DNA of 64,000 nucleotides, from the IMG/VR virus record IMGVR_UViG_3300032782_000001, positions 248,001-312,000 of that record; one strand, given 5' to 3'. The translations under genes were made by a program, and so were the position numbers. The notes under the pieces are model-generated. The model saw nothing but the letters and a program-made list of their open reading frames with translations, did no database searches and had not been told where the DNA came from. Positions 1 to 64,000 of the stretch are shown here, piece by piece. Position 1 is the first letter of the stretch; the number at the start of each line of letters is the position of its first letter.

Positions 1-1173
1 AGCTGGCATATCGTTCAAAGTCTGAATCTGAGCTTGAAGAGCAGAAGTCGTATCTTGGGCACTCTTAAGCCTGTCCCCGTCTTGGGAAGCCTGGACTGTC
101 CTACCTAATCGAGTAGCTAGAGGATCCGCTGATTCATAATCCGTGATAACGCCAGAAGTCATCACGGCCGGAGCCATATTATCAGGCGTGGACAGACTTG
201 TTTGAGGAGAGCCAGTAGACCCGAGAGGACTGTCACCAAATCGTTGATTATACCCAGCCAATTTGGAATCAAGAGCCTTCTGGTATTCTGCAGGATCCAA
301 TCCGAAATAACCGGCCCGGCCTGGTGCATCAGGATTAGCAGCTGTAGGCCTAGGACCAGGAATAGGCTTCGTTGCATCAACAAATTCCTGAGAAGTCTGA
401 GCGTTTGCCACTCCAGGCCAACCACGAATAATATTGGCAACTTGGAAATTGGCGCCATCTTGGAGGTTGTTGAAAGAGTTAAAGGCTACCTTAAAAGCCC
501 TGCTTCCCGGACGTGGAGTCGTCGTATCTGATTCAAATCCTTTGGTACTATCTCTCCATATATAATAAGTCCCCGACGATGGAGGAACGAACCCAGGTGC
601 GTCATTATTTACGTTATTGTCATCGAAGAATCCAATCGTCTGGCCGTAAGCATGGGTAGAACCCAGATTGAAATTGGTTGCACTAATCGTGTTCGGGTTA
701 TTCCCTGCTCCGTTTTCTGTAAGGGTCTGCGCATACAGGAGAGAAAGGGTAGCTTCGGTAGGAGCTTGTCCAGTGGCGTTCACATAGCCGTTGTAAAGAG
801 CCTGTCTCAGATCGCTTGCCGAGAAAGATTGATAGGCTCTAGGTTGCTCTCCACCGTTTCCTACGGATGGAACTTGACTCACCAGTCCAGCAGTACCTGT
901 AGTTGATGGGGTAGTGCTAACCGCGGGAGGAACAGCGGTAGAAACTTTCTGGAATGGGACGTAGTTAACAGGAACGTCCGGAGGAATGATTCCCACCACG
1001 AATAACTTAGCATTCCGACGAGAAGCAGTGCCGGAAGAAAATTCACCGATGTCGGAATCTGAAGCCGCTGTATCAAAAGCAATTTGCTTTGCCAGAGCAT
1101 CAAGATATACGAGTACGTCCAGTGACGGAACTTGAATCTTCGGAACGATAGTGTTGGGTGCTGAAGTCGTCAC
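1..1173 (-). CDS. Baseplate/hub-associated protein with GH73 glucosaminidase-like peptidoglycan hydrolase domain (truncated by window edge)
   Basis: Absent from the ORF track because it has no stop in the window. Hand translation from GTG at 1173 (MTTSAPNTIVP...) stays open to base 1. It contains LLYAQTLTENGAG...NFNLG, FNSFNNLQDG and GYFGLDPAEYQKAL, resembling the GH73 AQ..lEsG.G...NlfG and GYATDP.Y..kL motifs. It lies directly downstream of the tape measure and tube-initiator-like genes. Confidence 0.55.
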   Translation of the reverse strand, partial: MTTSAPNTIVPKIQVPSLDVLVYLDALAKQIAFDTAASDSDIGEFSSGTASRRNAKLFVVGIIPPDVPVNYVPFQKVSTAVPPAVSTTPSTTGTAGLVSQVPSVGNGGEQPRAYQSFSASDLRQALYNGYVNATGQAPTEATLSLLYAQTLTENGAGNNPNTISATNFNLGSTHAYGQTIGFFDDNNVNNDAPGFVPPSSGTYYIWRDSTKGFESDTTTPRPGSRAFKVAFNSFNNLQDGANFQVANIIRGWPGVANAQTSQEFVDATKPIPGPRPTAANPDAPGRAGYFGLDPAEYQKALDSKLAGYNQRFGDSPLGSTGSPQTSLSTPDNMAPAVMTSGVITDYESADPLATRLGRTVQASQDGDRLKSAQDTTSALQAQIQTLNDMPA

Positions 1174-1176
1174 CGA

Positions 1177-2067
1177 TCACCTCAAGTTAGTGTTCGTATT
1201 GTTGTTCAACACGAAATTCGGACTGAAATTCGAGGCTTGATCCAGAGTCGGAGCTGGAATGTTGGGAGCACTAGCAGGACCAACTGTTGGAGCTCCCGTA
1301 TTCTGGAATACTTGAGTACCGGCCCCAATGGACAATCCGGTCTGAAGAGCATTTTGAGACCCGGCGAATCGATAGAGCGTAGCTTCTACTTTGAACTCCC
1401 AAGTAAGCTCAAAAGAATATGCATGAGAATCGTCTTCTTTAACTTGGAAAGTCCTGAAGCTCCCGAGATAAATCCCGCGGTCATAAACACACATGACACG
1501 ACCACGAATAGCGGGAGAACCGAAACCATCAAAAACGATCCCGTTATGTCGGAAGACGTCGAGCATGTCTTCTTGACGTTCCCAGGCCATCGATCCGTGT
1601 CTGCCAGTGGCACCTGGTTGAGAATCAAATCCACCAATATTGGATCCTGTGCCATCTGATCCAGAAGCAAGACCAATCAGTGGCCCTAAAAACGCACCTG
1701 TGGTACCTTCGGCAGAAAGTGTATCCAGTTCATCTGGCCAGATGAACTCAACAAATCCACCATAAGTCATGACGACGTTTTTGCTCTTCGTGAATTTTTC
1801 TCCGAAAGTCTTCGGATTCACATGCATTGCCAACAAGAAATTCCATATTGGTTGATTTGCGGGATCTACTACTTGAAATAGAATAGGCCTCCCAATTTGG
1901 CCAGTAAATGAATTATAAGAATCATTGATTGACGGGTTCGGCGTCCGAGGCATGCGGACGTCGCCAGGGACAGTTAACCCCGTCGTCTGATTTTGTTGAA
2001 GAAGTGCACTCGTATTCCCCGGTGCAATAGTAGAAAGACCGGACGTAAAGGGGTTGGACGTCGTCAT
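1177..2067 (-). CDS. Tail tube initiator / baseplate-proximal structural protein (putative)
   Basis: 296 aa. Immediately follows the tape measure (1-bp overlap). Beta-rich core (MHVNPKTF..., YLGSFRTFQVKEDDSHAYSFELTWEFKV) typical of tube-fold baseplate proteins. Assignment is by position and motif. Confidence 0.5.
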   Translation of the reverse strand: MTTSNPFTSGLSTIAPGNTSALLQQNQTTGLTVPGDVRMPRTPNPSINDSYNSFTGQIGRPILFQVVDPANQPIWNFLLAMHVNPKTFGEKFTKSKNVVMTYGGFVEFIWPDELDTLSAEGTTGAFLGPLIGLASGSDGTGSNIGGFDSQPGATGRHGSMAWERQEDMLDVFRHNGIVFDGFGSPAIRGRVMCVYDRGIYLGSFRTFQVKEDDSHAYSFELTWEFKVEATLYRFAGSQNALQTGLSIGAGTQVFQNTGAPTVGPASAPNIPAPTLDQASNFSPNFVLNNNTNTNLR

Positions 2068-5000
2068 CAGTGCCTCCTAGCGAGTTTGTCCATTGCTCCG
2101 TATACGGCACCTTCCAATTGCTGTTGAGAAAGTCCGGAACCACTGATATTAACATTCACGGGGCCGATGGATGTATGACCTCCGCCACCGCCAGTCGTTC
2201 CACCAGCTGGCACTACATACTCACCTTGATGTAGCTTGTAAAGACCAGTGTCAGGAATGGGGCCACCCATTTGACGACTGCCTTTGGTTTTGTCTTTTAG
2301 TAATTTATCAAAGGATTCATTGACATCGCCTTCTTGAGGCAGCTTCGCTAAATCCCAAAGTGAAGCGTCGGATTTGGACAAATCTTTAGTGTGGTCGATG
2401 AGGGCCTTCTTGAATCCGTCATCACTCATTTTGGCTTCAACGATTGCATAAGCCATCATGACTTCGTCCATAGTATTTCCAATGATGTCCTCCATGAGGT
2501 GTTTCCACCGGGAGTTCATCCAACTGTTCTCGTATTTAATTCCTTTCTTCAGGATCCCCGCGACATCTTTGATTCCATCATAAATGTCGCTCTCTTGTTG
2601 GAGCTGATCTTTTCCAGTGTCGTCTACAGATCCTTGGAGATCCTTTATTTGATCATCACTAACACCCATTTGTTTCGCTACCGCTGGGTGAACCGCACCC
2701 CCACTTAATCCTGCAGCCTTAGCCATCAAAACAGTTGGGCTATTTGGCTTTGTAGATGCATCAGCAAGGGTATTCTGCGCTTGTGCAGAGTCTTTCGTAT
2801 TTTTGTTGATTTCCTCTAGGTCCATCTCCAAGTCTTCGTTAGCCTTAGCAGCTTGCTTTTCGGCTACGGTCTTATAGACTTTCTTATCAGCAGTCCCGGC
2901 TCGACGATTCTCGGCCATTTTCGCAGCTTGTTCCATCGCTTGTTTCTGCATGCGTGGGCTGACCTGACGACCTTCCTTTGTCAGAAGCTTCATCAAATTG
3001 GCGGGAAGATCTTCAGCACTCGAATTTTTGGCAACCAATTCCACAAGCTTATCAAGCTGTTCCGATCCACCGAATGAAGAAGCATCAACCATCTGCTTGA
3101 AAGTATTAGTAAGTTGTTCTGTACCACCACCAGCTTGAACCTGCTTCTTCATCATATCAGCAACATAGCTGAATGATTCCTTAGAAGTAGTCTTTCCTTC
3201 GAATGATTCTTTGAGACCTTCGATCCCCTTAATCATCTTTTGCTGAGTCTTAGCTTCGGCGGGAGTCCCGGAAATCCAATTAACTATGGCTTGATATACA
3301 TCATTAATTGTATCGAGGATCCCAGAAGCTGCTTTGAATAATTTCTCGAGCAGAAATGCAATCACGTTATCGATCTTATCAGCAATGGACATTGTCGCGT
3401 CCGATTGTTGCTGAGCCAAATCTTCAGCAGTCTGCTGACCTTCTTTCATTGTGTTAGACATTTCAGAAGCTTGAAACAAATCCTCATCCGTAGCTTCCTG
3501 CATGTCTTTCTGAGTAACACCTTCAGCCTTAATGCCCTTGCGCATGGCAATAGTCTCGCGCAATGCTTTATTCATTGATTTACTGTTAGTCTTACCATAT
3601 TGCTGCAGAAATGATTTTTGGGTTTTGAGGCTTTGCGCAGTAGAACGGAGAGCGTCATACTGCTGCTCAGAAATACCAAGCTGCTTCATGACATGCTCGG
3701 AAAGACCGTCAAATCCGGTTGTAAGAGTCTGACCAAATTTACTAAGAATTTTGTATGTGGAATAAACTCCACTGCCTCGCATGGCAGTGGCAAGATTCAG
3801 CGGTCCACCTTTCTTGCGAGCCGCTTCATAGCTCGCAAGCTTCATTGCATCACCAATTTGGTTACCGGAAATTTCTGCACCTTCTTTAGCCGCGTTACCT
3901 TGAGCCTTGGCCATGAGATCGGCCATAGACTTCTCGCCGCCTTTGTATGCCTTCTCAAATTCGTCAGGATTAATGCCATATTTTTCAAAATTCTTAGCCA
4001 TAGACTTCGCTTTCATGTCGAAGTCCTTACTGAGAGTTTTACTGACAAATCCAGTGCCCGAAATAAGAACTGTCTTCAATCTCTGCTTAAAATCCATGCC
4101 CTGGAAGCCTTTAGCAAAAGCATCCATGAAATTCTTGACATCTTTAGCACTCATCGTCTTCGACAAGAGCTTGATCGTCCCTGTCAATTCTTCTAATCTG
4201 TTCTGGTAGAGCTCAACATCCGGAAGAACTTGCCTGAAGATGCCCATGAATTTCGTCATAGGCATATTAGCCGTAGCGGCAGCTTTAACAATATTCCCCA
4301 TGAGCCCTTGGACTTGATCAGCTCCATATCCGGTTTCAGATACGAATTTGCCCATCATTCCAGCAACTTCAGTCGATTCCATCCCAAGGGCTTTGCCATA
4401 CACGATGGCATTGCGGGAAAATTCTTCCACCCCTGCTGTCACATCTCCCTTTCCGAGAGATTTCATGGTTTCCCTCGTTTTAATGAGAGAACCAGTTGAT
4501 TCCTTAGCAAATGCGTTAATGGCCTTAGCAGCAGTTTCGGAATTGGCTCCGTACCTTAATAGAGATCCGGCCGCATCCATGGACGCGTTTCGAAGGTCAT
4601 CTACGGCACTCTTATAATTTTTGGTATCAGATGTGAAGTCGTTTACGAATCCAGCACCATCCAGAAGGGCTTTATTAAGTTTGGTTTGATGCTCACTAGC
4701 AGCCTTGAGAAACCCCCAAAGAGCTCCGACTGCGGCAGCAACTAAAGCTAACGACCCGGCAGCTTGAGCAATACCGCCTGCTGCTTTTCCTACCATAGTG
4801 GCATCAGCAGTCCCCGCCCCACCTGCAATGGCAGTTCTAGCTAATCCACCTTGAGCACCTTGAGCAGCTGCCTGACCGGCCCCTGATAGGGCACTTTTGA
4901 GGCCTCCAACGCCACCACTAGAGAGACCTTTCCCTAAGGATTTTAAGATATCCTTGAAAGCGTCTTTCTTACTATAATCGGCAGACTTTTCGAGACCTTC

Positions 5001-5459
5001 TCTGAATTTTTTCTGGCTTTTGACTACATCTTTCAGTTCTTGACCATATTTCTGACCAATTTTCCTATGGTCTTCAATTTGCTTATTTAGGCTGAGAACA
5101 GAATCAGATACTTGTTTCAATTCCTCAGAAATTTTTTCTTTTTCCTCCGGAGTTTTAGCCTTCCTCATGGCCTCCGAAAGAGCCTCAGCTTCCGTCAGAG
5201 CATGATGGAGCTGATCACCAAGTGCGCCAAGTTCTTTCATTGAACTCTTGGCGGAATTAGATAGGACTTTGCCAAAATTAGCAGTAGCAGAGGAAATTTC
5301 TTTGATTTCTTTCAAAGAAATTCTGGAACTTTGAGATACCTCGGTCCAGCTAGCCTTAAGCTTGGAGAGCTTCTTTAGAACCTCAACAGAACTTCGTTCG
5401 TCAACCTTGGGGGTGACGACAACCGGAATCCCAATTCCTCCTTCACGACGAGCAGGCAT
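2067..5459 (-). CDS. Tape measure protein (putative)
   Basis: 1130 aa, Ala/Lys/Gly-rich and predicted largely helical, with hydrophobic Gly/Ala segments (LALVAAAVGALWGFL). Lies after tube and chaperone-like genes and before hub genes. Confidence 0.75.
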   Translation of the reverse strand: MPARREGGIGIPVVVTPKVDERSSVEVLKKLSKLKASWTEVSQSSRISLKEIKEISSATANFGKVLSNSAKSSMKELGALGDQLHHALTEAEALSEAMRKAKTPEEKEKISEELKQVSDSVLSLNKQIEDHRKIGQKYGQELKDVVKSQKKFREGLEKSADYSKKDAFKDILKSLGKGLSSGGVGGLKSALSGAGQAAAQGAQGGLARTAIAGGAGTADATMVGKAAGGIAQAAGSLALVAAAVGALWGFLKAASEHQTKLNKALLDGAGFVNDFTSDTKNYKSAVDDLRNASMDAAGSLLRYGANSETAAKAINAFAKESTGSLIKTRETMKSLGKGDVTAGVEEFSRNAIVYGKALGMESTEVAGMMGKFVSETGYGADQVQGLMGNIVKAAATANMPMTKFMGIFRQVLPDVELYQNRLEELTGTIKLLSKTMSAKDVKNFMDAFAKGFQGMDFKQRLKTVLISGTGFVSKTLSKDFDMKAKSMAKNFEKYGINPDEFEKAYKGGEKSMADLMAKAQGNAAKEGAEISGNQIGDAMKLASYEAARKKGGPLNLATAMRGSGVYSTYKILSKFGQTLTTGFDGLSEHVMKQLGISEQQYDALRSTAQSLKTQKSFLQQYGKTNSKSMNKALRETIAMRKGIKAEGVTQKDMQEATDEDLFQASEMSNTMKEGQQTAEDLAQQQSDATMSIADKIDNVIAFLLEKLFKAASGILDTINDVYQAIVNWISGTPAEAKTQQKMIKGIEGLKESFEGKTTSKESFSYVADMMKKQVQAGGGTEQLTNTFKQMVDASSFGGSEQLDKLVELVAKNSSAEDLPANLMKLLTKEGRQVSPRMQKQAMEQAAKMAENRRAGTADKKVYKTVAEKQAAKANEDLEMDLEEINKNTKDSAQAQNTLADASTKPNSPTVLMAKAAGLSGGAVHPAVAKQMGVSDDQIKDLQGSVDDTGKDQLQQESDIYDGIKDVAGILKKGIKYENSWMNSRWKHLMEDIIGNTMDEVMMAYAIVEAKMSDDGFKKALIDHTKDLSKSDASLWDLAKLPQEGDVNESFDKLLKDKTKGSRQMGGPIPDTGLYKLHQGEYVVPAGGTTGGGGGHTSIGPVNVNISGSGLSQQQLEGAVYGAMDKLARRH

Positions 5460-5467
5460 TGACTACC

Positions 5468-6667
5468 TCATTTTCCCTTCCCATCGGAATCTTGAGATAG
5501 ATCTAGGTGTACTTGCTTGTTGATCTGAGCACGATGCTCTCGTTTGGCTTGCTCCATACGAGCAAGTAGTTCATCGGCTTCCTTTTTACCACCTAGAATC
5601 CGGACTCCGGAACTAAGCTCTCCACCAGTATTGGAGGGCATATTTACCTGCGGAGTCATATAGATCTGCCGCTTATGTTGATTAATAATTTTCGCACGCT
5701 CCCTGAGCTTGCGTTCATGAGCTTCAATAACTCTATCGTGATGGTCCTTCTCACCCGATAGAGCTGCCGAAAGTTGTTCAGCCAATTCTTCAGCAGTTTC
5801 AGCTCGGAATCTTTTCTCCACTGTCGCAATACGCTTATCAGGAAGTTCCACCGTAGAAGGCGGTTCCGCATCTTCTCCCGCTGTTCTGTTGAGATAACGG
5901 TAGAGAATTTTCATCTTGCGTTCTTCGAGGTCGACCCTGTCTTTCTCGCGGCGCCCTCTATCACGCTCATCAACAGAACGAACTCCCTTTCCGTTAAAAC
6001 AAGAACCAATGAATTTGGCGTTATTCCAATCTCGTTCGGCTTCGTCTTTCTTATCAAGAAGTCGATTGAGAGCAACCCAAGTTTGCTGGCAGTAATTCAT
6101 CCCCAACTCTTCAGTGCCAGCAAGACCGGTTGCCATGGCAGAATGAATGGGAATGGATTGAAGATATAACCAATGATAGCGAGATTTGTTCTCATGAACA
6201 TAAATCTCGGTTAATGGATATAGCCTAGAGGCTCGTGCGTTTAGAGCACTTAGGTTTTCTACTACCTTTTCTTGAATGGACGAAGTTAGTTTGGAAATGA
6301 TTTTGATCAGCCGATTCAAATGGGTCGGCCTGGAATGAACAGCGTTTTGTCCGTCTACGAATACAATGCTGTAGGCGATAAAAGCTGCTCGAAAAGATGC
6401 GCGAGCCTCAGTCGGTGAAGATTTGGAAGGCCTTAAAAAGGCAATATTACGGAGCTCATTATGATTGAGAGTTTTGAAGACGAAAGAATGATCAGCGATT
6501 ACCGCAGTGCTAGTTAGGAAACCTAGGTAAAGATAACTTTCTAGATCTTCCCAAACAGCATCGTCGACTTTTCGATATGACTCAGGAACCTTAATTTGGA
6601 CGCGCCGGGGCGCTTGTTCCGAGTCAGGATTGCCCGGGCCCGGAGTGGAGGCCTGAGCTGGATTCAT
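5468..6667 (-). CDS. Tail assembly chaperone-like protein
   Basis: 399 aa between tube and tape measure; charged helical C-terminus. Positional inference. Confidence 0.45.
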   Translation of the reverse strand: MNPAQASTPGPGNPDSEQAPRRVQIKVPESYRKVDDAVWEDLESYLYLGFLTSTAVIADHSFVFKTLNHNELRNIAFLRPSKSSPTEARASFRAAFIAYSIVFVDGQNAVHSRPTHLNRLIKIISKLTSSIQEKVVENLSALNARASRLYPLTEIYVHENKSRYHWLYLQSIPIHSAMATGLAGTEELGMNYCQQTWVALNRLLDKKDEAERDWNNAKFIGSCFNGKGVRSVDERDRGRREKDRVDLEERKMKILYRYLNRTAGEDAEPPSTVELPDKRIATVEKRFRAETAEELAEQLSAALSGEKDHHDRVIEAHERKLRERAKIINQHKRQIYMTPQVNMPSNTGGELSSGVRILGGKKEADELLARMEQAKREHRAQINKQVHLDLSQDSDGKGK

Positions 6668-6670
6668 AGG

Positions 6671-7705
6671 CTACCTGGTGGGACGAGAAAATCTCGGATT
6701 GACATTACCGACAGCTTTATCCACAGTTGGCGGCGGGACAACTACTTTTGAAGCGGGTGCTTCAATGACTTCTGAGGGGACAGAAGGAGTGGCCTGGAAA
6801 GGCCTGTCGGGCGTTGATCCTTCACGGCCAACTGCTGGCACCTGGCTATACGCCTTAGACGGCTGCCTCGTCCTAGTGTAAGGGACTGTGGCGGGGGCTC
6901 GAGCTGCTGGTGGGGGTACCGGCACAGGGACAGTAATGGTAGGAGTTGGGGATGGGGTGGAAATCGGTGGGGGGCTGTAATTCTGTACAGCTTCCTGAGA
7001 TTGGGTGTGCTGAATCTTAGGCTGAGGAAGCGGGTCTTTGGCAACTGTAGCAAACGGATTGAATTCCACGTCTGGAATTGGAGGGTCTGGAATCGAAGAA
7101 GCCTCTTTCGGAGAACTCCGAACGGGCGTCTTATCAGACTCCAGTTTCTCTCCGAGTGAATCTTCATCTCCAGAAGCAGGAGCCTCGATGAGATTCGGCA
7201 TTCCGAGTTGTTGTCGGAGTTCCGCTGCTCTTGCTTCAATTTCTGCGAGTTCTGTAAGTGGATCTTTGGCATTCTCGAATGTGACATTCTTGAGACTGTC
7301 CTTCTTATGGGACTCCATCAGATCCACGAAGACTTCGAAAGCGCGGTCAATAAATTCACCGCCCCAAGTTGACATCTTGGCTTTAATGTACCCGGCCAGG
7401 TCTACTTTTACTTCCTTCCCGAGTCGAGGATCAGAAATGGGAAAGACAGAACCTGCAAAACGCCAAGGTCGTAAATCCAAACTATCAATGCCAACAATAG
7501 CATGAGCGATAGTAATACGCTTGGTTTCGAAAATAGTATTGGCACCAAGGTCAGCATTCGCCAACGTATCGTTGACTTTCGCTTGACTGTCTCCAGGAAT
7601 AGGAGAAAACCAGATGACTCGACCAGCAATCTCGCGTTTCCAGCACTCTGAAGTGCCGACATTCGAGATTTGTTCGTCCAGTTGCTTAAGGAAATCGACG
7701 TCCAT
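6671..7705 (-). CDS. Tail assembly chaperone-like protein with Pro/Ser/Thr-rich disordered C-terminal half
   Basis: 344 aa directly after tail tube; GGAGGA Shine-Dalgarno upstream of the ATG; low-complexity tail (PPPISTPSPTPT...). Confidence 0.45.
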   Translation of the reverse strand: MDVDFLKQLDEQISNVGTSECWKREIAGRVIWFSPIPGDSQAKVNDTLANADLGANTIFETKRITIAHAIVGIDSLDLRPWRFAGSVFPISDPRLGKEVKVDLAGYIKAKMSTWGGEFIDRAFEVFVDLMESHKKDSLKNVTFENAKDPLTELAEIEARAAELRQQLGMPNLIEAPASGDEDSLGEKLESDKTPVRSSPKEASSIPDPPIPDVEFNPFATVAKDPLPQPKIQHTQSQEAVQNYSPPPISTPSPTPTITVPVPVPPPAARAPATVPYTRTRQPSKAYSQVPAVGREGSTPDRPFQATPSVPSEVIEAPASKVVVPPPTVDKAVGNVNPRFSRPTR

Positions 7706-7706
7706 C

Positions 7707-7742
7707 CGTTCCTCCGCAGGATATTAAACCTGCGGAGGAACG
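7707..7742 (-). terminator. Perfect 14-bp stem-loop after tail tube gene; overlaps RBS of next gene
   Basis: cgttcctccgcagg-atattaaa-cctgcggaggaacg. No U-tract. On the minus strand the 3' arm contains GGAGGA 4 nt before the ATG at 7705. Confidence 0.6.
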
Positions 7743-7765
7743 CTACCATGCAACTGAATAGAAAA

Positions 7766-8440
7766 TCAGCCCGTGGGCGTGAAGAGACCAGAGCCAGCAC
7801 CAGGCTGGAGAATGGGATTGTTGCCAGAATCGAGCAGATCTCCGTAGGAATTGGGATCCGCACCATATAGACTGACACCATCCGTGACGTCGGTGCAAGT
7901 TGCCGCAGCATCTTCAGCCACGATAGCAGAATCCGAAGGGAAACTGACGGATACAGAATTGAGCCAGCATGCTTCGAAGAAGGTGACCAACGCGAAATTG
8001 GTACCACCGCTTTCAAGAACTTGCTGGATGATGGCACCACCGTCCTGAGCCGTTACGAGCTCCGAAAACACGAGCTCCGAACGGATGTCAAAGGGCCATT
8101 TGTGTTGGCGAAGAGATCGAACAAGACCATCGACACCGCCTCGGTATCCGACCTCTTGTACAATTCCGGCAGTATAGAGAAGAGTCCGGTTGAGAGTCAA
8201 GGCCATGGGCTCGGTCACACCAGGCACGAGCTCTTGGATCTTGTCACCGAAGCCAACACCGCGCACGGGATCGATAGCCCGAGATTCCGAGTAGTCGAAC
8301 GTCGAAAGGACGCCCACCTGCTTCTCCGTCGGACTGCTAGCAGTCCAAGGCTTCGAGAAAACGCGATTCTTTTGAGAAATAGCTACTCGCGTGTTAGGCG
8401 AGGAACCAGTTCTGTATATGTAGGTGTCCACATCACGCAT
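7766..8440 (-). CDS. Tail tube protein
   Basis: 224 aa; VGVLSTFDYSESRAIDPVRGVGFG..ELVPG..LTLNRTLLY and FEACWLNSVSVSF..D..IVAEDA motifs typical of T4 gp19-like tube proteins; lies upstream of chaperones and tape measure. Confidence 0.75.
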   Translation of the reverse strand: MRDVDTYIYRTGSSPNTRVAISQKNRVFSKPWTASSPTEKQVGVLSTFDYSESRAIDPVRGVGFGDKIQELVPGVTEPMALTLNRTLLYTAGIVQEVGYRGGVDGLVRSLRQHKWPFDIRSELVFSELVTAQDGGAIIQQVLESGGTNFALVTFFEACWLNSVSVSFPSDSAIVAEDAAATCTDVTDGVSLYGADPNSYGDLLDSGNNPILQPGAGSGLFTPTG

Positions 8441-8519
8441 CTGTGCATTCTCCCGTCAGCCTAGATCCTGCATCAGAATTTTCATAAACCACGTAATAGT
8501 ATACGGGGGCCGTAATATT

Positions 8520-8801
8520 ATGCAAACAGCAGCAGAGAAGGCAGCCAGGAGAAGGTTCGAAGCAAGGAGCCTCATAGACAAGCTCAAAGCGGAACCTTGC
8601 ACGGATTGTCAGAAAAAGTTCCATCCTTGTCAGATGGATTTCTGGAGGTCCGATAGAGGGACTCGTCCAATTTCCCAGATGTTGTTGAAGTCAAAGAAAA
8701 CAATCATGATGGAAGCAGCTCGTTGCGTCCTCGTATGCGCAAACTGTGGACGATTACGAACTTGGAATCAACAACGTCAAGATAGGTCTGAACCGACGTA
8801 A
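8520..8801 (+). CDS. Degenerate HNH-like Zn-binding protein
   Basis: LKAEPCTDCQKKFHPCQMDFWR...CVLVCANCGRLRT aligns by eye with the two HNH repeats in 11693..12526 but lacks the DH and CH histidines. Start placed at ATG 8520; the track start is 8424. Confidence 0.6.
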   Translation: MQTAAEKAARRRFEARSLIDKLKAEPCTDCQKKFHPCQMDFWRSDRGTRPISQMLLKSKKTIMMEAARCVLVCANCGRLRTWNQQRQDRSEPT

Positions 8802-8807
8802 TGTATC

Positions 8808-9233
8808 TTGGAATTGATGGAAATCCAGAGGCACTGCAGTTATTGTGGGAAAACCGGCCACGACCGTCGATCCCATTTTAGTGCCATGTCAATGAGAAAG
8901 AACCAGCCGCGACATTGCAGCCAATGCGGGCACGTTGGTCATGATAGAAGAACCTGCAGTCACACGAGACTTCATCTCTCCGTCAGAAAGTGCTTAGGGG
9001 AGAGACTCGTAGACGGAGAGATCTATCAAGTATTGGAGTGTGGGCACGCTGTCCCGGCCACGTTGGACGCGGACGGAATGTGGGTTCAGGAATGGCGTCA
9101 ATGTTACCAGTGTAAAGAAGGAAAGCCGGCTTGCAAACCTCTTTACGAAGGAGAGCCAACCTATGATTTCCGACGCAAATCTTGGAAACAATTCCAATTC
9201 AATCGTCAGAAATTGACGACAGAATTACAATAG
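8808..9233 (+). CDS. Protein with two CCHC zinc-knuckle-like motifs and a further Cys/His cluster
   Basis: CSYCGKTGHDRRSH and CSQCGHVGHDRRTC, then LECGH...CYQC. Confidence 0.65.
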   Translation: MELMEIQRHCSYCGKTGHDRRSHFSAMSMRKNQPRHCSQCGHVGHDRRTCSHTRLHLSVRKCLGERLVDGEIYQVLECGHAVPATLDADGMWVQEWRQCYQCKEGKPACKPLYEGEPTYDFRRKSWKQFQFNRQKLTTELQ

Positions 9234-9241
9234 TATATTCT

Positions 9242-9586
9242 GTGGATATTCATCAACTCAAAGCCATCGCAAAACGCGGCGGGATCGTTAAATGGATCGC
9301 TTCGGGCATGTACGAAAAGCTCGGAATGCTAGGAAAGCGAGTCACGGCTCAAGGGCCTAATTCCCCAATCCATTTCTTGTCTGGCGATCGAACCAAATTC
9401 CATTGTGTTGAAGTGAATCCGAAATCCACGGTCCCCGCGGGAGAATTGTTATTTCCTCGAGGCCCCGTTCCCTACGGATTGATCGTGAGTTCACATTACA
9501 AGTATAAAGAAACTGTGCGCTTCAAAGCTGAAGCCCGTGAACGTAAGAAGAACATGAAGATCGTAGCTGAAGTCATGGAATCCTGA
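9242..9586 (+). CDS. Hypothetical protein with C-terminal VMES tag
   Basis: Ends KIVAEVMES*. In-frame GTG at 9242 lies 5 nt after TAGTAT; the track start at 9182 overlaps the previous gene. Confidence 0.65.
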   Translation: MDIHQLKAIAKRGGIVKWIASGMYEKLGMLGKRVTAQGPNSPIHFLSGDRTKFHCVEVNPKSTVPAGELLFPRGPVPYGLIVSSHYKYKETVRFKAEARERKKNMKIVAEVMES

Positions 9587-9617
9587 AAGTATTCGATAGC
9601 AGATGTAAAAGCATTCC

Positions 9618-10934
9618 ATGGGTTCATTCAGCTACACGTGCGGAGTTTCTAAACTGCCAATCGAGGCCGGGGATAAAATCCGGTACATTCTTCTCACTGA
9701 AAATCCTTATGGCGATGATTGTGGAGCTAACGGACATTGGTTTCCTAGATCTTTCCCAATTCGAGCGGAATACAACGACTATGGTTCCGTCGAAAATGTG
9801 GAAGACGGGATCGGTCGTGATCTCTGGATGGAAGCTCTGAAGATCGACCTCTTATCGGTAGGAGTCGGAGATAATTCCGTGCATGATGTTCCAACTTCTA
9901 AAAATATGAAGTGGGAACAGTTGCTAGAAGCTATCGTGGAAAAACGAGTCTTTGTTCGTCAGGATGTTGGCGATACGAGGGCCGATCGGAAAAAATTGGA
10001 ACAGCATCTCGCAGATGGTCGGAAAACGGTCCCTAATGGGGTGCCAACCATGCAACGAGTATGTTCGGCCCTCAAGAAAGCAAAGCATGCTGTGACTTCA
10101 GCTGGATTCACACATGCAGGCTTTCTAGTGGACAAGATCCGCTACGGAACAATCCGTGTTCGGTGGTCGGGTAACAGTAAGTCTTACGGGAAAGATGTGG
10201 AAAAACTCGAGAAGGCACAAAAAGCCCTCTCGGAGTATGCCACCGTAGTGAAAGCCGGCTCAGGATCCTACGCACATATTGCTGAACTCATGGTTTACGC
10301 TAAGCCAAACACGGCGGGCTTTCATGATGGGAAGAGGCTTCCAAAGAAACGGCTCACGGTAAGCCACATCATGGTCCGTGAAGACGTTTGGCAAAAACTA
10401 TTGGGTATTCGTACTGAAGATTTTTACAACCATAGAAGGTATTTAGGCATCGAAGATCACCGCAAGGCCATTCGTGATCTTTATGATTTGTCTTGTAAAG
10501 AATATCATAAAACTTGCTTCAAAGTCGATAAAAATGCTTCACCAGAAATGGTCTCCATGATGGAGTGTGCTAAGAGACTCCGTTCGTTTGCATTAGAAAA
10601 CATAGACAATCATAGCCCTGTCGGGTTTATCGCCAAAGACGGGATTCCATTCGCGGTGGGGCTCGGAACTAATTGGCGACTTCTGATCGAAAAGAATCTT
10701 CCAGAAGTAGAAGCGGCTCCGGTTCTTGATTCCATTGCCGAAATGGTCCATGTCATGAAGGTGCTTCTTCCTGTCCGATGGTCATGGGTTCCGTCTACGT
10801 CCTGCGGACCTCAGTTCGGGGAATGGGAAAAACACGCTGTCGTGAACGACATTTTCTCACAAATTGCGACCGATATCGGTTTCCAACACAAAGTCCGACA
10901 GGAAGAATTCGAAAAGGAATGTCAGGGAAACTGA
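9618..10934 (+). CDS. Hypothetical phage protein (438 aa)
   Basis: Long ORF starting MGSFSYTCGVSKLPI; no recognisable catalytic motif. Confidence 0.7.
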   Translation: MGSFSYTCGVSKLPIEAGDKIRYILLTENPYGDDCGANGHWFPRSFPIRAEYNDYGSVENVEDGIGRDLWMEALKIDLLSVGVGDNSVHDVPTSKNMKWEQLLEAIVEKRVFVRQDVGDTRADRKKLEQHLADGRKTVPNGVPTMQRVCSALKKAKHAVTSAGFTHAGFLVDKIRYGTIRVRWSGNSKSYGKDVEKLEKAQKALSEYATVVKAGSGSYAHIAELMVYAKPNTAGFHDGKRLPKKRLTVSHIMVREDVWQKLLGIRTEDFYNHRRYLGIEDHRKAIRDLYDLSCKEYHKTCFKVDKNASPEMVSMMECAKRLRSFALENIDNHSPVGFIAKDGIPFAVGLGTNWRLLIEKNLPEVEAAPVLDSIAEMVHVMKVLLPVRWSWVPSTSCGPQFGEWEKHAVVNDIFSQIATDIGFQHKVRQEEFEKECQGN

Positions 10935-10940
10935 CAAGGA

Positions 10941-11150
10941 GTGATAGTGCAACAGAATCGTAGGAACAATATGGATCGTCGACCCGTCCGAGTACCCCCT
11001 GTGGAAATCATCTACTTGAGGCGTTCGTACAGAAATCGTTCAGCGGAAACCGCTGATGGAATCAAGACGGAGCAATCACCCAAAGGACCCGTGGAGTCAA
11101 GCCAAGAGCCCTCGCCGCCATCAGGCGAGCGTTTCCGCTCACAAGAGTGA
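10941..11150 (+). CDS. Possible small hypothetical protein
   Basis: AGGAG upstream of GTG, but the 3' end overlaps the convergent ParB-like gene by about 90 bp. Confidence 0.3.
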   Translation: MIVQQNRRNNMDRRPVRVPPVEIIYLRRSYRNRSAETADGIKTEQSPKGPVESSQEPSPPSGERFRSQE

Positions 11151-11703
11151 TGCTGCCATCAGATCGTTCCAAAATGATAGGGGCAGGAATCCCCGCCCCC
11201 TGGACCATCCCCTGGATTACACTATCGACATCCCGTCCATAACCTTCAGCAATATCGGTGGCCTCGTTTACGGACGAAATACCGAACGAATCTGTTCCTT
11301 CCAACCTTTGCCAGTCGGATTCTGATAAAGGCCGCATCTTGGCACTGTGCGCTTCCTGAAGCAGAGAAGGCATTTCGAGCCCTTCTTCATCAGCTAGGCG
11401 TACGAGTTCCTCCTCTTCTTCATCAAGGCTCGGAGGTACCCAAGAAACGGAAGGAACACCGGCAATATGGAAGGCCGCCACTAAGAGTCTGGTGGACACG
11501 TTTAAACCCGCTGGAGGGGTCTTCTGAGCCCATTGAGCTTTGGAACGAGTTTCGAACACAGAACTCTTGATTCCGTCGATCGTGAGATACCCAGAAAACT
11601 TCGCGTCTTCTAAAACATCTTCAGGAATTTCTTCAGGGTCCCAAGAGCCGTCTGGCTGAAGATGAAATCCGATTCCAGGAGTAAGTATCGGTTCATGTCG
11701 CAT
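11062..11703 (-). CDS. ParB/sulfiredoxin-like domain protein with ~60-aa N-terminal module shared with the neighbouring HNH gene
   Basis: C-terminal PAPIILERSDGSITLVSGNARLMAARALG resembles ParB-N (P..v.......ivdGhrRl.Aa..lG). Start placed at ATG 11703, overlapping the upstream stop. Confidence 0.6.
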   Translation of the reverse strand: MRHEPILTPGIGFHLQPDGSWDPEEIPEDVLEDAKFSGYLTIDGIKSSVFETRSKAQWAQKTPPAGLNVSTRLLVAAFHIAGVPSVSWVPPSLDEEEEELVRLADEEGLEMPSLLQEAHSAKMRPLSESDWQRLEGTDSFGISSVNEATDIAEGYGRDVDSVIQGMVQGAGIPAPIILERSDGSITLVSGNARLMAARALGLTPRVLWVIAPS

Positions 11704-12526
11704 ACTGACTCCGCAAATGTGTACGCCGACGATGACACCAACAACAAACAAGATCGCATTTCATGATTTCGTTCAAAACAATTTTATTCGAACGACGTTT
11801 GCTAACGAGATCAGACACTGCCATCCGTTTTATTTCACCAGGAATATGATCAAAATCCATGAGCAGTGGATTGAATGAAGATCCACAATCGGCACACGAG
11901 TTTTGCTTGAGCTCAGAAATGGGGCTAAGTATTCCATTTCTGGAAAAGGTTCGTTCACGATGGCATCCGACGCAAACAAGTTCACATAAAGAAATTTCTT
12001 GAAGAATGCGTTTTTGACTCCAATGTTGCTTTTGCAACATGCTAATGGAAAAGGTTTTCACACCTAAATGATCATAATCCATCATCCAAGGTTCAAATAT
12101 GCGTTTACAATCCGTACACGGGTTAGTTTTTAAAGAATCTACGAATTTCTTCAAACTCCGACGACGTTCTAAAGTAGAACGATTGTGTGATATTTTCTTT
12201 TTCGGATTAGACCGCCATTCTTTAAATATTAAGCTTTTACACTTTCTACACCGGGAGTCCCGGCCCATACCACCACGCTTAAACCTCGTGAAGGACTCCA
12301 AGGAAAGAATCATTCCGCATTTTGTGCATAATTTCCGATCCCCGAAGGCCCATTGTTCTCCCTCGGGGGTTTCAAACACGGCGGTCTTGAATCCCTCAAT
12401 AGTGAGATATCCTGAAAACTCCGCCTTAGAAATGACGCTGGACGGGACCTTCATGACGTCCCATTCACCTTCAGCGTTCAGACGGAAGGCGTTCCCAGGC
12501 TCAAGGCTAGGGCCGTCGGCCTTCAT
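11693..12526 (-). CDS. HNH endonuclease-like protein (Zn finger plus two tandem HNH repeats)
   Basis: CTKC...CRKC, then PCTDC..MDYDH...CELVCVGCHRERT and SCADC..MDFDH...CDLVCCWCHRRRT; the HNH part is visibly AT-richer than its flanks. Confidence 0.75.
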   Translation of the reverse strand: MKADGPSLEPGNAFRLNAEGEWDVMKVPSSVISKAEFSGYLTIEGFKTAVFETPEGEQWAFGDRKLCTKCGMILSLESFTRFKRGGMGRDSRCRKCKSLIFKEWRSNPKKKISHNRSTLERRRSLKKFVDSLKTNPCTDCKRIFEPWMMDYDHLGVKTFSISMLQKQHWSQKRILQEISLCELVCVGCHRERTFSRNGILSPISELKQNSCADCGSSFNPLLMDFDHIPGEIKRMAVSDLVSKRRSNKIVLNEIMKCDLVCCWCHRRRTHLRSQYAT

Positions 12527-12537
12527 CAGAAGAGAGA

Positions 12538-13059
12538 TTACTCCGACTTTTCGGAGTGATGACCCTTGTTGCGGCGCTCGAAATAGAACGTTGAGTTCTT
12601 GGATTGATCGCCGTATAGCGAATGGACAGCCTTCTCAATAGCCTCGAGCGGCTTGTCGAGATCTTGAACCGTATCGACTTCAGAGAAGATCCCTGCAACC
12701 TTCTCCACAATGGAAGCGATCTGGGGACGGATCGCAGCATTCTGAGGACGTTGAGCTGCTACGAAAGCTTGCTTGAGACCCGACAGGATACTGACGATTC
12801 GTCGGTAATTGGCGGCCGGAACCACGGCCGCGCTCCGAAGCTGATCGATTTGATCTCCAAGATGCTCGATATCAGACTTACGAGAATGCTCCCCGAAGGA
12901 ATTCTTCTCACCAGCCGGCTTCTCAACTTCACTTTGGAGCAAAGCGATCTGAGCCTCCAGACCGTCGATGCTACGGTCTACAGCCTCATCCTGCGGGTCC
13001 ATCTGCGCGAGACGGGTGGCGTGTTCGACAGCAGCGGCAACAATCTGAATTTGGCTCAT
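12538..13059 (-). CDS. Hypothetical helical protein (possible head/scaffold-associated)
   Basis: 173 aa, GAGG RBS, coiled-coil-like heptads. Confidence 0.6.
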   Translation of the reverse strand: MSQIQIVAAAVEHATRLAQMDPQDEAVDRSIDGLEAQIALLQSEVEKPAGEKNSFGEHSRKSDIEHLGDQIDQLRSAAVVPAANYRRIVSILSGLKQAFVAAQRPQNAAIRPQIASIVEKVAGIFSEVDTVQDLDKPLEAIEKAVHSLYGDQSKNSTFYFERRNKGHHSEKSE

Positions 13060-13099
13060 GTCTGGTCCTCTCTAGATAGAAAAGATTGAAGGGTTATGA

Positions 13100-14605
13100 T
13101 TAGCCCAACGCCTTTACTTCCATATCCCCATCTACCCGGACATGGTGCTTCTTGGCCCTTTGACCGATAGCAAAATTGGAAACGACTTGCTGGGCCGCCG
13201 CAGTCAGATCATCTGAAGTGAAGGTGACAGCGCCACCAGAAGTACCTCTTTCAGCCACCGCTCGGATAACGGTAGACTTAGCAAGTTCCTTCACATATGC
13301 GCCCGTAAGCCCTTCGCATAGTTCGATCACGGTGCTGATCGTATCTTTCGTAACCGAAGCATCGGGAACAGCATGAAGCTTCTTGAGGAAGGAATGAAGC
13401 ATAAGAGCACGGTCGATGGAATCCGGGTAGGGAATTTCAATTTTGACATCAAACCTACCTGGCCGATTAACAAGAGCCTCGTCCATTGAGGCGATGTCAT
13501 TGGTTGAAGCCATTACTACAACCCCAGCATTCTCTTGAGCCCCATCCAGACATGCCAAAAACTCATTGAGAACGCGACTTTCATAACCGCTCAGACCACT
13601 CCTGTTCCCTCCGAACAGGTCCATGTCTTCAATAAACACAATGCAAGGGGCCAAAGTCCTGGCGGCCTGGAACAGTGAAGTTACGTGTTCAGGATAATCA
13701 ATTGACTTTCCCGTGCACCAAATTCGAGTAGCTTGACTTTCAGTTTCATGCGAGATAGCACGAAACAATGTCGTTTTCGCCATTCCGGGCGGAGAAATAA
13801 GGATAGCATTCCGATTCGGGCACATGCCGACGGAAGCCAATTCCTCCATATGTTTGAGCACTTCTACGGTGTTGTCACGAATAGCGCATTTGACATGATC
13901 CTTGAGAACAATATCGTCCCAAGACGTCGAAGTCACTGCCATGAAGTCTAGATGACCACGTTCAAAGCAAAGACATTTCTTGAAATAAATATCATTAGCT
14001 CGAATAGACGCATCTAGATCGTGGAAGAACTTTTCAGCTGCTGCTTGTTGAGTAGGGTGAGCAAGAACCGTTAGACTACAATATGGCATCTCGTAACAGA
14101 AATCTGCCCGGACAACTAAGTGCGTATCGTCGACTTCGTTTCTGACAAAGAAAATACCGTAGACGGGCAGCGTCTCCGTCCGACCAAGGTCCACAGAAAG
14201 TTGTTCATACTGAATGCGGTATGAACTACGCCCTTTGAGGGCTTCTTTGAATTCATACTGGTCGAGGAAAGGTACGATTTCGTATTCGGCACCGTTCACG
14301 CCGTAATTTTTGAACAGACGAGTGAAAGCCCAGGCATTCAAATTCCTAGCAAATGCTGGATAAGTTCGATTGAGATTAATGGCAAGATGAATCTCACATC
14401 CTAGCCAAAGTTCTTTAATGTGGGAATCCGGGTCGGACGGGTACCAACGCTCCACTCGGCGAGCCAGAGCAGCCCGTTCGTCCACCTTCGAAAAATAGGA
14501 GTCCAGAATATAATTGGCGGCTCCGGCAAAAGCATCCGTAATTCCGTAAGGAATACTCACGAGGCTTGGAAGGTAGCCTGCAGTCTTGCGCACGGGTCGG
14601 CCCAT
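13100..14605 (-). CDS. AAA+ ATPase (classical AAA clade, FtsH/Cdc48-like module)
   Basis: Walker A variant ISPPGMAKTT, Walker B IVFIEDMD, SRH ASTNDIASMDEALVNRPGRFD. Confidence 0.85.
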   Translation of the reverse strand: MGRPVRKTAGYLPSLVSIPYGITDAFAGAANYILDSYFSKVDERAALARRVERWYPSDPDSHIKELWLGCEIHLAINLNRTYPAFARNLNAWAFTRLFKNYGVNGAEYEIVPFLDQYEFKEALKGRSSYRIQYEQLSVDLGRTETLPVYGIFFVRNEVDDTHLVVRADFCYEMPYCSLTVLAHPTQQAAAEKFFHDLDASIRANDIYFKKCLCFERGHLDFMAVTSTSWDDIVLKDHVKCAIRDNTVEVLKHMEELASVGMCPNRNAILISPPGMAKTTLFRAISHETESQATRIWCTGKSIDYPEHVTSLFQAARTLAPCIVFIEDMDLFGGNRSGLSGYESRVLNEFLACLDGAQENAGVVVMASTNDIASMDEALVNRPGRFDVKIEIPYPDSIDRALMLHSFLKKLHAVPDASVTKDTISTVIELCEGLTGAYVKELAKSTVIRAVAERGTSGGAVTFTSDDLTAAAQQVVSNFAIGQRAKKHHVRVDGDMEVKALG

Positions 14606-14640
14606 GCTGTACCGATACCAGAAGAAGGCTAAAGCCGAAA

Positions 14641-14997
14641 ATGGAAGGCTTCCGGGAGTATTCGCAGTCGATGGGATCTAAAAGAAACGGGAAAGTGGTA
14701 TCTAAATACCATCGGTTGAGGCTTACGGATGACATCAGGAAGCTTGTACTCGGCTTACCGGTCGTCAACCTTCGAGAAACGCAAGTCGGAAATCACGTAT
14801 ACATGGCGGATGGCGAAATTTGCATTGGTCTTCAAAAAAGATCAGTAAGAATCCGAATTGCGCACAGAGATGGGAGACTAAGTCTGATTATCCGTTCAGC
14901 AGATGGATTGGATTTGGAACTACCTTATGATACCTCCGAACAGAGGGATCAAGCTCCAGTCGACGCAAAAGAAAAGATGCAGGCTATGCTGAATTAG
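14641..14997 (+). CDS. Hypothetical protein
   Basis: ORF divergent from the AAA gene. ATG 14641 preferred because the track start (14566) overlaps the AAA gene. Confidence 0.5.
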   Translation: MEGFREYSQSMGSKRNGKVVSKYHRLRLTDDIRKLVLGLPVVNLRETQVGNHVYMADGEICIGLQKRSVRIRIAHRDGRLSLIIRSADGLDLELPYDTSEQRDQAPVDAKEKMQAMLN

Positions 14998-15071
14998 GCG
15001 AATCCTGGCTTTTTATGTCATCTCTACGTACCCGCTCGGGGGTTCCTGAGACATGAGGGGTATCGTAGACC

Positions 15072-16685
15072 ATGACGATCACTGTCGGCGTGACGCAAAC
15101 GGCGTCCGACCTATCCAACGTCATCCAGGCGGTTGTCGTCTTAGGGTCAGATAGCGAGCTTCCCAATCCGCTCGCATCTTTCCTCAGTCCGGACACTTAT
15201 TTGTCCGTACTCACTTCATTGTCTATCCAACCCGGGACGTATGACATCGGTCAAATTACCGTTACGTCAGTTAGTTCCCCCATATTTGCACAATTCGCTT
15301 ACAGCCTCACTGTCAGGTTCGTCAAAAAAGGAACCGCAGTCACTTCTGCACAGTTCGTGGGGCCGGCAGGACCGGTAGGTCCCCAAGGACCAGCCGGAGA
15401 AGACGGAGCTCCCGGAGGCCCACCAGGGCCTCAAGGACCAATGGGTCCGGCTGGCCCACAGGGGCCAACTGGAGCACGAGGGCCAACTGGACCGAACGGA
15501 TCTCCGGGAGCTCAAGGTCCCATTGGTCCAGCCGGACCATCCGGAGCTAGAGGCGCCACCGGACCGCAGGGAATCCAAGGAGTCACAGGTCCATTCGGTG
15601 GACCTCAAGGTTCTCAAGGTTCTCCAGGAATTACTGGTTCTCAAGGAGAACCAGGGGTAACCGGAGCGACTGGGCCCCAAGGAACTACAGGTCCTCAAGG
15701 TCCTATCGGGTCCCCAGGGAATCCCGGTAGTCAAGGATCTCCTGGAGTCACAGGGTCTACGGGACCGGCTGGTGCGACTGGAGCACAAGGAGCTACTGGT
15801 CTACAAGGAGCAACTGGAGCACAAGGAATAACTGGGGCGACTGGACCACAAGGATCAACTGGAGCACAAGGAGCTACCGGTCTACAAGGAGCACAAGGAG
15901 CTACCGGTCCAACTGGAGCACAAGGAGCTACCGGTCTACAAGGAGCAACTGGAGCACAAGGAATAACTGGGAAAACTGGTGCAACTGGTCCCCAAGGTAG
16001 CCCGGGAGTAACTGGTGCAACGGGGGCTGTTGGACCTCAAGGTGTTACTGGTGCAATTGGACCTCAAGGTTCTCAAGGAAGTCCTGGTGCAACGGGGGCT
16101 GCGGGGGCAACGGGTGCGGTTGGACCTACTGGGTCGCAGGGTATTCAGGGCTCACCTGGGGTCACTGGAGTAACTGGACCTGCGGGAGCTCCTCAAGGGT
16201 CACCTGGCGTCACTGGACCGCAGGGTCCTACAGGACCACAAGGTGCGACTGGGCCGGCTGGCGGCGGTAGTGCAGTTACAGGAGCGACGGGTCCTCAAGG
16301 CGCAACAGGACCTGCGGGCGCCATGGGCGTCACTGGTCCAATGCGACGGTTCGTTTACCCGACTCCGTCGTTCCCTGTTACAGCTAGCTATATGGCAAGG
16401 CCATTCGAGAGGGTGTTGTACGCCCCTACGGGGTCAGCATTCACTATTTTTGCTCCGTCGGGGCCTGTGCAAGGCGATCAATTTGCCGTTAAACAAATCA
16501 CCAACAGTCAAACTGCTACCATGACCTTCAACGGCAACAATAATAAAATTGAAGACCCATTTGGTGTAGGACTCCCAGGAGTTACGTCATCCATTATGTC
16601 AATAGGAGGATACTCCGAAACTTCCATGGTGTGGGAATATGACGGAGTCAACACTTGGTATTTGTTGTTCTTTTGGAGCAACTAG
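15072..16685 (+). CDS. Collagen-like fibre protein (537 aa) with C-terminal beta-sandwich
   Basis: About 330 aa of Gly-X-Y with a few interruptions. C-terminus [18 protein letters not shown]...NGNNNKIED...[10 protein letters not shown] resembles T4 gp9/gp10-type fibre domains. Confidence 0.85.
15777..15971 (+). repeat. 60-bp direct repeat (2 copies, 1 mismatch) inside small collagen gene
   Basis: 15777-15836 and 15912-15971: actggagcacaaggagctac(t/c)ggtctacaaggagcaactggagcacaaggaataactggg; a partial third copy lies between them. Confidence 0.9.
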
Positions 16686-16888
16686 CGTGATCCCAATCCG
16701 ACTTTTACGCGAGCGGAAATTCCGTTCCAAGAAAGTGACAGGTTTTGTACTGAGTGGGCATCAGCCCACTCTCCAATCCTAGTCAAGAATCGGGAAAGCT
16801 CATCGGGACGGACGGGGGCCATAAATTCTACGCCCTCCGATGAATCAGAAACTTCGTCCAAAATTTTCCCGAGGTCATTTGCTTCCAT
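16682..16888 (-). CDS. Small hypothetical protein
   Basis: 68 aa, fills the gap and converges on the collagen gene. Confidence 0.5.
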
Positions 16889-16933
16889 AGATATGAAATG
16901 TTACCAAAAGAGGGTCATTGTATTGTGCGCACC

Positions 16934-17833
16934 ATGAATGTTGCTTTTGATATGGAGACTTCAGATCCAGATGACGTCTTCACACTTTGCTTCTTAGCAG
17001 GCCATCCGGCCGTAAAACTTCGTGCGGTCACAATAACACCAGGTTCCAAACAACAAATAGGACTGGTGAAACATGTTTTAAAAAGGCTCGGATTAGATAT
17101 CCCTATCGGAGCCAGGAAACCGGATCACCCCAAATCTTGTGTTTCGGAATTCCATCACAAGTGGTTCGGAAAGATTGAAGAAGCCGTACCCGATGGATTG
17201 GGATGGGAAATTCTGTCTTCCGCTTGTATGTCGAGCTTCCCTCTAGCAATTGTTACAGGAGGCCCACTTGGGAATCTCGGGGACATGATCGCTAACGGTC
17301 GAATTCATGAGTTGAGGGGGCTCATCATTCAGGGCGGATTCGCAGGGGATAACGTGACGAAGCCCGAGCATAGGCTGCCAAAGTTTGCTGGACGAGAAAC
17401 AGCACCAACTTTCAATCTAAACGGGGACGTGAAATCTGCCTGGGCAGTGTTAGCATACCCGAAAGTAGCTAGTCGCAGGCTAGTATCAAAAAACGTATGT
17501 CACGGGGTCATATATGACCAGCCAATGCATGAACGAATGAAGCCCTTCCGTCACGTAAGTGCCGGGATCGGGATGATGATTGAAGGGATGGAAATATACC
17601 TCAAGAATAAGCCCGAAGGGAAAATCTTCCATGACCCGCTGGCGGCTTGCGTGGCCATCGAACCAGAAGTCTGCGAATTCCGCGAGGTAGCAATCTACAG
17701 GATCAAAGGGGAGTGGGGATCCAAGTTGGAGTCCGGAACCAAAACGTGGATTTCCACTGCCGTGAACCGAGAGCTTTTCGAACAAGTATTGTCTGGTCAA
17801 CGAGGCGGCGGGCGAACTGAGTCACTTCCCTGA
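16934..17833 (+). CDS. Inosine-uridine-preferring nucleoside hydrolase family protein
   Basis: N-terminal DMETSDPDD acidic Ca-binding motif, PTFNLNGD and C-terminal FHDPLAAC. Start placed at ATG 16934. Confidence 0.8.
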   Translation: MNVAFDMETSDPDDVFTLCFLAGHPAVKLRAVTITPGSKQQIGLVKHVLKRLGLDIPIGARKPDHPKSCVSEFHHKWFGKIEEAVPDGLGWEILSSACMSSFPLAIVTGGPLGNLGDMIANGRIHELRGLIIQGGFAGDNVTKPEHRLPKFAGRETAPTFNLNGDVKSAWAVLAYPKVASRRLVSKNVCHGVIYDQPMHERMKPFRHVSAGIGMMIEGMEIYLKNKPEGKIFHDPLAACVAIEPEVCEFREVAIYRIKGEWGSKLESGTKTWISTAVNRELFEQVLSGQRGGGRTESLP

Positions 17834-18111
17834 TCTGCAGACTCTTGTTCTACGAACCGAAGAAACACACGTCTGGCTGCGTGCTTACCGTAGCCAATCC
17901 TCTCCATGAAGGTCTCGAATTTGCTCTCACCCTCATGGAAAGCTGATGAAGTAAAAGTGATCCCGCAAGGACCAGTAGCAGAAATAACTTCAAGTCGATC
18001 CGGATAAACTGGGTCTACTCGAATTTCCATTCCAAGAGGATGTAGAATCCTCCTATTAATCTCAAACAGGATTCCATCCGCTTCTAAAGTCTGAGGCAAG
18101 ATCTCCTTCAC
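17797..18111 (-). CDS. Hypothetical phage protein
   Basis: GGAG RBS; LFEINRRILHPLGM motif. Confidence 0.6.
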   Translation of the reverse strand: MKEILPQTLEADGILFEINRRILHPLGMEIRVDPVYPDRLEVISATGPCGITFTSSAFHEGESKFETFMERIGYGKHAARRVFLRFVEQESADQGSDSVRPPPR

Positions 18112-18146
18112 GAGGTCTCCGTTCCATCAACTTTCCAGTTATTAGT

Positions 18147-18182
18147 CTCGCAAAATACGCTCGATCGAGCGTATTTTGCGAG
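18147..18182. promoter_or_regulatory. Perfect 36-bp palindrome between divergent genes
   Basis: ctcgcaaaatacgctcga|tcgagcgtattttgcgag; ends 1 nt before ATG 18184. Confidence 0.7.
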
Positions 18183-18183
18183 C

Positions 18184-18525
18184 ATGGGAGACGTCATCTA
18201 TGCCTCCGACGAACATTCTCTCTACGGAGAATTATATCGAATTCTCAATGAGCTGGCTTTGGAAACCGACCTCATGGAAAAGGGTATCATCGTCGGATTC
18301 CATAGGATCGACAATTCTAACTGCAAATATGTATGTCAAATTCAAGACTGGGAGGGGGATGACAGTCCGATCGAATTTGAAAGGAGAATTGAGAAACTGG
18401 TAGAAGGTAATATTCTCATGATTCGACTCCAAGGACGGGGAGCCGATTGCAGATTTTACGTGATTGCGGAAACCATAGAAGAAGCTTTAGGGAAAATTAC
18501 CGTGTTCCAGATCATGGAATCATGA
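18184..18525 (+). CDS. Hypothetical protein with C-terminal IMES tag
   Basis: 113 aa ending ITVFQIMES*. Confidence 0.7.
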   Translation: MGDVIYASDEHSLYGELYRILNELALETDLMEKGIIVGFHRIDNSNCKYVCQIQDWEGDDSPIEFERRIEKLVEGNILMIRLQGRGADCRFYVIAETIEEALGKITVFQIMES

Positions 18526-18753
18526 TTCCATGATCTGACGAACAATATGCACATCACAAGAATCGTCTTTCTCGGGCTGACTATTGAAAGACATCATACC
18601 GCATCGGTCGCATTTCTGTGCAACCATGGCAGGGTCGTATGACCAAGTCATATTAACGTGGACCTCTACAGATTCTTTGTTAGGCTTTTCAGCTCGTACA
18701 CACAGAAATGATTGGTCCTCGCCGTCTACGACATCGCGCCATTTATGATCCAT
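18520..18753 (-). CDS. Small CxxC protein with C-terminal IMES tag
   Basis: CDRC...DDSCDVHIVRQIMES*. Confidence 0.7.
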   Translation of the reverse strand: MDHKWRDVVDGEDQSFLCVRAEKPNKESVEVHVNMTWSYDPAMVAQKCDRCGMMSFNSQPEKDDSCDVHIVRQIMES

Positions 18754-18768
18754 ATCGGAAGCGTACGC

Positions 18769-19203
18769 TCAATACGAACCGAATGACTCGTGAACTTCAG
18801 GCATGAGTTCACGGACTTTTTCTTCAGTTCGATGAATATCACACAAATCCCAATGGAAACTGTGATTGACAGAAGCAAATTTCTGCGTCCAGTTTCCACA
18901 GACGACGCATTGGCGTTGAGTACCAGAATGCATGCCGTCAAGACGCATATGATTGTCAAGTAAATACGAACGGTAGCAAGCTTGAGCTTCTTGCTCTGTC
19001 GCATGTCCGTCATCGTGGTACTTAGACTGATTGGATTGAATACGTTGCCATTCAGCATCACTCATATGACACTCGGCACGTTTCTCGGGAGTCCAATCGG
19101 TTTTATGACAATACCCGACGGGATAAGTACCGGTCCGTTTGTTCTGACAAGTGTAATCCCAACGTTTATCCAGAGTCCTTTGCCTGGCTGCGTAATAGTT
19201 CAC
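18769..19203 (-). CDS. Hypothetical Cys/His-rich phage protein
   Basis: GGAGG RBS before GTG 19203 (MNYYAARQR...); GYCH, HDDGH, CVVC and CDIH motifs. Confidence 0.65.
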   Translation of the reverse strand: MNYYAARQRTLDKRWDYTCQNKRTGTYPVGYCHKTDWTPEKRAECHMSDAEWQRIQSNQSKYHDDGHATEQEAQACYRSYLLDNHMRLDGMHSGTQRQCVVCGNWTQKFASVNHSFHWDLCDIHRTEEKVRELMPEVHESFGSY

Positions 19204-19229
19204 CGGATACCTCCAGTTAGCAGCGGCAA

Positions 19230-19556
19230 TCAACTTTCCATGACTTCCCAGGCTTTCATGGTCGGGGTCATGACGACCTCCCACAAGCCTTGTTCATTAG
19301 ACGCTATTACGAGATCTTCCCATAAAATACTACAGAAATTTTCTCGGAGTTCAAAAATGGCGTTGGGACAAATCTTGTGATTATCGGCATATCTCGTCAG
19401 CGAATTAACGAACTCAACAAATACCTTTTCGTTATCAGGATTCCCTACCGGGTATAAGCGCCTCGCGCGCTCCATACATGCGCCCAAGATCCGTGCTTTT
19501 TCCCAGCTGCGGAGTTCTTCGTCTGTTGGTTCAGAAGAATAATGTGTCGCAGTCAT
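19230..19556 (-). CDS. Hypothetical protein with C-terminal VMES tag
   Basis: Ends MKAWEVMES* (Ser codon AGT). Confidence 0.7.
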   Translation of the reverse strand: MTATHYSSEPTDEELRSWEKARILGACMERARRLYPVGNPDNEKVFVEFVNSLTRYADNHKICPNAIFELRENFCSILWEDLVIASNEQGLWEVVMTPTMKAWEVMES

Positions 19557-19600
19557 TCCATCTTCAAGGCCTTACACTGGAAAGAATTGTAATGTTTGGA

Positions 19601-19957
19601 GTGGAGCGCCTCATATTGGAACCCACATTGCTCATGCATTGGATTCGGGAAGCTGAATGGAATGAACGCACGAAAAGAGTGAAAGCTGTGGAATTGGGCA
19701 TAGGAAGTTATGTAGAATTCCGACGATGTCGACCTACAGGATTCGATTCAATAACTGATATAAAATCTCTTGCAACCGGACGCATGGGGACAGTTTGGGG
19801 TGTGGAAATTATCGCATCCAGATTTAACGCGGAAAACGTGATTGTGTTCGTTTTTGAGGACGATTCTCGAGAAATCCGTGGAAAATGCATGCAAAAGGAA
19901 GATCACATGTGCGGACACGAAAATTGTCGAGTCGTCCGTGAAGTCATGGAGAGCTGA
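19601..19957 (+). CDS. Hypothetical protein with C-terminal VMES tag
   Basis: Ends CMQKEDHMCGHENCRVVREVMES*. Start is GTG 19601 (TAATGT-N5) or ATG 19592. Confidence 0.65.
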   Translation: MERLILEPTLLMHWIREAEWNERTKRVKAVELGIGSYVEFRRCRPTGFDSITDIKSLATGRMGTVWGVEIIASRFNAENVIVFVFEDDSREIRGKCMQKEDHMCGHENCRVVREVMES

Positions 19958-19994
19958 TTCCGAAAATCTCGCGAGATTCTAGGTATTCCATCAT

Positions 19995-20426
19995 ATGAAC
20001 TTTCCGGAAACCACCATGCAGTCCCAAGCTGATGTGGAAAATATTCTGGCGAAGGTTGCCTTCCGGCCCAGTTGTGTGAACCTCGACTGGAAATGGGAAT
20101 TGAAGCCCGTTTATTCGGCTCCTCCCGAATCCGATATTTCAGGATGGCTCATCCGGACCTCATTCGTCAGACCTGACACGGATAGCGGAGAAATCCAGCG
20201 AGGATTTGGAAGGTGGGAATATGTGGAAAAAGGAACTTCAATCAGCGGAGTTGTGAAAACTTGCTGGCTCCTCGCCGAACTCATCGTACGGCATGAACTC
20301 ATGGAAGCTTTCACCTACGAAGGATCGAAGATCTTTGATCCTCATCACGCTGTAGGTATTTTGAAGTCAGCTCAGACCGTTCAGATCATCATGAATCAAA
20401 AAGAGCAAGCAAGCCCAAGCCCATAA
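19995..20426 (+). CDS. Hypothetical phage protein
   Basis: 143 aa; RPDTDSG...GRW...HELMEAFTYEG..IFDPH pattern. Confidence 0.65.
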   Translation: MNFPETTMQSQADVENILAKVAFRPSCVNLDWKWELKPVYSAPPESDISGWLIRTSFVRPDTDSGEIQRGFGRWEYVEKGTSISGVVKTCWLLAELIVRHELMEAFTYEGSKIFDPHHAVGILKSAQTVQIIMNQKEQASPSP

Positions 20427-20428
20427 AG

Positions 20429-20824
20429 TTAGCTAGACATAACTTCAGTAACACAACATTCTTCATCAGAATGATGATTTCCAGCAACCATCGTTCCGCA
20501 TTTCCAACAGAACATCTCGAGGATGAACACGGCAACGGTCCGACGCCCGGAAGTGTCTGCCATATGTTTGGAAATCAATTTCCGCACGTTCTCAGGAAAG
20601 AAATTATCTCTCGTGCGACTGAAATTCCCGAGGGAAATAGTCCAATGACGATTTTCCACTGGATCAATCATCGTCCCGTCTTTATCGTATCCAACTGACG
20701 TCCAACCCAAAAGAGGTGGGAAAACCCCGGGAATGTCAGCACAAATGACAGAATCTCCTGTGCGCCTGACATGCTCGTGCATATCTTCAAAAAGTTCGCG
20801 CACAGTTTGGAAGAGAACTTGCAT
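20429..20824 (-). CDS. Hypothetical protein with CxxC/HH..EEC module and VMSS tag
   Basis: Ends CWKCGTMVAGNHHSDEECCVTEVMSS*. Confidence 0.7.
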   Translation of the reverse strand: MQVLFQTVRELFEDMHEHVRRTGDSVICADIPGVFPPLLGWTSVGYDKDGTMIDPVENRHWTISLGNFSRTRDNFFPENVRKLISKHMADTSGRRTVAVFILEMFCWKCGTMVAGNHHSDEECCVTEVMSS

Positions 20825-20839
20825 TGTAGAGTTGTCTCT

Positions 20840-21307
20840 ATGCCCGTAGAACCTAACCCGTACGATACACCTGAATTGATTGAACTCCGGAAGGGTCAGG
20901 GAGACCCTCTCATTCTATATCTGATTGTCCGGGAATCACTCGGAATGGGCGTGGGGAAAATTGCGGCCCAATGCGCTCATGCTACTCAAATGGTGATGTT
21001 GCGACACCTTGAGTTGGAAAGAGACGCATGGGAAAATCAAATGTCACCAGCTCATTCACCGAGTCATGAAGCTGCCCAAAAACTTCGCAGTGTCGTAGAA
21101 GAATGGCTCCGAACATCCTTCCGAAAAGTCGTCCTAAAGGCTGACGATAAAGAATGGGCAAAAATCAAAGAAACGGTAAACGTCTTCGTCGTTAAGGATG
21201 CCGGGTTGACCGAAGTGGAAGCTGGTTCAGAAACCGTGATGGCGCTCTGGCCAATGCGGAAGAGCGAAGCTCCGAAAATTATCCAAAGACTTCAGGTCCT
21301 GAAATAG
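20840..21307 (+). CDS. pth2: Peptidyl-tRNA hydrolase, Pth2 (archaeal/eukaryotic-type) family
   Basis: YLIVRESLGMGVGKIAAQCAHA, RKVVLK and VVKDAGLTEVEAGSETVMALWP are Pth2 hallmarks. Start placed at ATG 20840. Confidence 0.9.
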   Translation: MPVEPNPYDTPELIELRKGQGDPLILYLIVRESLGMGVGKIAAQCAHATQMVMLRHLELERDAWENQMSPAHSPSHEAAQKLRSVVEEWLRTSFRKVVLKADDKEWAKIKETVNVFVVKDAGLTEVEAGSETVMALWPMRKSEAPKIIQRLQVLK

Positions 21308-21535
21308 TCAGGATTCCATGACATCACGAACGATGCAATGAGGGCAACCACTCTCTGCCCCATCGTCTGTCATCTTTTTACAAATCGGGCAGGGAGGATC
21401 AGGCCAATCCACAAGCATGGACCGCCGAGGCTGACTAATGTAATCGATAGTCTGCCGGATGGGGTCCGTATTCGGAACGACCAATTTCTTGATAATAGGG
21501 AACGAAAACTTCTTGAATTCAGGAACGTCAACCAT
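21308..21535 (-). CDS. Small Zn-finger protein with VMES tag
   Basis: DPIRQTIDYISQPRRSMLVDWPDPPCPICKKMTDDGAESGCPHCIVRDVMES*; ATG 21535 follows the upstream stop at 21537. Confidence 0.7.
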   Translation of the reverse strand: MVDVPEFKKFSFPIIKKLVVPNTDPIRQTIDYISQPRRSMLVDWPDPPCPICKKMTDDGAESGCPHCIVRDVMES

Positions 21536-21536
21536 T

Positions 21537-21701
21537 TCAAGACCCCATGATTTGGGCGACGACACATTCTTCTTCTGTATGCACTAATCCACGCTCGACT
21601 AAGAGCCTGCACTTCTCGCAAGAAATCAAAACGACGAATTTCTTCGGGCCTTTCATGTTGACCCGAATCACCTGTGTGATTTCAAATTCAGGACATCGCA
21701 T
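21537..21701 (-). CDS. 54-aa Zn-finger protein with IMGS tag (below ORF-track cutoff)
   Basis: Hand translation: MRCPEFEITQVIRVNMKGPKKFVVLISCEKCRLLVERGLVHTEEECVVAQIMGS*; it exactly fills the gap between its neighbours. Confidence 0.7.
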   Translation of the reverse strand: MRCPEFEITQVIRVNMKGPKKFVVLISCEKCRLLVERGLVHTEEECVVAQIMGS

Positions 21702-21702
21702 G

Positions 21703-21948
21703 TCAAGACTCCATGACTTGAATCACAACACAAGCTTCTTCGGAATGAAGATGCTCACGACCTTCCAAAATGGTCCTTCCACAATCTAAACATGAATAAA
21801 TACGCATCATGCCTTCTTCCGGCATCAAATCAGACAGTGTCATTTTCTTGAGAGGAGTCGTTTCTAATTCCTGACGGATGGGCATCCTTCCAATAAACTC
21901 TGGCTCGGATTCCCGATAAACCGCCCCCGTAAATTTCAAATTAACCAC
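21703..21948 (-). CDS. Small Zn-finger protein with VMES tag
   Basis: GTG 21948 directly after the upstream stop; ...EPEFIGRMPIRQEL...CLDCGRTILEGREHLHSEEACVVIQVMES*. Confidence 0.7.
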   Translation of the reverse strand: MVNLKFTGAVYRESEPEFIGRMPIRQELETTPLKKMTLSDLMPEEGMMRIYSCLDCGRTILEGREHLHSEEACVVIQVMES

Positions 21949-21949
21949 G

Positions 21950-22201
21950 TCAGGATTCCATGATGGAGCGAACGGTGCATTCAAGACAACCGAGTTCGGC
22001 TCCGTTATCGGAGTCAAGTAATCCGCAGATCCGACAAGGGACATCTGGAAGTTGACTGACTGGCGAACGCCGTCGGACTTCACCTGCGACCCAGAGACGG
22101 TCATTGATGTCGGACATAATGCTTCGTCCGAGTTTTGCTCGCTTCTCAGGATCTAGAAGACACTGTTTGACGAATTTGATCTTATCGTCTTCGTGAGACA
22201 C
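21950..22201 (-). CDS. Small Zn-finger protein with IMES tag
   Basis: ...RAKLGRSIM...VSQLPDVPCRICGLLDSDNGAELGCLECTVRSIMES*. Confidence 0.7.
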   Translation of the reverse strand: MSHEDDKIKFVKQCLLDPEKRAKLGRSIMSDINDRLWVAGEVRRRSPVSQLPDVPCRICGLLDSDNGAELGCLECTVRSIMES

Positions 22202-22612
22202 TCACAACATTACACGCAAAATCCGAAGGGCGCGTGTTACATCATCATCAGATAGGCCTAGGGAGTTATCTACACGGATGAACTCCGGTCCAAAGCCTCC
22301 CAAATCCCTATCGTCGAGGATCAAGAATTGATCCGGGTGATTCTCTTGTACCCAAGCAAGAATACCCTGGACACGGTCTTCCGCAACGTCCAAAGCCTCG
22401 AGACGAGGTCCAGTATATCCAGAAGCCCTGAAGATAATTTCAAGCTCGTCCGGTTCAAACCGAATCCGCCAAAGAGAAGTCACGACCACACGAACATGTG
22501 GAATCGCGGCGAGCTCATTGAGACGAGCTACTAAATGCCGTTCCAAAATTCCTGGTCGAAAAGCTCCACCGAGGTTTAGAACGCCGTCGATGTCCAGGAA
22601 GATGACTTGCAC
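22202..22612 (-). CDS. HAD-superfamily phosphatase, Swiss-Army-Knife RNA-repair-like type
   Basis: VIFLDIDGVLN (DxDGV), VVVTSLWR, FLILDD, GLSDDDV. Confidence 0.8.
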   Translation of the reverse strand: MQVIFLDIDGVLNLGGAFRPGILERHLVARLNELAAIPHVRVVVTSLWRIRFEPDELEIIFRASGYTGPRLEALDVAEDRVQGILAWVQENHPDQFLILDDRDLGGFGPEFIRVDNSLGLSDDDVTRALRILRVML

Positions 22613-22615
22613 GAA

Positions 22616-23182
22616 CTAAGATACGACGACAGAATCGAGATCTACAAGCTTCAAGATCCCATCCGAAGTCCGCATAACGTTGCCAGGATTCACATCCACG
22701 TGAACAGTTCCGCTTTCTTCCAGTCTATCGTACAATTCCAAAGCATCGTCGAGAAAGTGGGATCCCATGTATTGCTTGATGGGCTTCCCAGAAATTTTGG
22801 CTCGAACGATAGCAGCAACTTCTTCCGCGTTGTCTGCCGGCTCGAGCTTCTCCATTACGTAGTAGTACGCCCAGCCTTGGGATCGACCAACACCTGGATT
22901 GTCGATCTCGCACAGAACGTCTGCTTCGTAGATTCTCGGATAAACTGTAGCGTCTTTCCCCATCAAACGTTTGATTTCCGCTACACGGTCTCGGGCGTCC
23001 TCCTCGTCAATCGCTACTTGGATCTTCAGAACACGGTCGCCCAAATCATAGACTTCACCCTGCCTTCCTGAACCAAGAAGTTTCCCGAGATCAGGAAAGG
23101 ACACATCACAGGTGTCTTGAACAGCGTCCATCATGCCGCCGGCAAAGATGGTGAGGGCAGTACGATAGAGCTTCATGATCAA
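22616..23182 (-). CDS. Protein kinase-fold enzyme (Ser/Thr kinase-like, minimal)
   Basis: LGSGRQGEVY (Gly loop), VLK, YYVMEKL, HVDVNPGNVM (catalytic loop), KLVDLD (DFG equivalent). Start may be ATG 23176. Confidence 0.8.
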   Translation of the reverse strand: MIMKLYRTALTIFAGGMMDAVQDTCDVSFPDLGKLLGSGRQGEVYDLGDRVLKIQVAIDEEDARDRVAEIKRLMGKDATVYPRIYEADVLCEIDNPGVGRSQGWAYYYVMEKLEPADNAEEVAAIVRAKISGKPIKQYMGSHFLDDALELYDRLEESGTVHVDVNPGNVMRTSDGILKLVDLDSVVVS

Positions 23183-23227
23183 GAGAGCTCCATCCAGATG
23201 TCCATGCTTGGACAGGAAACTAAAGAG

Positions 23228-23443
23228 TTAGCTCTCTATGACGGACCGAATGACACATTCAGGACACCCGTCGTCAGCTCCACCGTCGTTTACGATTACG
23301 CCGCTATCAATTACAAAGATCTTCTTGCAACTCGCACACGGTTTATCGTAATCCCGTGTAGTTCGAGCAGGGAGGGTCATCGCTCGTGCCAGTGCGAGCC
23401 TTCCCGCATGCGTAGAAATGATCTGTGTAATCACGGAGTCCAT
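23228..23443 (-). CDS. Small Zn-finger protein with VIES tag
   Basis: ...AGRLALARAMTLPARTTRDYDKPCASC...GGADDGCPECVIRSVIES*. Confidence 0.7.
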   Translation of the reverse strand: MDSVITQIISTHAGRLALARAMTLPARTTRDYDKPCASCKKIFVIDSGVIVNDGGADDGCPECVIRSVIES

Positions 23444-23454
23444 TCAGAATTCCA

Positions 23455-23658
23455 TCATTTGTATGGCCTGCGAAGCTTTGTGATACCTGATTTGAGTATT
23501 TCATAACATCGGAGACAATCCCGGTTCCTATGAATTTTGGAGAGTTGTTGGTTACCAAGCTTGAGCGCCCGCTGCCTCGTCGCCGCTTGGACGCGAACAC
23601 GATGGGTCCTCCAGGGGTTACCACCATTCGCCCATATGATCCATTCTCTTAGCTTCAT
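23455..23658 (-). CDS. Small hypothetical protein
   Basis: 67 aa, in operon with its neighbours. Confidence 0.55.
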   Translation of the reverse strand: MKLREWIIWANGGNPWRTHRVRVQAATRQRALKLGNQQLSKIHRNRDCLRCYEILKSGITKLRRPYK

Positions 23659-23662
23659 TAAT

Positions 23663-23893
23663 CTAGCTCTCCATCACTTGCATTACAATACACTCTTCCG
23701 GAGAATGATGGTGTCCATATTTGAATGTGAATCCGCAATCGTCACATTTCGTTATTAACGAGATCTCCATGAATATAGGCTGTGGATCCACGTGGTAGAC
23801 CACTAGAGTTTGTGGCTGGAGTTCCATCTTCTTGGGTGGAAGATCTGGTCCATTCCAGCGAATTTCGCCAATATCAAAAGATTCTGGCATCAT
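23663..23893 (-). CDS. Small Zn-finger protein with VMES tag
   Basis: CDDCGFTFKYGHHHSPEECIVMQVMES*. Confidence 0.7.
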   Translation of the reverse strand: MMPESFDIGEIRWNGPDLPPKKMELQPQTLVVYHVDPQPIFMEISLITKCDDCGFTFKYGHHHSPEECIVMQVMES

Positions 23894-24177
23894 TCAATAA
23901 CCTTGACGAAAGGAATCGATTTAGCTAATTTTACGTATCGAGCCAAAGAGCCGCGAAGGGATTTGGAAGAGCCTGCAGGCAGTTTCACAAACTGAATCTC
24001 TACGGTCGGATAGAAATCACCGGCTTCCGCATGACATTGGACACTTTGAATGAGTCCAATCGGCTTACCATGAATCTGGACCCTTGTGCATCCAGCGGGG
24101 AATCCGAATTCCAAAGTCAACGGGCGTGCAACCGCAAGATCAGCTGCCATGGAGAACAATACAAAAGAATCATGCAA
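23890..24177 (-). CDS. Small hypothetical protein
   Basis: 95 aa; ATGA-type overlap with the next gene. Confidence 0.55.
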   Translation of the reverse strand: MHDSFVLFSMAADLAVARPLTLEFGFPAGCTRVQIHGKPIGLIQSVQCHAEAGDFYPTVEIQFVKLPAGSSKSLRGSLARYVKLAKSIPFVKVIE

Positions 24178-24229
24178 CTTCGGTTTGCACGTCCCTACGT
24201 CGTCTCAACCGGAAAGTTGGAATGTCCAT

Positions 24230-24260
24230 TAGCCTACCCGGTTTCTCACCGGGTAGGCTA
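24230..24260 (-). terminator. 13-bp stem-loop just downstream of sheath gene
   Basis: tagcctacccggt-ttctc-accgggtaggcta, 17 nt after the sheath stop; no U-tract. Confidence 0.6.
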
Positions 24261-24276
24261 GGTAGATTGAGCAGTT

Positions 24277-27200
24277 TTAAGCGCTGATGCGGATCTGAAG
24301 GGTGCTTACAACGTATTCCAGCGGGAACACCGGTACGTAGATCGAATTGGTCCGCATGATGGTCGGATCGCTGTCATCCACGGCTGCGGAGATACCCGAA
24401 ACCTTGGCGACAATCTGGCTATCGATCAAACGTCCGAACATTGCAGTCAACGCACGTTCCGTCGTCTTAATTAGGGTGCCCGTGAACTTCTGCCCGATGA
24501 ACGGATCAAGAGTCGTTCGGACGCTCTGTTGCACGAATTGAATCGTGAGGGTAACAGACGGCGTACGGGTAATGACCGTGTCAGTCCGGGTCGTCAAACC
24601 GTGGCGGACACGAAGTCCGGAGTCCACAAGCTCGATAACCGAGACTCCAGAGACCGCCACTTGATTGGCTTCCGTGGGGTCAAGAAGCCTTCCCGGGCGA
24701 ACAAACCCGAGAACAGGGCGTCGAGTCCAAGGAGAAGCCACGTCAATAGACGGAGTGCAAGTCGTCGCAGCCAGAGAAGCCGCAACGTAGGACCCGTCCA
24801 CGAGTTGGTTTGAGATGTTGCCGAGGCTATCTTGAACTCCGATGAGGTAGGAGTCTGGATAGACCACCACCATGAGTTCGCTGGCCAGTCCTTGCGCAAT
24901 AGCCTGAGCAGCCAACGGATTAGTACCCGCTGCCACTCCAACCACGCCCATCCGCTCTCCCTCTTGACGCGGAGAGCTCATCACAACGCAGTGCTGGTTC
25001 AGGTAGGCGAAAATCGCCGGATCCGTGCCCAGCGGCGTAATGATGTCAGGCTTGACATTGCCTTGAATTGGCTTGCGAAGCTCGTCGATCGCGGCCGTGA
25101 AAGATCCGACGGAGGCTTGAGAGGTCCCAGGGACCTTCAAAACCTGCTTCAAACCCACGAGGACAGCTCCATTGAGCAATGCGAGACGAGCTCCAAGCGA
25201 GAGGGGGAACTCCGGAGTAGGAGGCCCGAACGCTGCTTGAATCGATTTCGCATCCCGGTAGAGCGCCGCTGAAAGATCGGTCTTCGCGAAGTTGTACGAC
25301 ACGTAATAAATGTCGCCGATCTGAGGCTCGTTGCCGCTCCTACCAAAGGTCTGCACGATTCCAGTCGTATCAATACCCATGTTCAAGGTATTGAACACCG
25401 TAGTTTCGAGACCCGGGATGGAGCGGTATGGAATGGAAGCGTCGGCCGTGAAGGTAGAATTCACGATGAGCGTGAACGTTCCACCGTTCGCGTAATCTCC
25501 CGCGGACGCAGGGAGAACAGTGAACCTGAGGCCCGTGATAGCATCCGTATAGGTCTGACCGGGGAATCCGACGCCAAACGAACCATTAGGATTCGTCGAA
25601 GTAACCGTGTAACCTGCACGTGCAGCTTCACCAGCATCTCCGGAAGCACCAGGAACGATCCCGATACCCGTATCCGTTACGAAGATCGTGTTGGCGACCG
25701 ACGTGAAGGACAGAAGACTGCCCGTACCGGCGGTCCTTGAGTTAATCTCGAGGTACCCACCAATTCCCGCCGACGTAATGCGGTAAGCCACAGCCAAAGC
25801 ATTGAAGCTGCCGTTGGCGTTCAGAGCTCCCGCAATATCGGAGGCAAATGGCTGATGACGGAAAGTCGCATTTCCAGAGGTGAACCCGAGAATGGTGTTC
25901 GCGGAACCCTGGTTGATTCGAACAAGAGAAGTGACCGTATTGGTCCTTGAGACCATGACCACTTCACCAGCGTTGATGCCGAGGCCTTCCTGAGCCACAA
26001 GCTCCGCAAGAACCGACGTGACAATGTTCACAGTGTCGTTGACAACGTGAACGCCAGCTTGCGTCCTGTGCGAGTTATACTTGCTCTTGAGCTCCTCCGC
26101 CAAAATGAGTGCCGAGCGGAGGTCCGTCGCATCCGGCGCTGCTACAACGTTGACCGTATCGGTCATGGGGTGATATGCACCGCCAACGTTAGTCCGGTGG
26201 TTGTTGTAATCACCCTTCGCCTCGTTCAGAAGGGTGATGGAGCTTGCCAGATCCGTCGCATTGGGCGAAGTAATCCCGTTCGCAACGTCTGCCACCGTAT
26301 GGAAAACGGCTGATGCGATGTGCGTGTTATACTCGGACTTAATATTGTTGGCGAGTACGACCAGCGCTGCAGTTTGAGTTGCCTGATCTGCTGCTGGTGC
26401 GTTTGCCGAGTATCCGGCGTTGATGTACGCAACAACATCTTCGATGGAGACTGAAACGCCAGCCGGCAAAATGGCGACGTAATCAGTACCATCAATCGTG
26501 AATTGGAAGTTGTCGTTTACCGCCGCGGTGATAGCGAACGGTGCCGTCTTCGTTCCAACTTGGATCGCCGGCTGATTGATAGCGTTGTAAGAACCCGTCG
26601 ATTCTTGATTCGGAGTGAAACCCAGTGCCGGAGCGGCATCCGTCTGTCCAGGCGCCGTGGGAGAAAGAACCTTGACGTTAGACTTGAGTCCGTTAGTCGC
26701 CGAGAGTACGTTGCGTCCAACGACCTTAAGAATCGACTGAACGCCGTAGGTAACCACCGACGCGAGATTGTTCGGCGCCGTCGAAGCGAAAGTACCGGAA
26801 CCATCTGGATGCACTTGCACATCCGCATCGATCGCCGTGTTGATGTCCGTTGCAACCTGCGCAAGCGTGGTAGCTGCAGAAACATCAATCGGCGCAATGT
26901 TGACACCATCCACTTGGATCACAAGGTGATCCGTAGCTTGGAAGACCAACGCGCCGGGGTTACTGATGGGTTGCGAGAGAAGCTGCGCCACATAGGCCAG
27001 CGAAAGATCCACGGTGAATGCGGGGTTACCGTCAACCACCACACCACCGAAGTTTTTCGTGGCGAGATAGACGTCGTACGGCTCGGCCCCGGCATTCGAG
27101 AAAGAAGCGTGAGTGGCCGGCTCCAACGCATTGCTGAAAGCAATGGTGACCGTTTCAGATACGGGATTCCCACCGAAGTGGATGGCGTCAGTGACGTTCT

Positions 27201-28950
27201 CCACTCCCGACGGCCATTGAACCGTCTGAGGAAGCGCGCTCTTGGTCCCGAATCGGACCCCGTAGAGAGGCCCATTGTTGTTCACAGCTGAAGAGATCGT
27301 GAATTGACCAATCCCACTCGGACCAGGAGTAACTACCTTCAAAGTGAAGGTGTCGTCTCCCAATCGGTTATACCAGAACGTAGCAAACGCCAGGTAATCC
27401 GCAGGAACGGGGTCGCGAAGCGTGAAGGTATTCGTGGAGGAGTCCACTTCGAGCACAGTCACGGCGGGGCGAGAAACCGCGTCCCTAAAATTCTTGCCGA
27501 CGTAGACAGTGACAAGATCCGGACGATTGGTCGGAAGGTCGATACGACCGTTCGTGATCGTCTGATAAAGATCAATTCCGAGTGGCGTGTCACGACCGTT
27601 ACCGGTCGTGGGCGTCAAAGGCATGACGAACTTGGTCGTAGAAACGGTATCCGTTACCGTATCTGTGAACCTGTCACACTCCACACCGAAAATTCGATCA
27701 TCCACCAGCAGACCGACGATCTGAGTCCCATCGAAGCTGGATACTCCAGTCTTCACTCCAGCCGTCACCTGGAACGCAGTTCCCCATTGGATCATCGACT
27801 GGTCGGCATCGTTGACAACAACGAAATCCGGACCATTGAGATAATCGCGGCGCCCCGGAGCAATGCCAACATTGCCCATCGTGACGATGTTGTTGTTGGG
27901 CAGATAGTCGAAAGTATCTTGGAACGTGTTGAAGTAATACTGAATGGTGATCTTTGATCCGTCTTTCGGAGCGAAAGGAAGGGTAACGAGGCGATTGGCA
28001 CCATCCACGGACGTGGCGATCACTTGAAGGTTGTCGACCAGTACGACAACCTTAGAAGTGTCCGTCGTCGTGATACCTCCATCGGAACCATCAACGATAG
28101 GTCCATTGAAGACACGGAACGTCTTGTTGCGATTCGTGTAATCTCCAGGGTTGAACCCGAGAGCTCCATTCCCAGTTCCGGAACCAATAAGTACGTTGCC
28201 AGTAGCAACGAGCTGAACGTGATTCAAACCCTGAGCGTCTACGTGAACAGATGCCTGGAGTCCCGTGATCCCCGCGGCGTTCACATCGTTCGCGATGTCA
28301 GTCGCGGTGCGCGTACCCGCCGTCAGTTTGATAACACCTTGCAAGACATCGTTGACGGTCACATTGAGTTTGTCATTGACATTCAACGTGATGGTGTAAG
28401 TCTCCGCCTTCGGAGCAACGAGTACGGCTACACCTTTCGTGATCTGAGCCGAAAGATTATCCGTGATCCGCGTGTCTTTGCGGTGGAAATTGTAGCTGAC
28501 AAGGACAACATCGGTCGCTTGAGGCGGCACCAGAAGGCTTACGAGACCGTTGGTACCATCGACCGCAGACACGACAGCTTGATCACCGTTTACGGTGACC
28601 GAAACCTTAGTCGTATCGAAAGTCGTCTTGCCAATGCCCGAACCATCTACAATTGGGTAATTACGGACCCTGAATTGAGATCGGGTTCCGTCCTGTTGAC
28701 CCAAAGTAGGATTTTGGGGGGTCCCACTCAAGACCCACCGACCCGTAGCGTCTTCGTTGAAGATCGGCGTGTCAGCAACGCTGCTGGACCCGCGGATGAT
28801 CTCGAAGTCGGTCTGGGTGAGAGTCTCCTGCCCGGTACCAATCAGAACGGGGACCCTCAGTCCACCGAGGAGCTGTCCAAGGACGGGCTCGGTGATGGTC
28901 TGCGTGTAGACGCCGGGAGGCGCGTAGGTCGTGAACGGTCCGATGCCCAT
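24277..28950 (-). CDS. Contractile tail sheath protein with large internal insertions
   Basis: N-terminus FTTYAPPGVYTQT...VPVLIGTG; C-terminus LDPFIGQKF...AMFGRLIDSQIVAKVSGISA...YVPVFPLEYVVSTL, typical sheath ends; 1557 aa. Confidence 0.9.
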   Translation of the reverse strand: MGIGPFTTYAPPGVYTQTITEPVLGQLLGGLRVPVLIGTGQETLTQTDFEIIRGSSSVADTPIFNEDATGRWVLSGTPQNPTLGQQDGTRSQFRVRNYPIVDGSGIGKTTFDTTKVSVTVNGDQAVVSAVDGTNGLVSLLVPPQATDVVLVSYNFHRKDTRITDNLSAQITKGVAVLVAPKAETYTITLNVNDKLNVTVNDVLQGVIKLTAGTRTATDIANDVNAAGITGLQASVHVDAQGLNHVQLVATGNVLIGSGTGNGALGFNPGDYTNRNKTFRVFNGPIVDGSDGGITTTDTSKVVVLVDNLQVIATSVDGANRLVTLPFAPKDGSKITIQYYFNTFQDTFDYLPNNNIVTMGNVGIAPGRRDYLNGPDFVVVNDADQSMIQWGTAFQVTAGVKTGVSSFDGTQIVGLLVDDRIFGVECDRFTDTVTDTVSTTKFVMPLTPTTGNGRDTPLGIDLYQTITNGRIDLPTNRPDLVTVYVGKNFRDAVSRPAVTVLEVDSSTNTFTLRDPVPADYLAFATFWYNRLGDDTFTLKVVTPGPSGIGQFTISSAVNNNGPLYGVRFGTKSALPQTVQWPSGVENVTDAIHFGGNPVSETVTIAFSNALEPATHASFSNAGAEPYDVYLATKNFGGVVVDGNPAFTVDLSLAYVAQLLSQPISNPGALVFQATDHLVIQVDGVNIAPIDVSAATTLAQVATDINTAIDADVQVHPDGSGTFASTAPNNLASVVTYGVQSILKVVGRNVLSATNGLKSNVKVLSPTAPGQTDAAPALGFTPNQESTGSYNAINQPAIQVGTKTAPFAITAAVNDNFQFTIDGTDYVAILPAGVSVSIEDVVAYINAGYSANAPAADQATQTAALVVLANNIKSEYNTHIASAVFHTVADVANGITSPNATDLASSITLLNEAKGDYNNHRTNVGGAYHPMTDTVNVVAAPDATDLRSALILAEELKSKYNSHRTQAGVHVVNDTVNIVTSVLAELVAQEGLGINAGEVVMVSRTNTVTSLVRINQGSANTILGFTSGNATFRHQPFASDIAGALNANGSFNALAVAYRITSAGIGGYLEINSRTAGTGSLLSFTSVANTIFVTDTGIGIVPGASGDAGEAARAGYTVTSTNPNGSFGVGFPGQTYTDAITGLRFTVLPASAGDYANGGTFTLIVNSTFTADASIPYRSIPGLETTVFNTLNMGIDTTGIVQTFGRSGNEPQIGDIYYVSYNFAKTDLSAALYRDAKSIQAAFGPPTPEFPLSLGARLALLNGAVLVGLKQVLKVPGTSQASVGSFTAAIDELRKPIQGNVKPDIITPLGTDPAIFAYLNQHCVVMSSPRQEGERMGVVGVAAGTNPLAAQAIAQGLASELMVVVYPDSYLIGVQDSLGNISNQLVDGSYVAASLAATTCTPSIDVASPWTRRPVLGFVRPGRLLDPTEANQVAVSGVSVIELVDSGLRVRHGLTTRTDTVITRTPSVTLTIQFVQQSVRTTLDPFIGQKFTGTLIKTTERALTAMFGRLIDSQIVAKVSGISAAVDDSDPTIMRTNSIYVPVFPLEYVVSTLQIRISA

Positions 28951-29141
28951 CTTGACTCCTATGGTCCAAGCAGAAGTCTAAATATGTGTTTGCGACCCCT
29001 AGGGGTAGAATCCGCAGTCTCTGTATACGTATGAGTCTGAATTTTGGGCTCTGTCTGCTGGAAACCATAGGGAGCCTATGCGAGATGTAAAACTGGATCC
29101 CATTCTTTCTAGAATTGGGATTTAAAGAAAGGCGATAGAAA

Positions 29142-29507
29142 GTGAATACTTCCGAAACCAATCCGAACGATGGTGGCGCGTTGACCGAAGTTGACTACAA
29201 CACTTTCACCAAAGTTGACATGCGCGTCGGCACCGTGAAATCGGCAGTCAGAGTCCCTGATACCGACAAGCTCATTTGTATGCAAGTGAGCTTCGGTAGC
29301 TTTGATCGTCAAATTGTGGCTGGAATCGGCAAAGTTTTCACGCCAGAAAGTCTCTCTGGGCGTCAGTTCATCTTTGTCGTGAATTTGGCTCCTCGGAAAC
29401 TTCGAGGAGTGGAATCCCACGGGATGATGCTTGCTGCGAGTGACAAAGATAAACTCGCGCTTATTGTGCCAGACAGTAATGCTACGGACGGAGCCTCGGT
29501 AGGCTAG
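29142..29507 (+). CDS. Stand-alone tRNA-binding OB-fold protein (Trbp111/CsaA/MetRS C-terminal family)
   Basis: FTKVDMRVGTV, DKLICMQVSFG..RQIVAGI, VVNLAPRKLRGVESHGMMLAA. Confidence 0.9.
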   Translation: MNTSETNPNDGGALTEVDYNTFTKVDMRVGTVKSAVRVPDTDKLICMQVSFGSFDRQIVAGIGKVFTPESLSGRQFIFVVNLAPRKLRGVESHGMMLAASDKDKLALIVPDSNATDGASVG

Positions 29508-29935
29508 CGAGGACGCTTAGCCCAAGTCTTTAGGCCCGTTTCCCGGGCCTTCATGACTCCCGGATCCGCAGGACCCGTAGTTCCACCGGCAGTAGAAATC
29601 ACATTCGTGCCTGCCTTCTTGCGAATCTCATCACGGGCTTTCTTCCGTTTCCCATATTCGACCCATTTCTTCTCAGCAGATCGACCAATAGCTTTATCCA
29701 ACGTTGGATAATCAAGGTCATGAGAGCCAGACTGACCGTGAACCCCACTGCCTTGAGTCTGACCAGAAGGACCTTTGAAAGAAAAATTGGTAAGGGAGAT
29801 CTCTACTCGCTTGGCCATGGTCCGGCATTTTGGACATGGATGCTGCTTCGAAAATTGTTTGACATCATCCGGGTCCAAAAGAATCTCTTCAAAAAGAGAT
29901 TCACATGGCTCACAATGGTATTCAAACGTCGGCAT
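29504..29935 (-). CDS. FmdB-like zinc-ribbon protein
   Basis: MPTFEYHCEPCESLFE...CPKC. Start placed at ATG 29935. Confidence 0.75.
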   Translation of the reverse strand: MPTFEYHCEPCESLFEEILLDPDDVKQFSKQHPCPKCRTMAKRVEISLTNFSFKGPSGQTQGSGVHGQSGSHDLDYPTLDKAIGRSAEKKWVEYGKRKKARDEIRKKAGTNVISTAGGTTGPADPGVMKARETGLKTWAKRPR

Positions 29936-29964
29936 AGAAAACATTACCAGAATGTTGAAATCAA

Positions 29965-31173
29965 TTATCGAATACGGGCATACCCAATCTTGTTACCAAT
30001 AACTGTTGAAACTCCTGCCATATCCACAGGAGTCCCTGTCTTGAGAAGATCGGAGAGAACTGTTCCGTCCAAATACCCGGCTTGTTGCTCTTCCGTTTGA
30101 GAAGTCGTTTCGACTCGGAAAATTTCAATCGGAAGCGCGATGCGAGTTTCCCAATCCACACGCATAGATAGAGCTACGGAACTCTCGTAATAATATGCAT
30201 CCTCATCTTGATTGTAAACCTCTTCGTTTTCTCCGCCAGGAGAAATATCAAGGAGTTCAAGACCTTCAAATCCGAGTTTATTCTGCCTTTCAAGAATTTT
30301 CGCTATCATATAATCAGAAAGCTTCTCACGATCTTCAGAATCACGTGAGAAGACCACGAGTTCGAAATGAATTTCGAACTTTCCGCCAAAGATTTCGGCG
30401 ACCTCAGTGCGATCTGCAGTAATCGCGATGGCCATTTGATCGCCGTTTTGAGCTCTGTCGCCAAATGCTAAAACTACGCCTGGAATTGCAGTCTCGTTAG
30501 ATTCCTCGAGGAAGAATGGGAAGGGACCCTGTTCCCCCGTCTCATATCGATAATCTGCGTAAATAGTTAACCCAGTAGGAGGATTTTTGAGAAAAGTGAT
30601 GGCTCCCGTGGCGTCATCAACATGGTAGTCTACATTAACGAGGAGAGGATGAGTACCTTCTAGCCAGAGTCTTACAGAGCCAGGGTATATATTCTCTCGC
30701 GACAATTGAGACTCTATGTCACCGGGACCCGAAAACACAATCAGTGGTTCATCAGTCACGGTAAGGATCGGCCTTACCGTGAATTGACCCGGGACGCTCC
30801 GAGCTTCATTCGGGACTTGACATACTTTTATGATGTAAACGCCAGGAGGACTGGGAAAAATATCCCGCTTTTTGGAATACTGTTCTAAAAGAGCATAATT
30901 CTCTCGAATCCATTCCAAAGTAGTATTTGGGAAATTCTGAACAGGAGCCAGCATGCAAAAAGAACTATCCCGACCCATATAGTTGTCGGCTGACAGTCTT
31001 ACGCGATCACCAGATGTGGCATTAACGAAAATGCCACGTTGCGGGCGTGACTCGAATGAATATTTATTGTAGACGTTTTCGGAATCCCCGCGATAACGGG
31101 GATGCTCATAAAGGATTTTCCGGAGTTCCCGGATAATCCTCTTCTTCGTCGGATTCGTGATCCAGGTGATCAC
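29965..31173 (-). CDS. Tail completion/terminator-like structural protein
   Basis: 402 aa upstream of sheath; FELVVFSRDSEDREKLSDY pattern; carries an Ig-like insert. Confidence 0.45.
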   Translation of the reverse strand: MITWITNPTKKRIIRELRKILYEHPRYRGDSENVYNKYSFESRPQRGIFVNATSGDRVRLSADNYMGRDSSFCMLAPVQNFPNTTLEWIRENYALLEQYSKKRDIFPSPPGVYIIKVCQVPNEARSVPGQFTVRPILTVTDEPLIVFSGPGDIESQLSRENIYPGSVRLWLEGTHPLLVNVDYHVDDATGAITFLKNPPTGLTIYADYRYETGEQGPFPFFLEESNETAIPGVVLAFGDRAQNGDQMAIAITADRTEVAEIFGGKFEIHFELVVFSRDSEDREKLSDYMIAKILERQNKLGFEGLELLDISPGGENEEVYNQDEDAYYYESSVALSMRVDWETRIALPIEIFRVETTSQTEEQQAGYLDGTVLSDLLKTGTPVDMAGVSTVIGNKIGYARIR

Positions 31174-31207
31174 GGCCGGTCCTTCCAGTCACGGTTAGAC
31201 TCGAAAG

Positions 31208-31540
31208 TCACGAACCGCGACGACTACGACGGGACTTCTTGGGCTCCATTCCCACGTCAGTCGAGCTGGATGACTCGCCAGACTCCATAGACGGAGCATC
31301 ATCAGACGATGAATCATCAAGAGGAGCATCTCCTTCAGAAGGAGGATCCTCTACTTGAGGCTCTCCGTCAGGGACAACGGGCAAATCTTCCGGATCTGCA
31401 TACAACACCACATCCAATGAGTGCTGCGCGTTGTGGAGAACAACATCCTCCTCGGTCAGGACGATGTGAGGAACTTCGACTCCCTTATAGTTCGGCATTT
31501 GGCACCTACCGATCGGTGAATCGGAAAAAAGGTCGCTCAC
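31208..31540 (-). CDS. Small acidic hypothetical protein
   Basis: Asp/Glu/Ser-rich with a basic C-terminus; ATGA overlap with the actin-like gene. Confidence 0.5.
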   Translation of the reverse strand: MSDLFSDSPIGRCQMPNYKGVEVPHIVLTEEDVVLHNAQHSLDVVLYADPEDLPVVPDGEPQVEDPPSEGDAPLDDSSSDDAPSMESGESSSSTDVGMEPKKSRRSRRGS

Positions 31541-32586
31541 TCTTCAGACTGACTCAGTAGCAAAAGTCCAGTCGCGACGGCCGTCATAGGGTCTTTAGCG
31601 GCCCTGATTTCTGAAATTTGGATGGGAAACTTAGCACGATGAATTTCAAACCGTTCTTTGAACTTATCAAGAAATCCGGAAGCCAAAGAAGTTCCTCCAC
31701 TGACTACGAGAGGTACAGGCTTCGGGACCAGAAGCTCTTGACGAGCTTTTGAAAATTGTTGGATGATGGTATCAATGGAATAGTCAATGAGCGCTTGAAT
31801 AAATAACGCAATGGCTTCACCTTCAAGAGAACTCGATTTTTTACTAATGTCAATCCCACTTTCTTTAATGGAACAAATTTTGGCGGCTGTCGTACTGACA
31901 GCTTTGGCAGCTCCGGAGTCTACCCAATCTCCTCCGCGTCCTACGGAAAATTCCAGAGCGCTCATAGCATTGTAACTAAGACAAACGTTAGTCATGCCGG
32001 AGCCATACGAAATGCCGAGACCTGAAAAATTCTCTTTGGAACATTCCGAGAACACGATGGCCTGAGCCTCATTGGCAGGTTCAGCAGTAAATCCAAGTTC
32101 TGTCAAAATCTTCTTGAGAATAGCAGAGTGGTAAGTAACATCTGAACCTTGCACGTCAACAGCTGGAGCTGGCACTGAATAGACACATTTTTCACCGGAC
32201 TTACGAGGAGCACCCAAAATTCTCTTGATCATCAGAGCGATGACTTTTTGCGCATCCACCTCACCGGGGGTGATCACACCACCAGACATTGGACGACGAG
32301 CTTCTCGATTAAATAAATTCGCCGTCTCTAAGGCTTCATCCCCAATGATCAAAAGTTTCCCATCAAGCTCGACATGACTCGTGCCTGACAGTTTCAACAT
32401 TCGCATATTTCGGTTATCAAGAGGTAAATCGATGAAGGCATCCCTGATTCTAGTAGTTTTGACAGTCTTCCCATTTTGACGGGCAGACACAAAGTTCATA
32501 GTACCGGCATCAAGTGACGCTCCTGCGACAGCGGTATCATCGATGTCGTCAAGGTCAACACTAAACTTGGTCTCATTCTTCGCCAT
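31537..32586 (-). CDS. Actin-fold ATPase (MreB/ParM/FtsA-like superfamily)
   Basis: Phosphate-1 SLDAGTMNF, connect-1 ANEAQAIVF, phosphate-2 ISYGSGMTNV, adenosine VVSGGTSL, connect-2 DPMTAVATGL. Confidence 0.85.
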   Translation of the reverse strand: MAKNETKFSVDLDDIDDTAVAGASLDAGTMNFVSARQNGKTVKTTRIRDAFIDLPLDNRNMRMLKLSGTSHVELDGKLLIIGDEALETANLFNREARRPMSGGVITPGEVDAQKVIALMIKRILGAPRKSGEKCVYSVPAPAVDVQGSDVTYHSAILKKILTELGFTAEPANEAQAIVFSECSKENFSGLGISYGSGMTNVCLSYNAMSALEFSVGRGGDWVDSGAAKAVSTTAAKICSIKESGIDISKKSSSLEGEAIALFIQALIDYSIDTIIQQFSKARQELLVPKPVPLVVSGGTSLASGFLDKFKERFEIHRAKFPIQISEIRAAKDPMTAVATGLLLLSQSEE

Positions 32587-32631
32587 GGGAGTCTCCGTCT
32601 GGATACGCGGTATAGGATACCATACCCAATA

Positions 32632-33144
32632 TCACTTTTGCCGGAGACGACGCAGGACCTTTTTGCTCGAATCCATATCTGACTTATCTACTTCACTTTC
32701 TCGAACCTTCATACGAATTTCTTGAGTAGTTGGCATAATCCGGTCGGGGATGAACATGGGGTCCGATGAACCGGAATCGATGGACGCAGAATAATCTGGA
32801 GTCGTTACCTTGGGTTGGATATTCATATGGCGTAAAAGTAATAGGATTTCTTTCTGGGATTGATTGATTTCATCCAATCTTCGGGAGAATTCTGTATTCT
32901 CCACAGGATTCGAAGCAGATAGGGATTGGACTGGGGAATCTTTAATGAATGGCCAGATAGGCATCGGGCGGGATTCCGGAATGTTTTCCACTCGTACTAG
33001 TTTGACCATTTCTTTGAGATTTTTAGAAGCAGTTGCAGAATCAGCATTCACAACAGCTTGACTGCCTCGACCAGGAAGATGAACACCCAAATCTTCGATA
33101 CTCAGATCAATAGAAGTTAGATTGGTTAAACGACAAAGTTTCAT
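32632..33144 (-). CDS. Hypothetical protein
   Basis: 170 aa in operon; ATGA overlap. Confidence 0.6.
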   Translation of the reverse strand: MKLCRLTNLTSIDLSIEDLGVHLPGRGSQAVVNADSATASKNLKEMVKLVRVENIPESRPMPIWPFIKDSPVQSLSASNPVENTEFSRRLDEINQSQKEILLLLRHMNIQPKVTTPDYSASIDSGSSDPMFIPDRIMPTTQEIRMKVRESEVDKSDMDSSKKVLRRLRQK

Positions 33145-33794
33145 TTTACGTACCTAGCCATGACTTTTTCCAATTCCGGGGAGAACTTTTCTTGAATGGT
33201 GTAAGTAAGCTTGTCCATGAATTGTGCAATTAATCCTTGTAATTTCCCTTTCGGGTAATGAATCTCTGAAGTTCCTTCTCTAAGACTCTTCCGGAACATG
33301 ACAGAAAGTTTCCCTTCTCGGTTCACGTTCATGGACCTTGGCATGTGTTGAGCCATCTCATGACCGATAATTCTTTGTCCGGCCATACGACGTGCATCAC
33401 GTGTTGGACGACGGGCGTCACGCGTTGGAGTCCTCCTATCGAAAGCCTCTTTCCGAGCATCTCTGGGACCTATTAGCCTCTGGACCCCATTGATACCTAT
33501 CCCATAAGTTCGAGCGGCTTCAGAAACGGCCCCGGGTTTAGCCGATTCCACCATTTCTTGAACTTGTTTATCGCGCATCTCCAATGCTGAAAAATTGATC
33601 AAAAGTTCAAATGTGATTTCATTACCATCTACGTGGGCCAATAAATCGTAGTCCTTCAAATATTCAGACCTTCCGAATCCGGCGGCATCAATTATTCCTT
33701 TGAAGACATGTAGACCATCCTTTGCGATCTCATCCGAGAGACCGTCAGTTGCCCTTTGCAAAGCAACGTGAAACTGAGTTGTGAAGTCATCCAT
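33141..33794 (-). CDS. Hypothetical protein (possible neck/tail-completion)
   Basis: 217 aa; contains a short TRDARR repeat. Confidence 0.55.
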   Translation of the reverse strand: MDDFTTQFHVALQRATDGLSDEIAKDGLHVFKGIIDAAGFGRSEYLKDYDLLAHVDGNEITFELLINFSALEMRDKQVQEMVESAKPGAVSEAARTYGIGINGVQRLIGPRDARKEAFDRRTPTRDARRPTRDARRMAGQRIIGHEMAQHMPRSMNVNREGKLSVMFRKSLREGTSEIHYPKGKLQGLIAQFMDKLTYTIQEKFSPELEKVMARYVK

Positions 33795-34010
33795 TCAGCT
33801 CCCCATAACTTCATAGATGATTTCTTCTTCAGGAGATAACCACTGAAGACGTATATTCCAAAAAGGAACTGCCGGACGATTACCGCGTTTTCGTTTTTCT
33901 TTCCAACTGACGGGTACGCATTCTTGGACGACCCAAATCTGATCCCCTTGGATTCGAAAAACAGTCCCCGGTTCATGGTATCGGGTCGCGTCTCTCTGAA
34001 CCATGATCAT
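33795..34010 (-). CDS. Small protein with VMGS tag inserted among neck genes
   Basis: ATG 34010 lies 4 nt after the upstream stop; ends EEEIIYEVMGS*. Confidence 0.65.
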   Translation of the reverse strand: MIMVQRDATRYHEPGTVFRIQGDQIWVVQECVPVSWKEKRKRGNRPAVPFWNIRLQWLSPEEEIIYEVMGS

Positions 34011-34014
34011 GAAA

Positions 34015-35346
34015 TTAGGAACGTCTGTTTGCATTTTCGTAGGACACTGTAGTGCCTCGGATTTCACGTTCATCCGGAATCGAAGCAGCTTCAGTAACCA
34101 TCGGAGTAGCATTACCCTTGCCTGGAATTGTATATCGCGTCTGAGGGGCTACCAGTACAGAAGTATCAAGAACTGGAACTTGATATCGAATATCTGACTC
34201 ATCAAACTTGGACACATTGAAGAACTGTGCGAGTTGCATGCCACGGTTACTGGGCATCCGAACTGGTCCAACAGCATATCTGTCGCCGTTGAGTTTTACA
34301 ATGAAATCTCGCTGAGAAATAAGAGGGCTCGGTAAAGCCCAAACTTCATATGAATGTTCAACCGTACGACCACGAGCACTTTGAGCAATAGACTTAGCGG
34401 CATCATCTGGAGAGATATCGATGTCATACGGACCATCATACCCACCGATTATTCCTGTGCCATAACAAACAAGACAATCTGCACTAGGTTGTCGGTGCAG
34501 ACTGGAATAACATCCACACTTTGGTCCTGCGGCCCGGCGGATCATTAATTTGACTCTCTCGCCGCCTTGTTCCAACATCCAACGTTGGCGGCGAATAGCT
34601 TCACGCCAAATGTAATCGAGCTTCTCAATTTCAAAATTATTCGCTATGGCGGCATCTTCTAAACGTGTTTCGAGAAGCTGGCCACTATCCGCATCATAAG
34701 CTACGGTTGTGATACGATAGAAAATGCGTTGAGCAAGAGTAGTAGGAACTTGATTTGACAAGTACCTGTACGTAGCCAAAACGATGGAGTTAGGGTCTTT
34801 TGGTAAAACAGCATTCGTTTGAATTTGACTAGCTACATCAAACGTAGGCTCGCGACGAAGTTCCACTTCCCCTCTAGTCGCGTTTATGGATTCAACAAAC
34901 GCAGGAACCCCATCAACGGTTACTTGAACATTCAAATTTGTAATATTGGCAGATCCGGGAGAAGGATATATGACGATCGGATTATATCGAGTCCGAAACT
35001 CGTAACGTCCGTCTCCGTCTGAGCTAGGTCCACGAAAGAAAAAATTTTTAGAAACATCTTCCTGGAGAGCTAGGACAGTCCTCGTACTATCACGCCAATA
35101 AGCTGCGCCTACGGGGACAGTATTAAGACGCTCATATGGGCCGTACTCGGAGTCAAAACTCCTGTAAATATTGACCCCTAAAAGATCGAATCGAGAATTC
35201 GCTTGTAATTCTCCCGGCAGGGTCCAGCGAATGTCGAACGTCTCTTTTAGAAAACCTGAAGATACGAATATATTCAGTGGGGGTAGAGGTAAAGCAGGTG
35301 AATCCTGCTCCAGAATCCCAATTTTCCTGTCCGGCGGGAAAGGCAT
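34015..35346 (-). CDS. Head-closure/neck-like structural protein with FnIII/Ig-like N-terminus and Cys cluster
   Basis: 443 aa; CGC...CLVCYGTGIIGGY, then beta-rich DFIVKLNGDRYAV head-closure-like region. Positional inference. Confidence 0.5.
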   Translation of the reverse strand: MPFPPDRKIGILEQDSPALPLPPLNIFVSSGFLKETFDIRWTLPGELQANSRFDLLGVNIYRSFDSEYGPYERLNTVPVGAAYWRDSTRTVLALQEDVSKNFFFRGPSSDGDGRYEFRTRYNPIVIYPSPGSANITNLNVQVTVDGVPAFVESINATRGEVELRREPTFDVASQIQTNAVLPKDPNSIVLATYRYLSNQVPTTLAQRIFYRITTVAYDADSGQLLETRLEDAAIANNFEIEKLDYIWREAIRRQRWMLEQGGERVKLMIRRAAGPKCGCYSSLHRQPSADCLVCYGTGIIGGYDGPYDIDISPDDAAKSIAQSARGRTVEHSYEVWALPSPLISQRDFIVKLNGDRYAVGPVRMPSNRGMQLAQFFNVSKFDESDIRYQVPVLDTSVLVAPQTRYTIPGKGNATPMVTEAASIPDEREIRGTTVSYENANRRS

Positions 35347-35365
35347 ATCCTACCGGATTGTCTAA

Positions 35366-35677
35366 TTAAGAGCCGGTGGGAGGTTGAACAGGAACGTTAT
35401 GCTGAGCAGAAGGAACAGGTTTCAAAATCACAGTAATTTGCGAACCATCTGGTGAAATCATCAGTTTGCCTACAGTTTCCGGTTCTACCCCAGCATCTTT
35501 CAAGATTTTGGCGAACACGGCTTGCTGATGGACATACAAAGTTTGGAGTCCTGATTCTACTTCTCGGTAATGCAACAAGGCCTTACCAAGTGAAACGGAC
35601 TGATTGGCGATAGAAGCACCGGCTTGATTGAGCTCATCCCGGTTGCTTTGTGAAATTTCGAAGGTCTTGGTCTCCAT
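35366..35677 (-). CDS. Hypothetical protein
   Basis: 103 aa in operon. Confidence 0.55.
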   Translation of the reverse strand: METKTFEISQSNRDELNQAGASIANQSVSLGKALLHYREVESGLQTLYVHQQAVFAKILKDAGVEPETVGKLMISPDGSQITVILKPVPSAQHNVPVQPPTGS

Positions 35678-35686
35678 CGAGGAACT

Positions 35687-37036
35687 CTACCGACCTTTGC
35701 GCCGACGCGGAACTTCTTCAACTTCAGGTTCAAGTTCTTCTTCAGGAGAACCCATATCGTTGATGGCACATTCAATTTTGATGGGTTTTACGTGAACACC
35801 AGTAGGTTCTAGATGATATTCACGGGCCGTCACCGTCACACCAGTCTTAATGGCGGCCACAAGTTCCGTTCGAAGTTTCTTCAGAAGTTTCTGCTTCGGA
35901 ACCACGCCTTCGAAATCAGCCGTGAGGGATAGTTCCACTTGACACGAATATTCAGTGGAAGGGATGAGCATGTCCTCCGTCACAACAGGTTGTGAGGTGC
36001 GCGGGCGGGGTCGTTTGGGCGTAGGACGTTGTCGTTTCCGACGTGCAATACGAGCGGCCGCACGGCGAACGTCCAAGGAGGTTTGCTCCAATTCTTCTGC
36101 AGAATCCAATTGCATGGGTTGCAGGAACCCTGCAATTTCATCTCCCAATTCCCCACCTTTCATATCATTGAAAGATTGAAGAACAGCAACTTTGGAACCC
36201 GGCGGAACAATCACGTAGAGATTATTCGAGTCCCAGTCCACGCTTTTCGCGCCAGCCTGCATAAGTTCCAAGTCCACAGCGTCTTGAATGGAACCATCAT
36301 CTATAGCCAGCAGGTCATTTGTAGAACCAGATGACTGGAAAACTAAAACAAGGTCATCTTCCAACGATGCAATAAGAATACGTAGTTTGGTACTGAGAAG
36401 ATTCAGACTCGGCTTCTCGTAAGATTCAACGCTCGTTGCGATCTTCTTAAGAATTTCTGAAACACGAATAGGACTCGTAGAGCCAGCAATGGCTTTCCCT
36501 ACATTATCATAAGCTCCGTTTTGTAGAACGGGGTAATCGAATTCTACCTTTTTGACGGGAACGCCCATGACTAGATCAGGAACATGATGAGCAGTAGCTC
36601 CCTTCGGAACGTATGCTTTCACAAGAGGTGAGCCGTCAACATCGGATGACGGATCTGCCTGAATCCCTGGACATTGTTGCATCAAATCTCGAGCGGCCAT
36701 TAAAGCGACGTAATACTTACCTTTCTCTGAAGAATAAACGTGTTTCAAAAAATCCGAAGAAGGACGAATAGAATGAGTCTTGACATAATGGGAAAGACTG
36801 GAAGGCCAAACCCACGTGCCGTCCGTTAATTCTTGGTGGCTACCAATCCGCGAACCGCAGAGTCGACAAGAAACAAATTCACGATAAGTATTTCGGATTT
36901 CGCCCGAGTCTAAATAAGCCGAGACTGTACTCCGTTCGTTAAAGTTCCAGTCCAGATCCACGAGATCCAAAGGATCCGGAAGCTCCGGTTCCGAAGCAGA
37001 ATGCCAGAAACCTACTTTGAGCAGAGATGAGTCCAC
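35687..37036 (-). CDS. Multidomain hypothetical protein
   Basis: 449 aa; N-terminal CRLC..ELTDGTWVWP..LSHYV..H Zn-like domain followed by unrelated modules. Confidence 0.65.
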   Translation of the reverse strand: MDSSLLKVGFWHSASEPELPDPLDLVDLDWNFNERSTVSAYLDSGEIRNTYREFVSCRLCGSRIGSHQELTDGTWVWPSSLSHYVKTHSIRPSSDFLKHVYSSEKGKYYVALMAARDLMQQCPGIQADPSSDVDGSPLVKAYVPKGATAHHVPDLVMGVPVKKVEFDYPVLQNGAYDNVGKAIAGSTSPIRVSEILKKIATSVESYEKPSLNLLSTKLRILIASLEDDLVLVFQSSGSTNDLLAIDDGSIQDAVDLELMQAGAKSVDWDSNNLYVIVPPGSKVAVLQSFNDMKGGELGDEIAGFLQPMQLDSAEELEQTSLDVRRAAARIARRKRQRPTPKRPRPRTSQPVVTEDMLIPSTEYSCQVELSLTADFEGVVPKQKLLKKLRTELVAAIKTGVTVTAREYHLEPTGVHVKPIKIECAINDMGSPEEELEPEVEEVPRRRKGR

Positions 37037-37133
37037 ACCCGAGAAGCTTATAGAAGGCTCCGGGCTGTATAGTTAGAGGTTACCATGATCCCCATAGAGC
37101 GAAAATTTCGAAGAAGAGGAGGTATGGGGATCC

Positions 37134-37748
37134 ATGGGTTGCAGCGTTTGTGGAAAGCCGGGCCATAACCGTAGGTCGTGCAAGAAGACTTCGTCTGAGA
37201 AGCACCAGACCGTATCCACTCACAAGACCGAGGTAAACGGAGTAAGTTCTAAGGTCGAACCTGAACACGTTCAAGAGACGGCTCCCGAGACGGCTCCCGA
37301 GACGGAATCGGTAGCCACTGAACCTGAAGAGAATCTCGAAACGAAGTCCTCGGTGGAGGATGAAGACGAGGAAGAATCGGAGTCTTCCGACCTGAAGATC
37401 CCCATCGGACAGGGACTCGATGCAATCGTTTCGCTGCCTGTTTGGCTGACGGAAGAAGAGAAGCGGAATGCGATGGCCGCCGTCGGTCATGCCGCTTATA
37501 AAATGGCAGAGGTAGGTCTTCAGGATCCGGAAGAACCTGTGATCCGTACTGCAATGGCTGTCTTGAACTATGCGCTCAAAGCGAGCATTGTGTTGAATCA
37601 TTTCACCTTCAGGGCAGAAGGTGATGGTCAAGTTTGGCTCGGAACGGGAAAGACGCGGAAGGAAGCCCTGACCAGTCTGATCAACAATATGTTCCCTACG
37701 CGGCTCGCACGCGAGTGTTTCAAGCGGTCAGTCTGGCGATTGACCTAA
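37134..37748 (+). CDS. Protein with N-terminal CCHC zinc knuckle and acidic linker
   Basis: MGCSVCGKPGHNRRSC; GGAGG RBS; ETAP tandem repeat and EDEDEEE tract. Confidence 0.7.
   Translation: MGCSVCGKPGHNRRSCKKTSSEKHQTVSTHKTEVNGVSSKVEPEHVQETAPETAPETESVATEPEENLETKSSVEDEDEEESESSDLKIPIGQGLDAIVSLPVWLTEEEKRNAMAAVGHAAYKMAEVGLQDPEEPVIRTAMAVLNYALKASIVLNHFTFRAEGDGQVWLGTGKTRKEALTSLINNMFPTRLARECFKRSVWRLT
37275..37305 (+). repeat. 12-bp tandem repeat (about 2.6 copies)
   Basis: gagacggctccc gagacggctccc gagacgg, encoding ETAPETAPET. Confidence 0.85.
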
Positions 37749-37759
37749 GAAACGAAGTT

Positions 37760-38659
37760 TCAGATCCCGAGGAACCTGCGAGGCGTGAGCGCTCCGCGGC
37801 CTACTGACGGACCGAAACTGCTACGAATACCAATCCCGTACCTGGACTGCTGGAGACCGCGGATGATTTTCACGGTCTCCTTAGCGGCCACAACCATCTC
37901 AGCAAAACGAGATTGAGCGTCATTGGCCATCCCCTGATATTTGGCACTCTTTTCTACATCCAGTGAAACTCCGCCAATAGAATAAGAGAATTCATCAGCC
38001 ACCCAATTCAAGGCCAAGGCATTGATGGCATGAACCATTGCTCCAGTGAACAGAAGAGTTCTCCAGTCTCGATGTTCTGAGATGAGCTTATCAAGAGTGT
38101 CGTAAAAAGTTTGCGGGGCATACATGTTTATGGCGTCGTTTGAGACGCGCAGAAATTCTAAAAGTTCGCAATCTTCCCAAAGGTATCCAAATACCCGCGT
38201 GAATTTATTGACCGATTCTTCTCCGGCTGGAGGCAAAAAATGATAATTGCGGCCCGGGTTGTTATCCCGGAGCATGATCCGGAGACCTCTGACCAGGTCA
38301 AATTCAACCGGCGTAATACCTGGAACAGAAATTACCTGAGTAGAATTCTCGACGATCGAGAATTCTTGAACCACTTCCACTTGTTTCGAATTGACAAGTT
38401 CTCGGAAATACCAACGAATTCGATATGAACCAATATTGGCGTCGATTGGAATAATGAATGAAGCAAAATATTCACCGACCGATGGATTGAATGGCTTCCG
38501 GTTTGGAGGCGGTAAGAGAACTTCCACCCCCGCCGTGTTGTCAAAAATGCTGTAAGAAATTTCTGAAGCGTTTTTCGGGCTTCCGTCTTTGGCTTTCAGA
38601 AAAATATTCAATCCCTGAGAGCGAGACAGTTCTTGACCACGGCGGAAGGTGACGCTCAT
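37760..38659 (-). CDS. Head-tail adaptor-like protein with N-terminal Ig-like domain
   Basis: VRGLRIMLRDNNP...FSYSIGGVSLDVEKSAKYQ pattern of gp15/gp6-like adaptors; the N-terminal GEYFASF..GSYRIRW domain recurs in the 62783 gene. Confidence 0.55.
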   Translation of the reverse strand: MSVTFRRGQELSRSQGLNIFLKAKDGSPKNASEISYSIFDNTAGVEVLLPPPNRKPFNPSVGEYFASFIIPIDANIGSYRIRWYFRELVNSKQVEVVQEFSIVENSTQVISVPGITPVEFDLVRGLRIMLRDNNPGRNYHFLPPAGEESVNKFTRVFGYLWEDCELLEFLRVSNDAINMYAPQTFYDTLDKLISEHRDWRTLLFTGAMVHAINALALNWVADEFSYSIGGVSLDVEKSAKYQGMANDAQSRFAEMVVAAKETVKIIRGLQQSRYGIGIRSSFGPSVGRGALTPRRFLGI

Positions 38660-38661
38660 TT

Positions 38662-39393
38662 TCAGGCCTCTTCGAACGGATTCCTACCATACTTCTTGTC
38701 GAGGACGCTCTGATAAGCGGCCCCTCCACTCATACCTGCAAAAGGAGGAGTCCCGTGAGGATTGTCACTGATTCCGCGAACTTTCTTATCAATTGGTCGT
38801 TCTTTGCGCGTGAAACCATAACCTTCCAAGTCAGCTTGAATCTCACGAATGGGAGTTTTCGTAGTTTCATTAAGATTTTTCAAATCGATATGATCAAATT
38901 CTCCCATTTCATTGTCGTATAGATATTGAGCGAAAGTGTCAACATCCGCATATTCAGGCTCCGAAGAATCCCTCTCTACAGGCTTTGAAGGACCGGGAGG
39001 GTTAGAAGATGGCCTCTTCGGAGGCTCTGCTGGCTTTAGGTGTTTCCGAGCTTCTTCATCACTCTTATAGGGACTCTTCGATTCCGGGACACGCTTTATT
39101 GGCTTTTGGGGAGCCGCCGCTTTGGCGTGTTTGGCAGCTTCAACCTGTTCGAGGCGCTTGTTGGCTTCTTCTTTGGAAGGATAACAACCACCGCTCCAGT
39201 CCGGATTGTGTTCGGACTTGACACAGTATCCCTTCCCCTTCTCTTTCTTGACATACGAGACGCTCTCCATTCCGGCAATACGGAGCGCCACCGAAATCAA
39301 ATCAAATGGGGAAGAACCGAACCGAGGCTTGTGATGAAGAACTACCTCAGTCCGGGAAGCGATTCGGATAGCAATGTCCTTCAGTTCCATCAC
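38662..39393 (-). CDS. Hypothetical protein (possible internal head protein)
   Basis: 243 aa; GYCVKS..GGCYPSKEEANKRLEQVE motif; IAIRIAS and VALRIAG motifs. Confidence 0.6.
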   Translation of the reverse strand: MMELKDIAIRIASRTEVVLHHKPRFGSSPFDLISVALRIAGMESVSYVKKEKGKGYCVKSEHNPDWSGGCYPSKEEANKRLEQVEAAKHAKAAAPQKPIKRVPESKSPYKSDEEARKHLKPAEPPKRPSSNPPGPSKPVERDSSEPEYADVDTFAQYLYDNEMGEFDHIDLKNLNETTKTPIREIQADLEGYGFTRKERPIDKKVRGISDNPHGTPPFAGMSGGAAYQSVLDKKYGRNPFEEA

Positions 39394-39447
39394 GGATGAC
39401 TTGAGATAAGAGGCGGAAGTCGGGATAAAGAAGAAGTATGGAATTCT

Positions 39448-40092
39448 ATGACAGCGACCAGTCCGGGGCTCGGCTCGTGGTGGATGTACCCCATGAAACC
39501 AGCTCGAGTCACGGAAGCCGTCCTATCATCCATCAACCCATCCGACTACTTGATGGAAAAGAAGTATGATGGATGGAGGGCTATCCTAATTGTCAGTCAT
39601 GGGATTCCCGAATTATGGACCAGGGAAAGGCGACGCATCGAGATGCCGACGAATCTCGACAACCAACTCCGATCGCTCAAGCTTCCAGAGGGCACTGTCC
39701 TCGACGGGGAAATCTGGAACCCTGAGAAGAGGGGAGGGTGGAAACACGCCAAAGGCGTTGAATGTCAAATCACCTTTTGGGACGCCATCCGAAAAGGAAA
39801 TCAAGATCTTAGTCGGAATCCACTCGAAGAGCGAAAAGAACGACTTCGGAATCTAGTATCTCCCACTGATTGTGTGAAAATCGTGGAAGACTTTCCGGCA
39901 ACTGTAAAATCAATCGCTGCCGCAAGGGCAGAGGCAATTAGCGCCCGAGGGAATGCGCGTTCTGGATTCGTACATGGAGTGGTGATCAAACGTCGAGAGT
40001 CCCCCCGGCGTGATCACGCCACTAAGTCCCATGAACATTCGGATTGGATGAAAGTGGTTTTCGACGGCATGTCAGGGTGGGCGCCTAGGTGA
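39448..40092 (+). CDS. ATP-dependent ligase adenylation domain (no OB domain)
   Basis: Motif I EKKYDGWR, III VLDGEI, IIIa ITFWDAI, IV variant FVHGVVIK, V WMKV; ends right after motif V. Confidence 0.8.
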   Translation: MTATSPGLGSWWMYPMKPARVTEAVLSSINPSDYLMEKKYDGWRAILIVSHGIPELWTRERRRIEMPTNLDNQLRSLKLPEGTVLDGEIWNPEKRGGWKHAKGVECQITFWDAIRKGNQDLSRNPLEERKERLRNLVSPTDCVKIVEDFPATVKSIAAARAEAISARGNARSGFVHGVVIKRRESPRRDHATKSHEHSDWMKVVFDGMSGWAPR

Positions 40093-40334
40093 AATTCCAC
40101 GAATGGAAAGACACTGGGATCAGAGCCACCGATTTGCGCTCCTTCGGACGGTCGAAAAAGAAAATGTCCCGGTACGAGTGCACGAAATGTGGACTCGTGA
40201 TGAACATTTCAGATGTCGATATTCAAATCGAAAAGAAAAACCCCGGGCATATCCACACCGTCGCTAAGGAAACAGTTCAGTCTGATTTCCAAGACTGTGA
40301 TCTCACAATCGTGGCTATGGTGATGAAGACTTAG
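40089..40334 (+). CDS. Small CxxC protein with divergent VMKT tag
   Basis: CTKC...DCDLTIVAMVMKT*; GTGA overlap with the ligase gene. Confidence 0.6.
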   Translation: MKFHEWKDTGIRATDLRSFGRSKKKMSRYECTKCGLVMNISDVDIQIEKKNPGHIHTVAKETVQSDFQDCDLTIVAMVMKT

Positions 40335-41824
40335 CCGTCGTCTTTCGCCAAAAGAGGCTTCAGCCCGGCTGCCTTTCGGAATTCATCTTCCACCCATTGA
40401 CGAGCTGAAACTATATCTTCAGATGAAAGGCGCTCATGTGACACCCAAGAACGATATTCACCTGGGGTACCTTTGTATAGAACAACATCTTTGGAAAAAT
40501 CCAATGATGCCTTGTCGAATTGAATGTTATGCTTTTCAGGGGATTCGAAAATAGGAGTACCTTCATACGGAGTCGTAATCGAAACATCCGCGTCATCAAG
40601 GCCCTCTTGAGCCATGAGGACAAGCCAATTTCTGAGTGCAGAAATAGTTTCAGGAGTCTCACCGGGAAGACCAACTTGAGTGAAGACTTTAGGGCGGATC
40701 CTGTACTTCACACAGAGACGGACAAACGCCGTGTTATCCTCAACTGTTGCACCTTTCCGAATATCGCGGAGAATCTTCGGATCCGCGGCTTCTGCGCCAG
40801 TACACATTTGAACGCATCCGGCTTCCGCCATAGACTTGAAGATAGAATCAGTTGTTAAGTTCTTCCCATTCTTGAAGAAAGCCCTCCAGAGAATTCCTTC
40901 TTCCTTTAACATTGGAAGGAATTTGCTCATGAAATCTGGCCTCAAGTTGATTTCATCATCGTAAAACATGAAAGCCCGCCATCCGTACATCTCACGGACA
41001 TGACGGATCTCTTCACGGACTTTCTCTGAAGATTTCGCTTCGAGTTTCCGATACCCATCCCAGTGTGAACAATAGGTGCACGCAAAAGGACAGCCGGTAG
41101 CGCTTACAATAGAAGTAGCCCGTTCTCCACCCACGAGATAATTGTAACTTTTGAGGTCAATAAGATCTCGAGCCGGGAGAGGCCATCTGTCATTCTGATA
41201 GACGACACCGTCATGCATTAAGTGTGAAGCTTCTTCCTTGGAAAGACGGCTGGGTAGTTTAATGATGCGTTCATTCTGTTCCCAACCAATTTCGCAATTA
41301 TCCTTGAGTATGCGCAACTGGTTGGTCTTTCTACTAAGCTCTGGTTTATTAGCGAGTCGCTCAGTAGAACGAGATATTCTGTTCAACAATTCGATGAAGC
41401 CAGGCTCCCCACCACCACCACCTTGATCCGAGACTACGACGTAGTCAAACGCGTCGTCGAGACACCTGGACGGTGCAGTGTTGGCATGAGGACCTCCAAT
41501 AGCAGTGATGCATTTAGGATTATGGGTCCGAATGAAAGCATTCAGTTTTACAACTTGAGGATGTTGCGCAGCAAGAGAATAGAACCCAACGAGATCCGCG
41601 TCTTGAGCCATTTCCCAAAGGTATTTTTCAGCTTCATCCATGACAGCGTCATAAGACGCGTGAACAATCTCAGGATGTCGTTGCTTATACCCAGTCAGGT
41701 CAGCTACTCGGATTTCATGACCGAGTTGCCTCGCCACTGCCCCGATTTGGAGTGGACCTAAGAAGGGAAAGGCCCTGTCATCAAGGAGAAAGGGGGAGGG
41801 AGGAATAACAAGACAAATCCGCAT
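40331..41824 (-). CDS. B12-binding radical SAM enzyme (class B methyltransferase-like)
   Basis: N-terminal cobalamin-binding-like region (FLGPLQIGAV...GGPHAN) and CxxxCxxC GCPFACTYC; FYDDEIN; GAEAAD..IL..IRKG. Confidence 0.85.
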   Translation of the reverse strand: MRICLVIPPSPFLLDDRAFPFLGPLQIGAVARQLGHEIRVADLTGYKQRHPEIVHASYDAVMDEAEKYLWEMAQDADLVGFYSLAAQHPQVVKLNAFIRTHNPKCITAIGGPHANTAPSRCLDDAFDYVVVSDQGGGGGEPGFIELLNRISRSTERLANKPELSRKTNQLRILKDNCEIGWEQNERIIKLPSRLSKEEASHLMHDGVVYQNDRWPLPARDLIDLKSYNYLVGGERATSIVSATGCPFACTYCSHWDGYRKLEAKSSEKVREEIRHVREMYGWRAFMFYDDEINLRPDFMSKFLPMLKEEGILWRAFFKNGKNLTTDSIFKSMAEAGCVQMCTGAEAADPKILRDIRKGATVEDNTAFVRLCVKYRIRPKVFTQVGLPGETPETISALRNWLVLMAQEGLDDADVSITTPYEGTPIFESPEKHNIQFDKASLDFSKDVVLYKGTPGEYRSWVSHERLSSEDIVSARQWVEDEFRKAAGLKPLLAKDDG

Positions 41825-41839
41825 TTGTCTTCCATCGAA

Positions 41840-42967
41840 TCATGAACGACCTAAGGAAGACATACGACGATTCAAAATGCCTTCCAGGCGTTTGCAATTG
41901 GATTCCCAAGTATATTTCAAAGCCCTTTTCCTGGATTTACGAACTATTTCCTGACGGTATCCTTCTTCTCGTAAGAGCCGAATTACTTCATCCGTAAACG
42001 TGTCAAGATTATTTTTAATATCAGGAATCGTTATCGCGGCACCCCCGTAAAGCTGACCAAGCGCATCTACATTACTCGTAACGACAGCGGCCCCCGCGTA
42101 ACAGGCTTCCAATATCGTATTAGAGAATCCTTCAGTCCAACGAACAGGATCACAGGGGTACGCCAAAACTTGGGCTTCGCTCATTTCACGAGCGATCCTC
42201 TTGCGACTCACAGATTTGAAGTGTTCAATACCGTGTCCGCGAAGCCTTTCTACTGCTTCGCTGCAGTATAAGGCTCGATGTTTCTGTTCATGTAAAGCGG
42301 GTTCTGCATGGAAAGGGATTGCTTTCATGGCAGCTACCCACGGATCAAAATTATAGAAAATTCTTAGGACAGCGTGAGGGACTTGACGACGAATATGAGG
42401 CCACTGCTGAAGAAGTAAATGTAACCCACGATCAGGGGATGAAGCGTAAATTACGCGACCCGGAATCTTAGCACATTCATCAAATGCAGACGGGTCCATC
42501 CCGTTATAGAAAGATTCCCATTTATTATCGGGAACGGCCGGTGCGCATGTCTTGAGGTATTCCGTGTGGGTCTCACTGAGACCGCCAACAACATCCACAA
42601 ATGATTCCCAGCCCGGTTTGCAATACCCGAAATCATTAAGTTGTTGATCAACAACCCGGAGGGGTCCCGGAGCTACCCCGTGGATGAAATCAGGATTCAT
42701 CCACGCCATGATCACATCAAATTGATTTTTATCTGAAGATGTGTAGGCATCGAACGGGCGAATCAAAACACCGTTCCATAAAAACCTGTCAGGAGTATTG
42801 ACTGTAACTGTGAAAATTGTAACTTCATGACCCAATTTTGCCATACCCTCAGCATAGCAAAAACATGAGACTTCGGAACCCGTGAGACCTCGATCGTCTT
42901 CATAGAGACGGGTGAAATCGAAAGGTCTTCCAATACAGAATGACCCGAAAACGAAAGCAATTCTCAT
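41840..42967 (-). CDS. Glycosyltransferase, GT-B (GT4-like)
   Basis: LTGSEVS..LGHEV, IYASSPDRGL, EGFSNTILEA. Confidence 0.85.
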   Translation of the reverse strand: MRIAFVFGSFCIGRPFDFTRLYEDDRGLTGSEVSCFCYAEGMAKLGHEVTIFTVTVNTPDRFLWNGVLIRPFDAYTSSDKNQFDVIMAWMNPDFIHGVAPGPLRVVDQQLNDFGYCKPGWESFVDVVGGLSETHTEYLKTCAPAVPDNKWESFYNGMDPSAFDECAKIPGRVIYASSPDRGLHLLLQQWPHIRRQVPHAVLRIFYNFDPWVAAMKAIPFHAEPALHEQKHRALYCSEAVERLRGHGIEHFKSVSRKRIAREMSEAQVLAYPCDPVRWTEGFSNTILEACYAGAAVVTSNVDALGQLYGGAAITIPDIKNNLDTFTDEVIRLLREEGYRQEIVRKSRKRALKYTWESNCKRLEGILNRRMSSLGRS

Positions 42968-44097
42968 TTACCGACTTTCGTTGCAATGGCGTCATGAAGA
43001 ATTTTCTCTAATCTATCCGTGAGGACAGGCCAACTATGTTTCTCAGCAAGAATCTTAGTGTTATCAGTGGCCTCTTTCCGGAATGAAGACTCTGTAAGAG
43101 ATCTGATGACCAATTCCGTCCATTCTTCTAAGTGGTCTCGGACTGGACTACGAACTATCGTCTTCACGCTTCCACCGTAGACTGATCCAAGAGCGTCAAC
43201 GTCGGTAATTACCGGGACCGCACCAGCTGCGCAAGCTTCCATAATAGTAACGGAAAAGCCTTCCGTATAAGTAACAGTATCACATGGATACGCAAGCACG
43301 AGTGCCGAAGCCATCTCTTCTGCCATTCTGAGTCGGCTAATGCTTTTGAAATGTTGAACATCAGAATCTTTGAGCCTGTTGAATGCCTCACGAATATAGT
43401 GAGCACGATATGCACATTCACGAACATGAGGATGATGGGACGGATCTTCACATGGGAGAAGATTCTGAATCCAGTCATCGAAATTGTAGAAGACGCGAAG
43501 ATTAGCTTCAGGGACACGGCGTTTGATCAAGGGCCATTGTTGAAGCAACCAATGAAGACCACGGTCAGGAGAGGAAGCGTATAGAACTCGTCCGGGAACT
43601 TTGTCTATGATCGGATAAGCAGTTGGATCACACCCATTTGGGAGGACAACCCATTTGTGGCCGTTCCCGTATTTTCCAACCATATGACTAAGATGGGCGG
43701 AACAAGGGCTAGAATAAATATCAACACAAGAATCAAAACCGGGTTGACAGTATGTAAAATCATTAAGTTGCTGATTGACGAACCTAACCGATTTGGCAGG
43801 TACGCCACGAAGGTTGTCAGGCTCATTCCATGAAAGAACGGCGTCTTCTGTCCAACCTGTCCTGGTATCTGACCAAGCAGAAATTGGAAATATCCTTATC
43901 CCTGACCAGTCCAGACGTGAAGAGGAACTTATGGGGGCGAAAAGTTTGACCTCATGGCCTCGTAATGCCAGTTCTTTGGCAAAACTAAAACATGAAATTT
44001 CAGATCCTGTAAGACCTCTCGGATCCTCGAAAAGACGCGAAAAGTCAAACGGACGGGGTCCGCAAGCCCAAGAACCATATACGAAAGATAGTTTCAC
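42964..44097 (-). CDS. Glycosyltransferase, GT-B (GT4-like), paralogue of neighbour
   Basis: LTGSEIS, LYASSPDRGL, EGFSVTIMEA. Start placed at GTG 44097 (GTGA overlap). Confidence 0.85.
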   Translation of the reverse strand: MKLSFVYGSWACGPRPFDFSRLFEDPRGLTGSEISCFSFAKELALRGHEVKLFAPISSSSRLDWSGIRIFPISAWSDTRTGWTEDAVLSWNEPDNLRGVPAKSVRFVNQQLNDFTYCQPGFDSCVDIYSSPCSAHLSHMVGKYGNGHKWVVLPNGCDPTAYPIIDKVPGRVLYASSPDRGLHWLLQQWPLIKRRVPEANLRVFYNFDDWIQNLLPCEDPSHHPHVRECAYRAHYIREAFNRLKDSDVQHFKSISRLRMAEEMASALVLAYPCDTVTYTEGFSVTIMEACAAGAVPVITDVDALGSVYGGSVKTIVRSPVRDHLEEWTELVIRSLTESSFRKEATDNTKILAEKHSWPVLTDRLEKILHDAIATKVGK

Positions 44098-45044
44098 GTT
44101 AATTTGGGGTCTACGAACTCGCGGAACCATGCAACAGTATGAACAATCCCATCTACATAATCAATCTTCGGCTCCCATCCAAGGATGGTCTTAGCAAGTG
44201 TGATGTCGGGGCATCGCTGCCTAGGATCGTCTTCCGGGAGCGGCAGGCTGATAAGATCGGGAGCATAATCGAAAGCCGATTGGACATCTTTAGCTACAGA
44301 CAGAATTGATCTTTCGTCCGGGTTTCCTATATTGACGACCGGGACTTTCATTCTGTCCCTTTCCATTTCCGACAGCAAAATGAGACCTCGGACAGTATCA
44401 GTCACATAACAGAAACTGCGGGTCTGCCGACCATCTCCATAAACAGTCAGAGGTTCTTTACGCATGGCTTGCATGATAAAATTCGGGATGAGTCTCCCGT
44501 CGTCATGAGCCATTCGGGGACCGTATGTGTTAAAAATGCGTGCAATTCGAATGTCGGTCTTATACTGTTGGGCCCAAGAAACTGCCAAAGCTTCTCCGGC
44601 CCTCTTACCTTCATCATAGCAGGCACGTTTCCCGATAGGATTAACGTGACCAACGTATGATTCGACTTGCGGATGAACTTGAGGATCACCGTAAACTTCG
44701 GAAGTGGAAGCAATTACAATTTTGGAATTTGCATTGCGAGCGCATTCCAATGCATTCAACGTCCCAATGACAGCAGTTTTGATTGTGTTGACGGGATTAC
44801 GTTGATACTGAACGGGGCTTGCAGGACAGGCAAGATGAAAAACCACATCACATTCAATATTCCAAGGTTCACAGACATCGTGACGATGAAATTCGAAATT
44901 GGATCTCTTCAATAAATGCGAAATATTCTCGCGCCTAGATGTGAAGAGGTTATCTATGCAGACAACATCATGCTTTTGTTCGCATAATTGTTCACATAAA
45001 TGTGAACCAATGAACCCTGCACCACCAGTTACGAGAATTTTCAC
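44094..45044 (-). CDS. uxs: UDP-glucuronate decarboxylase (UDP-xylose synthase), extended SDR
   Basis: ILVTGGAGFIGSHL, HLACPASP..YQRNP, ASTSEVYGDP..HPQ.E.Y.G.VNPIG.RACYDEGKR, FNTYGPRM, DDP.QRCPDI. Confidence 0.9.
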   Translation of the reverse strand: MKILVTGGAGFIGSHLCEQLCEQKHDVVCIDNLFTSRRENISHLLKRSNFEFHRHDVCEPWNIECDVVFHLACPASPVQYQRNPVNTIKTAVIGTLNALECARNANSKIVIASTSEVYGDPQVHPQVESYVGHVNPIGKRACYDEGKRAGEALAVSWAQQYKTDIRIARIFNTYGPRMAHDDGRLIPNFIMQAMRKEPLTVYGDGRQTRSFCYVTDTVRGLILLSEMERDRMKVPVVNIGNPDERSILSVAKDVQSAFDYAPDLISLPLPEDDPRQRCPDITLAKTILGWEPKIDYVDGIVHTVAWFREFVDPKLT

Positions 45045-45052
45045 GCCTAACG

Positions 45053-46057
45053 CTACCGAGCAGAAATAGTTTGAAGCCTCATACCTCTAATATCCAATTC
45101 AGGATTAACAGGATCTGCATATCCAGTGGCATGACCGGTTAGGTATAACTGCTCATTTGCACGCTCTGAACGCAACATCTTCCGAATGATCATCAAATCA
45201 TGAACATCGGTGATGTGAACGATATTGGTAGGCTTGAGATACCATTGAGTTCCGAGTCTCATAAATAGGCGATCAGAAACTTCAGAATCCTGCCATCCAT
45301 GGCTTCCGTCGTATCTTTCATCAAAGCCATTGACCAACAGAAGTAACTCCGTAGGGATGCTATCATTCTTAAGATGACAAAATTGAGGTTCAATAAATCC
45401 TTCGGGTTTGGATTTTTTCATCTCCTCGTGAATGATTGGGAGATGAAGTGGATTATCGTTGGATTGGAAAGGTTTTTCAAAAATACTCCACATATAACGA
45501 TCAAGAAGCCCAGAACTCAAATCCTGGCAGTATGAATCACACCATTCACGAGTAGCAGAATGACGAATAGTGTCATCATCCCATTTAGCGAGTACGTCAG
45601 GTTTCGGGACTCCACGTCCCATCCCGAGCTCACAAAGTCCATATCGGGCGGGGAATCCTGGAGAAACGAGCGGAAGGCCGAGCAAATGGCAAACACCAAG
45701 CATTGCGTGGTTGGGACCGCGAGCTTGATGGAAATCGGCATGTTCTTGTAAACAACCAGGAGGCAGCCACGAGTAATCGCAAGTGAAATACGAAATGGGA
45801 CCAGAAGCGTTCACCAAACCCGTGTTCACACACCGCTGATAACTATTTAGCGGGAACGGGTTATCTCGTGGCTCCACATGACGAATTGGAAAATGATACT
45901 GAGAAGCTTTCTCCGCGACGATAGACTGGCGTTTGTTCCAAAGACAGTCCACAAGGACAAGTTCAAAATCTTTGAAAGTCTGTTGTTCCAGACCTGCAAA
46001 GAGAATATCCAGTCCTCCGACTCGAAGAGTCGGAACAATAACAGAGATCAGGGGCAT
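45053..46057 (-). CDS. Glycosyltransferase family 2 protein
   Basis: MPLISVIVPT (ATG 46057, right after the upstream stop), FELVLVD, NGFDERYDGSHGWQD. Confidence 0.8.
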   Translation of the reverse strand: MPLISVIVPTLRVGGLDILFAGLEQQTFKDFELVLVDCLWNKRQSIVAEKASQYHFPIRHVEPRDNPFPLNSYQRCVNTGLVNASGPISYFTCDYSWLPPGCLQEHADFHQARGPNHAMLGVCHLLGLPLVSPGFPARYGLCELGMGRGVPKPDVLAKWDDDTIRHSATREWCDSYCQDLSSGLLDRYMWSIFEKPFQSNDNPLHLPIIHEEMKKSKPEGFIEPQFCHLKNDSIPTELLLLVNGFDERYDGSHGWQDSEVSDRLFMRLGTQWYLKPTNIVHITDVHDLMIIRKMLRSERANEQLYLTGHATGYADPVNPELDIRGMRLQTISAR

Positions 46058-46058
46058 A

Positions 46059-46586
46059 CTACGCCTTGTAACAATCGACGTGGAACTCCCAGAAGACACC
46101 TGGGTTTGTGTTCCCTCTGAAGGAAAAATTAGTATAACCGTATTTCTCCAGAAGTTTTTGCATGGTTTCCCGGGTGAAACCCTGACAATGCTTATCAAAT
46201 TGTTCAAATAAATCGCCGTGTAGGGATCCCTGTTCGCCCCAAATGAGTTCACTCAGCATGGGATTGCTGGGGTCTCGAATGAATCGTGACATGACTTCAG
46301 CCATGTCAACCTCCACAATGTGAAGAAGACCACCAGGCGCCATAACACGATGAATGTCTGCCATGACGCGGTCGTGATATTTCGGCGGCAAATGAAGCAT
46401 CAAGAACCCTGCATACACTTCTATAACAGAATAATCTGGATAAGGAATAGCATCCGTCCGAGCGTCCCAGAGAACATCGCACTCGCAATCGGAATTTGGC
46501 CATTTCTTGACTACGTCAAGATTGACCCATCCACCACCAGTGAAATGAGTAGTACCACAAGCCAGATTGAGGCGGATGTCGGTCAC
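46059..46586 (-). CDS. Class I SAM-dependent methyltransferase (type-11-like)
   Basis: LNLACG..GWVNLD, IPYPDYSV, RVMAPGG. Confidence 0.8.
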   Translation of the reverse strand: MTDIRLNLACGTTHFTGGGWVNLDVVKKWPNSDCECDVLWDARTDAIPYPDYSVIEVYAGFLMLHLPPKYHDRVMADIHRVMAPGGLLHIVEVDMAEVMSRFIRDPSNPMLSELIWGEQGSLHGDLFEQFDKHCQGFTRETMQKLLEKYGYTNFSFRGNTNPGVFWEFHVDCYKA

Positions 46587-47623
46587 AAGAACTCCTCATA
46601 AATAACTCTGAGTTCTTCCGCATGAGACTTGGCCCAAGATAAAACCCTGGACGTACCCATTTCCACGTTCACAACCGGAGCCCACTTTGTAATTGTAGAA
46701 AATTTCTGATGATTCGTAATGAAGATACTGTCTTCATGTCGGCGACCGGGACCATAAGATGTAGATAAAGGCTTTCCATGAATCTTTTGGATTAAGTCCA
46801 CAGCTTCGCAGACGCTCAATGAATTCTGGATACCTCCGCCGATATTGTAAACATTCCCTTGGAGTTCACGGATATTGGAAAATGAGGCCCACACCGCGGA
46901 AGCAACGTCATCAGAAAAGAGCATGTCTCTGGTTTGGAAACCGCTGCCTTGGATTTCCAAAGTCCGTCCTAAAGCAGCAGAAATACAGAACCAAGTTAGC
47001 CAACCATGACGGGGTCCATGACAAGGTGCATCCCCATATAGATTGGAACACCGAAGAGTAGTCACAGGTAAATCATATGTGCGACCATAAGCCATAACCA
47101 AGGCAGTCTGAGCCATTTTGGAAGCCGCGTATGGCTCATCAGGCTCGAGAAGACATGTTTCATCGATCCCACCGGAAAAACGACCCTCCAAAACAAATCG
47201 CTTTCCATGGATGTGCGATGGTAGATCATGAACTCTATACGGCTTCACACTTGAAAGCATGACTGTAGGTGGAACCGAGGTTCTCATTTTTCTCATTGCC
47301 TCGAGGATATGTCTCGAGGCATTCACATTACTCATCCAATCATCGTGAGGATCTTCAGCACTATGAGGGATACCGGTATGAGCTGCTGCGTGGAGAACGA
47401 AATCGTGACTTCGAAGTAAGGACTCAAAGTCAGAATTTTCGACACGCTGTTTAAGGATCGTTACAAGTTCTCCGTAGGATGAATACAAAACGTCAGACAT
47501 CCACAGATTCCGCGGTTCCTCAGCGTGATCTACTACAGTGACCATGTGACCGGATTGAGCAGCAAGTTCCACGAACCTACTACCTACAACCCCGAGGCCG
47601 CCAGTGACGAGATACCGCATCAA
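46583..47623 (-). CDS. NAD-dependent sugar epimerase/dehydratase, CDP-paratose/tyvelose 2-epimerase-like
   Basis: YLVTGGLGVVGS, PYAASK (YxxxK), GWLTWF, QTRDMLF..DV, YNIGGG..NSLS. Confidence 0.8.
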   Translation of the reverse strand: MMRYLVTGGLGVVGSRFVELAAQSGHMVTVVDHAEEPRNLWMSDVLYSSYGELVTILKQRVENSDFESLLRSHDFVLHAAAHTGIPHSAEDPHDDWMSNVNASRHILEAMRKMRTSVPPTVMLSSVKPYRVHDLPSHIHGKRFVLEGRFSGGIDETCLLEPDEPYAASKMAQTALVMAYGRTYDLPVTTLRCSNLYGDAPCHGPRHGWLTWFCISAALGRTLEIQGSGFQTRDMLFSDDVASAVWASFSNIRELQGNVYNIGGGIQNSLSVCEAVDLIQKIHGKPLSTSYGPGRRHEDSIFITNHQKFSTITKWAPVVNVEMGTSRVLSWAKSHAEELRVIYEEFL

Positions 47624-50600
47624 GTAAGCCCCTTATATTTGGGGACGATATTGAGACGGACTTCATCCAATACGTCGAACAACATCTTTTCCCACTCTTG
47701 AGCCAGGGAATCCCAGCCAAAGTTATTTTGGGCATAGGAACGAAGAGATTCCCTGTCAGTGTTATCAGGGTTCATCATTGCTCGAACAACTTCGTCGATG
47801 AATCGATTTTGATAGTCAAGGGAAAGCCAGTCGCCAGCTACCATTCGACCCCTAGGGCCAACAGTTTCGTTCAGAGCTGCAATAGGGGAAGTCACCATGC
47901 GGAGACCAGCGGCATGAGCTTCCATTGCAGAAATGCACGAGGTTTCTGAGAACCAAGTTGGGTATGCCCAAACCCCGCTCTTCAGATATTCTTCAGAGAG
48001 CCGAGATTGGCTTACACGACCATGGAAAAAAACTCCGCAGCTCGAATAGTCTTGAAGAAGCTTCTTCAGGCTATTGATGAGGATTTTCTGTCCCGCATCC
48101 GCACAAGCTTCCCAGGTTTGGAATCCGTAGAAAATATGCAGTTCAGCATCCGGGATTCGTTCGCGGACGCGAGGCCAAATCCGGACAGCTACTTCCATTC
48201 CACGATCTGGACTGGAACTATAGACGGCTCTGTGGGGATTACGAAGAATATCTTTATTGAATTTGACTAAATCAATCCCGTTTCTAGTCCGCAACACTTG
48301 TGAAGGATGTAAGTATTGATAAGTATTGAGAACATTTCCTTTATGCCAATCTGATAGGCACAGCATTTTATCGATCTTAAGAGCTCGTTCATGAGTCAAA
48401 GCGCCGCCACAATGAATGTCATGGACCCAGCATAGAGTAACACGGCGGCGGACGTTATGAGATGCATCCACAGCTTCGGGCTTACGTGACGTAATCAAAA
48501 CATCACAAGAAAGATCTTTGTATTTGGCAGCATCCAAATACTCCACGCCATCGAATTTTCCTTCCAAACCGTTCACGCAATCACCGAAAACTCTAATTCG
48601 ATGACCCATTCCTTGGAGCCTACGAGACATCTCAATCACTGCTGTTTCGGATCCTCCAATCCCGTTAATGGACGCAGTCAGAGGATTCCAGGGCTCCACT
48701 CCGCGACCGACGTAAAAAATAACGTCAAGCTTGGGCTGAGGGGACTCCAAAATAGATACAGATGTCGATTGAACTTCAGAAGCCGTATCAGGCCATCGAC
48801 CATGAGCACAAATAGATGCTTGTGAATGAATAGGAATGGGTTGTTCCGATTGATCGATAGGGATTACTGATCCCACAACGTGGGAAAGACCAACAGCCTG
48901 CATGTCAGCAATCACTTCTGACATGATCGGTGCACGTACATGTTCACGGGGCTTCGGATCATTCCAGGATTCATGGAACGGGACACAAACTCCTTGACAC
49001 CACGAACCACGAGGAGTGCTAACGACTAAAAGACCTCCAGGATTCAATAAGGAGACAGCGGTTTTTAAAATCGTGGTAGGGACGGCTTCATGTTCGTAAA
49101 CTTCGAACAAAATGACGATGTCATATTTATTAGGGAAGCCTTCCGGAAGAGGATCCCGGCCAAAAAGACAAACCCCATGACGAGCTCCAGTGTGGAATTC
49201 TGAAGCCTTGGCATTAGCAATATCGATGACATTTGGAGATGAATCAACACCCCATGTCTCATGACCCACGAGACCGATTCGATTTGTAACCCATCCATCC
49301 ATGCATCCAATATCAAGAATACGAAGCAGTTGTTTCTTCTCTGATTTGATCAAATCGAGAAGATAGTTGTATCGAGCGAATTGTCCGTAAGCAGGACGAA
49401 TTTCTTGGGGGAGAGGAACGGCTTCCTTCTCCAATTTATAGTTACTGTAAATCTTTCGGTATGCATCAGGATCGTCCATGTGAGCCAACATGGAGTCCAC
49501 TCTAGATCGCATCGTGCGTACGTCTTCGTGATCCCTAATCTTCCAAGGAAGAGATTGAACAAGAGCACGCGCCGCCAACACTTCATCATGAAGGAGAAGT
49601 TGCTTGTAAAGCAACTTCGTCATATTCAGAATTACTTCTGATGAAAGTTCGTCAGGTGCTGTATCAATAGAAATGTCATTGGGAATAATGTGACCAGACG
49701 ACATGGGAGAATGAGCAGAAGGAATATTGACAGGAGAAGGAACTGGAAGCTTTCCAGCTATAGCATCCAAGACCAATTTTTGGACCTCGGAATTTACCAC
49801 TCCCATGTTGACTAATTCAGTGAATCCTAGCTCTACCTTCCGCTTGGCGAGATGTTCCTCATAAAGACGTTTGTTTTGAAGAAGCCCAGCGTCATTTGGC
49901 CGGACGCTAAGAGCGTTATTTACACTCTTCAAGGCATTCTCAACATCCCCGATGCTATTCAAAGCAAGATTCATGAATTGATGAACTTCAAACTCCCGCT
50001 CGAGAGGATTAACGAAAAGAATAGTCTTGGTAGGAGGTAGAGATAATCCAATGCGGAAGAAGTGAATGGCCCTTTCCCAATTCCTGCGAGACCGAGCCCC
50101 GCCACGTTGCGCAAGAAAGTAAAAACTTTTACCGAGAGAAAAATATGCTTCGGACCAACCTTCTCTGATCGTAAGTGCCTTAGTTGCCCATTCAATTGAC
50201 GTTTCGTAATCACCAATCGACTGATAATGCTCTGCTACTTTCAGACAAGAAAGAAATCGTTCGTCGTCCCAGTCAGAAAGTTCAATATATCGCTTGTGGA
50301 AATTAATGGCGTTACCGATATCGCCAACATTCCCATACTCCAATCCAAGATAATAAAGTTGACGAACGTCGCTTTCGCCGTGTTTCGCGTAGTGAGCCTT
50401 AAGAATACGAAGATTCCTTCCCGGCTCAGGAACTTTCTTGGAAAAAATCTTCTTATGGACCATTCGGACTTTATCCGAATGGTGTTTCAAGGTATCTTGA
50501 CGTTGCGGATTCAGAATTTCATGAATCGGTCCGTACCATCGGAAAGCTTCTTTAGGAGAACAAAGTCGTTCTCGTTCTTGAATGCAAGTTACGTTTCCGA

Positions 50601-50988
50601 ATTCATCGTGTGAATATTCGTATGGAAAAAAGATAAGCGTTGGAATAGAATGTCGAGATTTATCGAATTCCCCAACCAAATTTTCTAAATTTTCAGCACC
50701 AACGACTACGTCGTCGCCGTCCACCCATAAAACCCATGGTTGGGTAGCTAAATCAAAGCTTCTTTGCCTCGCTGCTGAAAAGTCAGCTATGAGACCATCC
50801 GAATCGTTGCAAGCTGAGAACGATTCGAATTTATCAGCGTATCGACGCGCGATTTCAGGTGTGTTATCAGTCGATCCAGTGTCGACAATAACAATTTCCG
50901 TCACGAAAGGACGGATAGAACGAAGGCAAGCCTCAAGGTTTGCCTCCTCATTCTTGACAATAAGACACGCAGAGATAGGTGCCGTCAC
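47620..50988 (-). CDS. Multidomain glycosyltransferase: GT2 + TPR + methyltransferase + GT4-like
   Basis: ISACLIVKNEE..L, VDTGSTD, DFSAARQ, VDGDD (GT2); TPR-like LYYLGLEY / EAYFSLG; ILDIGCMDG (MTase); VYSSSPDRGM and ETSCISAMEA (GT-B). Confidence 0.9.
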   Translation of the reverse strand: MTAPISACLIVKNEEANLEACLRSIRPFVTEIVIVDTGSTDNTPEIARRYADKFESFSACNDSDGLIADFSAARQRSFDLATQPWVLWVDGDDVVVGAENLENLVGEFDKSRHSIPTLIFFPYEYSHDEFGNVTCIQERERLCSPKEAFRWYGPIHEILNPQRQDTLKHHSDKVRMVHKKIFSKKVPEPGRNLRILKAHYAKHGESDVRQLYYLGLEYGNVGDIGNAINFHKRYIELSDWDDERFLSCLKVAEHYQSIGDYETSIEWATKALTIREGWSEAYFSLGKSFYFLAQRGGARSRRNWERAIHFFRIGLSLPPTKTILFVNPLEREFEVHQFMNLALNSIGDVENALKSVNNALSVRPNDAGLLQNKRLYEEHLAKRKVELGFTELVNMGVVNSEVQKLVLDAIAGKLPVPSPVNIPSAHSPMSSGHIIPNDISIDTAPDELSSEVILNMTKLLYKQLLLHDEVLAARALVQSLPWKIRDHEDVRTMRSRVDSMLAHMDDPDAYRKIYSNYKLEKEAVPLPQEIRPAYGQFARYNYLLDLIKSEKKQLLRILDIGCMDGWVTNRIGLVGHETWGVDSSPNVIDIANAKASEFHTGARHGVCLFGRDPLPEGFPNKYDIVILFEVYEHEAVPTTILKTAVSLLNPGGLLVVSTPRGSWCQGVCVPFHESWNDPKPREHVRAPIMSEVIADMQAVGLSHVVGSVIPIDQSEQPIPIHSQASICAHGRWPDTASEVQSTSVSILESPQPKLDVIFYVGRGVEPWNPLTASINGIGGSETAVIEMSRRLQGMGHRIRVFGDCVNGLEGKFDGVEYLDAAKYKDLSCDVLITSRKPEAVDASHNVRRRVTLCWVHDIHCGGALTHERALKIDKMLCLSDWHKGNVLNTYQYLHPSQVLRTRNGIDLVKFNKDILRNPHRAVYSSSPDRGMEVAVRIWPRVRERIPDAELHIFYGFQTWEACADAGQKILINSLKKLLQDYSSCGVFFHGRVSQSRLSEEYLKSGVWAYPTWFSETSCISAMEAHAAGLRMVTSPIAALNETVGPRGRMVAGDWLSLDYQNRFIDEVVRAMMNPDNTDRESLRSYAQNNFGWDSLAQEWEKMLFDVLDEVRLNIVPKYKGLT

Positions 50989-51005
50989 GCACCCACTCTA
51001 CCGCA

Positions 51006-51923
51006 TCACGTCATTTGAGAGTATGAAGAATAAGGATCAATGCACTGCCCACGGAAACTTGCATTCGTATTGGGCGATGCAGTGAAGTTCCCAGAGATGG
51101 TCGTATGATTCGTTTCCATGGTCGCGAGGGCTCCCGAAGATCCAGTCCAGTAAGACTGATTCCCGAGGCCTGAAGCAGTCTCGGATCCACAGAAAAGACC
51201 AAAGTTCTCCGCTTCCCCTGTCGTGGAAGCATAATTGAACCAGTTCTGGAACATACTGGTTTGCGTAGTTGCATTATTGGAATAACAAGCAACAGCTACG
51301 AAATCAGCGCAGTCCATTAGATTCAACCCTTCAAGTTGATTCGGGCCGCTATTGTATGAGAACGAAAGTGCCGCCGAATTCCCGTCTGCAAGCCACTGCG
51401 TTGCGAAACAGCCGACAGGCATGCTAAGGACGCGTTTCGCGGCCAACATCAAATCACAAAGCCCAATGGGCTCAGTAGTCGTGTAACCCGACATCGTCCA
51501 GTATTCCACATCGAAAATGAGGCCGTCGAAAGCGCTACCGCCATTGGTGGTCTGCGCCGTGGATAGCATGTTATACGAGGCAATGTGACGAATGATGTTA
51601 TTCATCACCCATTGCTGATTATGTCCCCAGTCAGTGTTCCCAGCGAGAGCATAGACCCGAATGCCAGAAAGATGAGCGAAATGAATGAATTTCTGGACAG
51701 TTGAAACGTGGCCAGTCGACCAGTTACCACCGCCTAGATATCCCCACATATCAAGAAACAACAGGTTTACACCTTGCGATGCGCACCAGTTGAGAAGATT
51801 CTGCATCTTGGTATCCGTCGAGAGCGGATCTCCCGAGGAACCGGCCGTCCCACACCACACAAACATGGCGCGGTCAAGATTAGAATTGGGCGGAACGGGA
51901 ACCGCAACAGATGAGACAGTCAT
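51006..51923 (-). CDS. TIM-barrel glycoside-hydrolase-like protein
   Basis: GIRVYALAG, FDGLIFDVEY (GH18-like DG...D.E). AAGGAG RBS before ATG 51923. Confidence 0.5.
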   Translation of the reverse strand: MTVSSVAVPVPPNSNLDRAMFVWCGTAGSSGDPLSTDTKMQNLLNWCASQGVNLLFLDMWGYLGGGNWSTGHVSTVQKFIHFAHLSGIRVYALAGNTDWGHNQQWVMNNIIRHIASYNMLSTAQTTNGGSAFDGLIFDVEYWTMSGYTTTEPIGLCDLMLAAKRVLSMPVGCFATQWLADGNSAALSFSYNSGPNQLEGLNLMDCADFVAVACYSNNATTQTSMFQNWFNYASTTGEAENFGLFCGSETASGLGNQSYWTGSSGALATMETNHTTISGNFTASPNTNASFRGQCIDPYSSYSQMT

Positions 51924-51952
51924 GGCAAACTCCTTCGATTTCAACCGCTTGA

Positions 51953-51958
51953 ATTATA
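51953..51958 (-). promoter_or_regulatory. Consensus -10 (TATAAT) upstream of GH-like gene and glycosylation operon
   Basis: Minus-strand TATAAT in the AT-rich gap 51924-51985, upstream of the AAGGAG RBS. Confidence 0.5.
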
Positions 51959-51985
51959 AAGATTGTAGTGAGTACATTTTTAGAC

Positions 51986-52789
51986 TCACAATTCGTAAAA
52001 AATCAAACTGACCTGAACAGTATTGGCAGTAGTAGCATCGGGCTTCACATACATAGTAATGCGAGCCGGGCCAGCTATGGGTAAATCTTCAAGATCGTAT
52101 ACTTGCTGCGGTTGAGCAGTAATGATGCGAAATTGACCCCCGAATTGACGCTCCAATGCGTTGGCTGTAAGAGGTAAAGCAACGCGAAGAATTCCACCAC
52201 AACTAGCACCCTGAGTGCCAAGCAAAAGTCGCTTAATAAAACATGTTTTACCAGCTTGTACGTAATGATGTGCCCAGAAAGTTTGGCCATCACTTGCTGC
52301 AATAGTACCTACTGTGGTCGCACCATTTTTAATTGAAATGGTTCCAACATTAGTACCATTGGATCCCACAGTGATACTGTCAATTCGTTCAATAAAACAA
52401 TAATTGGAATGGGTTGCAGTAACATTGCTAGTTCCGTTCATCGTAAGAGTTTCAGTAAATGGACCAGACATGGTTTGATCATAATAAGTAATCTTAACAG
52501 TCCTGGTCCCCGTACCAGCTGCAGCATCATTTGCAGAAGACGAAGAAACCGTAGCAGTAAAATTAGCACTTTGCTCTGTGTATGTCGTCGCACGTACAGC
52601 AACAATGCTAGTTGCAGAAGTAGATACATATCCACCTTGCATGGAAATTACGCCGCCAGAAATGAGACCCCTAGCAATAGCTACTCCAGGCGATGCAGAA
52701 TATTGGAATCCATTCGGGTCAACAATGGCAGCATTGCCATTCTCATCGTAGAATGTGGAATTGACTACAGGGCGGTCATTGATTGCCAT
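51986..52789 (-). CDS. Virion decoration/fibre-associated protein, paralogue 1
   Basis: Shares ~190-aa domain (RAT.YTEQ...SSSSANDA.AGTG.RTV.ITYYD...HHYV) with the next two genes. Confidence 0.6.
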   Translation of the reverse strand: MAINDRPVVNSTFYDENGNAAIVDPNGFQYSASPGVAIARGLISGGVISMQGGYVSTSATSIVAVRATTYTEQSANFTATVSSSSANDAAAGTGTRTVKITYYDQTMSGPFTETLTMNGTSNVTATHSNYCFIERIDSITVGSNGTNVGTISIKNGATTVGTIAASDGQTFWAHHYVQAGKTCFIKRLLLGTQGASCGGILRVALPLTANALERQFGGQFRIITAQPQQVYDLEDLPIAGPARITMYVKPDATTANTVQVSLIFYEL

Positions 52790-52791
52790 GA

Positions 52792-53760
52792 TTAATACTC
52801 GTAGTACCCAAATCCACCAAAAAATGAATTAGAACTAGAAGCAGCATCTTGTTGGACGTAAAGAGTAATCCTAGCTGGACCAGAAACTGCAGCAGGAGTG
52901 GAATCGAACGTGAAATCTTGATTTCCCCCAGCGTTCACTCGCAACTGTGGGGCAAACGTGATTTCCGCTTGAGAAGGGGAAGAAGTTGGGAACGCCTTTC
53001 GAATAGTGACGGAGCCGTTACTGCTGCCTTTGCTGCCTCCGTGGATCGTCACTACATAAGCTGTGTGATTTGCACGAACATAATGATGACACCAATTCGT
53101 TTGGTTGTCGCCCGGAGCAATAGTGCCAATAGTGCCACCGCTGCCAGCGGTGCCAACAAAAAGATTGATAGTACCGACGTTCCCTCCGGCAGATCCGACT
53201 TGAACGACGGTCATCTTTTCAATGAAACAAATATCTGTAGCGATGGTGTCTACGGGCGTTGTCCCGTTGAGCGTGACAGTCTCCGTTTCCAGATTCGTGA
53301 GAGTGGAATCGTAGTAAGTAATGAGAACTGTGCGAGCACCAGTCCCAGCTGAAGCATCATTCGCGCTAGAAGACGAGATAGAACGCTGGGCTCCAGTAGA
53401 CTGCTCGTTATAAAGAGTAGCACGACATGCAACAATTGAAGGATCGGAAGTGCTTACATAGCCGGGAATGTAGACTGCTTGAGGAGAAAGAGAACCATTG
53501 GCAGTAGATTGGTAGTTATTTTCAAAATCAGACTTATCGGAATCGTTTTGAGCTTGAGAATATCCGCCAGAAATGATGCCATCTGGAACCGTTCCTTTCC
53601 AGATCGTGCAGATATTCGCTTCAGGTCCATTGTAAAAATAAATCGTATATTTTAATCCATCATCGTCGTATTGGACGATTCCGCCCTTGGATATGTTAAC
53701 ATTCTTCCAAGCAGTCCATGCGTAGAACCTCTGTGTAAACTGGGGAGCGATGGAAATCAT
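52792..53760 (-). CDS. Virion decoration/fibre-associated protein, paralogue 2
   Basis: Same C-terminal domain; different N-terminus. Confidence 0.6.
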   Translation of the reverse strand: MISIAPQFTQRFYAWTAWKNVNISKGGIVQYDDDGLKYTIYFYNGPEANICTIWKGTVPDGIISGGYSQAQNDSDKSDFENNYQSTANGSLSPQAVYIPGYVSTSDPSIVACRATLYNEQSTGAQRSISSSSANDASAGTGARTVLITYYDSTLTNLETETVTLNGTTPVDTIATDICFIEKMTVVQVGSAGGNVGTINLFVGTAGSGGTIGTIAPGDNQTNWCHHYVRANHTAYVVTIHGGSKGSSNGSVTIRKAFPTSSPSQAEITFAPQLRVNAGGNQDFTFDSTPAAVSGPARITLYVQQDAASSSNSFFGGFGYYEY

Positions 53761-53763
53761 AGA

Positions 53764-55500
53764 TCACTGCTCATAGAAATCAAAGCCACCGGAAAAGGTG
53801 ACTGTGTTACTACTAAATGGGTTAACCCATAACTGAATACGAGCAGGGCCAACCACCTGAATTGGCGTACCATAATTCCGAGTAATCTCACTGCTCTGTC
53901 CGAACAAATAAAGAGCGTCAGACACCTGTTTGTCAGGAGAAGTCGTAGAGCTCAGATCCTGTGCCCGAAGAGTAAAAACCCCTCCTTGAGAAATGCCGGA
54001 TGAATTACTACCAATACTGATTCCAGTGATATAGCAAGTCTTACCGGAAGGAACATAATGGAGTCCCAGATACACCGTGTTGTCCGTTGCATTCATCGTC
54101 ATGATGGTCGCTCCGGTACCAGCAGTAGCTGCTTTCAAAGTAATCGATCCGACGTTTGAACCCGTACTGCCGACGGAGATTACTTCGATCTTCTCTACGT
54201 AGCAAATAGTAGTCGAGACCGTATTCACAGCCGTAGTGCCATTCATAGCCACTACTTCAGTATTCGGACCAACCCCGGCAGAAGTGTAGTATGTAATTTT
54301 AACTTGTCGGGCGCCAGTTCCGGCAGACGTGTCATTCGCACTCGATGAGACAATGGATCGTTGGGCGTTAGAAGTCTGCTCTGTTAAAGTAGTCCTACGA
54401 ACAACAACATTTCCGGTATTGGTAAGAACCACATCTCCTGTAACAAATCCGGCAGTAGTGGCCGAAGCACTAGCTGGTGCTATAACGACACGACCGGTCG
54501 TATCTGTAAGAAGTGCGCGAAGGGTGCTCCCGTCACTTCCACCAACCTGAGCAACAGACGGCGGAAGTGCTCCCGTTATACCAGACTGACCGGCGAAAAG
54601 AACAGAATTATCATAAATTAAACTAGAACGAAGGGAACAGGAAGCTGTCCCGGAAGTGAACGCAGATACTCGGACTCGGGCATGTGAAGCTCCGCCCGCC
54701 CCAACAATTGTTCTAGATGTAGCAGTGTTATTGGATGTAAAAACAATACTGGAAACCTTATTATCGGTAGTTGGATCATCAAAGAATGTAGTAACCCAAG
54801 TCGTTCCACCATCAAATGATACTTCAGGAACGATGGTCCCAATCAAAGTTCCGGCAGAAAGTTGGAATCCAATACTAGAATGACCCGAGAGAGGAACTTG
54901 AACGTTAGCATTTGCGGCATTCAAACTCCCATCATTCAAAGAATCAGGAGTTTGAATTGAAAGGACTCCACCCGTAGGGACTCCGGCGGTTCCGACGCCT
55001 TGAATGGAAAGAATGCCTCCAGTAGGTCCTGTCGGATTCCCAAATCCTTGTACGCTTACAGGTCCTGTAATACCAACAGCTCCAAGAGGAGCAACAGCTC
55101 CCGTAATTCCAACTGCATTGAGTCCAGTAACTCCAACATAACCGGTGACACCTACCGGACCTGTGATTCCAACAGCACCCTTTAAAGCAACTGGACCAGT
55201 AATGCCTACGGCATTCAGACCAGTAATCCCAACATAACCGGTGACACCAACTGGACCCGTAATTCCAACAGCGCCCTTTAAAGCGACTGGTCCAGTAATT
55301 CCTACGGCGTTAAGCCCGGTAACTCCAACATAACCGGTGACACCTACCGGACCTGTAATTCCGGCGACGACGGATACGGGATACGAACCAGTCTGACCTT
55401 GAACTGTCATCACCCCACCAGTGGGTGATGGGGCACCGGGGGTGCCCTGGCCCTGGTCCACGAAAATAGGAGCAGGAGCGGCAATGATTACGGCCGACAT
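53764..55500 (-). CDS. Virion decoration/fibre-associated protein, paralogue 3, with GITGPV repeats
   Basis: Same C-terminal domain plus three 32-aa repeats. Confidence 0.6.
   Translation of the reverse strand: MSAVIIAAPAPIFVDQGQGTPGAPSPTGGVMTVQGQTGSYPVSVVAGITGPVGVTGYVGVTGLNAVGITGPVALKGAVGITGPVGVTGYVGITGLNAVGITGPVALKGAVGITGPVGVTGYVGVTGLNAVGITGAVAPLGAVGITGPVSVQGFGNPTGPTGGILSIQGVGTAGVPTGGVLSIQTPDSLNDGSLNAANANVQVPLSGHSSIGFQLSAGTLIGTIVPEVSFDGGTTWVTTFFDDPTTDNKVSSIVFTSNNTATSRTIVGAGGASHARVRVSAFTSGTASCSLRSSLIYDNSVLFAGQSGITGALPPSVAQVGGSDGSTLRALLTDTTGRVVIAPASASATTAGFVTGDVVLTNTGNVVVRRTTLTEQTSNAQRSIVSSSANDTSAGTGARQVKITYYTSAGVGPNTEVVAMNGTTAVNTVSTTICYVEKIEVISVGSTGSNVGSITLKAATAGTGATIMTMNATDNTVYLGLHYVPSGKTCYITGISIGSNSSGISQGGVFTLRAQDLSSTTSPDKQVSDALYLFGQSSEITRNYGTPIQVVGPARIQLWVNPFSSNTVTFSGGFDFYEQ
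55075..55362 (-). repeat. Three tandem 96-bp (32-aa) repeats
   Basis: GITGPVGVTGYVG(V/I)TGLNAVGITG(P/A)VA(LK/PL)GAV x3. Confidence 0.85.
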
Positions 55501-55503
55501 AAA

Positions 55504-58500
55504 TTAGACGTCCCTCGTCATGGAGTATGACGTCAATCTGTTACCCGAATAGGTGTAGTTAATGGTAACCTGAGACACGATCGTCACCCCATCTGCGGCA
55601 TAAACCTTCCGAACCTCGGTCGTGAGCTTGTTGCCCATATATGTATAATTAATCTGCTTCAGCAAGCTATTATCAGAATGGCGCCTCCATTGTTCCTGAA
55701 TGATATTATTTCCAGAATAAGTATTGGAATAATCGTTGGAAGGTGCTACAGGATCTGCCGCAAGCAAAAGGTCGCTCGGACCGGTGGGACCAGTTGCGCC
55801 CTGGACTCCAGTTGCGCCTTGTGGACCGGTCGCACCCTGCGGTCCGGTTGGACCCGTGACACCTAGCGGTCCAGTTGGACCCGTGGCCCCTGTGACTCCG
55901 GGAGATCCTTGAATACCTTGAGGGCCAATGGGACCAGTTGCACCCGTGACACCCGGTGAGCCTTGTGGACCGATTGGACCCGTAGCTCCAGTGACTCCAG
56001 GAGAACCTTGCGGGCCTGTTGATCCTTGAGAACCAGTTGCACCAGTGACACCCGGTGATCCTTGAGGACCTATGGGACCGGTTGCCCCAGTAATACCTTG
56101 AATTCCAGTGGCGCCTTGTGGTCCAGTTGCTCCTGTAATTCCTGGAGATCCTTGCGGACCAACTGGACCAGTTGCACCAGTAACACCGGTGACACCCGGA
56201 GATCCCTGTGTCCCTTGAACACCAGTCGCACCTCGCGGGCCGGTGGGACCGGTTGCACCCGTGACTCCAGGAGATCCCTGCGTTCCCTGAGGACCAGTAA
56301 ATCCAGTGACACCCGGAGATCCATGCGTCCCTTGAATACCAGTCGCACCCTGGGGACCCGTCGCACCTGTGACTCCAGGAGACCCTTGAGGCCCGGTGGC
56401 TCCGGTTACGCCTGTAACTCCAGGAGAGCCTTGAGGACCAGTTGCTCCAGTGACGCCGGGAGACCCTTGAGGACCAATAGGACCTGTAAATCCAGTAACA
56501 CCAGGGGATCCTTGCGTTCCTTGAGGCCCAATCGCACCTTGAGGCCCAGTGGGACCAATGGGACCAGTAACTCCAGGGGATCCTTGGACACCTGTCGCAC
56601 CTTGAGGGCCAGTTGGACCCGTTGCTCCGGGGGATCCTTGCGGGCCTGTTGCACCAGTAACTCCAGGGGATCCTTGGATTCCTTGAGGACCCGTAGGACC
56701 CGTGGCTCCAGTAACCCCAGGAGATCCTTGTGGCCCAGTTGCACCTGTGACTCCGGTGATTCCAGGAGAGCCTTGGGGCCCAGTTGCACCGGTAACGCCC
56801 GGGGACCCTTGAATGCCTTGTGCGCCAGTAGCGCCGGTGACACCAGGAGATCCTTGGGGACCAGTTGCGCCTTGAGGCCCTGTCGCTCCGGTTACACCAG
56901 GAGAACCTTGAATTCCCTGAGGACCAGTTGCACCAGTAACGCCGTCAGCACCAGTTGATCCTTGCGGACCGGTCGCTCCAGTGATGCCTGGAGGCCCTTG
57001 TGGCCCCGTGGCTCCAGTGACTCCGGTGACACCAGGAGATCCTTGGGGACCAATTGCACCCGTGGCTCCAGTGACTCCGGGAGATCCTTGTGGTCCAGTG
57101 GATCCAGTGACTCCTGGTGAACCTTGCGTACCTTGAGAACCGGTTGCACCTTGTGGTCCTGTGGGTCCAGTTGCTCCGGTAACACCATCAACTCCAGTTG
57201 CACCCTGTGGTCCAGTTGCACCAGTAACCCCCGGCGATCCTTGCGTTCCTTGAGGACCGGTAGCACCAGTAACCCCCGGCGATCCTTGCGTTCCTTGAGG
57301 ACCGGTAGCACCCGTGTTCCCTGGAGAACCTTGCGGACCAGCTGGCCCTGTGGCGCCTGTAACACCAGGTGATCCTTGAATTCCTTGCGGACCAGTTGCA
57401 CCAGTAACTCCAGGACTTCCTTGCGGACCAGTGGCCCCCGTGACACCATCTGCGCCAGTGGCACCCTGAGGCCCTGTTGCACCTGTAACTCCGGGAGATC
57501 CTTGTGGGCCGGTGGAGCCTTGCGGCCCCGTTGGACCCGTGGCTCCAGTAATTCCGGGTGAACCTTGTGCGCCTTGCGGACCGGTCGGGCCAGTAAAACC
57601 GGTGAATCCAGGCGAGCCCTGGTCTCCTTGTGGACCTGTAGCTCCAGTGACGCCAGGGCTACCTTGAGGTCCAGTGGGCCCTGTTGCACCTGTAACCCCG
57701 GGGGATCCTTGAGGTCCAGTGGGACCGGTAAAACCTGTGATTCCAGGAGACCCTTGAACACCTTGAGGTCCGGTTGGCCCTGTGGCGCCAGTCGCACCTT
57801 GCGGGCCTGTGACGCCGGTGAACCCAGGTGATCCTTGAGGACCAGTTGCACCAGTGACTCCTGGAGATCCTTGCGGTCCAATTGGACCCGTCGCACCGGT
57901 GAATCCAGGCGAACCCTGATCACCTTGTGGGCCCGTTGGGCCTGTGGCCCCCGTGACTCCAGGCGATCCTTGATCGCCCTGGGGACCAGTTGGACCCGTC
58001 GCTCCTGGAGATCCTTGCCCACCTTGAGGACCAGTGGGCCCTGTGGTGCCGGTGATTCCAGGAGAACCCTGTGGACCTTGCGGACCAGTTGGCCCGGTCG
58101 CGCCAGTAACTCCTGGAGATCCTTGTTCCCCTTGAGGCCCCGTAGGACCGGTCGAGCCCGTGACTCCAGGAGAACCTTGGATTCCCTGCGGGCCGGTTGC
58201 ACCAGTAACACCATCGGCGCCAGTCGCTCCAGTAACCCCTGGGGATCCTTGAGTACCCTGAGGCCCGGTCGATCCCGTGACTCCGGTAACACCTGGAGAC
58301 CCTTGGACTCCTTGGGGACCCGTCGGCCCTGTAGCTCCAGTGACTCCATCAGCTCCGGTTGCACCTTGAGACCCGGTAGAACCTGTAACGCCCGGTGATC
58401 CTTGTGGACCGATCGGACCGGTTGCTCCAGTGACGCCAGGGCTACCTTGAGAACCAACTGGACCGGTTACTCCTGGAGACCCTTGTCCTCCTTGAGGACC

Positions 58501-61500
58501 TGTAGGACCTGTCGCTCCAGTAACACCATCCGCACCAGTGGGTCCTTGAGGACCTGTCGCGCCAGTAGCCCCCGTTACACCGTCCGCGCCAGTGGGTCCT
58601 TGAGGCCCCGTGAGACCCGTCGCGCCAGGAGAGCCTTGAATCCCCTGCGGGCCAGTCGCTCCAGTAATGCCGGGTGAACCTTGATCGCCTTGCGGTCCAG
58701 TTGGACCCGTAGACCCGGTTACACCAGGAGAGCCTTGGATGCCTTGGAAACCTGTGGCGCCTTGCGGACCTGTGGGACCAGTCGCGCCAGTAACTCCATC
58801 GATTCCAGTTGCACCTTGTGGACCAGTTGCTCCAGTAACACCTGGAGATCCTTGACTACCTTGCGGACCCGTTGGCCCGGTGGCACCTGTAATCCCCGGG
58901 GACCCTGGATTTCCTTGCGGACCCGTGGGACCAGTAACACCTGGTGATCCTTGAGACCCTGTAGACCCTTCAGGACCAGTTGCACCGGTAACTCCATCTG
59001 CTCCAGTCGCGCCCTGCGGGCCTGTGGGACCAGTGGCACCAGTAACACCTGGCGATCCTTGGATTCCTTGAGGACCCGTAGGACCCGTTGCTCCATCAGC
59101 ACCGGTAACGCCTTGAGGACCTGTCGCGCCGGTAATTCCGGGCGAGCCTTGTGGACCTGTAACACCGGGAGACCCCTGCGGGCCAGTTGCACCGGTGACT
59201 CCATCAGCCCCCGTTGAACCTTGCGGGCCCGTAGCGCCTGTTGCTCCAGGTGATCCTTGCGGGCCCGTGACTCCGGTGACTCCAGGAGATCCTTGTGGAC
59301 CGGTAGGCCCGGTTGAACCGGTAACTCCGTCCGCACCAGTTGCACCTTGGGGACCCGTGACTCCGGTGACTCCGGTAACACCTGGAGAACCTTGTACTCC
59401 TTGGGGCCCAGTAGGGCCAGTAGCACCGGTGACACCATCAGCTCCGGTTGGCCCTTGAGGTCCAGTGGCTCCGGTTACTCCGGGCGATCCTTGCTGTCCT
59501 TGAGGACCGGTCGGGCCTGTAGTACCGTCAACTCCCGTGGCACCTTGTGGACCAATTGGACCTGTAAATCCAGTAACACCAGGGGATCCTTGCGGGCCAG
59601 TTGCACCAGTAACCCCAGGTGAACCTTGGACTCCTTGAGGACCAGTGGCTCCAGTGAATCCTGGAGAACCCTGTTCGCCTTGCGGACCAGTTGATCCAGT
59701 GACGCCAGTAACTCCATCGGCGCCTGTAGCACCTTGGGGTCCAGTGGCCCCCGTGACCCCTGGAGATCCTTGCGGGCCAATTGGGCCTGTGGCCCCCGTG
59801 ACTCCAGGCGATCCTTGATCACCTTGTGGGCCTGTGGGCCCAGTAGCTCCTGTGACGCCAGGCGATCCTTGATCGCCTTGAGGACCTGTGGAGCCAGTAA
59901 ATCCTGGAGACCCTTGCGGGCCCGTAGCTCCGGTTGAACCAGGAGAACCTTGTGGCCCAGTTGCACCAGTTACTCCAGGAGATCCTTGAATTCCTTGAGG
60001 ACCCGTAGAACCGGTTGCACCGGTGACTCCATCGGCACCCGTTGCGCCTTGAGGACCAGTTGGGCCCGTCGCACCAGTGACTCCAGGTGATCCTTGATCG
60101 CCTTGAGGACCCGTTGGTCCGGTGACTCCAGTTACTCCGGGCGATCCTTGGTATCCTTGGGGACCCGTTGCACCTGTAACTCCATCAACCCCCGTTGCGC
60201 CTTGCGGACCAGTAGCCCCCGTGACTCCAGGAGACCCCTGTTCGCCTTGTGGGCCCGTTGGACCTGTCGCACCAGTGATACCTGGGGACCCTGAATCTCC
60301 TTGCGGACCAGTTGGACCCGTAAATCCAGTAACCCCAGGTGATCCCTGTGGTCCCGTTGCTCCAGTAACTCCAGGTGAACCTTGATCGCCTTGCGGGCCA
60401 GTCGGTCCCGTTGCTCCAGTTAGACCATCTGAACCGGTCGCGCCTTGTGGACCAGTTGCACCAGTGACTCCAGGATTTCCTTGCGGACCAGTTGTACCAG
60501 TGACACCATCAACGCCCGTCGCACCTTGAGGTCCCGTTGGACCCGTGGCACCGGTAACGCCGTCCGCTCCAGTCGCGCCTTGCGGACCCGTGGGTCCGGT
60601 AGTTCCAGTAACACCAGGCGAACCTTGATCACCTTGAGGCCCCGTGGCTCCCGTGGCTCCGGGAGAACCTTGAGGCCCGGTTGCACCGGTTACTCCTGGA
60701 CTACCTTGGACACCTTGAGGACCTGTGAATCCTGTGATGCCTGGCGATCCTTGATTACCTTGAAGACCTGTAGCGCCTTGTGGGCCAGTCGCTCCCGTGA
60801 CTCCGGGCGATCCTTGAGGCCCTGTTGCTCCTTGCGAACCAGTTGGACCAGTTGGACCTTGGGGTCCGGTCGCACCTGGAGAGCCTTGAGGACCAGTAGT
60901 CCCCGGAGATCCTTGAGGACCGGTCGCTCCAGTGACACCGTCCGAGCCAGTTGGGCCAGGAGAACCTTGCGGGCCAGTAGAACCTTGCGGGCCAGTTGCT
61001 CCAGTTACTCCGGGCGATCCTTGAGGTCCGATGGCACCTGTGACGCCGGTAGGTCCAGCAGGACCAGTCGGACCTTGAGGCCCCGGTAAACCTGTGAATC
61101 CACGAGGTCCCGGAGTTCCTTGTTCACCTTGCGGACCCGTGGGCCCAGTAGCCCCCGCAGGACCAGTCGGACCTGTGGATCCCGTGACTCCGGGGGATCC
61201 TTGGATGCCCTGAGGACCTGGAGAACCTTGAGGTCCGGTAGTTCCCACAGGACCAGTTGGACCCGTTGCACCAGTAACCCCAGGTGAACCTTGAACGCCC
61301 TGTGGCCCTGTTACTCCTTGCGGACCCGTGGCACCTTGCGGACCCGTAGGCCCAGCCGAACCTGTAACGCCTTGGGGTCCGGTAGAACCTTGCGGACCCG
61401 TGGCACCTTGCGGACCCGTGGCACCTTGCGGACCCGTCGGTCCCGTGGCACCTTGTGGGCCCACGGGCCCAGTCGAACCTTGAATTCCAGTAACACCTTG

Positions 61501-62778
61501 CGGACCAGTTGGTCCAGTTGGACCAGTCGCGCCTTGGGGTCCCGTGGCTCCTTGTGGACCAGTTGGACCAGTCGCGCCTTGAGACCCAGTGGATCCCTGA
61601 GGACCTGTCGCCCCTTGAGGCCCGGTTGTGCCTGTAGCGCCGCGAGGACCGGTAGGTCCTGTAGAGCCAGTTACACCTTGGAACCCTGTAGCTCCTTGCG
61701 GTCCAGTGACACCTTGCGGACCAGTTGGCCCAATTGATCCAGTAGGACCAGTTGGACCAGTCGCGCCCTGAAGGCCCGTAGCTCCTTGCGGACCCGTAGC
61801 TCCGGTAGTTCCTTGGGCTCCCGTGGGACCTTGGGCTCCCGTGGCACCCTGAGGACCTGTGAAGCCAGGAGAGCCTTGTGGACCCGTCGTCCCTGGGCTT
61901 CCTTGGGGTCCCGTAGCTCCAGTAACTCCTTGGGGACCGGTCGCTCCTTGGGGACCGGTCGCTCCGGTAACTCCTGGATTTCCTTGGGGTCCCTGAAGAC
62001 CAGTTGCACCTCGAGGACCTGGAGTCCCCTGAATGCCCTGATCGCCTTGGGGACCTGTTGTACCCGTTGCGCCGGTAACGCCAGGACTCCCTTGAACCCC
62101 TTGAATACCTTGAAGACCAGTCGCGCCCTGCGGACCCGTTGCGCCAGCAGGACCTGTGGGACCAGTCGCTCCAGTTGATCCTTGAAGACCAGTCGCGCCC
62201 TGCGGACCCGTTGCGCCCTGCGGTCCAGTCGCACCAGTTATTCCCGGTGAACCTTGCGGTCCAGTTGGACCCGTTGCGCCTTGCGGACCCGTTGCGCCTT
62301 GCGGACCCGTTGCGCCGGTAAAGCCAGGTGAACCTTGATCACCTTTCGGACCCGTGGGACCAGTTGCCCCCGTTGATCCTTGTGGACCTGTTGATCCTTG
62401 TGGACCCGTTGGACCTGTTGAACCCTGGATTCCAGTCGCGCCTTGCGGACCGGTCGGTCCCGTCGCCCCATCTGGACCGGTGTTACCCTGGGGACCTATT
62501 GGTCCCGTAGAACCCGGTACACCATCAGCTCCTGTTGTGCCTTGAGGCCCCGTAGGCCCTGTGGGACCAACAGGTCCGATCGAACCGGTAATGCCTTGAA
62601 GACCCGTTGCACCTTGCGGACCCGTAACTCCAGCAGGACCCGTTGCTCCGGTAACACCGTCTATTCCGGTCGGACCTTGGACACCAGTTACCCCCGGCGA
62701 CCCTTGCGGACCTTGGGGGCCCGTAGCTCCAGTCGCCCCAGGATGCCGCGGCGCTCCTCGGGGGTTGTCGATCGACAT
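55504..62778 (-). CDS. Giant collagen-like fibre protein (2424 aa)
   Basis: Residues ~14-2335 are Gly-X-Y ([15 protein letters not shown]). The 89-aa C-terminal domain has two INYTY.GN.L repeats. Confidence 0.92.
55774..62739 (-). repeat. Gly-X-Y coding repeat, including a perfect 45-bp tandem duplication at 57218-57312
   Basis: 9-bp periodicity with diverse codons; gcaccagtaacccccggcgatccttgcgttccttgaggaccggta occurs twice in tandem. Confidence 0.9.
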
Positions 62779-62782
62779 AGGT

Positions 62783-64000
62783 TCAGCTGGAGGCAGTCAA
62801 GGTGATACCGATAGTTCCCGGCGCTCCAGGGACTCCTTTCTCAGCCGCAATTAACCGAACGGTTGTAGTACCTCCGGGGATAGTCACGTAAAGAATGAAA
62901 TTGATCGGATTCCCGTCCAGAGGAGCAGGGCCATCCAAACTCTGAAGAAACATGTCTTGAGAAGAATTCGCCGAGTTGACGATAAGAATGTCATGGTCAA
63001 CTAGAGTTTCCTGGGTTTCTTCCACGCCGTTTCCCCAGAACAGTTTAAAAGTGGCGAACCCATTCGGAGCACCGCGAGTATATGTGATATAGAAAGTAAT
63101 GTGACGAACTCCCCGCGGAATTGCAAAAGGAGGTTGGCTCGTGGTATTCCCGGAAGGAGGAAGAGGCCCCGTTACAAGATGAATTACCCGTGGAATTTCA
63201 AATTGGCAACAAGTGGGATTACTCATCACGACAGGCACCACCGGGATAGTGACACCACAAGGTGCTGAAGGAGCTGAACAAGGCCTATCGCATGCACACG
63301 GGTCGCATGGTGTAGAGCAATCCATGAGTAGTCGAGGAGCAAGAATGACGGGACAATTGGAACAGGGGTCAAAAAAGAACCCGTCACAGAGAATAGGAAC
63401 AAGTGGAGTAAAGGGATTTATTGGATTGATGACAGAGAATCGCATGGACTTCGATTCTAACGGGGAATCTGCGAATGCCATCCATTCCCACGTAACGAGA
63501 TAGTCACCACTGCATACGCATACGTTCCATTGGACAAAATACTCACCCATAGCAGCACGCGTAGCTATGGTCCTTGGAGAAACAGATCTCCCGACCGCAT
63601 CGTAGATAGTCCAGAAAACTGCAAAAGCATCAGCAGGGAGGCCTTCAGGACTCTTCAAGAAAAGAGGCAAGTCCCCGCGACCAAGGAAAGTTCCAGAGAG
63701 GTAAGTAAAACCTCCCCTTTCCGGAATGTCGTTCGGGTTTAAAGGTTCACACGGACCATAACTAGATGGATCTACTACGAAGAATTGTTCAGTGAACTTC
63801 CTCGGTAATTGGCCCGATTCAGGAATTACAGACCACTCGATTCGATAATTCCCATTTTTGACATCGGAATACCAGGGAGCATAATACTCACCTGTCTTGG
63901 CTCGAATGGCAGGCAAATCTTTGCCACTCACTTTGGATCCATCAAAGCCAAACACCGTCCAACGGACGTCAAAGGCATCCTGAGCTTGACCGAGATCGTT
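62783..64000 (-). CDS. Structural protein with repeated Ig-like domains and Cys-rich linker (5' end beyond window)
   Basis: The frame of track ORF 62783..63955 stays open to base 64000 ([18 protein letters not shown]). Two GEY...G.Y...W domains resemble the N-terminus of the 37760 gene. Confidence 0.65.

What the first reader, a model, noticed from the sequence alone, without database searches (positions are those of the whole stretch)
40331..62778. Phage-encoded glycosylation island next to Thr-rich collagen fibres: a putative glycosylated virion coat
Seen: seven contiguous sugar-related genes (two GT4-like, one GT2, the GT2-TPR-MTase-GT4 fusion, UDP-xylose synthase, CDP-epimerase-like, methyltransferase), plus a B12 radical SAM enzyme and a GH-like barrel. 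All lie co-directionally downstream of a collagen with hundreds of G-x-T triplets and three Ser/Thr-rich paralogues. Established: Bacillus/Clostridioides BclA collagen-like proteins are O-glycosylated on their repeats by GT genes encoded nearby, and Thr glycosylation can stabilise triple helices lacking hydroxyproline. Inference: the phage builds a methylated, xylose/deoxy-sugar glycan on its fibres, reminiscent of mimivirus fibrils.
Basis: partly seen in the sequence, partly recalled or inferred. Interest (0 to 1): 0.7.

Follow-up and report, generated by a model that had tools for sequence, protein, structure and literature searches.

The report
Megaphage sugar-coating genes beside giant collagen
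A 436-kb wetland phage packs all its detectable sugar-transfer enzymes into one tight gene array just behind a 2,424-residue collagen-like fibre gene, which suggests, but does not prove, that it coats its own fibres with a custom sugar chain, a trait so far shown only for a few small phages and giant eukaryotic viruses.

Summary
Window 40331-63955 (minus strand) holds 14 genes separated by -37 to +41 nt. They are a conserved unknown, a 2,424-aa collagen (774 unbroken G-X-Y triplets, 387 of them G-x-T), three jelly-roll paralogues and a GH18-like barrel. Then come a GT2-TPR-methyltransferase-GT4 fusion, an SDR epimerase-like enzyme, a small methyltransferase, a GT2-like protein, UDP-xylose synthase, two GT4s and a radical SAM enzyme.

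The genome is a complete 436-kb tailed phage from a wetland. Every glycosyltransferase detected in it lies in this island.

The fusion's GT2 domain is closest to GmaR, the Listeria flagellin O-GlcNAc transferase, which has the same GT2+TPR build. Its homologues sit inside virion gene modules in unrelated phages: directly after the major head gene, or between collagen-like tail fibres. In about 19 related huge-phage contigs they lie within 0-18 kb of giant collagens of up to 3,965 aa.

The genome lacks lipid-carrier, export and DNA-hydroxymethylation genes.

Best reading (about 0.5): cytoplasmic O-glycosylation of virion fibre proteins with a xylose-containing, methylated oligosaccharide.

Caveats: the collagen link is essentially one inherited arrangement, three small phages carry the enzyme without any collagen, and no direct evidence shows a glycan on any protein. 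Novelty: a new variant of a known kind.

The parts
62783..63955 (-). Conserved unknown (390 aa; the longest ORF is 425 aa and runs beyond the window). It is the first gene of the array, 4 nt upstream of the collagen. Its N-terminal ~100 residues resemble those of the conserved 299-aa protein at 37760-38659.
   Evidence: Homologues lie directly upstream of the collagen in L002 (51%) and L023 (46%). No Pfam or PHROG hit.
55504..62778 (-). Giant collagen-like protein, 2,424 aa. It has a 13-residue N-terminus, 774 uninterrupted G-X-Y triplets (387 G-x-T) and an 89-aa C-terminal domain. If fully triple-helical it would be about 0.66 micrometre long. Proposed fibre shaft and main glycan acceptor.
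   Evidence: Pfam Collagen 1107 bits. Triplet statistics. Tiled by independent contigs with 0 mismatches but with alternative repeat joints.
53764..55500 (-). Paralogue 1 (578 aa). It has imperfect collagen-like 32-residue repeats, a middle domain and a C-terminal jelly-roll domain.
   Evidence: 96-nt tandem repeat at 55103-55362.
52792..53760 (-). Paralogue 2 (322 aa), with the same C-terminal jelly-roll domain.
51986..52789 (-). Paralogue 3 (267 aa), a member of a large phage-only family (phrog_8198). The model is a jelly-roll beta sandwich.
   Evidence: AF2 pLDDT 87.6. Fold matches are generic: XepA Z 10, viral jelly rolls, BclA C-terminal domain Z 7.2.
51006..51944 (-). GH18-like (beta/alpha)8 barrel (305-312 aa). 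D133, G134, D138, E140 and Y141 are invariant. It travels with the paralogues, not with the sugar genes.
   Evidence: Atlas 'GTA TIM-barrel-like', 0.95. AF2 pLDDT 72.5. Foldseek Cwp19 2e-8, GH18 ENGases, PgaB. Conservation. Synteny.
47620..50988 (-). Four-domain enzyme, 1,122 aa.
- GT2: residues 6-183, nt 50440-50973, with DGDD invariant.
- TPR: residues about 195-400, nt 49789-50406.
- Class I methyltransferase: residues 537-701, nt 48886-49380.
- GT4: residues about 770-1105, nt 47674-48681, with EX7E invariant.

Proposed priming protein O-glycosyltransferase that also extends and methylates the glycan.
   Evidence: Pfam. phrog_13126 5.7e-39. GmaR 1.6e-19 and SunS 1e-7. Invariant residues.
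46583..47623 (-). Extended SDR (346 aa), closest to CDP-tyvelose 2-epimerase. GxxGxxG and YxxxK are intact. Nucleotide-sugar epimerase of unknown substrate.
46059..46586 (-). Small class I methyltransferase (175 aa).
   Evidence: Weak Pfam hits, 3e-4. Sequence.
45053..46057 (-). GT2-like (GT-A) protein, 334 aa. The start is revised to the ATG at 46057.
   Evidence: NCBIfam EpsD 4.3e-8. Start codons. 66% homologue in L017. No PDB match.
44094..45044 (-). UDP-glucuronate decarboxylase (UDP-xylose synthase), 316 aa.
   Evidence: Human UXS1, 1e-102 over the full length. Motifs intact.
42964..44130 (-). GT4 glycosyltransferase a (388 aa as called; the true start may lie a little downstream). EX7E present.
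41840..42967 (-). GT4 glycosyltransferase b (375 aa), 45% identical to a. EX7E present.
40331..41824 (-). Radical SAM enzyme (497 aa) with a B12-binding-like N-terminal domain and a CxxxCxxC motif. It is the last gene of the array.
   Evidence: Pfam. NCBIfam HpnJ, RiPP C-methyltransferase and AprD4 models. Best PDB match is AprD4, 1e-14.
39448..40092 (+). Boundary marker, not part of the system: a minimal ATP-dependent DNA ligase (214 aa), convergent with the array. It is conserved at this position in relatives.

Best explanation
The island is a self-contained cytoplasmic protein O-glycosylation pathway of a 436-kb tailed phage. It acts on virion fibre proteins encoded in the same array.

Proposed steps (all inferred from homology and gene order):
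1. Host UDP-glucuronate is converted to UDP-xylose by the phage UXS. The SDR supplies a second, epimerised nucleotide sugar.
2. The GT2-TPR module of the fusion recognises the nascent fibre protein through its TPR domain, as GmaR is proposed to recognise flagellin. It attaches the first sugar to Ser/Thr.
3. The GT4 domain of the fusion, the GT2-like protein and the two GT4s extend the chain to a short oligosaccharide.
4. The two methyltransferase domains O-methylate it. The radical SAM enzyme may C-methylate or deoxygenate a sugar.

The most likely acceptor is the almost uncharged, Thr/Gln-rich giant collagen. There the glycan could stabilise and solubilise a roughly 0.66-micrometre triple helix that has no hydroxyproline. 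The Ser/Thr-rich jelly-roll proteins are possible further acceptors.

The fibre is more likely a long tail or whisker-type fibre with exchangeable distal heads than a capsid coat.
For: Shown:
- 14 co-directional genes with gaps of -37 to +41 nt and no transmembrane segments.
- Every GT-A and GT-B Pfam match in the 436-kb genome lies in this island.
- Catalytic motifs are intact and conserved.
- The GT2 domain's best solved relative is GmaR, which has the same GT2-then-TPR order (PMC9638930). Next come the peptide S-glycosyltransferases SunS/ThuS.
- The family (phrog_13126) is embedded in structural modules of unrelated phages. In five L036-type phages it follows the major head gene directly. 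In MW202524 it lies one gene after the head gene. In L043 it lies between two collagen-like tail-fibre genes.
- In 19 huge-phage loci (the collagen-linked clade) the fusion lies next to, or within about 18 kb of, giant collagen ORFs of up to 3,965 aa. This holds despite rearrangements and GT2-TPR identities down to 37%.
- In L003 the collagen stop codon abuts the fusion start.
- The five genes before the sugar block are all in the top 6% of the genome for Ser+Thr.
- No thymidylate-synthase-family hydroxymethylase is present, and no ORF has more than 4 TM-like segments.
- The phage is tailed, and another of its collagens sits next to Baseplate_J.

Precedents:
- BclA3 is glycosylated by the adjacent SgtA (PMC7157674).
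- Virion glycosylation in mycobacteriophages, as cited in PMC12619734.
- The chlorovirus enzyme A064R, a GT-GT-methyltransferase fusion (PMC9614988).
Against: - Nothing shows directly that a glycan sits on any protein.
- All collagen-linked copies form one clade. The linkage may therefore be inherited synteny rather than repeated selection. Only L043 is a second, long-branch case.
- Three small phage genomes (70-100% complete) carry the fusion and have no collagen. Collagen is therefore not the family's obligate substrate.
- Two other Thr-rich collagens of this same genome lie far from the island. G-x-T richness alone does not therefore imply a dedicated glycosylation system.
- In L021 the linked collagen has Ser/Thr at X rather than Y.
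- The giant collagen's presence in the virion is inferred only from analogy.
- UDP-glucuronate must come from the host, because the phage has no Ugd.
- Cellular TPR-GT2 relatives have uninformative contexts.
Confidence: 0.5

Rival explanations
1. Host-envelope remodelling. The island is an auxiliary metabolic cluster. It alters host LPS, capsule, EPS or cell-wall glycans during infection, for superinfection exclusion or receptor masking. The soluble GTs would act on host lipid-linked intermediates. Its position next to the collagen would be incidental.
For: - GT2, GT4, UXS and SDR sets are typical of bacterial surface-polysaccharide loci. Source annotations call homologues 'glycosyltransferase involved in cell wall biosynthesis'.
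- PHROGs files the families under 'moron, auxiliary metabolic gene and host takeover'.
- A recent survey counts huge-phage GTs as envelope-associated (10.64898/2026.10.24.761521).
- The phage relies on host UDP-glucuronate.
Against: - The genome has no priming phosphoglycosyltransferase and no flippase, polymerase or exporter. No ORF in the whole genome has more than 4 TM-like segments.
- The lead GT carries a TPR domain and is closest to protein and peptide GTs.
- In small phages the family sits inside the head and tail late operons.
- It is tightly packed with fibre genes.
Confidence: 0.2
2. Virion glycosylation of a different target. The island glycosylates capsid, tail-tube or other virion proteins, as in mycobacteriophages and as the MCP-adjacent small-phage homologues suggest. 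The collagen would be unmodified.
For: - The fusion follows the major head gene directly in L035-L038 and L040, and lies one gene after it in MW202524.
- The family occurs without any collagen in three phage genomes.
- Mycobacteriophage precedent, cited in PMC12619734.
Against: - In this genome the candidate major capsid gene (weak hit) is about 37 kb away and the baseplate about 60 kb away.
- The genes abutting the island are the collagen and the Ser/Thr-rich proteins.
- Linkage to giant collagens is kept across the whole huge-phage clade despite rearrangement.
Confidence: 0.15
3. RiPP-like or small-molecule chemistry. The SunS-like GT2 and the class-B-like radical SAM enzyme mature a peptide or natural product (glycocin-like or aminoglycoside-like) rather than a structural protein.
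For: - SunS/ThuS similarity.
- The radical SAM enzyme hits RiPP C-methyltransferase models (3e-25) and AprD4.
Against: - The array has no small precursor-peptide gene, protease or exporter.
- The radical SAM enzyme is missing from several relatives that keep the rest of the island (L002, L004).
- The structural-module context in other phages argues against it.
Confidence: 0.05
4. DNA hypermodification. The GTs glycosylate modified bases in phage DNA to evade restriction.
For: Phage GTs are classically DNA-modifying (reviewed in PMC12619734, citing Pyle 2024). A DNA ligase gene lies next to the island.
Against: - The genome has no thymidylate-synthase-family hydroxymethylase (the control rang in 10 of 14 genomes).
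- The TPR-bearing, GmaR-like lead enzyme, five GT domains with two methyltransferases, and the fibre-gene context all fit a protein glycan better.
Confidence: 0.03

Closest known systems
GmaR of Listeria monocytogenes (flagellin O-GlcNAc transferase, GT2 + TPR)
   Same: N-terminal GT-A domain with a DxD motif, followed directly by a TPR domain. It is the best solved-structure match of the island's lead enzyme (1.6e-19 over residues 5-161). It acts on a filament-forming protein in the cytoplasm (PMC9638930).
   Different: GmaR ends in an anti-repressor domain. The phage enzyme instead continues into a methyltransferase and a GT4 domain. Identity is limited to the roughly 160-residue GT core, and the acceptor and sugar are unknown here.
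BclA/BclA3 collagen-like exosporium glycoproteins with adjacent GTs (Bacillus, Clostridioides; SgtA)
   Same: G-x-T-rich collagen-like repeats that have no hydroxyproline. A glycosyltransferase gene lies next to the collagen gene (PMC7157674). A filament with a globular distal domain.
   Different: The host here is a phage, not a spore. The collagen is 10-30 times longer. No rhamnose or anthrose genes are present. This collagen's C-terminal domain is an 89-aa domain of unverified fold, not a demonstrated C1q-like head. The GT families differ.
Chlorovirus PBCV-1 A064R and partners (virus-encoded capsid glycan synthesis)
   Same: A virus-encoded, cytoplasmic, multi-domain enzyme that joins two GT domains and a methyltransferase. 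It builds a xylose-containing, O-methylated glycan on a virion protein (PMC9614988).
   Different: That is a eukaryotic virus and an N-linked glycan on the major capsid protein. The GT folds and domain order differ, and no sequence relationship was tested or seen here.
Mimivirus fibrils and collagen-like proteins (L71, L230; fibril glycocalyx)
   Same: A very large virus with collagen-like genes, its own sugar-nucleotide and GT genes, and glycan-covered surface fibrils (PMC9614988).
   Different: Mimivirus collagen is modified on hydroxylysine by L230. The fibril glycans are polysaccharides on non-collagen proteins. This genome has no capsid of the NCLDV type and is a tailed phage.
Mycobacteriophage virion glycosylation (Freeman et al. 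2023, as cited in PMC12619734)
   Same: Phage-encoded GTs decorate the phage's own structural proteins. The GT genes lie near the structural genes.
   Different: The targets there are the C-termini of capsid and tail-tube subunits. Those phages have small genomes and no collagen, UXS or radical SAM enzyme. The paper itself was not held, so details come from the citing paper and from memory.

Membership tests
GT2-TPR protein/peptide glycosyltransferases (GmaR, SunS type; phrog_13126) | N-terminal GT-A (GT2) domain with a DxD motif | tested here: met
   Pfam Glycos_transf_2 4e-19. D90-G-D92-D93 is invariant in 5 homologues.
GT2-TPR protein/peptide glycosyltransferases (GmaR, SunS type; phrog_13126) | TPR or TPR-like helical domain directly after the GT domain | tested here: met
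   TPR_1, TPR_8 and TPR_11 sub-threshold Pfam hits at residues 209-290. Designed-TPR chains match residues 210-313. phrog_13126 covers residues 8-400.
GT2-TPR protein/peptide glycosyltransferases (GmaR, SunS type; phrog_13126) | Sequence similarity to characterised members | tested here: met
   GmaR 1.6e-19, SunS 1.2e-7, ThuS-like 3e-7.
GT2-TPR protein/peptide glycosyltransferases (GmaR, SunS type; phrog_13126) | Transfers sugar to a protein side chain | not testable with these tools
   Needs an enzyme assay. The complex prediction gave no answer.
GmaR orthologue (bifunctional anti-repressor) | C-terminal linker and anti-repressor domains that bind MogR | tested here: not met
   Residues beyond 400 are a methyltransferase and a GT4 domain. 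This is not a GmaR orthologue.
UDP-xylose synthase (UDP-glucuronate decarboxylase) | Full-length similarity to characterised UXS, with the SDR GxxGxxG and YxxxK motifs | tested here: met
   Human UXS1 1e-102 over residues 2-311, about 70 orders of magnitude better than the next class. GGAGFIG and YDEGK are present.
BclA-type glycosylated collagen-like filament | Long G-x-T-rich collagen repeat region | tested here: met
   387 of 774 triplets are G-x-T.
BclA-type glycosylated collagen-like filament | C1q/TNF-like trimeric C-terminal head on the collagen chain | tested here: inconclusive
   This collagen ends in an 89-aa domain that was not modelled. Relatives carry different, longer C-terminal domains. 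The separate paralogue model matches the BclA CTD only at Z 7.2, within the generic jelly-roll range.
BclA-type glycosylated collagen-like filament | O-glycans on the repeat threonines | not testable with these tools
   Needs glycoproteomics.
BclA-type glycosylated collagen-like filament | Glycosyltransferase gene(s) adjacent to the collagen gene | tested here: met
   Same array, 4.5 kb downstream here. Directly abutting in L003.
Virus-encoded virion glycosylation system | Virus encodes its own GTs and sugar-nucleotide enzymes in or beside structural genes | tested here: met
   Structural context of homologues.
Virus-encoded virion glycosylation system | Glycan demonstrated on a virion protein | not testable with these tools
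   No isolate exists and no RNA or proteome data were found.
Lipid-carrier-dependent surface polysaccharide locus (Wzx/Wzy or ABC type) | Priming phosphoglycosyltransferase, flippase/polymerase or exporter (polytopic membrane proteins) | tested here: not met
   The island has no TM segment. By a crude hydropathy scan, no ORF in the genome has more than 4 TM-like segments.
Phage DNA glycosylation system | Hydroxymethyl-pyrimidine synthesis (thymidylate-synthase-family hydroxymethylase) | tested here: not met
   PF00303 is absent from the complete genome. The control rang in 10 of 14 genomes.
GH18-like glycoside hydrolase (the 312-aa barrel) | (beta/alpha)8 barrel with the D-x-E catalytic motif at the end of strand 4 | tested here: inconclusive
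   The barrel topology is modelled at pLDDT 72.5. Matches to Cwp19 and GH18 ENGases have TM about 0.5. D138-x-E140 is invariant, but the middle Asp of the GH18 DxxDxDxE motif is Ile (motif recalled from memory). No Pfam hit.

The most novel reading that the evidence does not exclude
Wetland megaphages of about 400 kb carry collagen triple-helical 'hairs' of 0.7 to more than 1 micrometre. These would be the longest collagen-like fibres proposed for any virus. A dedicated phage pathway would O-glycosylate them along their length with a xylose-containing, methylated oligosaccharide. The pathway's priming enzyme is a flagellin-glycosyltransferase-like GT2-TPR module. The glycan would replace hydroxyproline and charge pairs as the stabiliser of an almost uncharged helix, and would give the virion a bacterial-virus counterpart of the mimivirus glycocalyx. 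The same enzyme family would be a general, previously unrecognised virion-glycosylation module, used on capsids in small phages.
Probability: 0.3. Interest if true: 0.8.

Novelty: new variant of a known kind. Interest (0 to 1): 0.6.

Why it matters
Self-glycosylation of virions is established for chloroviruses, mimiviruses and a few mycobacteriophages. It has not been described for huge phages or for phage collagen-like fibres, in the literature I could search.

If true, it would matter in four ways:
- It would give the abundant, usually 'auxiliary metabolic' glycosyltransferases of huge phages a structural role.
- It would identify a widespread GT2-TPR(-GT4) family as a marker for virion glycosylation across unrelated phages.
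- It would explain how nearly uncharged, hydroxyproline-free collagen helices of micrometre length could be stable.
- It would provide a compact enzyme set for glycosylating recombinant bacterial collagens.

It also bears on how glycan shields affect phage adsorption, immune recognition and environmental persistence.

Tried and rejected
- Giant eukaryotic virus (NCLDV) identity: rejected. There is no Capsid_NCLDV hit, although that control rang nowhere. A Baseplate_J protein is present, the protein families are Uroviricota-only, and the gene packing is operon-like.
- Phage_sheath_1 and Terminase_6N searches of the genome found nothing. The phage is too divergent for these models, so this says nothing about absence.
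- Megablast of 24 kb against INPHARED phages: no match.
- Moraphages (PMC12619734): considered as the lineage, but not shown to be this phage's lineage. Their genomes reach only 307 kb and no direct comparison was run.
- Fold search of the paralogue: only generic jelly-roll matches. No specific function can be drawn from it.
- Promoter and terminator consensus scans of the array: not above shuffles.
- Pattern scan of 185,579 prokaryote genomes with the fusion alignment: no relative found. A word-based protein search did find cellular TPR-GT2 proteins at about 32% identity. Their contexts in Paenibacillus and Ureibacillus were uninformative, with no flagellin or collagen nearby.
- Complex prediction of GT2-TPR (residues 1-410) with collagen residues 1-60: 'no answer' (score 0.01). 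This is evidence neither for nor against.
- Sequencing-run search: only two wetland DNA runs and no RNA run, so expression could not be examined.
- Freeman et al. 2023 could not be read because it is not held.

Full report
**What the sequence is**

The window is bases 248001-312000 of a 436,316-bp IMG/VR virus record with direct terminal repeats. It is judged complete. Overall GC is 0.50, a crude ORF call gives about 577 ORFs, and coding density is 93%.

It is a tailed phage, not a giant eukaryotic virus.
- A 1,150-aa Baseplate_J protein lies at genome 227459-230911. A 917-aa collagen-like protein follows it.
- The unknown proteins belong to families known only from Uroviricota.
- One collagen-like ORF inside the window (15072-16685, plus strand) matches tail-fibre PHROGs at 2e-83.
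- Sheath, terminase and NCLDV capsid models found nothing, and no isolated phage is similar at the DNA level. It is therefore a deeply divergent lineage.
- The only sequencing runs that hold it are wetland metagenomes. The host is unknown.

**Checking the observation**

Fourteen genes lie head to tail on the minus strand from 63955 down to 40331. The gaps between them range from -37 to +41 nt, and none of the proteins has a transmembrane-like segment. Consensus promoter and terminator scans show nothing above shuffles inside the array.

The collagen (55504-62778) has a 13-residue N-terminus and a single uninterrupted run of 774 G-X-Y triplets.
- Thr is at Y in 387 triplets and Gln in 226. Pro is at X in 247 and Ser at X in 132.
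- Only 46 of the 2,322 repeat residues are charged. An 89-residue C-terminal domain follows.
- At 0.286 nm per residue this would be a 0.66-micrometre helix.
- Contigs from an independent assembler tile the gene with no mismatches. One 36x contig and several low-depth ones show alternative repeat joints, so the exact length needs long reads.

The three downstream proteins (578, 322 and 267 aa) share a C-terminal domain at 38-46% identity. Together with the collagen and the next gene, they are all at or above the 94th percentile of the genome for Ser+Thr.

- GT2-TPR-methyltransferase-GT4 fusion.
- An extended SDR closest to CDP-tyvelose 2-epimerase (3e-33).
- A 175-aa methyltransferase (weak).
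- A GT2-like protein. Support is weak (EpsD 4e-8) and the start is revised to 46057.
- UDP-xylose synthase (human UXS1, 1e-102).
- Two GT4 paralogues.
- A radical SAM enzyme whose best solved relative is the sugar diol-dehydratase AprD4.

The nucleotide-binding, YxxxK, CxxxCxxC, DxD and EX7E motifs are all intact.

**The paralogues and the barrel are a separate, structural-looking module**

The 267-aa protein has more than 215 homologues. All are viral, many sit on contigs of 380-490 kb, and the family is phrog_8198. Its model (pLDDT 87.6) is a jelly-roll sandwich. It matches many virion and fibre-tip domains only generically: XepA at Z 10, the BclA C-terminal domain at Z 7.2.

In three more distant huge phages (L006, L010, L011) the order is paralogue, paralogue, then a homologue of the 312-aa protein (up to 83% identical), often followed by a patatin gene. 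None of the three has GT genes or a long collagen within 10 kb. In L010 the unit lies about 8.5 kb downstream of a weak capsid-like gene. Conversely, the complete 427-kb relative G001 has the collagen and the GT island but no paralogue domain.

The 312-aa protein models as a (beta/alpha)8 barrel. Its best matches are Cwp19, GH18 endo-N-acetylglucosaminidases and PgaB. A D-x-E pair is invariant. So the 'GH-like barrel' is real, but it belongs with the fibre proteins. It is plausibly a virion-borne glycanase, not part of the sugar-building block.

**What the lead enzyme resembles**

The first 160 residues of the fusion match the glycosyltransferase domain of Listeria GmaR at 1.6e-19. They match the peptide S-glycosyltransferases SunS and ThuS at about 1e-7.

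GmaR attaches GlcNAc to flagellin. It has the same GT-then-TPR order, and its TPR domain has been proposed to recognise the protein substrate (PMC9638930). The fusion is not a GmaR orthologue, because the anti-repressor domain is replaced by a methyltransferase and a GT4 domain.

A two-GT-plus-methyltransferase fusion has a functional precedent in chlorovirus A064R. That enzyme finishes the xylose-containing, methylated capsid glycan (PMC9614988).

**Where the family sits in other phages**

A scan of IMG/VR with an alignment of the fusion gave 31 loci.

In the huge-phage relatives the order is:
1. giant collagen;
2. a variable set of Ser/Thr-rich ORFs;
3. the fusion;
4. a variable sugar-nucleotide set (UXS in most);
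5. one to three GT4 genes;
6. sometimes the radical SAM enzyme;
7. then the ligase and the conserved 299-aa protein.

Where no collagen lay in the 10-kb flank, a whole-record search found one close by on the same strand:
- a 3,965-aa collagen ORF about 15 kb upstream in G008;
- 2,478-aa and 1,062-aa ORFs about 11-18 kb downstream in G010;
- a 2,063-aa ORF about 17 kb downstream in G018.

In L003 the collagen stop codon abuts the fusion start. The methyltransferase domain is present only in some copies.

A tree of the GT2-TPR domains puts all collagen-linked copies in one clade (96/95 support). The linkage is therefore one old arrangement that has been kept through rearrangement and divergence to about 37% identity. 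It is not many independent events.

Outside that clade the family still sits inside structural modules.
- In five related phages (represented by L036, a complete 56-kb genome) the fusion follows terminase, portal, protease and the major head gene directly.
- In the unrelated podovirus MW202524 a GT2-TPR protein and further GT and MT genes lie one gene after the major capsid gene.
- In the 55-kb phage of L043 a phrog_13126 protein lies between two collagen-like (G-A-T) tail-fibre genes.

Three small phage genomes carry the fusion and have no collagen at all. Collagen therefore cannot be the family's only substrate.

**Excluding the alternatives as far as sequence allows**

- All GT-A and GT-B Pfam matches of the 436-kb genome are in this island.
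- There is no thymidylate-synthase-family hydroxymethylase, the usual prerequisite for glycosylated DNA bases.
- No ORF has more than four TM-like segments. So there is no flippase, polymerase, O-antigen ligase or polyprenyl-phosphate transferase.
- There is no UDP-glucose dehydrogenase, so UDP-glucuronate must come from the host.

These points favour a cytoplasmic protein acceptor. They cannot exclude soluble GTs acting on host lipid-linked intermediates.

**Most likely mechanism (inferred)**

1. Host UDP-glucuronate is turned into UDP-xylose. The SDR makes a second donor.
2. The GT2-TPR module primes Ser/Thr on nascent fibre chains.
3. Four further GT domains extend the chain.
4. Two methyltransferases, and possibly the radical SAM enzyme, tailor it.

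The nearly uncharged, hydroxyproline-free Thr/Gln collagen is the obvious acceptor. Threonine glycosylation stabilising such helices is established for other collagens (my own knowledge). GT genes next to glycosylated collagen-like genes are established for BclA3 and SgtA (PMC7157674).

The C-terminal domains of the collagens differ between relatives, while the stalk and the short N-terminus are conserved. That is the pattern of receptor-binding fibres. I therefore favour a very long tail or whisker fibre over a capsid 'coat'.

**Confidence, novelty and verdict**

I give the protein-glycosylation-of-fibres reading about 0.5. Rivals are host-envelope remodelling at 0.2, another virion target at 0.15, RiPP-like chemistry at 0.05 and DNA modification at 0.03.

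I found no paper describing glycosylation islands linked to collagen fibres in huge phages. The components and the principle are known. This is a new variant of a known kind.

It is interesting mainly for three things:
- the size of the fibres;
- the conserved linkage between collagen and island;
- the hint that one GT2-TPR family marks virion glycosylation across unrelated phages.

Noticed in passing
window 15072-16685 (+): A second collagen-like protein (537 aa; 107 G-X-Y triplets, Thr and Gln at Y). It matches tail-fibre PHROGs strongly (phrog_6320, 2e-83). It lies 24 kb from the GT island, and a third one (917 aa) sits beside Baseplate_J outside the window at genome 223797-226550. They could be trans substrates of the island, or evidence that G-x-T collagens need no dedicated GTs.
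   Followed up: partly
L003:6284-8860 (relative IMGVR_UViG_3300024054_000269): The radical SAM homologue is a single 858-aa ORF. Homology to the window's enzyme is interrupted by an in-frame insertion of about 375 aa (about 1.1 kb). This may be an intein or an inserted domain.
   Followed up: no
records G008 (~202987-210432), G006 (~24674-32875), G010 (~23570-30352), found through L022, L020 and L024: Relatives carry even longer collagen ORFs: open frames of 3,965, 2,966 and 2,478 aa. That implies helices of more than 1 micrometre if real. These are short-read assemblies of repeats, so the lengths need confirmation.
   Followed up: partly
window 51006-51944 (-): The 312-aa barrel protein is the most conserved gene of the fibre module: 83% identity to a 466-kb relative, against 63% for the neighbouring paralogue. 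It has an invariant F-D-G-x-x-x-D-x-E-Y motif that resembles the GH18 catalytic motif with the middle Asp replaced.
   Followed up: partly
window 39448-40092 (+): A minimal 214-aa ATP-dependent DNA ligase (adenylation domain only by Pfam). It is conserved at the downstream edge of the island in most relatives (not seen in L017, L019 or L020), usually on the opposite strand.
   Followed up: no
window 37760-38659 (-) and 62783-63955 (-): The 299-aa protein is the most conserved gene in the neighbourhood (66-84% in relatives). It shares an N-terminal domain of about 100 residues with the 390-aa protein upstream of the collagen. Language-model neighbours below the reliable threshold are baseplate, neck and adaptor families (BppU_N, Mu Gp36, T4 gp13). 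It may be an anchor for fibres.
   Followed up: partly
window 55103-55362 (-), inside the 578-aa paralogue: A 96-nt tandem repeat (2.7 copies, 85% matches) encodes 32-residue units of imperfect G-x-T-G collagen-like sequence with breaks. It may be a flexible or non-helical stalk.
   Followed up: no
window 24277-28950 (-): A 1,557-aa ORF in a locally GC-rich stretch (0.55). It has no PHROG hit and only a sub-threshold DUF2460 (phage tail-associated) Pfam hit. Together with the 1,130-aa ORF at 2067-5459, it is one of the largest unexplained proteins in the window.
   Followed up: no
genome 321518-323551 (+), L012:11518-13551, about 9.5 kb beyond the window: A 677-aa phage protein with a class-A-PBP-type peptidoglycan transglycosylase domain (Pfam Transgly, 3e-44). 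This is unusual for a phage, and it could hint at the host's wall type.
   Followed up: no
L002:9070-9942, L003:11128-11997, L010:12677-13537, L011:12899-13828: A patatin-like phospholipase gene accompanies the paralogue and barrel module in several relatives. It was not noticed in this window's array.
   Followed up: no
genome 222912-223769 (-), L014:7912-8769: A GIY-YIG/NUMOD3 homing-endonuclease gene is inserted between the baseplate-linked 917-aa collagen and the next structural-looking gene (Big_5). Similar endonucleases interrupt the equivalent regions in relatives (L011, L024).
   Followed up: no

What the first reader, a model, noticed from the sequence alone, without database searches (positions are those of the whole stretch)
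55504..62778. About 770 consecutive Gly-X-Y triplets, more than twice a vertebrate fibrillar collagen helix
Seen: residues 14-2335 (2322 aa, a multiple of 3). I saw no register break, but did not machine-check. Type I collagen has 338 triplets. At about 0.29 nm per residue this gives roughly 650-700 nm, versus roughly 170 nm of tail predicted from the 1130-aa tape measure. The N-terminal anchor is only 13 aa and the C-terminal domain 89 aa (two INYTY.GN.L hairpins). A perfect 45-bp tandem duplication at 57218-57312 indicates ongoing length change.
Basis: partly seen in the sequence, partly recalled or inferred. Interest (0 to 1): 0.6.

Follow-up and report, generated by a model that had tools for sequence, protein, structure and literature searches.

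The report
Giant uninterrupted collagen fibre gene, huge phage
A 436-kb phage from a wetland encodes a 2424-residue protein that is one unbroken run of 774 collagen triplets, capped by a small trimer-forming beta domain and flanked by fibre-tip and sugar-adding genes. It is most likely a sugar-coated thread about 0.66 micrometres long on the virus particle.

Summary
The ORF at 55504-62778 (-) encodes 2424 aa, and residues 14-2335 are 774 Gly-X-Y triplets with no register break. The perfect 45-bp tandem duplication is real.

It is not an expanded-repeat artefact. Every 51-mer in the gene is unique, and independent contigs of one wetland run tile most of the 5991 bases laid with 0 differences.

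The genome is a complete 436,316-bp huge phage with terminal repeats.

The 89-aa C-terminal domain belongs to an uncurated family of at least 233 clusters, absent from Pfam and PHROGs. It folds into three beta-hairpins (pLDDT 96) and passes a homotrimer test (0.78 vs 0.01). In other phages it ends small proteins of about 170 aa in tail-fibre modules, and the next gene is a conserved partner. Here that partner is a 578-aa fibre-tip-like protein with two tandem paralogues, followed by a glycosylation island.

The helix has 32% Pro at X and 50% Thr at Y, but only one Lys-Gly-Asp/Glu triplet.

Best reading: a trimeric, Thr-O-glycosylated collagen tether on the virion. Virion location, glycosylation and helix formation are all inferred.

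In my incomplete surveys the longest other uninterrupted runs were 329 (viral) and 393 (metagenomic) triplets. I class it as a new variant of a known kind.

The parts
55504..62778 (-). Whole gene: 2424 aa, 212 kDa, pI 4.05, no Cys
62740..62778 (-). N-terminal 13 aa. The P-R-H-P-G motif resembles the M..TPDR.PG start of 12 of 150 small proteins that carry the same C-terminal domain (a weak lead)
55774..62739 (-). Collagen-like domain, residues 14-2335, 774 uninterrupted Gly-X-Y. X: Pro 32%, Ala 22%, Ser 17%, Val 16%. Y: Thr 50%, Gln 29%, Pro 13%. 41 acidic and 5 basic residues; one KGD/KGE triplet
57218..57312 (-). Perfect 45-bp tandem duplication (2.1 copies), in frame; the only recent repeat in the gene
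55507..55773 (-). C-terminal 89-aa domain ('A1 domain'): three beta-hairpins, YD/Rhs-like sheet, predicted homotrimer through first-strand to last-strand pairing. Uncurated family
53764..55500 (-). 578-aa protein starting 3 nt after the collagen stop. It has the conserved M-S-x-V-I..P-type N-terminus, short interrupted G-X-Y stretches, an all-beta C-terminal domain of about 220 aa, and tail-fibre PHROG hits
52792..53760 (-). 322-aa paralogue sharing the C-terminal domain of about 220 aa
51986..52789 (-). 267-aa paralogue sharing the C-terminal domain of about 220 aa (phrog_8198)
51006..51944 (-). 312-aa protein, no family hit, in the same tightly packed gene string
47620..50988 (-). 1122-aa GT2 - TPR - SAM methyltransferase - GT1 multidomain enzyme; candidate protein glycosyltransferase
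40331..47623 (-). Rest of the glycosylation island: two NAD-dependent sugar epimerase/dehydratases (46583-47623, 44094-45044), an unknown 399-aa protein, two GT1 glycosyltransferases (42964-44130, 41840-42967) and a B12-binding radical SAM enzyme (40331-41824)
62783..64000 (-). Upstream gene (425 aa in the full genome, running past the window end). Its stop lies 4 nt before the collagen ATG. No family hit

Best explanation
The gene encodes the shaft of a very long, thin fibre on the particle of a huge phage.

Proposed mechanism:
1. Three chains associate through the C-terminal 89-aa beta-hairpin domain. The three six-stranded sheets join edge to edge into a closed trimer.
2. That trimer sets the register and nucleates a collagen triple helix, which zips from the C-terminus towards the N-terminus through 774 triplets. 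The result is a flexible thread of about 660 nm.
3. The helix has no hydroxyproline system beside it and almost no salt bridges. I propose it is stabilised and hydrated by O-glycosylation of the 387 Thr at position Y, carried out by the phage's own glycosylation island next door.
4. The same C-terminal trimer is the docking site for the product of the next gene, the 578-aa fibre-tip-like protein. Its two tandem paralogues would offer alternative tips.
5. The 13-aa N-terminus would be the end fixed to the particle.
6. Function: a long tether that widens the capture radius for host cells or surfaces.

Shown: the sequence pattern, the domain family, its confident fold, and the conserved gene pair.
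Predicted: the trimer.
Inferred: triple helix, glycosylation, docking, polarity and virion location.
For: Pattern. 774 unbroken triplets with Pfam Collagen at E 2.7e-63 on the first 400 aa. Peptide-identical 15-mers are only 79% identical in DNA, with 60% of third positions different. So the Gly register is held by selection, not by recent copying.

Composition. Pro 32% at X and Thr 50% at Y match the reported Gram-positive bacterial collagen pattern of 31.0% and 48.3% (PMC8968730).

Glycosylation argument. (Gly-Pro-Thr)10 is reported to fold only when Thr is galactosylated (cited in PMC11923368). Only one KGD/KGE triplet is present. The same-strand string continues into a GT2-TPR-methyltransferase-GT1 enzyme, two GT1s, two sugar epimerase/dehydratases and a radical SAM enzyme.

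C-terminal domain. 233 clusters at E<=1e-3, almost always at the extreme C-terminus. The model has pLDDT 95.9. The homotrimer ipSAE is 0.78 against a best control of 0.01 in 2 of 3 runs, with partner pLDDT at least 71 and contact agreement at least 11%. The tool's mark was reached by 20 of 30 solved homo-pairs and 1 of 23 single chains, roughly calibrated because my own alignment and three copies were used.

Virion context elsewhere. An A1-domain protein has a baseplate-wedge-like N-terminal part. In other contigs its neighbours hit tail-fibre and virion-structural PHROGs, one at E 2.7e-86.

Conserved pair. The A1-domain gene is followed 1-4 nt later by a gene with a similar N-terminus. That gene carries the 578-aa protein's C-terminal domain in the window, L006, L136 and L148.

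Position in the genome. The cluster lies between weak capsid and terminase hits and the putative tape measure and Baseplate_J genes, all on one strand.
Against: No proteomic, imaging or expression data exist, and no RNA run holds the gene.

The gene is about 75 kb from the baseplate module, which has its own 917-aa collagen-like fibre gene. So tail attachment is not implied by position.

A 13-aa N-terminus is very short for an anchor.

Assigning the glycosyltransferases to this substrate rests on adjacency only.

One of the three trimer runs scored 0.01.

Fold matches of the C-terminal domain are at the level common for unmatched models (Z 7.5-8.5).

The two nearest huge-phage relatives found (LR745208, LR756511) lack the domain.
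Confidence: 0.55

Rival explanations
1. It is a virion fibre, but a head or neck decoration (a hair-like nap or whiskers) rather than a tail fibre. Many copies would coat the capsid, as BclA coats spores or fibrils coat mimivirus. They would serve adhesion, buoyancy or protection rather than receptor search from the baseplate.
For: The cluster lies between the weak capsid hit (genome 347.7-348.6 kb) and the putative tape measure (250-253 kb), about 75 kb from Baseplate_J. The baseplate has its own collagen-like fibre gene. The layout of short N-terminus, Thr-rich collagen, C-terminal beta trimer and adjacent sugar genes parallels BclA (own knowledge; PMC8968730).
Against: In other phages, proteins of the C-terminal domain family sit in tail-fibre or baseplate contexts. 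The next gene hits tail-fibre PHROGs. The capsid and terminase hits are below the family cut-offs.
Confidence: 0.2
2. It is not part of the virion. It is made during infection and exported or released to alter the host surface or its surroundings, for example as a matrix or adhesive coat or a block to superinfection.
For: No direct evidence of virion incorporation. Glycosylation islands in phages can also act on host structures. The protein is acidic and Cys-free, like many extracellular fibres.
Against: The 13-aa N-terminus is too short to hold a signal peptide or a lipobox (read from the sequence). The C-terminal domain family and its partner gene sit among virion genes in several unrelated phage contigs.
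Confidence: 0.12
3. The Gly-X-Y region is a heavily glycosylated, mucin-like disordered spacer and does not form a triple helix.
For: Unglycosylated (Gly-Pro-Thr)n is reported as random coil (cited in PMC11923368). There are almost no charged pairs, and no prolyl hydroxylase was seen among the window genes scanned.
Against: A disordered spacer needs no strict period, yet Gly is kept at every third residue over 2322 aa while synonymous sites are nearly saturated. A trimer-forming domain sits at the end where collagen folding starts (PMC11923368).
Confidence: 0.08
4. The length is an assembly artefact: a shorter gene over-expanded, or pieces of several collagen-like genes joined.
For: Short-read metagenome assembly; the gene contains exact repeats of 31 to 50 bp; the only run found may be the source sample; several other collagen-like genes exist in the same genome.
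Against: All 51-mers are unique. The pieces carry distinct sequence at a similar depth of 34-49 and match with 0 differences. The frame stays open and in register for 7.3 kb. The contig is a closed genome with terminal repeats and CheckV completeness of 100%.
Confidence: 0.05

Closest known systems
BclA, the collagen-like glycoprotein of the Bacillus exosporium nap
   Same: Short N-terminal part, Thr-rich Gly-X-Y region, C-terminal all-beta trimerising domain, and sugar-biosynthesis or transferase genes nearby. Thr glycosylation is thought to stabilise the helix (PMC8968730; own knowledge).
   Different: BclA has tens of triplets against 774 here. Its C-terminal domain is a C1q/TNF-like jelly roll, whereas this one is a three-hairpin YD-like sheet with no Pfam hit. 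This protein is phage-encoded.
Collagen-like tail-fibre and minor-tail proteins of phages and prophages (E. coli EPclA-D, mycobacteriophage minor tail proteins, streptococcal HylP; SPP1 gp12 on capsids)
   Same: Trimeric phage appendages with a Gly-X-Y shaft and non-collagen end domains (PMC3368898, PMC7602432). The neighbouring gene hits 'tail fiber' and 'collagen like minor tail' PHROGs.
   Different: Those shafts are far shorter and usually interrupted. The end domains of the E. coli family gave no Pfam hit here.
Mimivirus collagen-like fibril proteins with virus-encoded glycosylation
   Same: A large virus encodes both collagen-like proteins and its own modifying and glycosylating enzymes (PMC4691112, PMC8968730).
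   Different: That virus infects a eukaryote, and its chemistry is hydroxylysine-linked glycosylation. Here there is only 1 Lys in the helix, and Thr is the candidate site.
Long uninterrupted collagens: vertebrate fibrillar (about 338 triplets), Trichodesmium erythraeum and white spot syndrome virus collagen (about 383)
   Same: A long perfect Gly-X-Y register (PMC2443231).
   Different: The run here is about twice as long and lacks the charged triplets proposed as folding clamps (PMC11923368). Prokaryotic collagen-like chains of up to about 2000 triplets are reported, but with many interruptions (PMC11923368).
YD/Rhs repeat shells (teneurin, Rhs, Tc toxin TcB-TcC) and DUF3836 proteins
   Same: The C-terminal domain has the Y-x-Y-x-G-N-x-L hairpin motif. 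Its model superposes on pieces of these sheets (Z 7.5-8.5, rmsd 1.7-3.3 A over 67-77 residues; TM 0.6-0.73).
   Different: Only three hairpins, with no shell, no toxin and no Pfam RHS_repeat hit. The scores are in the range the tool calls common for unmatched models.

Membership tests
Collagen triple-helix repeat proteins (Pfam PF01391) | Gly at every third residue over long stretches, and a match to the family profile | tested here: met
   774 consecutive triplets; PF01391 at E 2.7e-63 on residues 1-400
Collagen triple-helix repeat proteins (Pfam PF01391) | Three chains form a right-handed triple helix | not testable with these tools
   Only the C-terminal domain was modelled as a trimer; the helix itself needs CD or EM
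BclA-type exosporium collagen-like proteins | C-terminal C1q/TNF-like jelly-roll trimerisation domain | tested here: not met
   No Pfam family at E<=10 other than chance-level rows; the model is a six-stranded three-hairpin sheet
BclA-type exosporium collagen-like proteins | Thr-rich Gly-X-Thr repeats with glycosylation genes nearby | tested here: met
   Thr at 50% of Y positions; glycosyltransferases and sugar epimerases in the same gene string. Glycosylation itself was not tested
E. coli prophage collagen-like tail-fibre proteins (EPcl) | Phage-fibre N-terminal, coiled-coil or C-terminal domains flanking the collagen region | tested here: not met
   Pfam scan of residues 1-400 and 2330-2424 gave only Collagen
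Rhs / YD-repeat proteins (Pfam PF05593) | Profile match to the YD repeat | tested here: not met
   No RHS_repeat row at E<=10. The nearest Atlas cluster has RHS_repeat in 19% of members at score 0.89, which is a lead only
Rhs / YD-repeat proteins (Pfam PF05593) | Beta-hairpin sheet fold of the YD shell | tested here: inconclusive
   Z 8.1 to teneurin and 7.5 to Rhs, with DUF3836 at 8.5; no Foldseek match at E<=0.001
Uncurated 89-aa C-terminal domain family ('A1 domain', defined here) | Full-length profile match at the extreme C-terminus, with invariant E27, W29, Y43, G62, R87 | tested here: met
   Best hit at E 7.4e-45; 141 clusters at E<=1e-10; alignment A1. Absent from Pfam and PHROGs
Uncurated 89-aa C-terminal domain family ('A1 domain', defined here) | Followed within a few nt by a partner gene with an M-x-x-V-x-x-x-P type N-terminus | tested here: met
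   Window; L135, L136 and L138; L144, L146, L147 and L148. The partner carries the 578-aa protein's C-terminal domain in L006, L136 and L148
Phage tail fibre | Present in the virion and attached to the baseplate or tail tip | not testable with these tools
   Context only: tail-fibre PHROG hits of the neighbour and of neighbours of family members elsewhere

The most novel reading that the evidence does not exclude
This is the longest uninterrupted collagen triple helix yet seen in a virus or microbe, about 0.66 micrometres. It folds without hydroxyproline and without the Lys-Asp/Glu clamps recently proposed as the folding code of long collagens. Instead it relies on dense Thr O-glycosylation by a phage-encoded pathway and on a new three-hairpin trimerisation domain. 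It arose by inserting and expanding a collagen spacer inside a fibre-adaptor protein that is normally about 170 aa.
Probability: 0.3. Interest if true: 0.72.

Novelty: new variant of a known kind. Interest (0 to 1): 0.55.

Why it matters
For collagen biophysics, this is a natural test of how a helix of 774 triplets stays in register and stable with no interruptions, no hydroxyproline and practically no salt bridges. A recent study proposes such salt bridges as the general folding code of long collagens (PMC11923368).

For materials work, it offers a compact 89-aa trimerisation and registration module and a very long, Cys-free, low-charge bacterial-type collagen.

For phage biology, a tether several times longer than the predicted tail would change how far a huge phage can reach for its host. 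It would also add a case of phage-encoded glycosylation of a virion protein.

It also defines a widespread domain and a two-gene fibre module that are missing from Pfam and PHROGs.

Tried and rejected
Searches that found nothing:
- Word search for long relatives carrying the C-terminal domain. This says nothing about shorter kin, which the full HMMER search then found.
- tblastn of the C-terminal region and of residues 1-1200 against the phage collection. The low-complexity filter probably masks the collagen part.
- Megablast of 18 kb of the window against phages.
- Profile search of the PDB by sequence.
- The two nearest huge-phage records, which lack the C-terminal domain and gave no collagen match. 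The tool warns that the second blank shows nothing.
- IMG/VR scan with the single domain. Alignment A1 was too diverse to scan with; the closer alignment A3 found nine small relatives.

Uninformative results:
- Relatives of the 578-aa protein in IMG/VR (L001-L011) have no collagen gene beside them.
- The fold of the shared C-terminal domain of about 220 aa (pLDDT 86.5) matched only generic double beta-sandwich proteins, with TM 0.1-0.25.
- Promoter and terminator scans were at chance level.
- Tail sheath, portal and Terminase_6C profiles found nothing in the genome.
- The low-depth joints in the read lay-out were not accepted as length variants, because their sides are only 20-21 letters.
- One script call returned no answer and was repeated.

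Left out: the animal collagens, human ones included, among the hits. They were not fetched, compared or analysed. Only 49 non-animal hits were measured.

Full report
**What is there**

The ORF at 55504-62778 on the minus strand is the longest in the window and in the whole genome. It translates to 2424 aa. A regex check finds a single run of Gly-X-Y from residue 14 to residue 2335: 774 triplets with no register break.

- Position X is Pro 32%, Ala 22%, Ser 17% and Val 16%.
- Position Y is Thr 50%, Gln 29% and Pro 13%.
- Five triplets ([15 protein letters not shown]) make up 72% of the helix.
- The helix region holds 36 Asp, 5 Glu, 4 Arg, 1 Lys and 1 His, and only one KGD/KGE triplet.
- Gly occupies X twice, at residues 1430 and 1586.
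- The chain is 212 kDa, pI 4.05, without Cys.
- At 0.286 nm per residue, a continuous triple helix would be 664 nm long. This is arithmetic on an untested assumption.

**Is it real?**

The local GC of 62%, against 50% for the genome, follows from Gly, Pro and Ala codons. Tandem Repeats Finder reports many arrays of period 18-99 bp, but at only 63-88% matches apart from a few short arrays.

The longest exact repeat is 50 bp, and it is the perfect 45-bp tandem duplication at 57218-57312. Every 51-mer of the gene is unique.

Pairs of identical 15-residue peptides (328 pairs) are on average only 79% identical in DNA and differ at 60% of third codon positions. So the repeats are old or convergent, and the Gly register is kept by selection.

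One public run, a wetland metagenome, holds 96% of the sampled words. Its independently built contigs cover most of 56674-62296 with 0 differences at depth 34-49. They break where the exact 31-mer repeats listed lie, and almost no depth was laid between about 61400 and 62000.

This argues strongly against an over-expanded repeat. It does not prove the order of the pieces or the copy number of the 45-bp unit. The run may be the source sample, and no long reads were found.

**Whose gene is it?**

The window lies in a single 436,316-bp record with direct terminal repeats and 100% estimated completeness. The standard code gives 95% coding density. A neighbouring actin-like protein matches two published huge-phage genomes. 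Most genes have no family hit. This is a huge phage from a wetland; its host is unknown.

**The C-terminal domain**

The last 89 aa have no Pfam or PHROG match and no PDB relative by sequence. A full HMMER search of 1.84 billion representatives finds 233 proteins at E<=1e-3 and 141 at E<=1e-10. The domain is almost always at the very C-terminus of proteins of 100-300 aa, and only 9 of the best 150 carry any Gly-X-Y run.

With an alignment of 63 members (A1), AlphaFold2 gives a model at pLDDT 95.9: six strands forming three hairpins. The repeated Y-x-Y-x-G-N-x-L motif and the structural neighbours point to a YD-like sheet. Those neighbours are DUF3836, teneurin and Rhs shell pieces (Z 7.5-8.5; TM 0.6-0.73). 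The scores are no better than is common for unmatched models.

Three copies pass the complex test. The median ipSAE is 0.78 against 0.01 for the best control, in 2 of 3 runs, with partner pLDDT at least 71 and contact agreement at least 11%. The tool's mark was reached by 20 of 30 solved homo-pairs and 1 of 23 single chains. The calibration is only rough here, because my own alignment and three copies were used. In the model, the first strand of one copy pairs with the last strand of the next.

That fits a closed trimer placed where collagen folding is known to start, at the C-terminus (PMC11923368).

**Context**

The string is tightly packed on the minus strand. The gaps on either side of the collagen gene are 4 nt and 3 nt, and 3 and 2 nt separate the three paralogues (coordinates). 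In order of transcription it holds:

1. an unknown 425-aa protein;
2. the collagen gene;
3. a 578-aa protein;
4. two paralogues of it, of 322 and 267 aa;
5. an unknown 312-aa protein;
6. a 1122-aa GT2-TPR-methyltransferase-GT1 enzyme;
7. two NAD-dependent sugar epimerase/dehydratases, with an unknown 399-aa protein between them;
8. two GT1 transferases;
9. a B12-binding radical SAM enzyme.

The 578-aa protein has short interrupted Gly-X-Y stretches and hits 'tail fiber' and 'collagen like minor tail' PHROGs. It shares an all-beta C-terminal domain of about 220 aa with its two paralogues and with ORFs in ten IMG/VR contigs.

In unrelated viral contigs, the gene carrying the 89-aa domain is usually small (162-239 aa, no collagen). 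It is followed 1-4 nt later by a gene with a similar N-terminus (M-x-x-V-x-x-x-P). In L006, L136 and L148 that gene carries the same C-terminal domain as the 578-aa protein. Neighbours there hit tail-fibre, baseplate-wedge and virion-structural families, one at E 2.7e-86.

So the giant protein looks like a member of a family of small fibre adaptors into which a collagen spacer of 2322 residues has been inserted and expanded. Its N-terminal P-R-H-P-G resembles the M..TPDR.PG start of 12 small members. That is a weak lead.

In the genome, the cluster lies between weak capsid and terminase hits (about 348 and 362 kb) and the putative tape measure (250-253 kb) and Baseplate_J (227-231 kb), all on one strand. 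It is therefore inside the morphogenesis region but not at the baseplate, which has its own 917-aa collagen-like gene.

**How it most likely works**

The C-terminal domain trimerises, sets the register and nucleates a triple helix that zips towards the N-terminus. The Thr-rich, charge-poor helix is stabilised by O-glycosylation from the adjacent island. The C-terminal trimer docks the 578-aa tip protein or one of its paralogues. The thread serves as a long tether on the particle.

The composition equals the reported Gram-positive pattern of 31% Pro at X and 48% Thr at Y (PMC8968730). (Gly-Pro-Thr)10 is reported to need Thr glycosylation in order to fold (cited in PMC11923368). The TPR module of the large transferase is the kind used to hold protein substrates (own knowledge).

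All of these steps beyond sequence, fold and gene order are inference.

The rivals are a head or neck nap rather than a tail fibre, a non-virion exported protein, a disordered glycosylated spacer, and an assembly artefact. Each is weighed in its own section.

**How unusual is the length?**

The longest run among them was 329.
- A word search of 5.8 billion protein clusters, restricted to 1333-4242 aa, gave 4173 hits. Among the 49 non-animal proteins in the best 120, the longest unbroken run was 393 and the largest total was 483 triplets.
- The literature reports about 338 triplets for fibrillar collagens and about 383 for Trichodesmium and white spot syndrome virus (PMC2443231). It also reports prokaryotic collagen-like chains of up to about 2000 triplets, but with many interruptions (PMC11923368).

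So 774 unbroken triplets is about twice anything I could find. My surveys are samples, however. Short-read assemblies also break such genes: two hits, P0141 and P0156, start inside a Gly-X-Y run, and P0156 lies on a 2.4-kb contig, so they look like fragments of similar genes. No paper in the searchable library describes a collagen-like protein of a huge phage with a linked glycosylation island.

**Verdict**

The kind of thing, a collagen-like phage fibre, is known. The new elements are the unbroken length, the lack of the usual stabilising features, the uncurated trimerising end domain with its conserved partner gene, and the adjacent glycosylation island. Function and location remain inferred.

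Noticed in passing
window 31537-32586 (-): A 349-aa protein matches Pfam PF25216 Volactin, an actin-homologue family described from haloarchaea, at E 4e-70. Homologues occur in two published huge-phage genomes (50% and 31% identity). An actin-like protein in a huge phage may bear on host type or on organisation inside the infected cell.
   Followed up: partly
window 15072-16685 (+); genome 88988-91903 and 91941-92924 (+): Three further collagen-like proteins share an N-terminal domain of about 95 aa ahead of interrupted Gly-X-Y regions. Counting a 917-aa one beside Baseplate_J (genome 223797-226550), the phage carries at least six collagen-like genes.
   Followed up: partly
window 51986-55500 (-): Three tandem paralogues (578, 322 and 267 aa) share an all-beta C-terminal domain of about 220 aa (model pLDDT 86.5) but have different N-terminal parts. 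They may be alternative fibre tips.
   Followed up: partly
window 40331-50988 (-): A phage-encoded glycosylation island: a GT2-TPR-methyltransferase-GT1 fusion of 1122 aa, two GT1s, two sugar epimerase/dehydratases and a B12-binding radical SAM enzyme. This suggests a modified (methylated or deoxy) sugar.
   Followed up: partly
It lies near tape-measure clusters by language-model features (0.95, few shared features).
   Followed up: partly
window 24277-28950 (-): A 1557-aa protein with only a sub-threshold DUF2460 (phage tail family) hit at E 1e-3; otherwise unknown.
   Followed up: no
window 11693-12526 (-) and 13100-14605 (-): An HNH endonuclease (PHROG E 7e-37) and an AAA-family ATPase (Pfam AAA E 1.3e-23) lie next to each other among unknown genes.
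   Followed up: no
window 62779-62830 (-): There is no Shine-Dalgarno-like motif ahead of the collagen ATG, and the upstream gene's stop lies 4 nt before it. This suggests translational coupling or a host that does not use Shine-Dalgarno sites.
   Followed up: no
L134, L135, L136, L138, L144, L146-L148: In many unrelated viral contigs, the gene ending in the 89-aa domain is followed within 1-4 nt by a gene with a conserved M-x-x-V-x-x-x-P N-terminus. This two-gene fibre module is absent from Pfam and PHROGs.
   Followed up: partly
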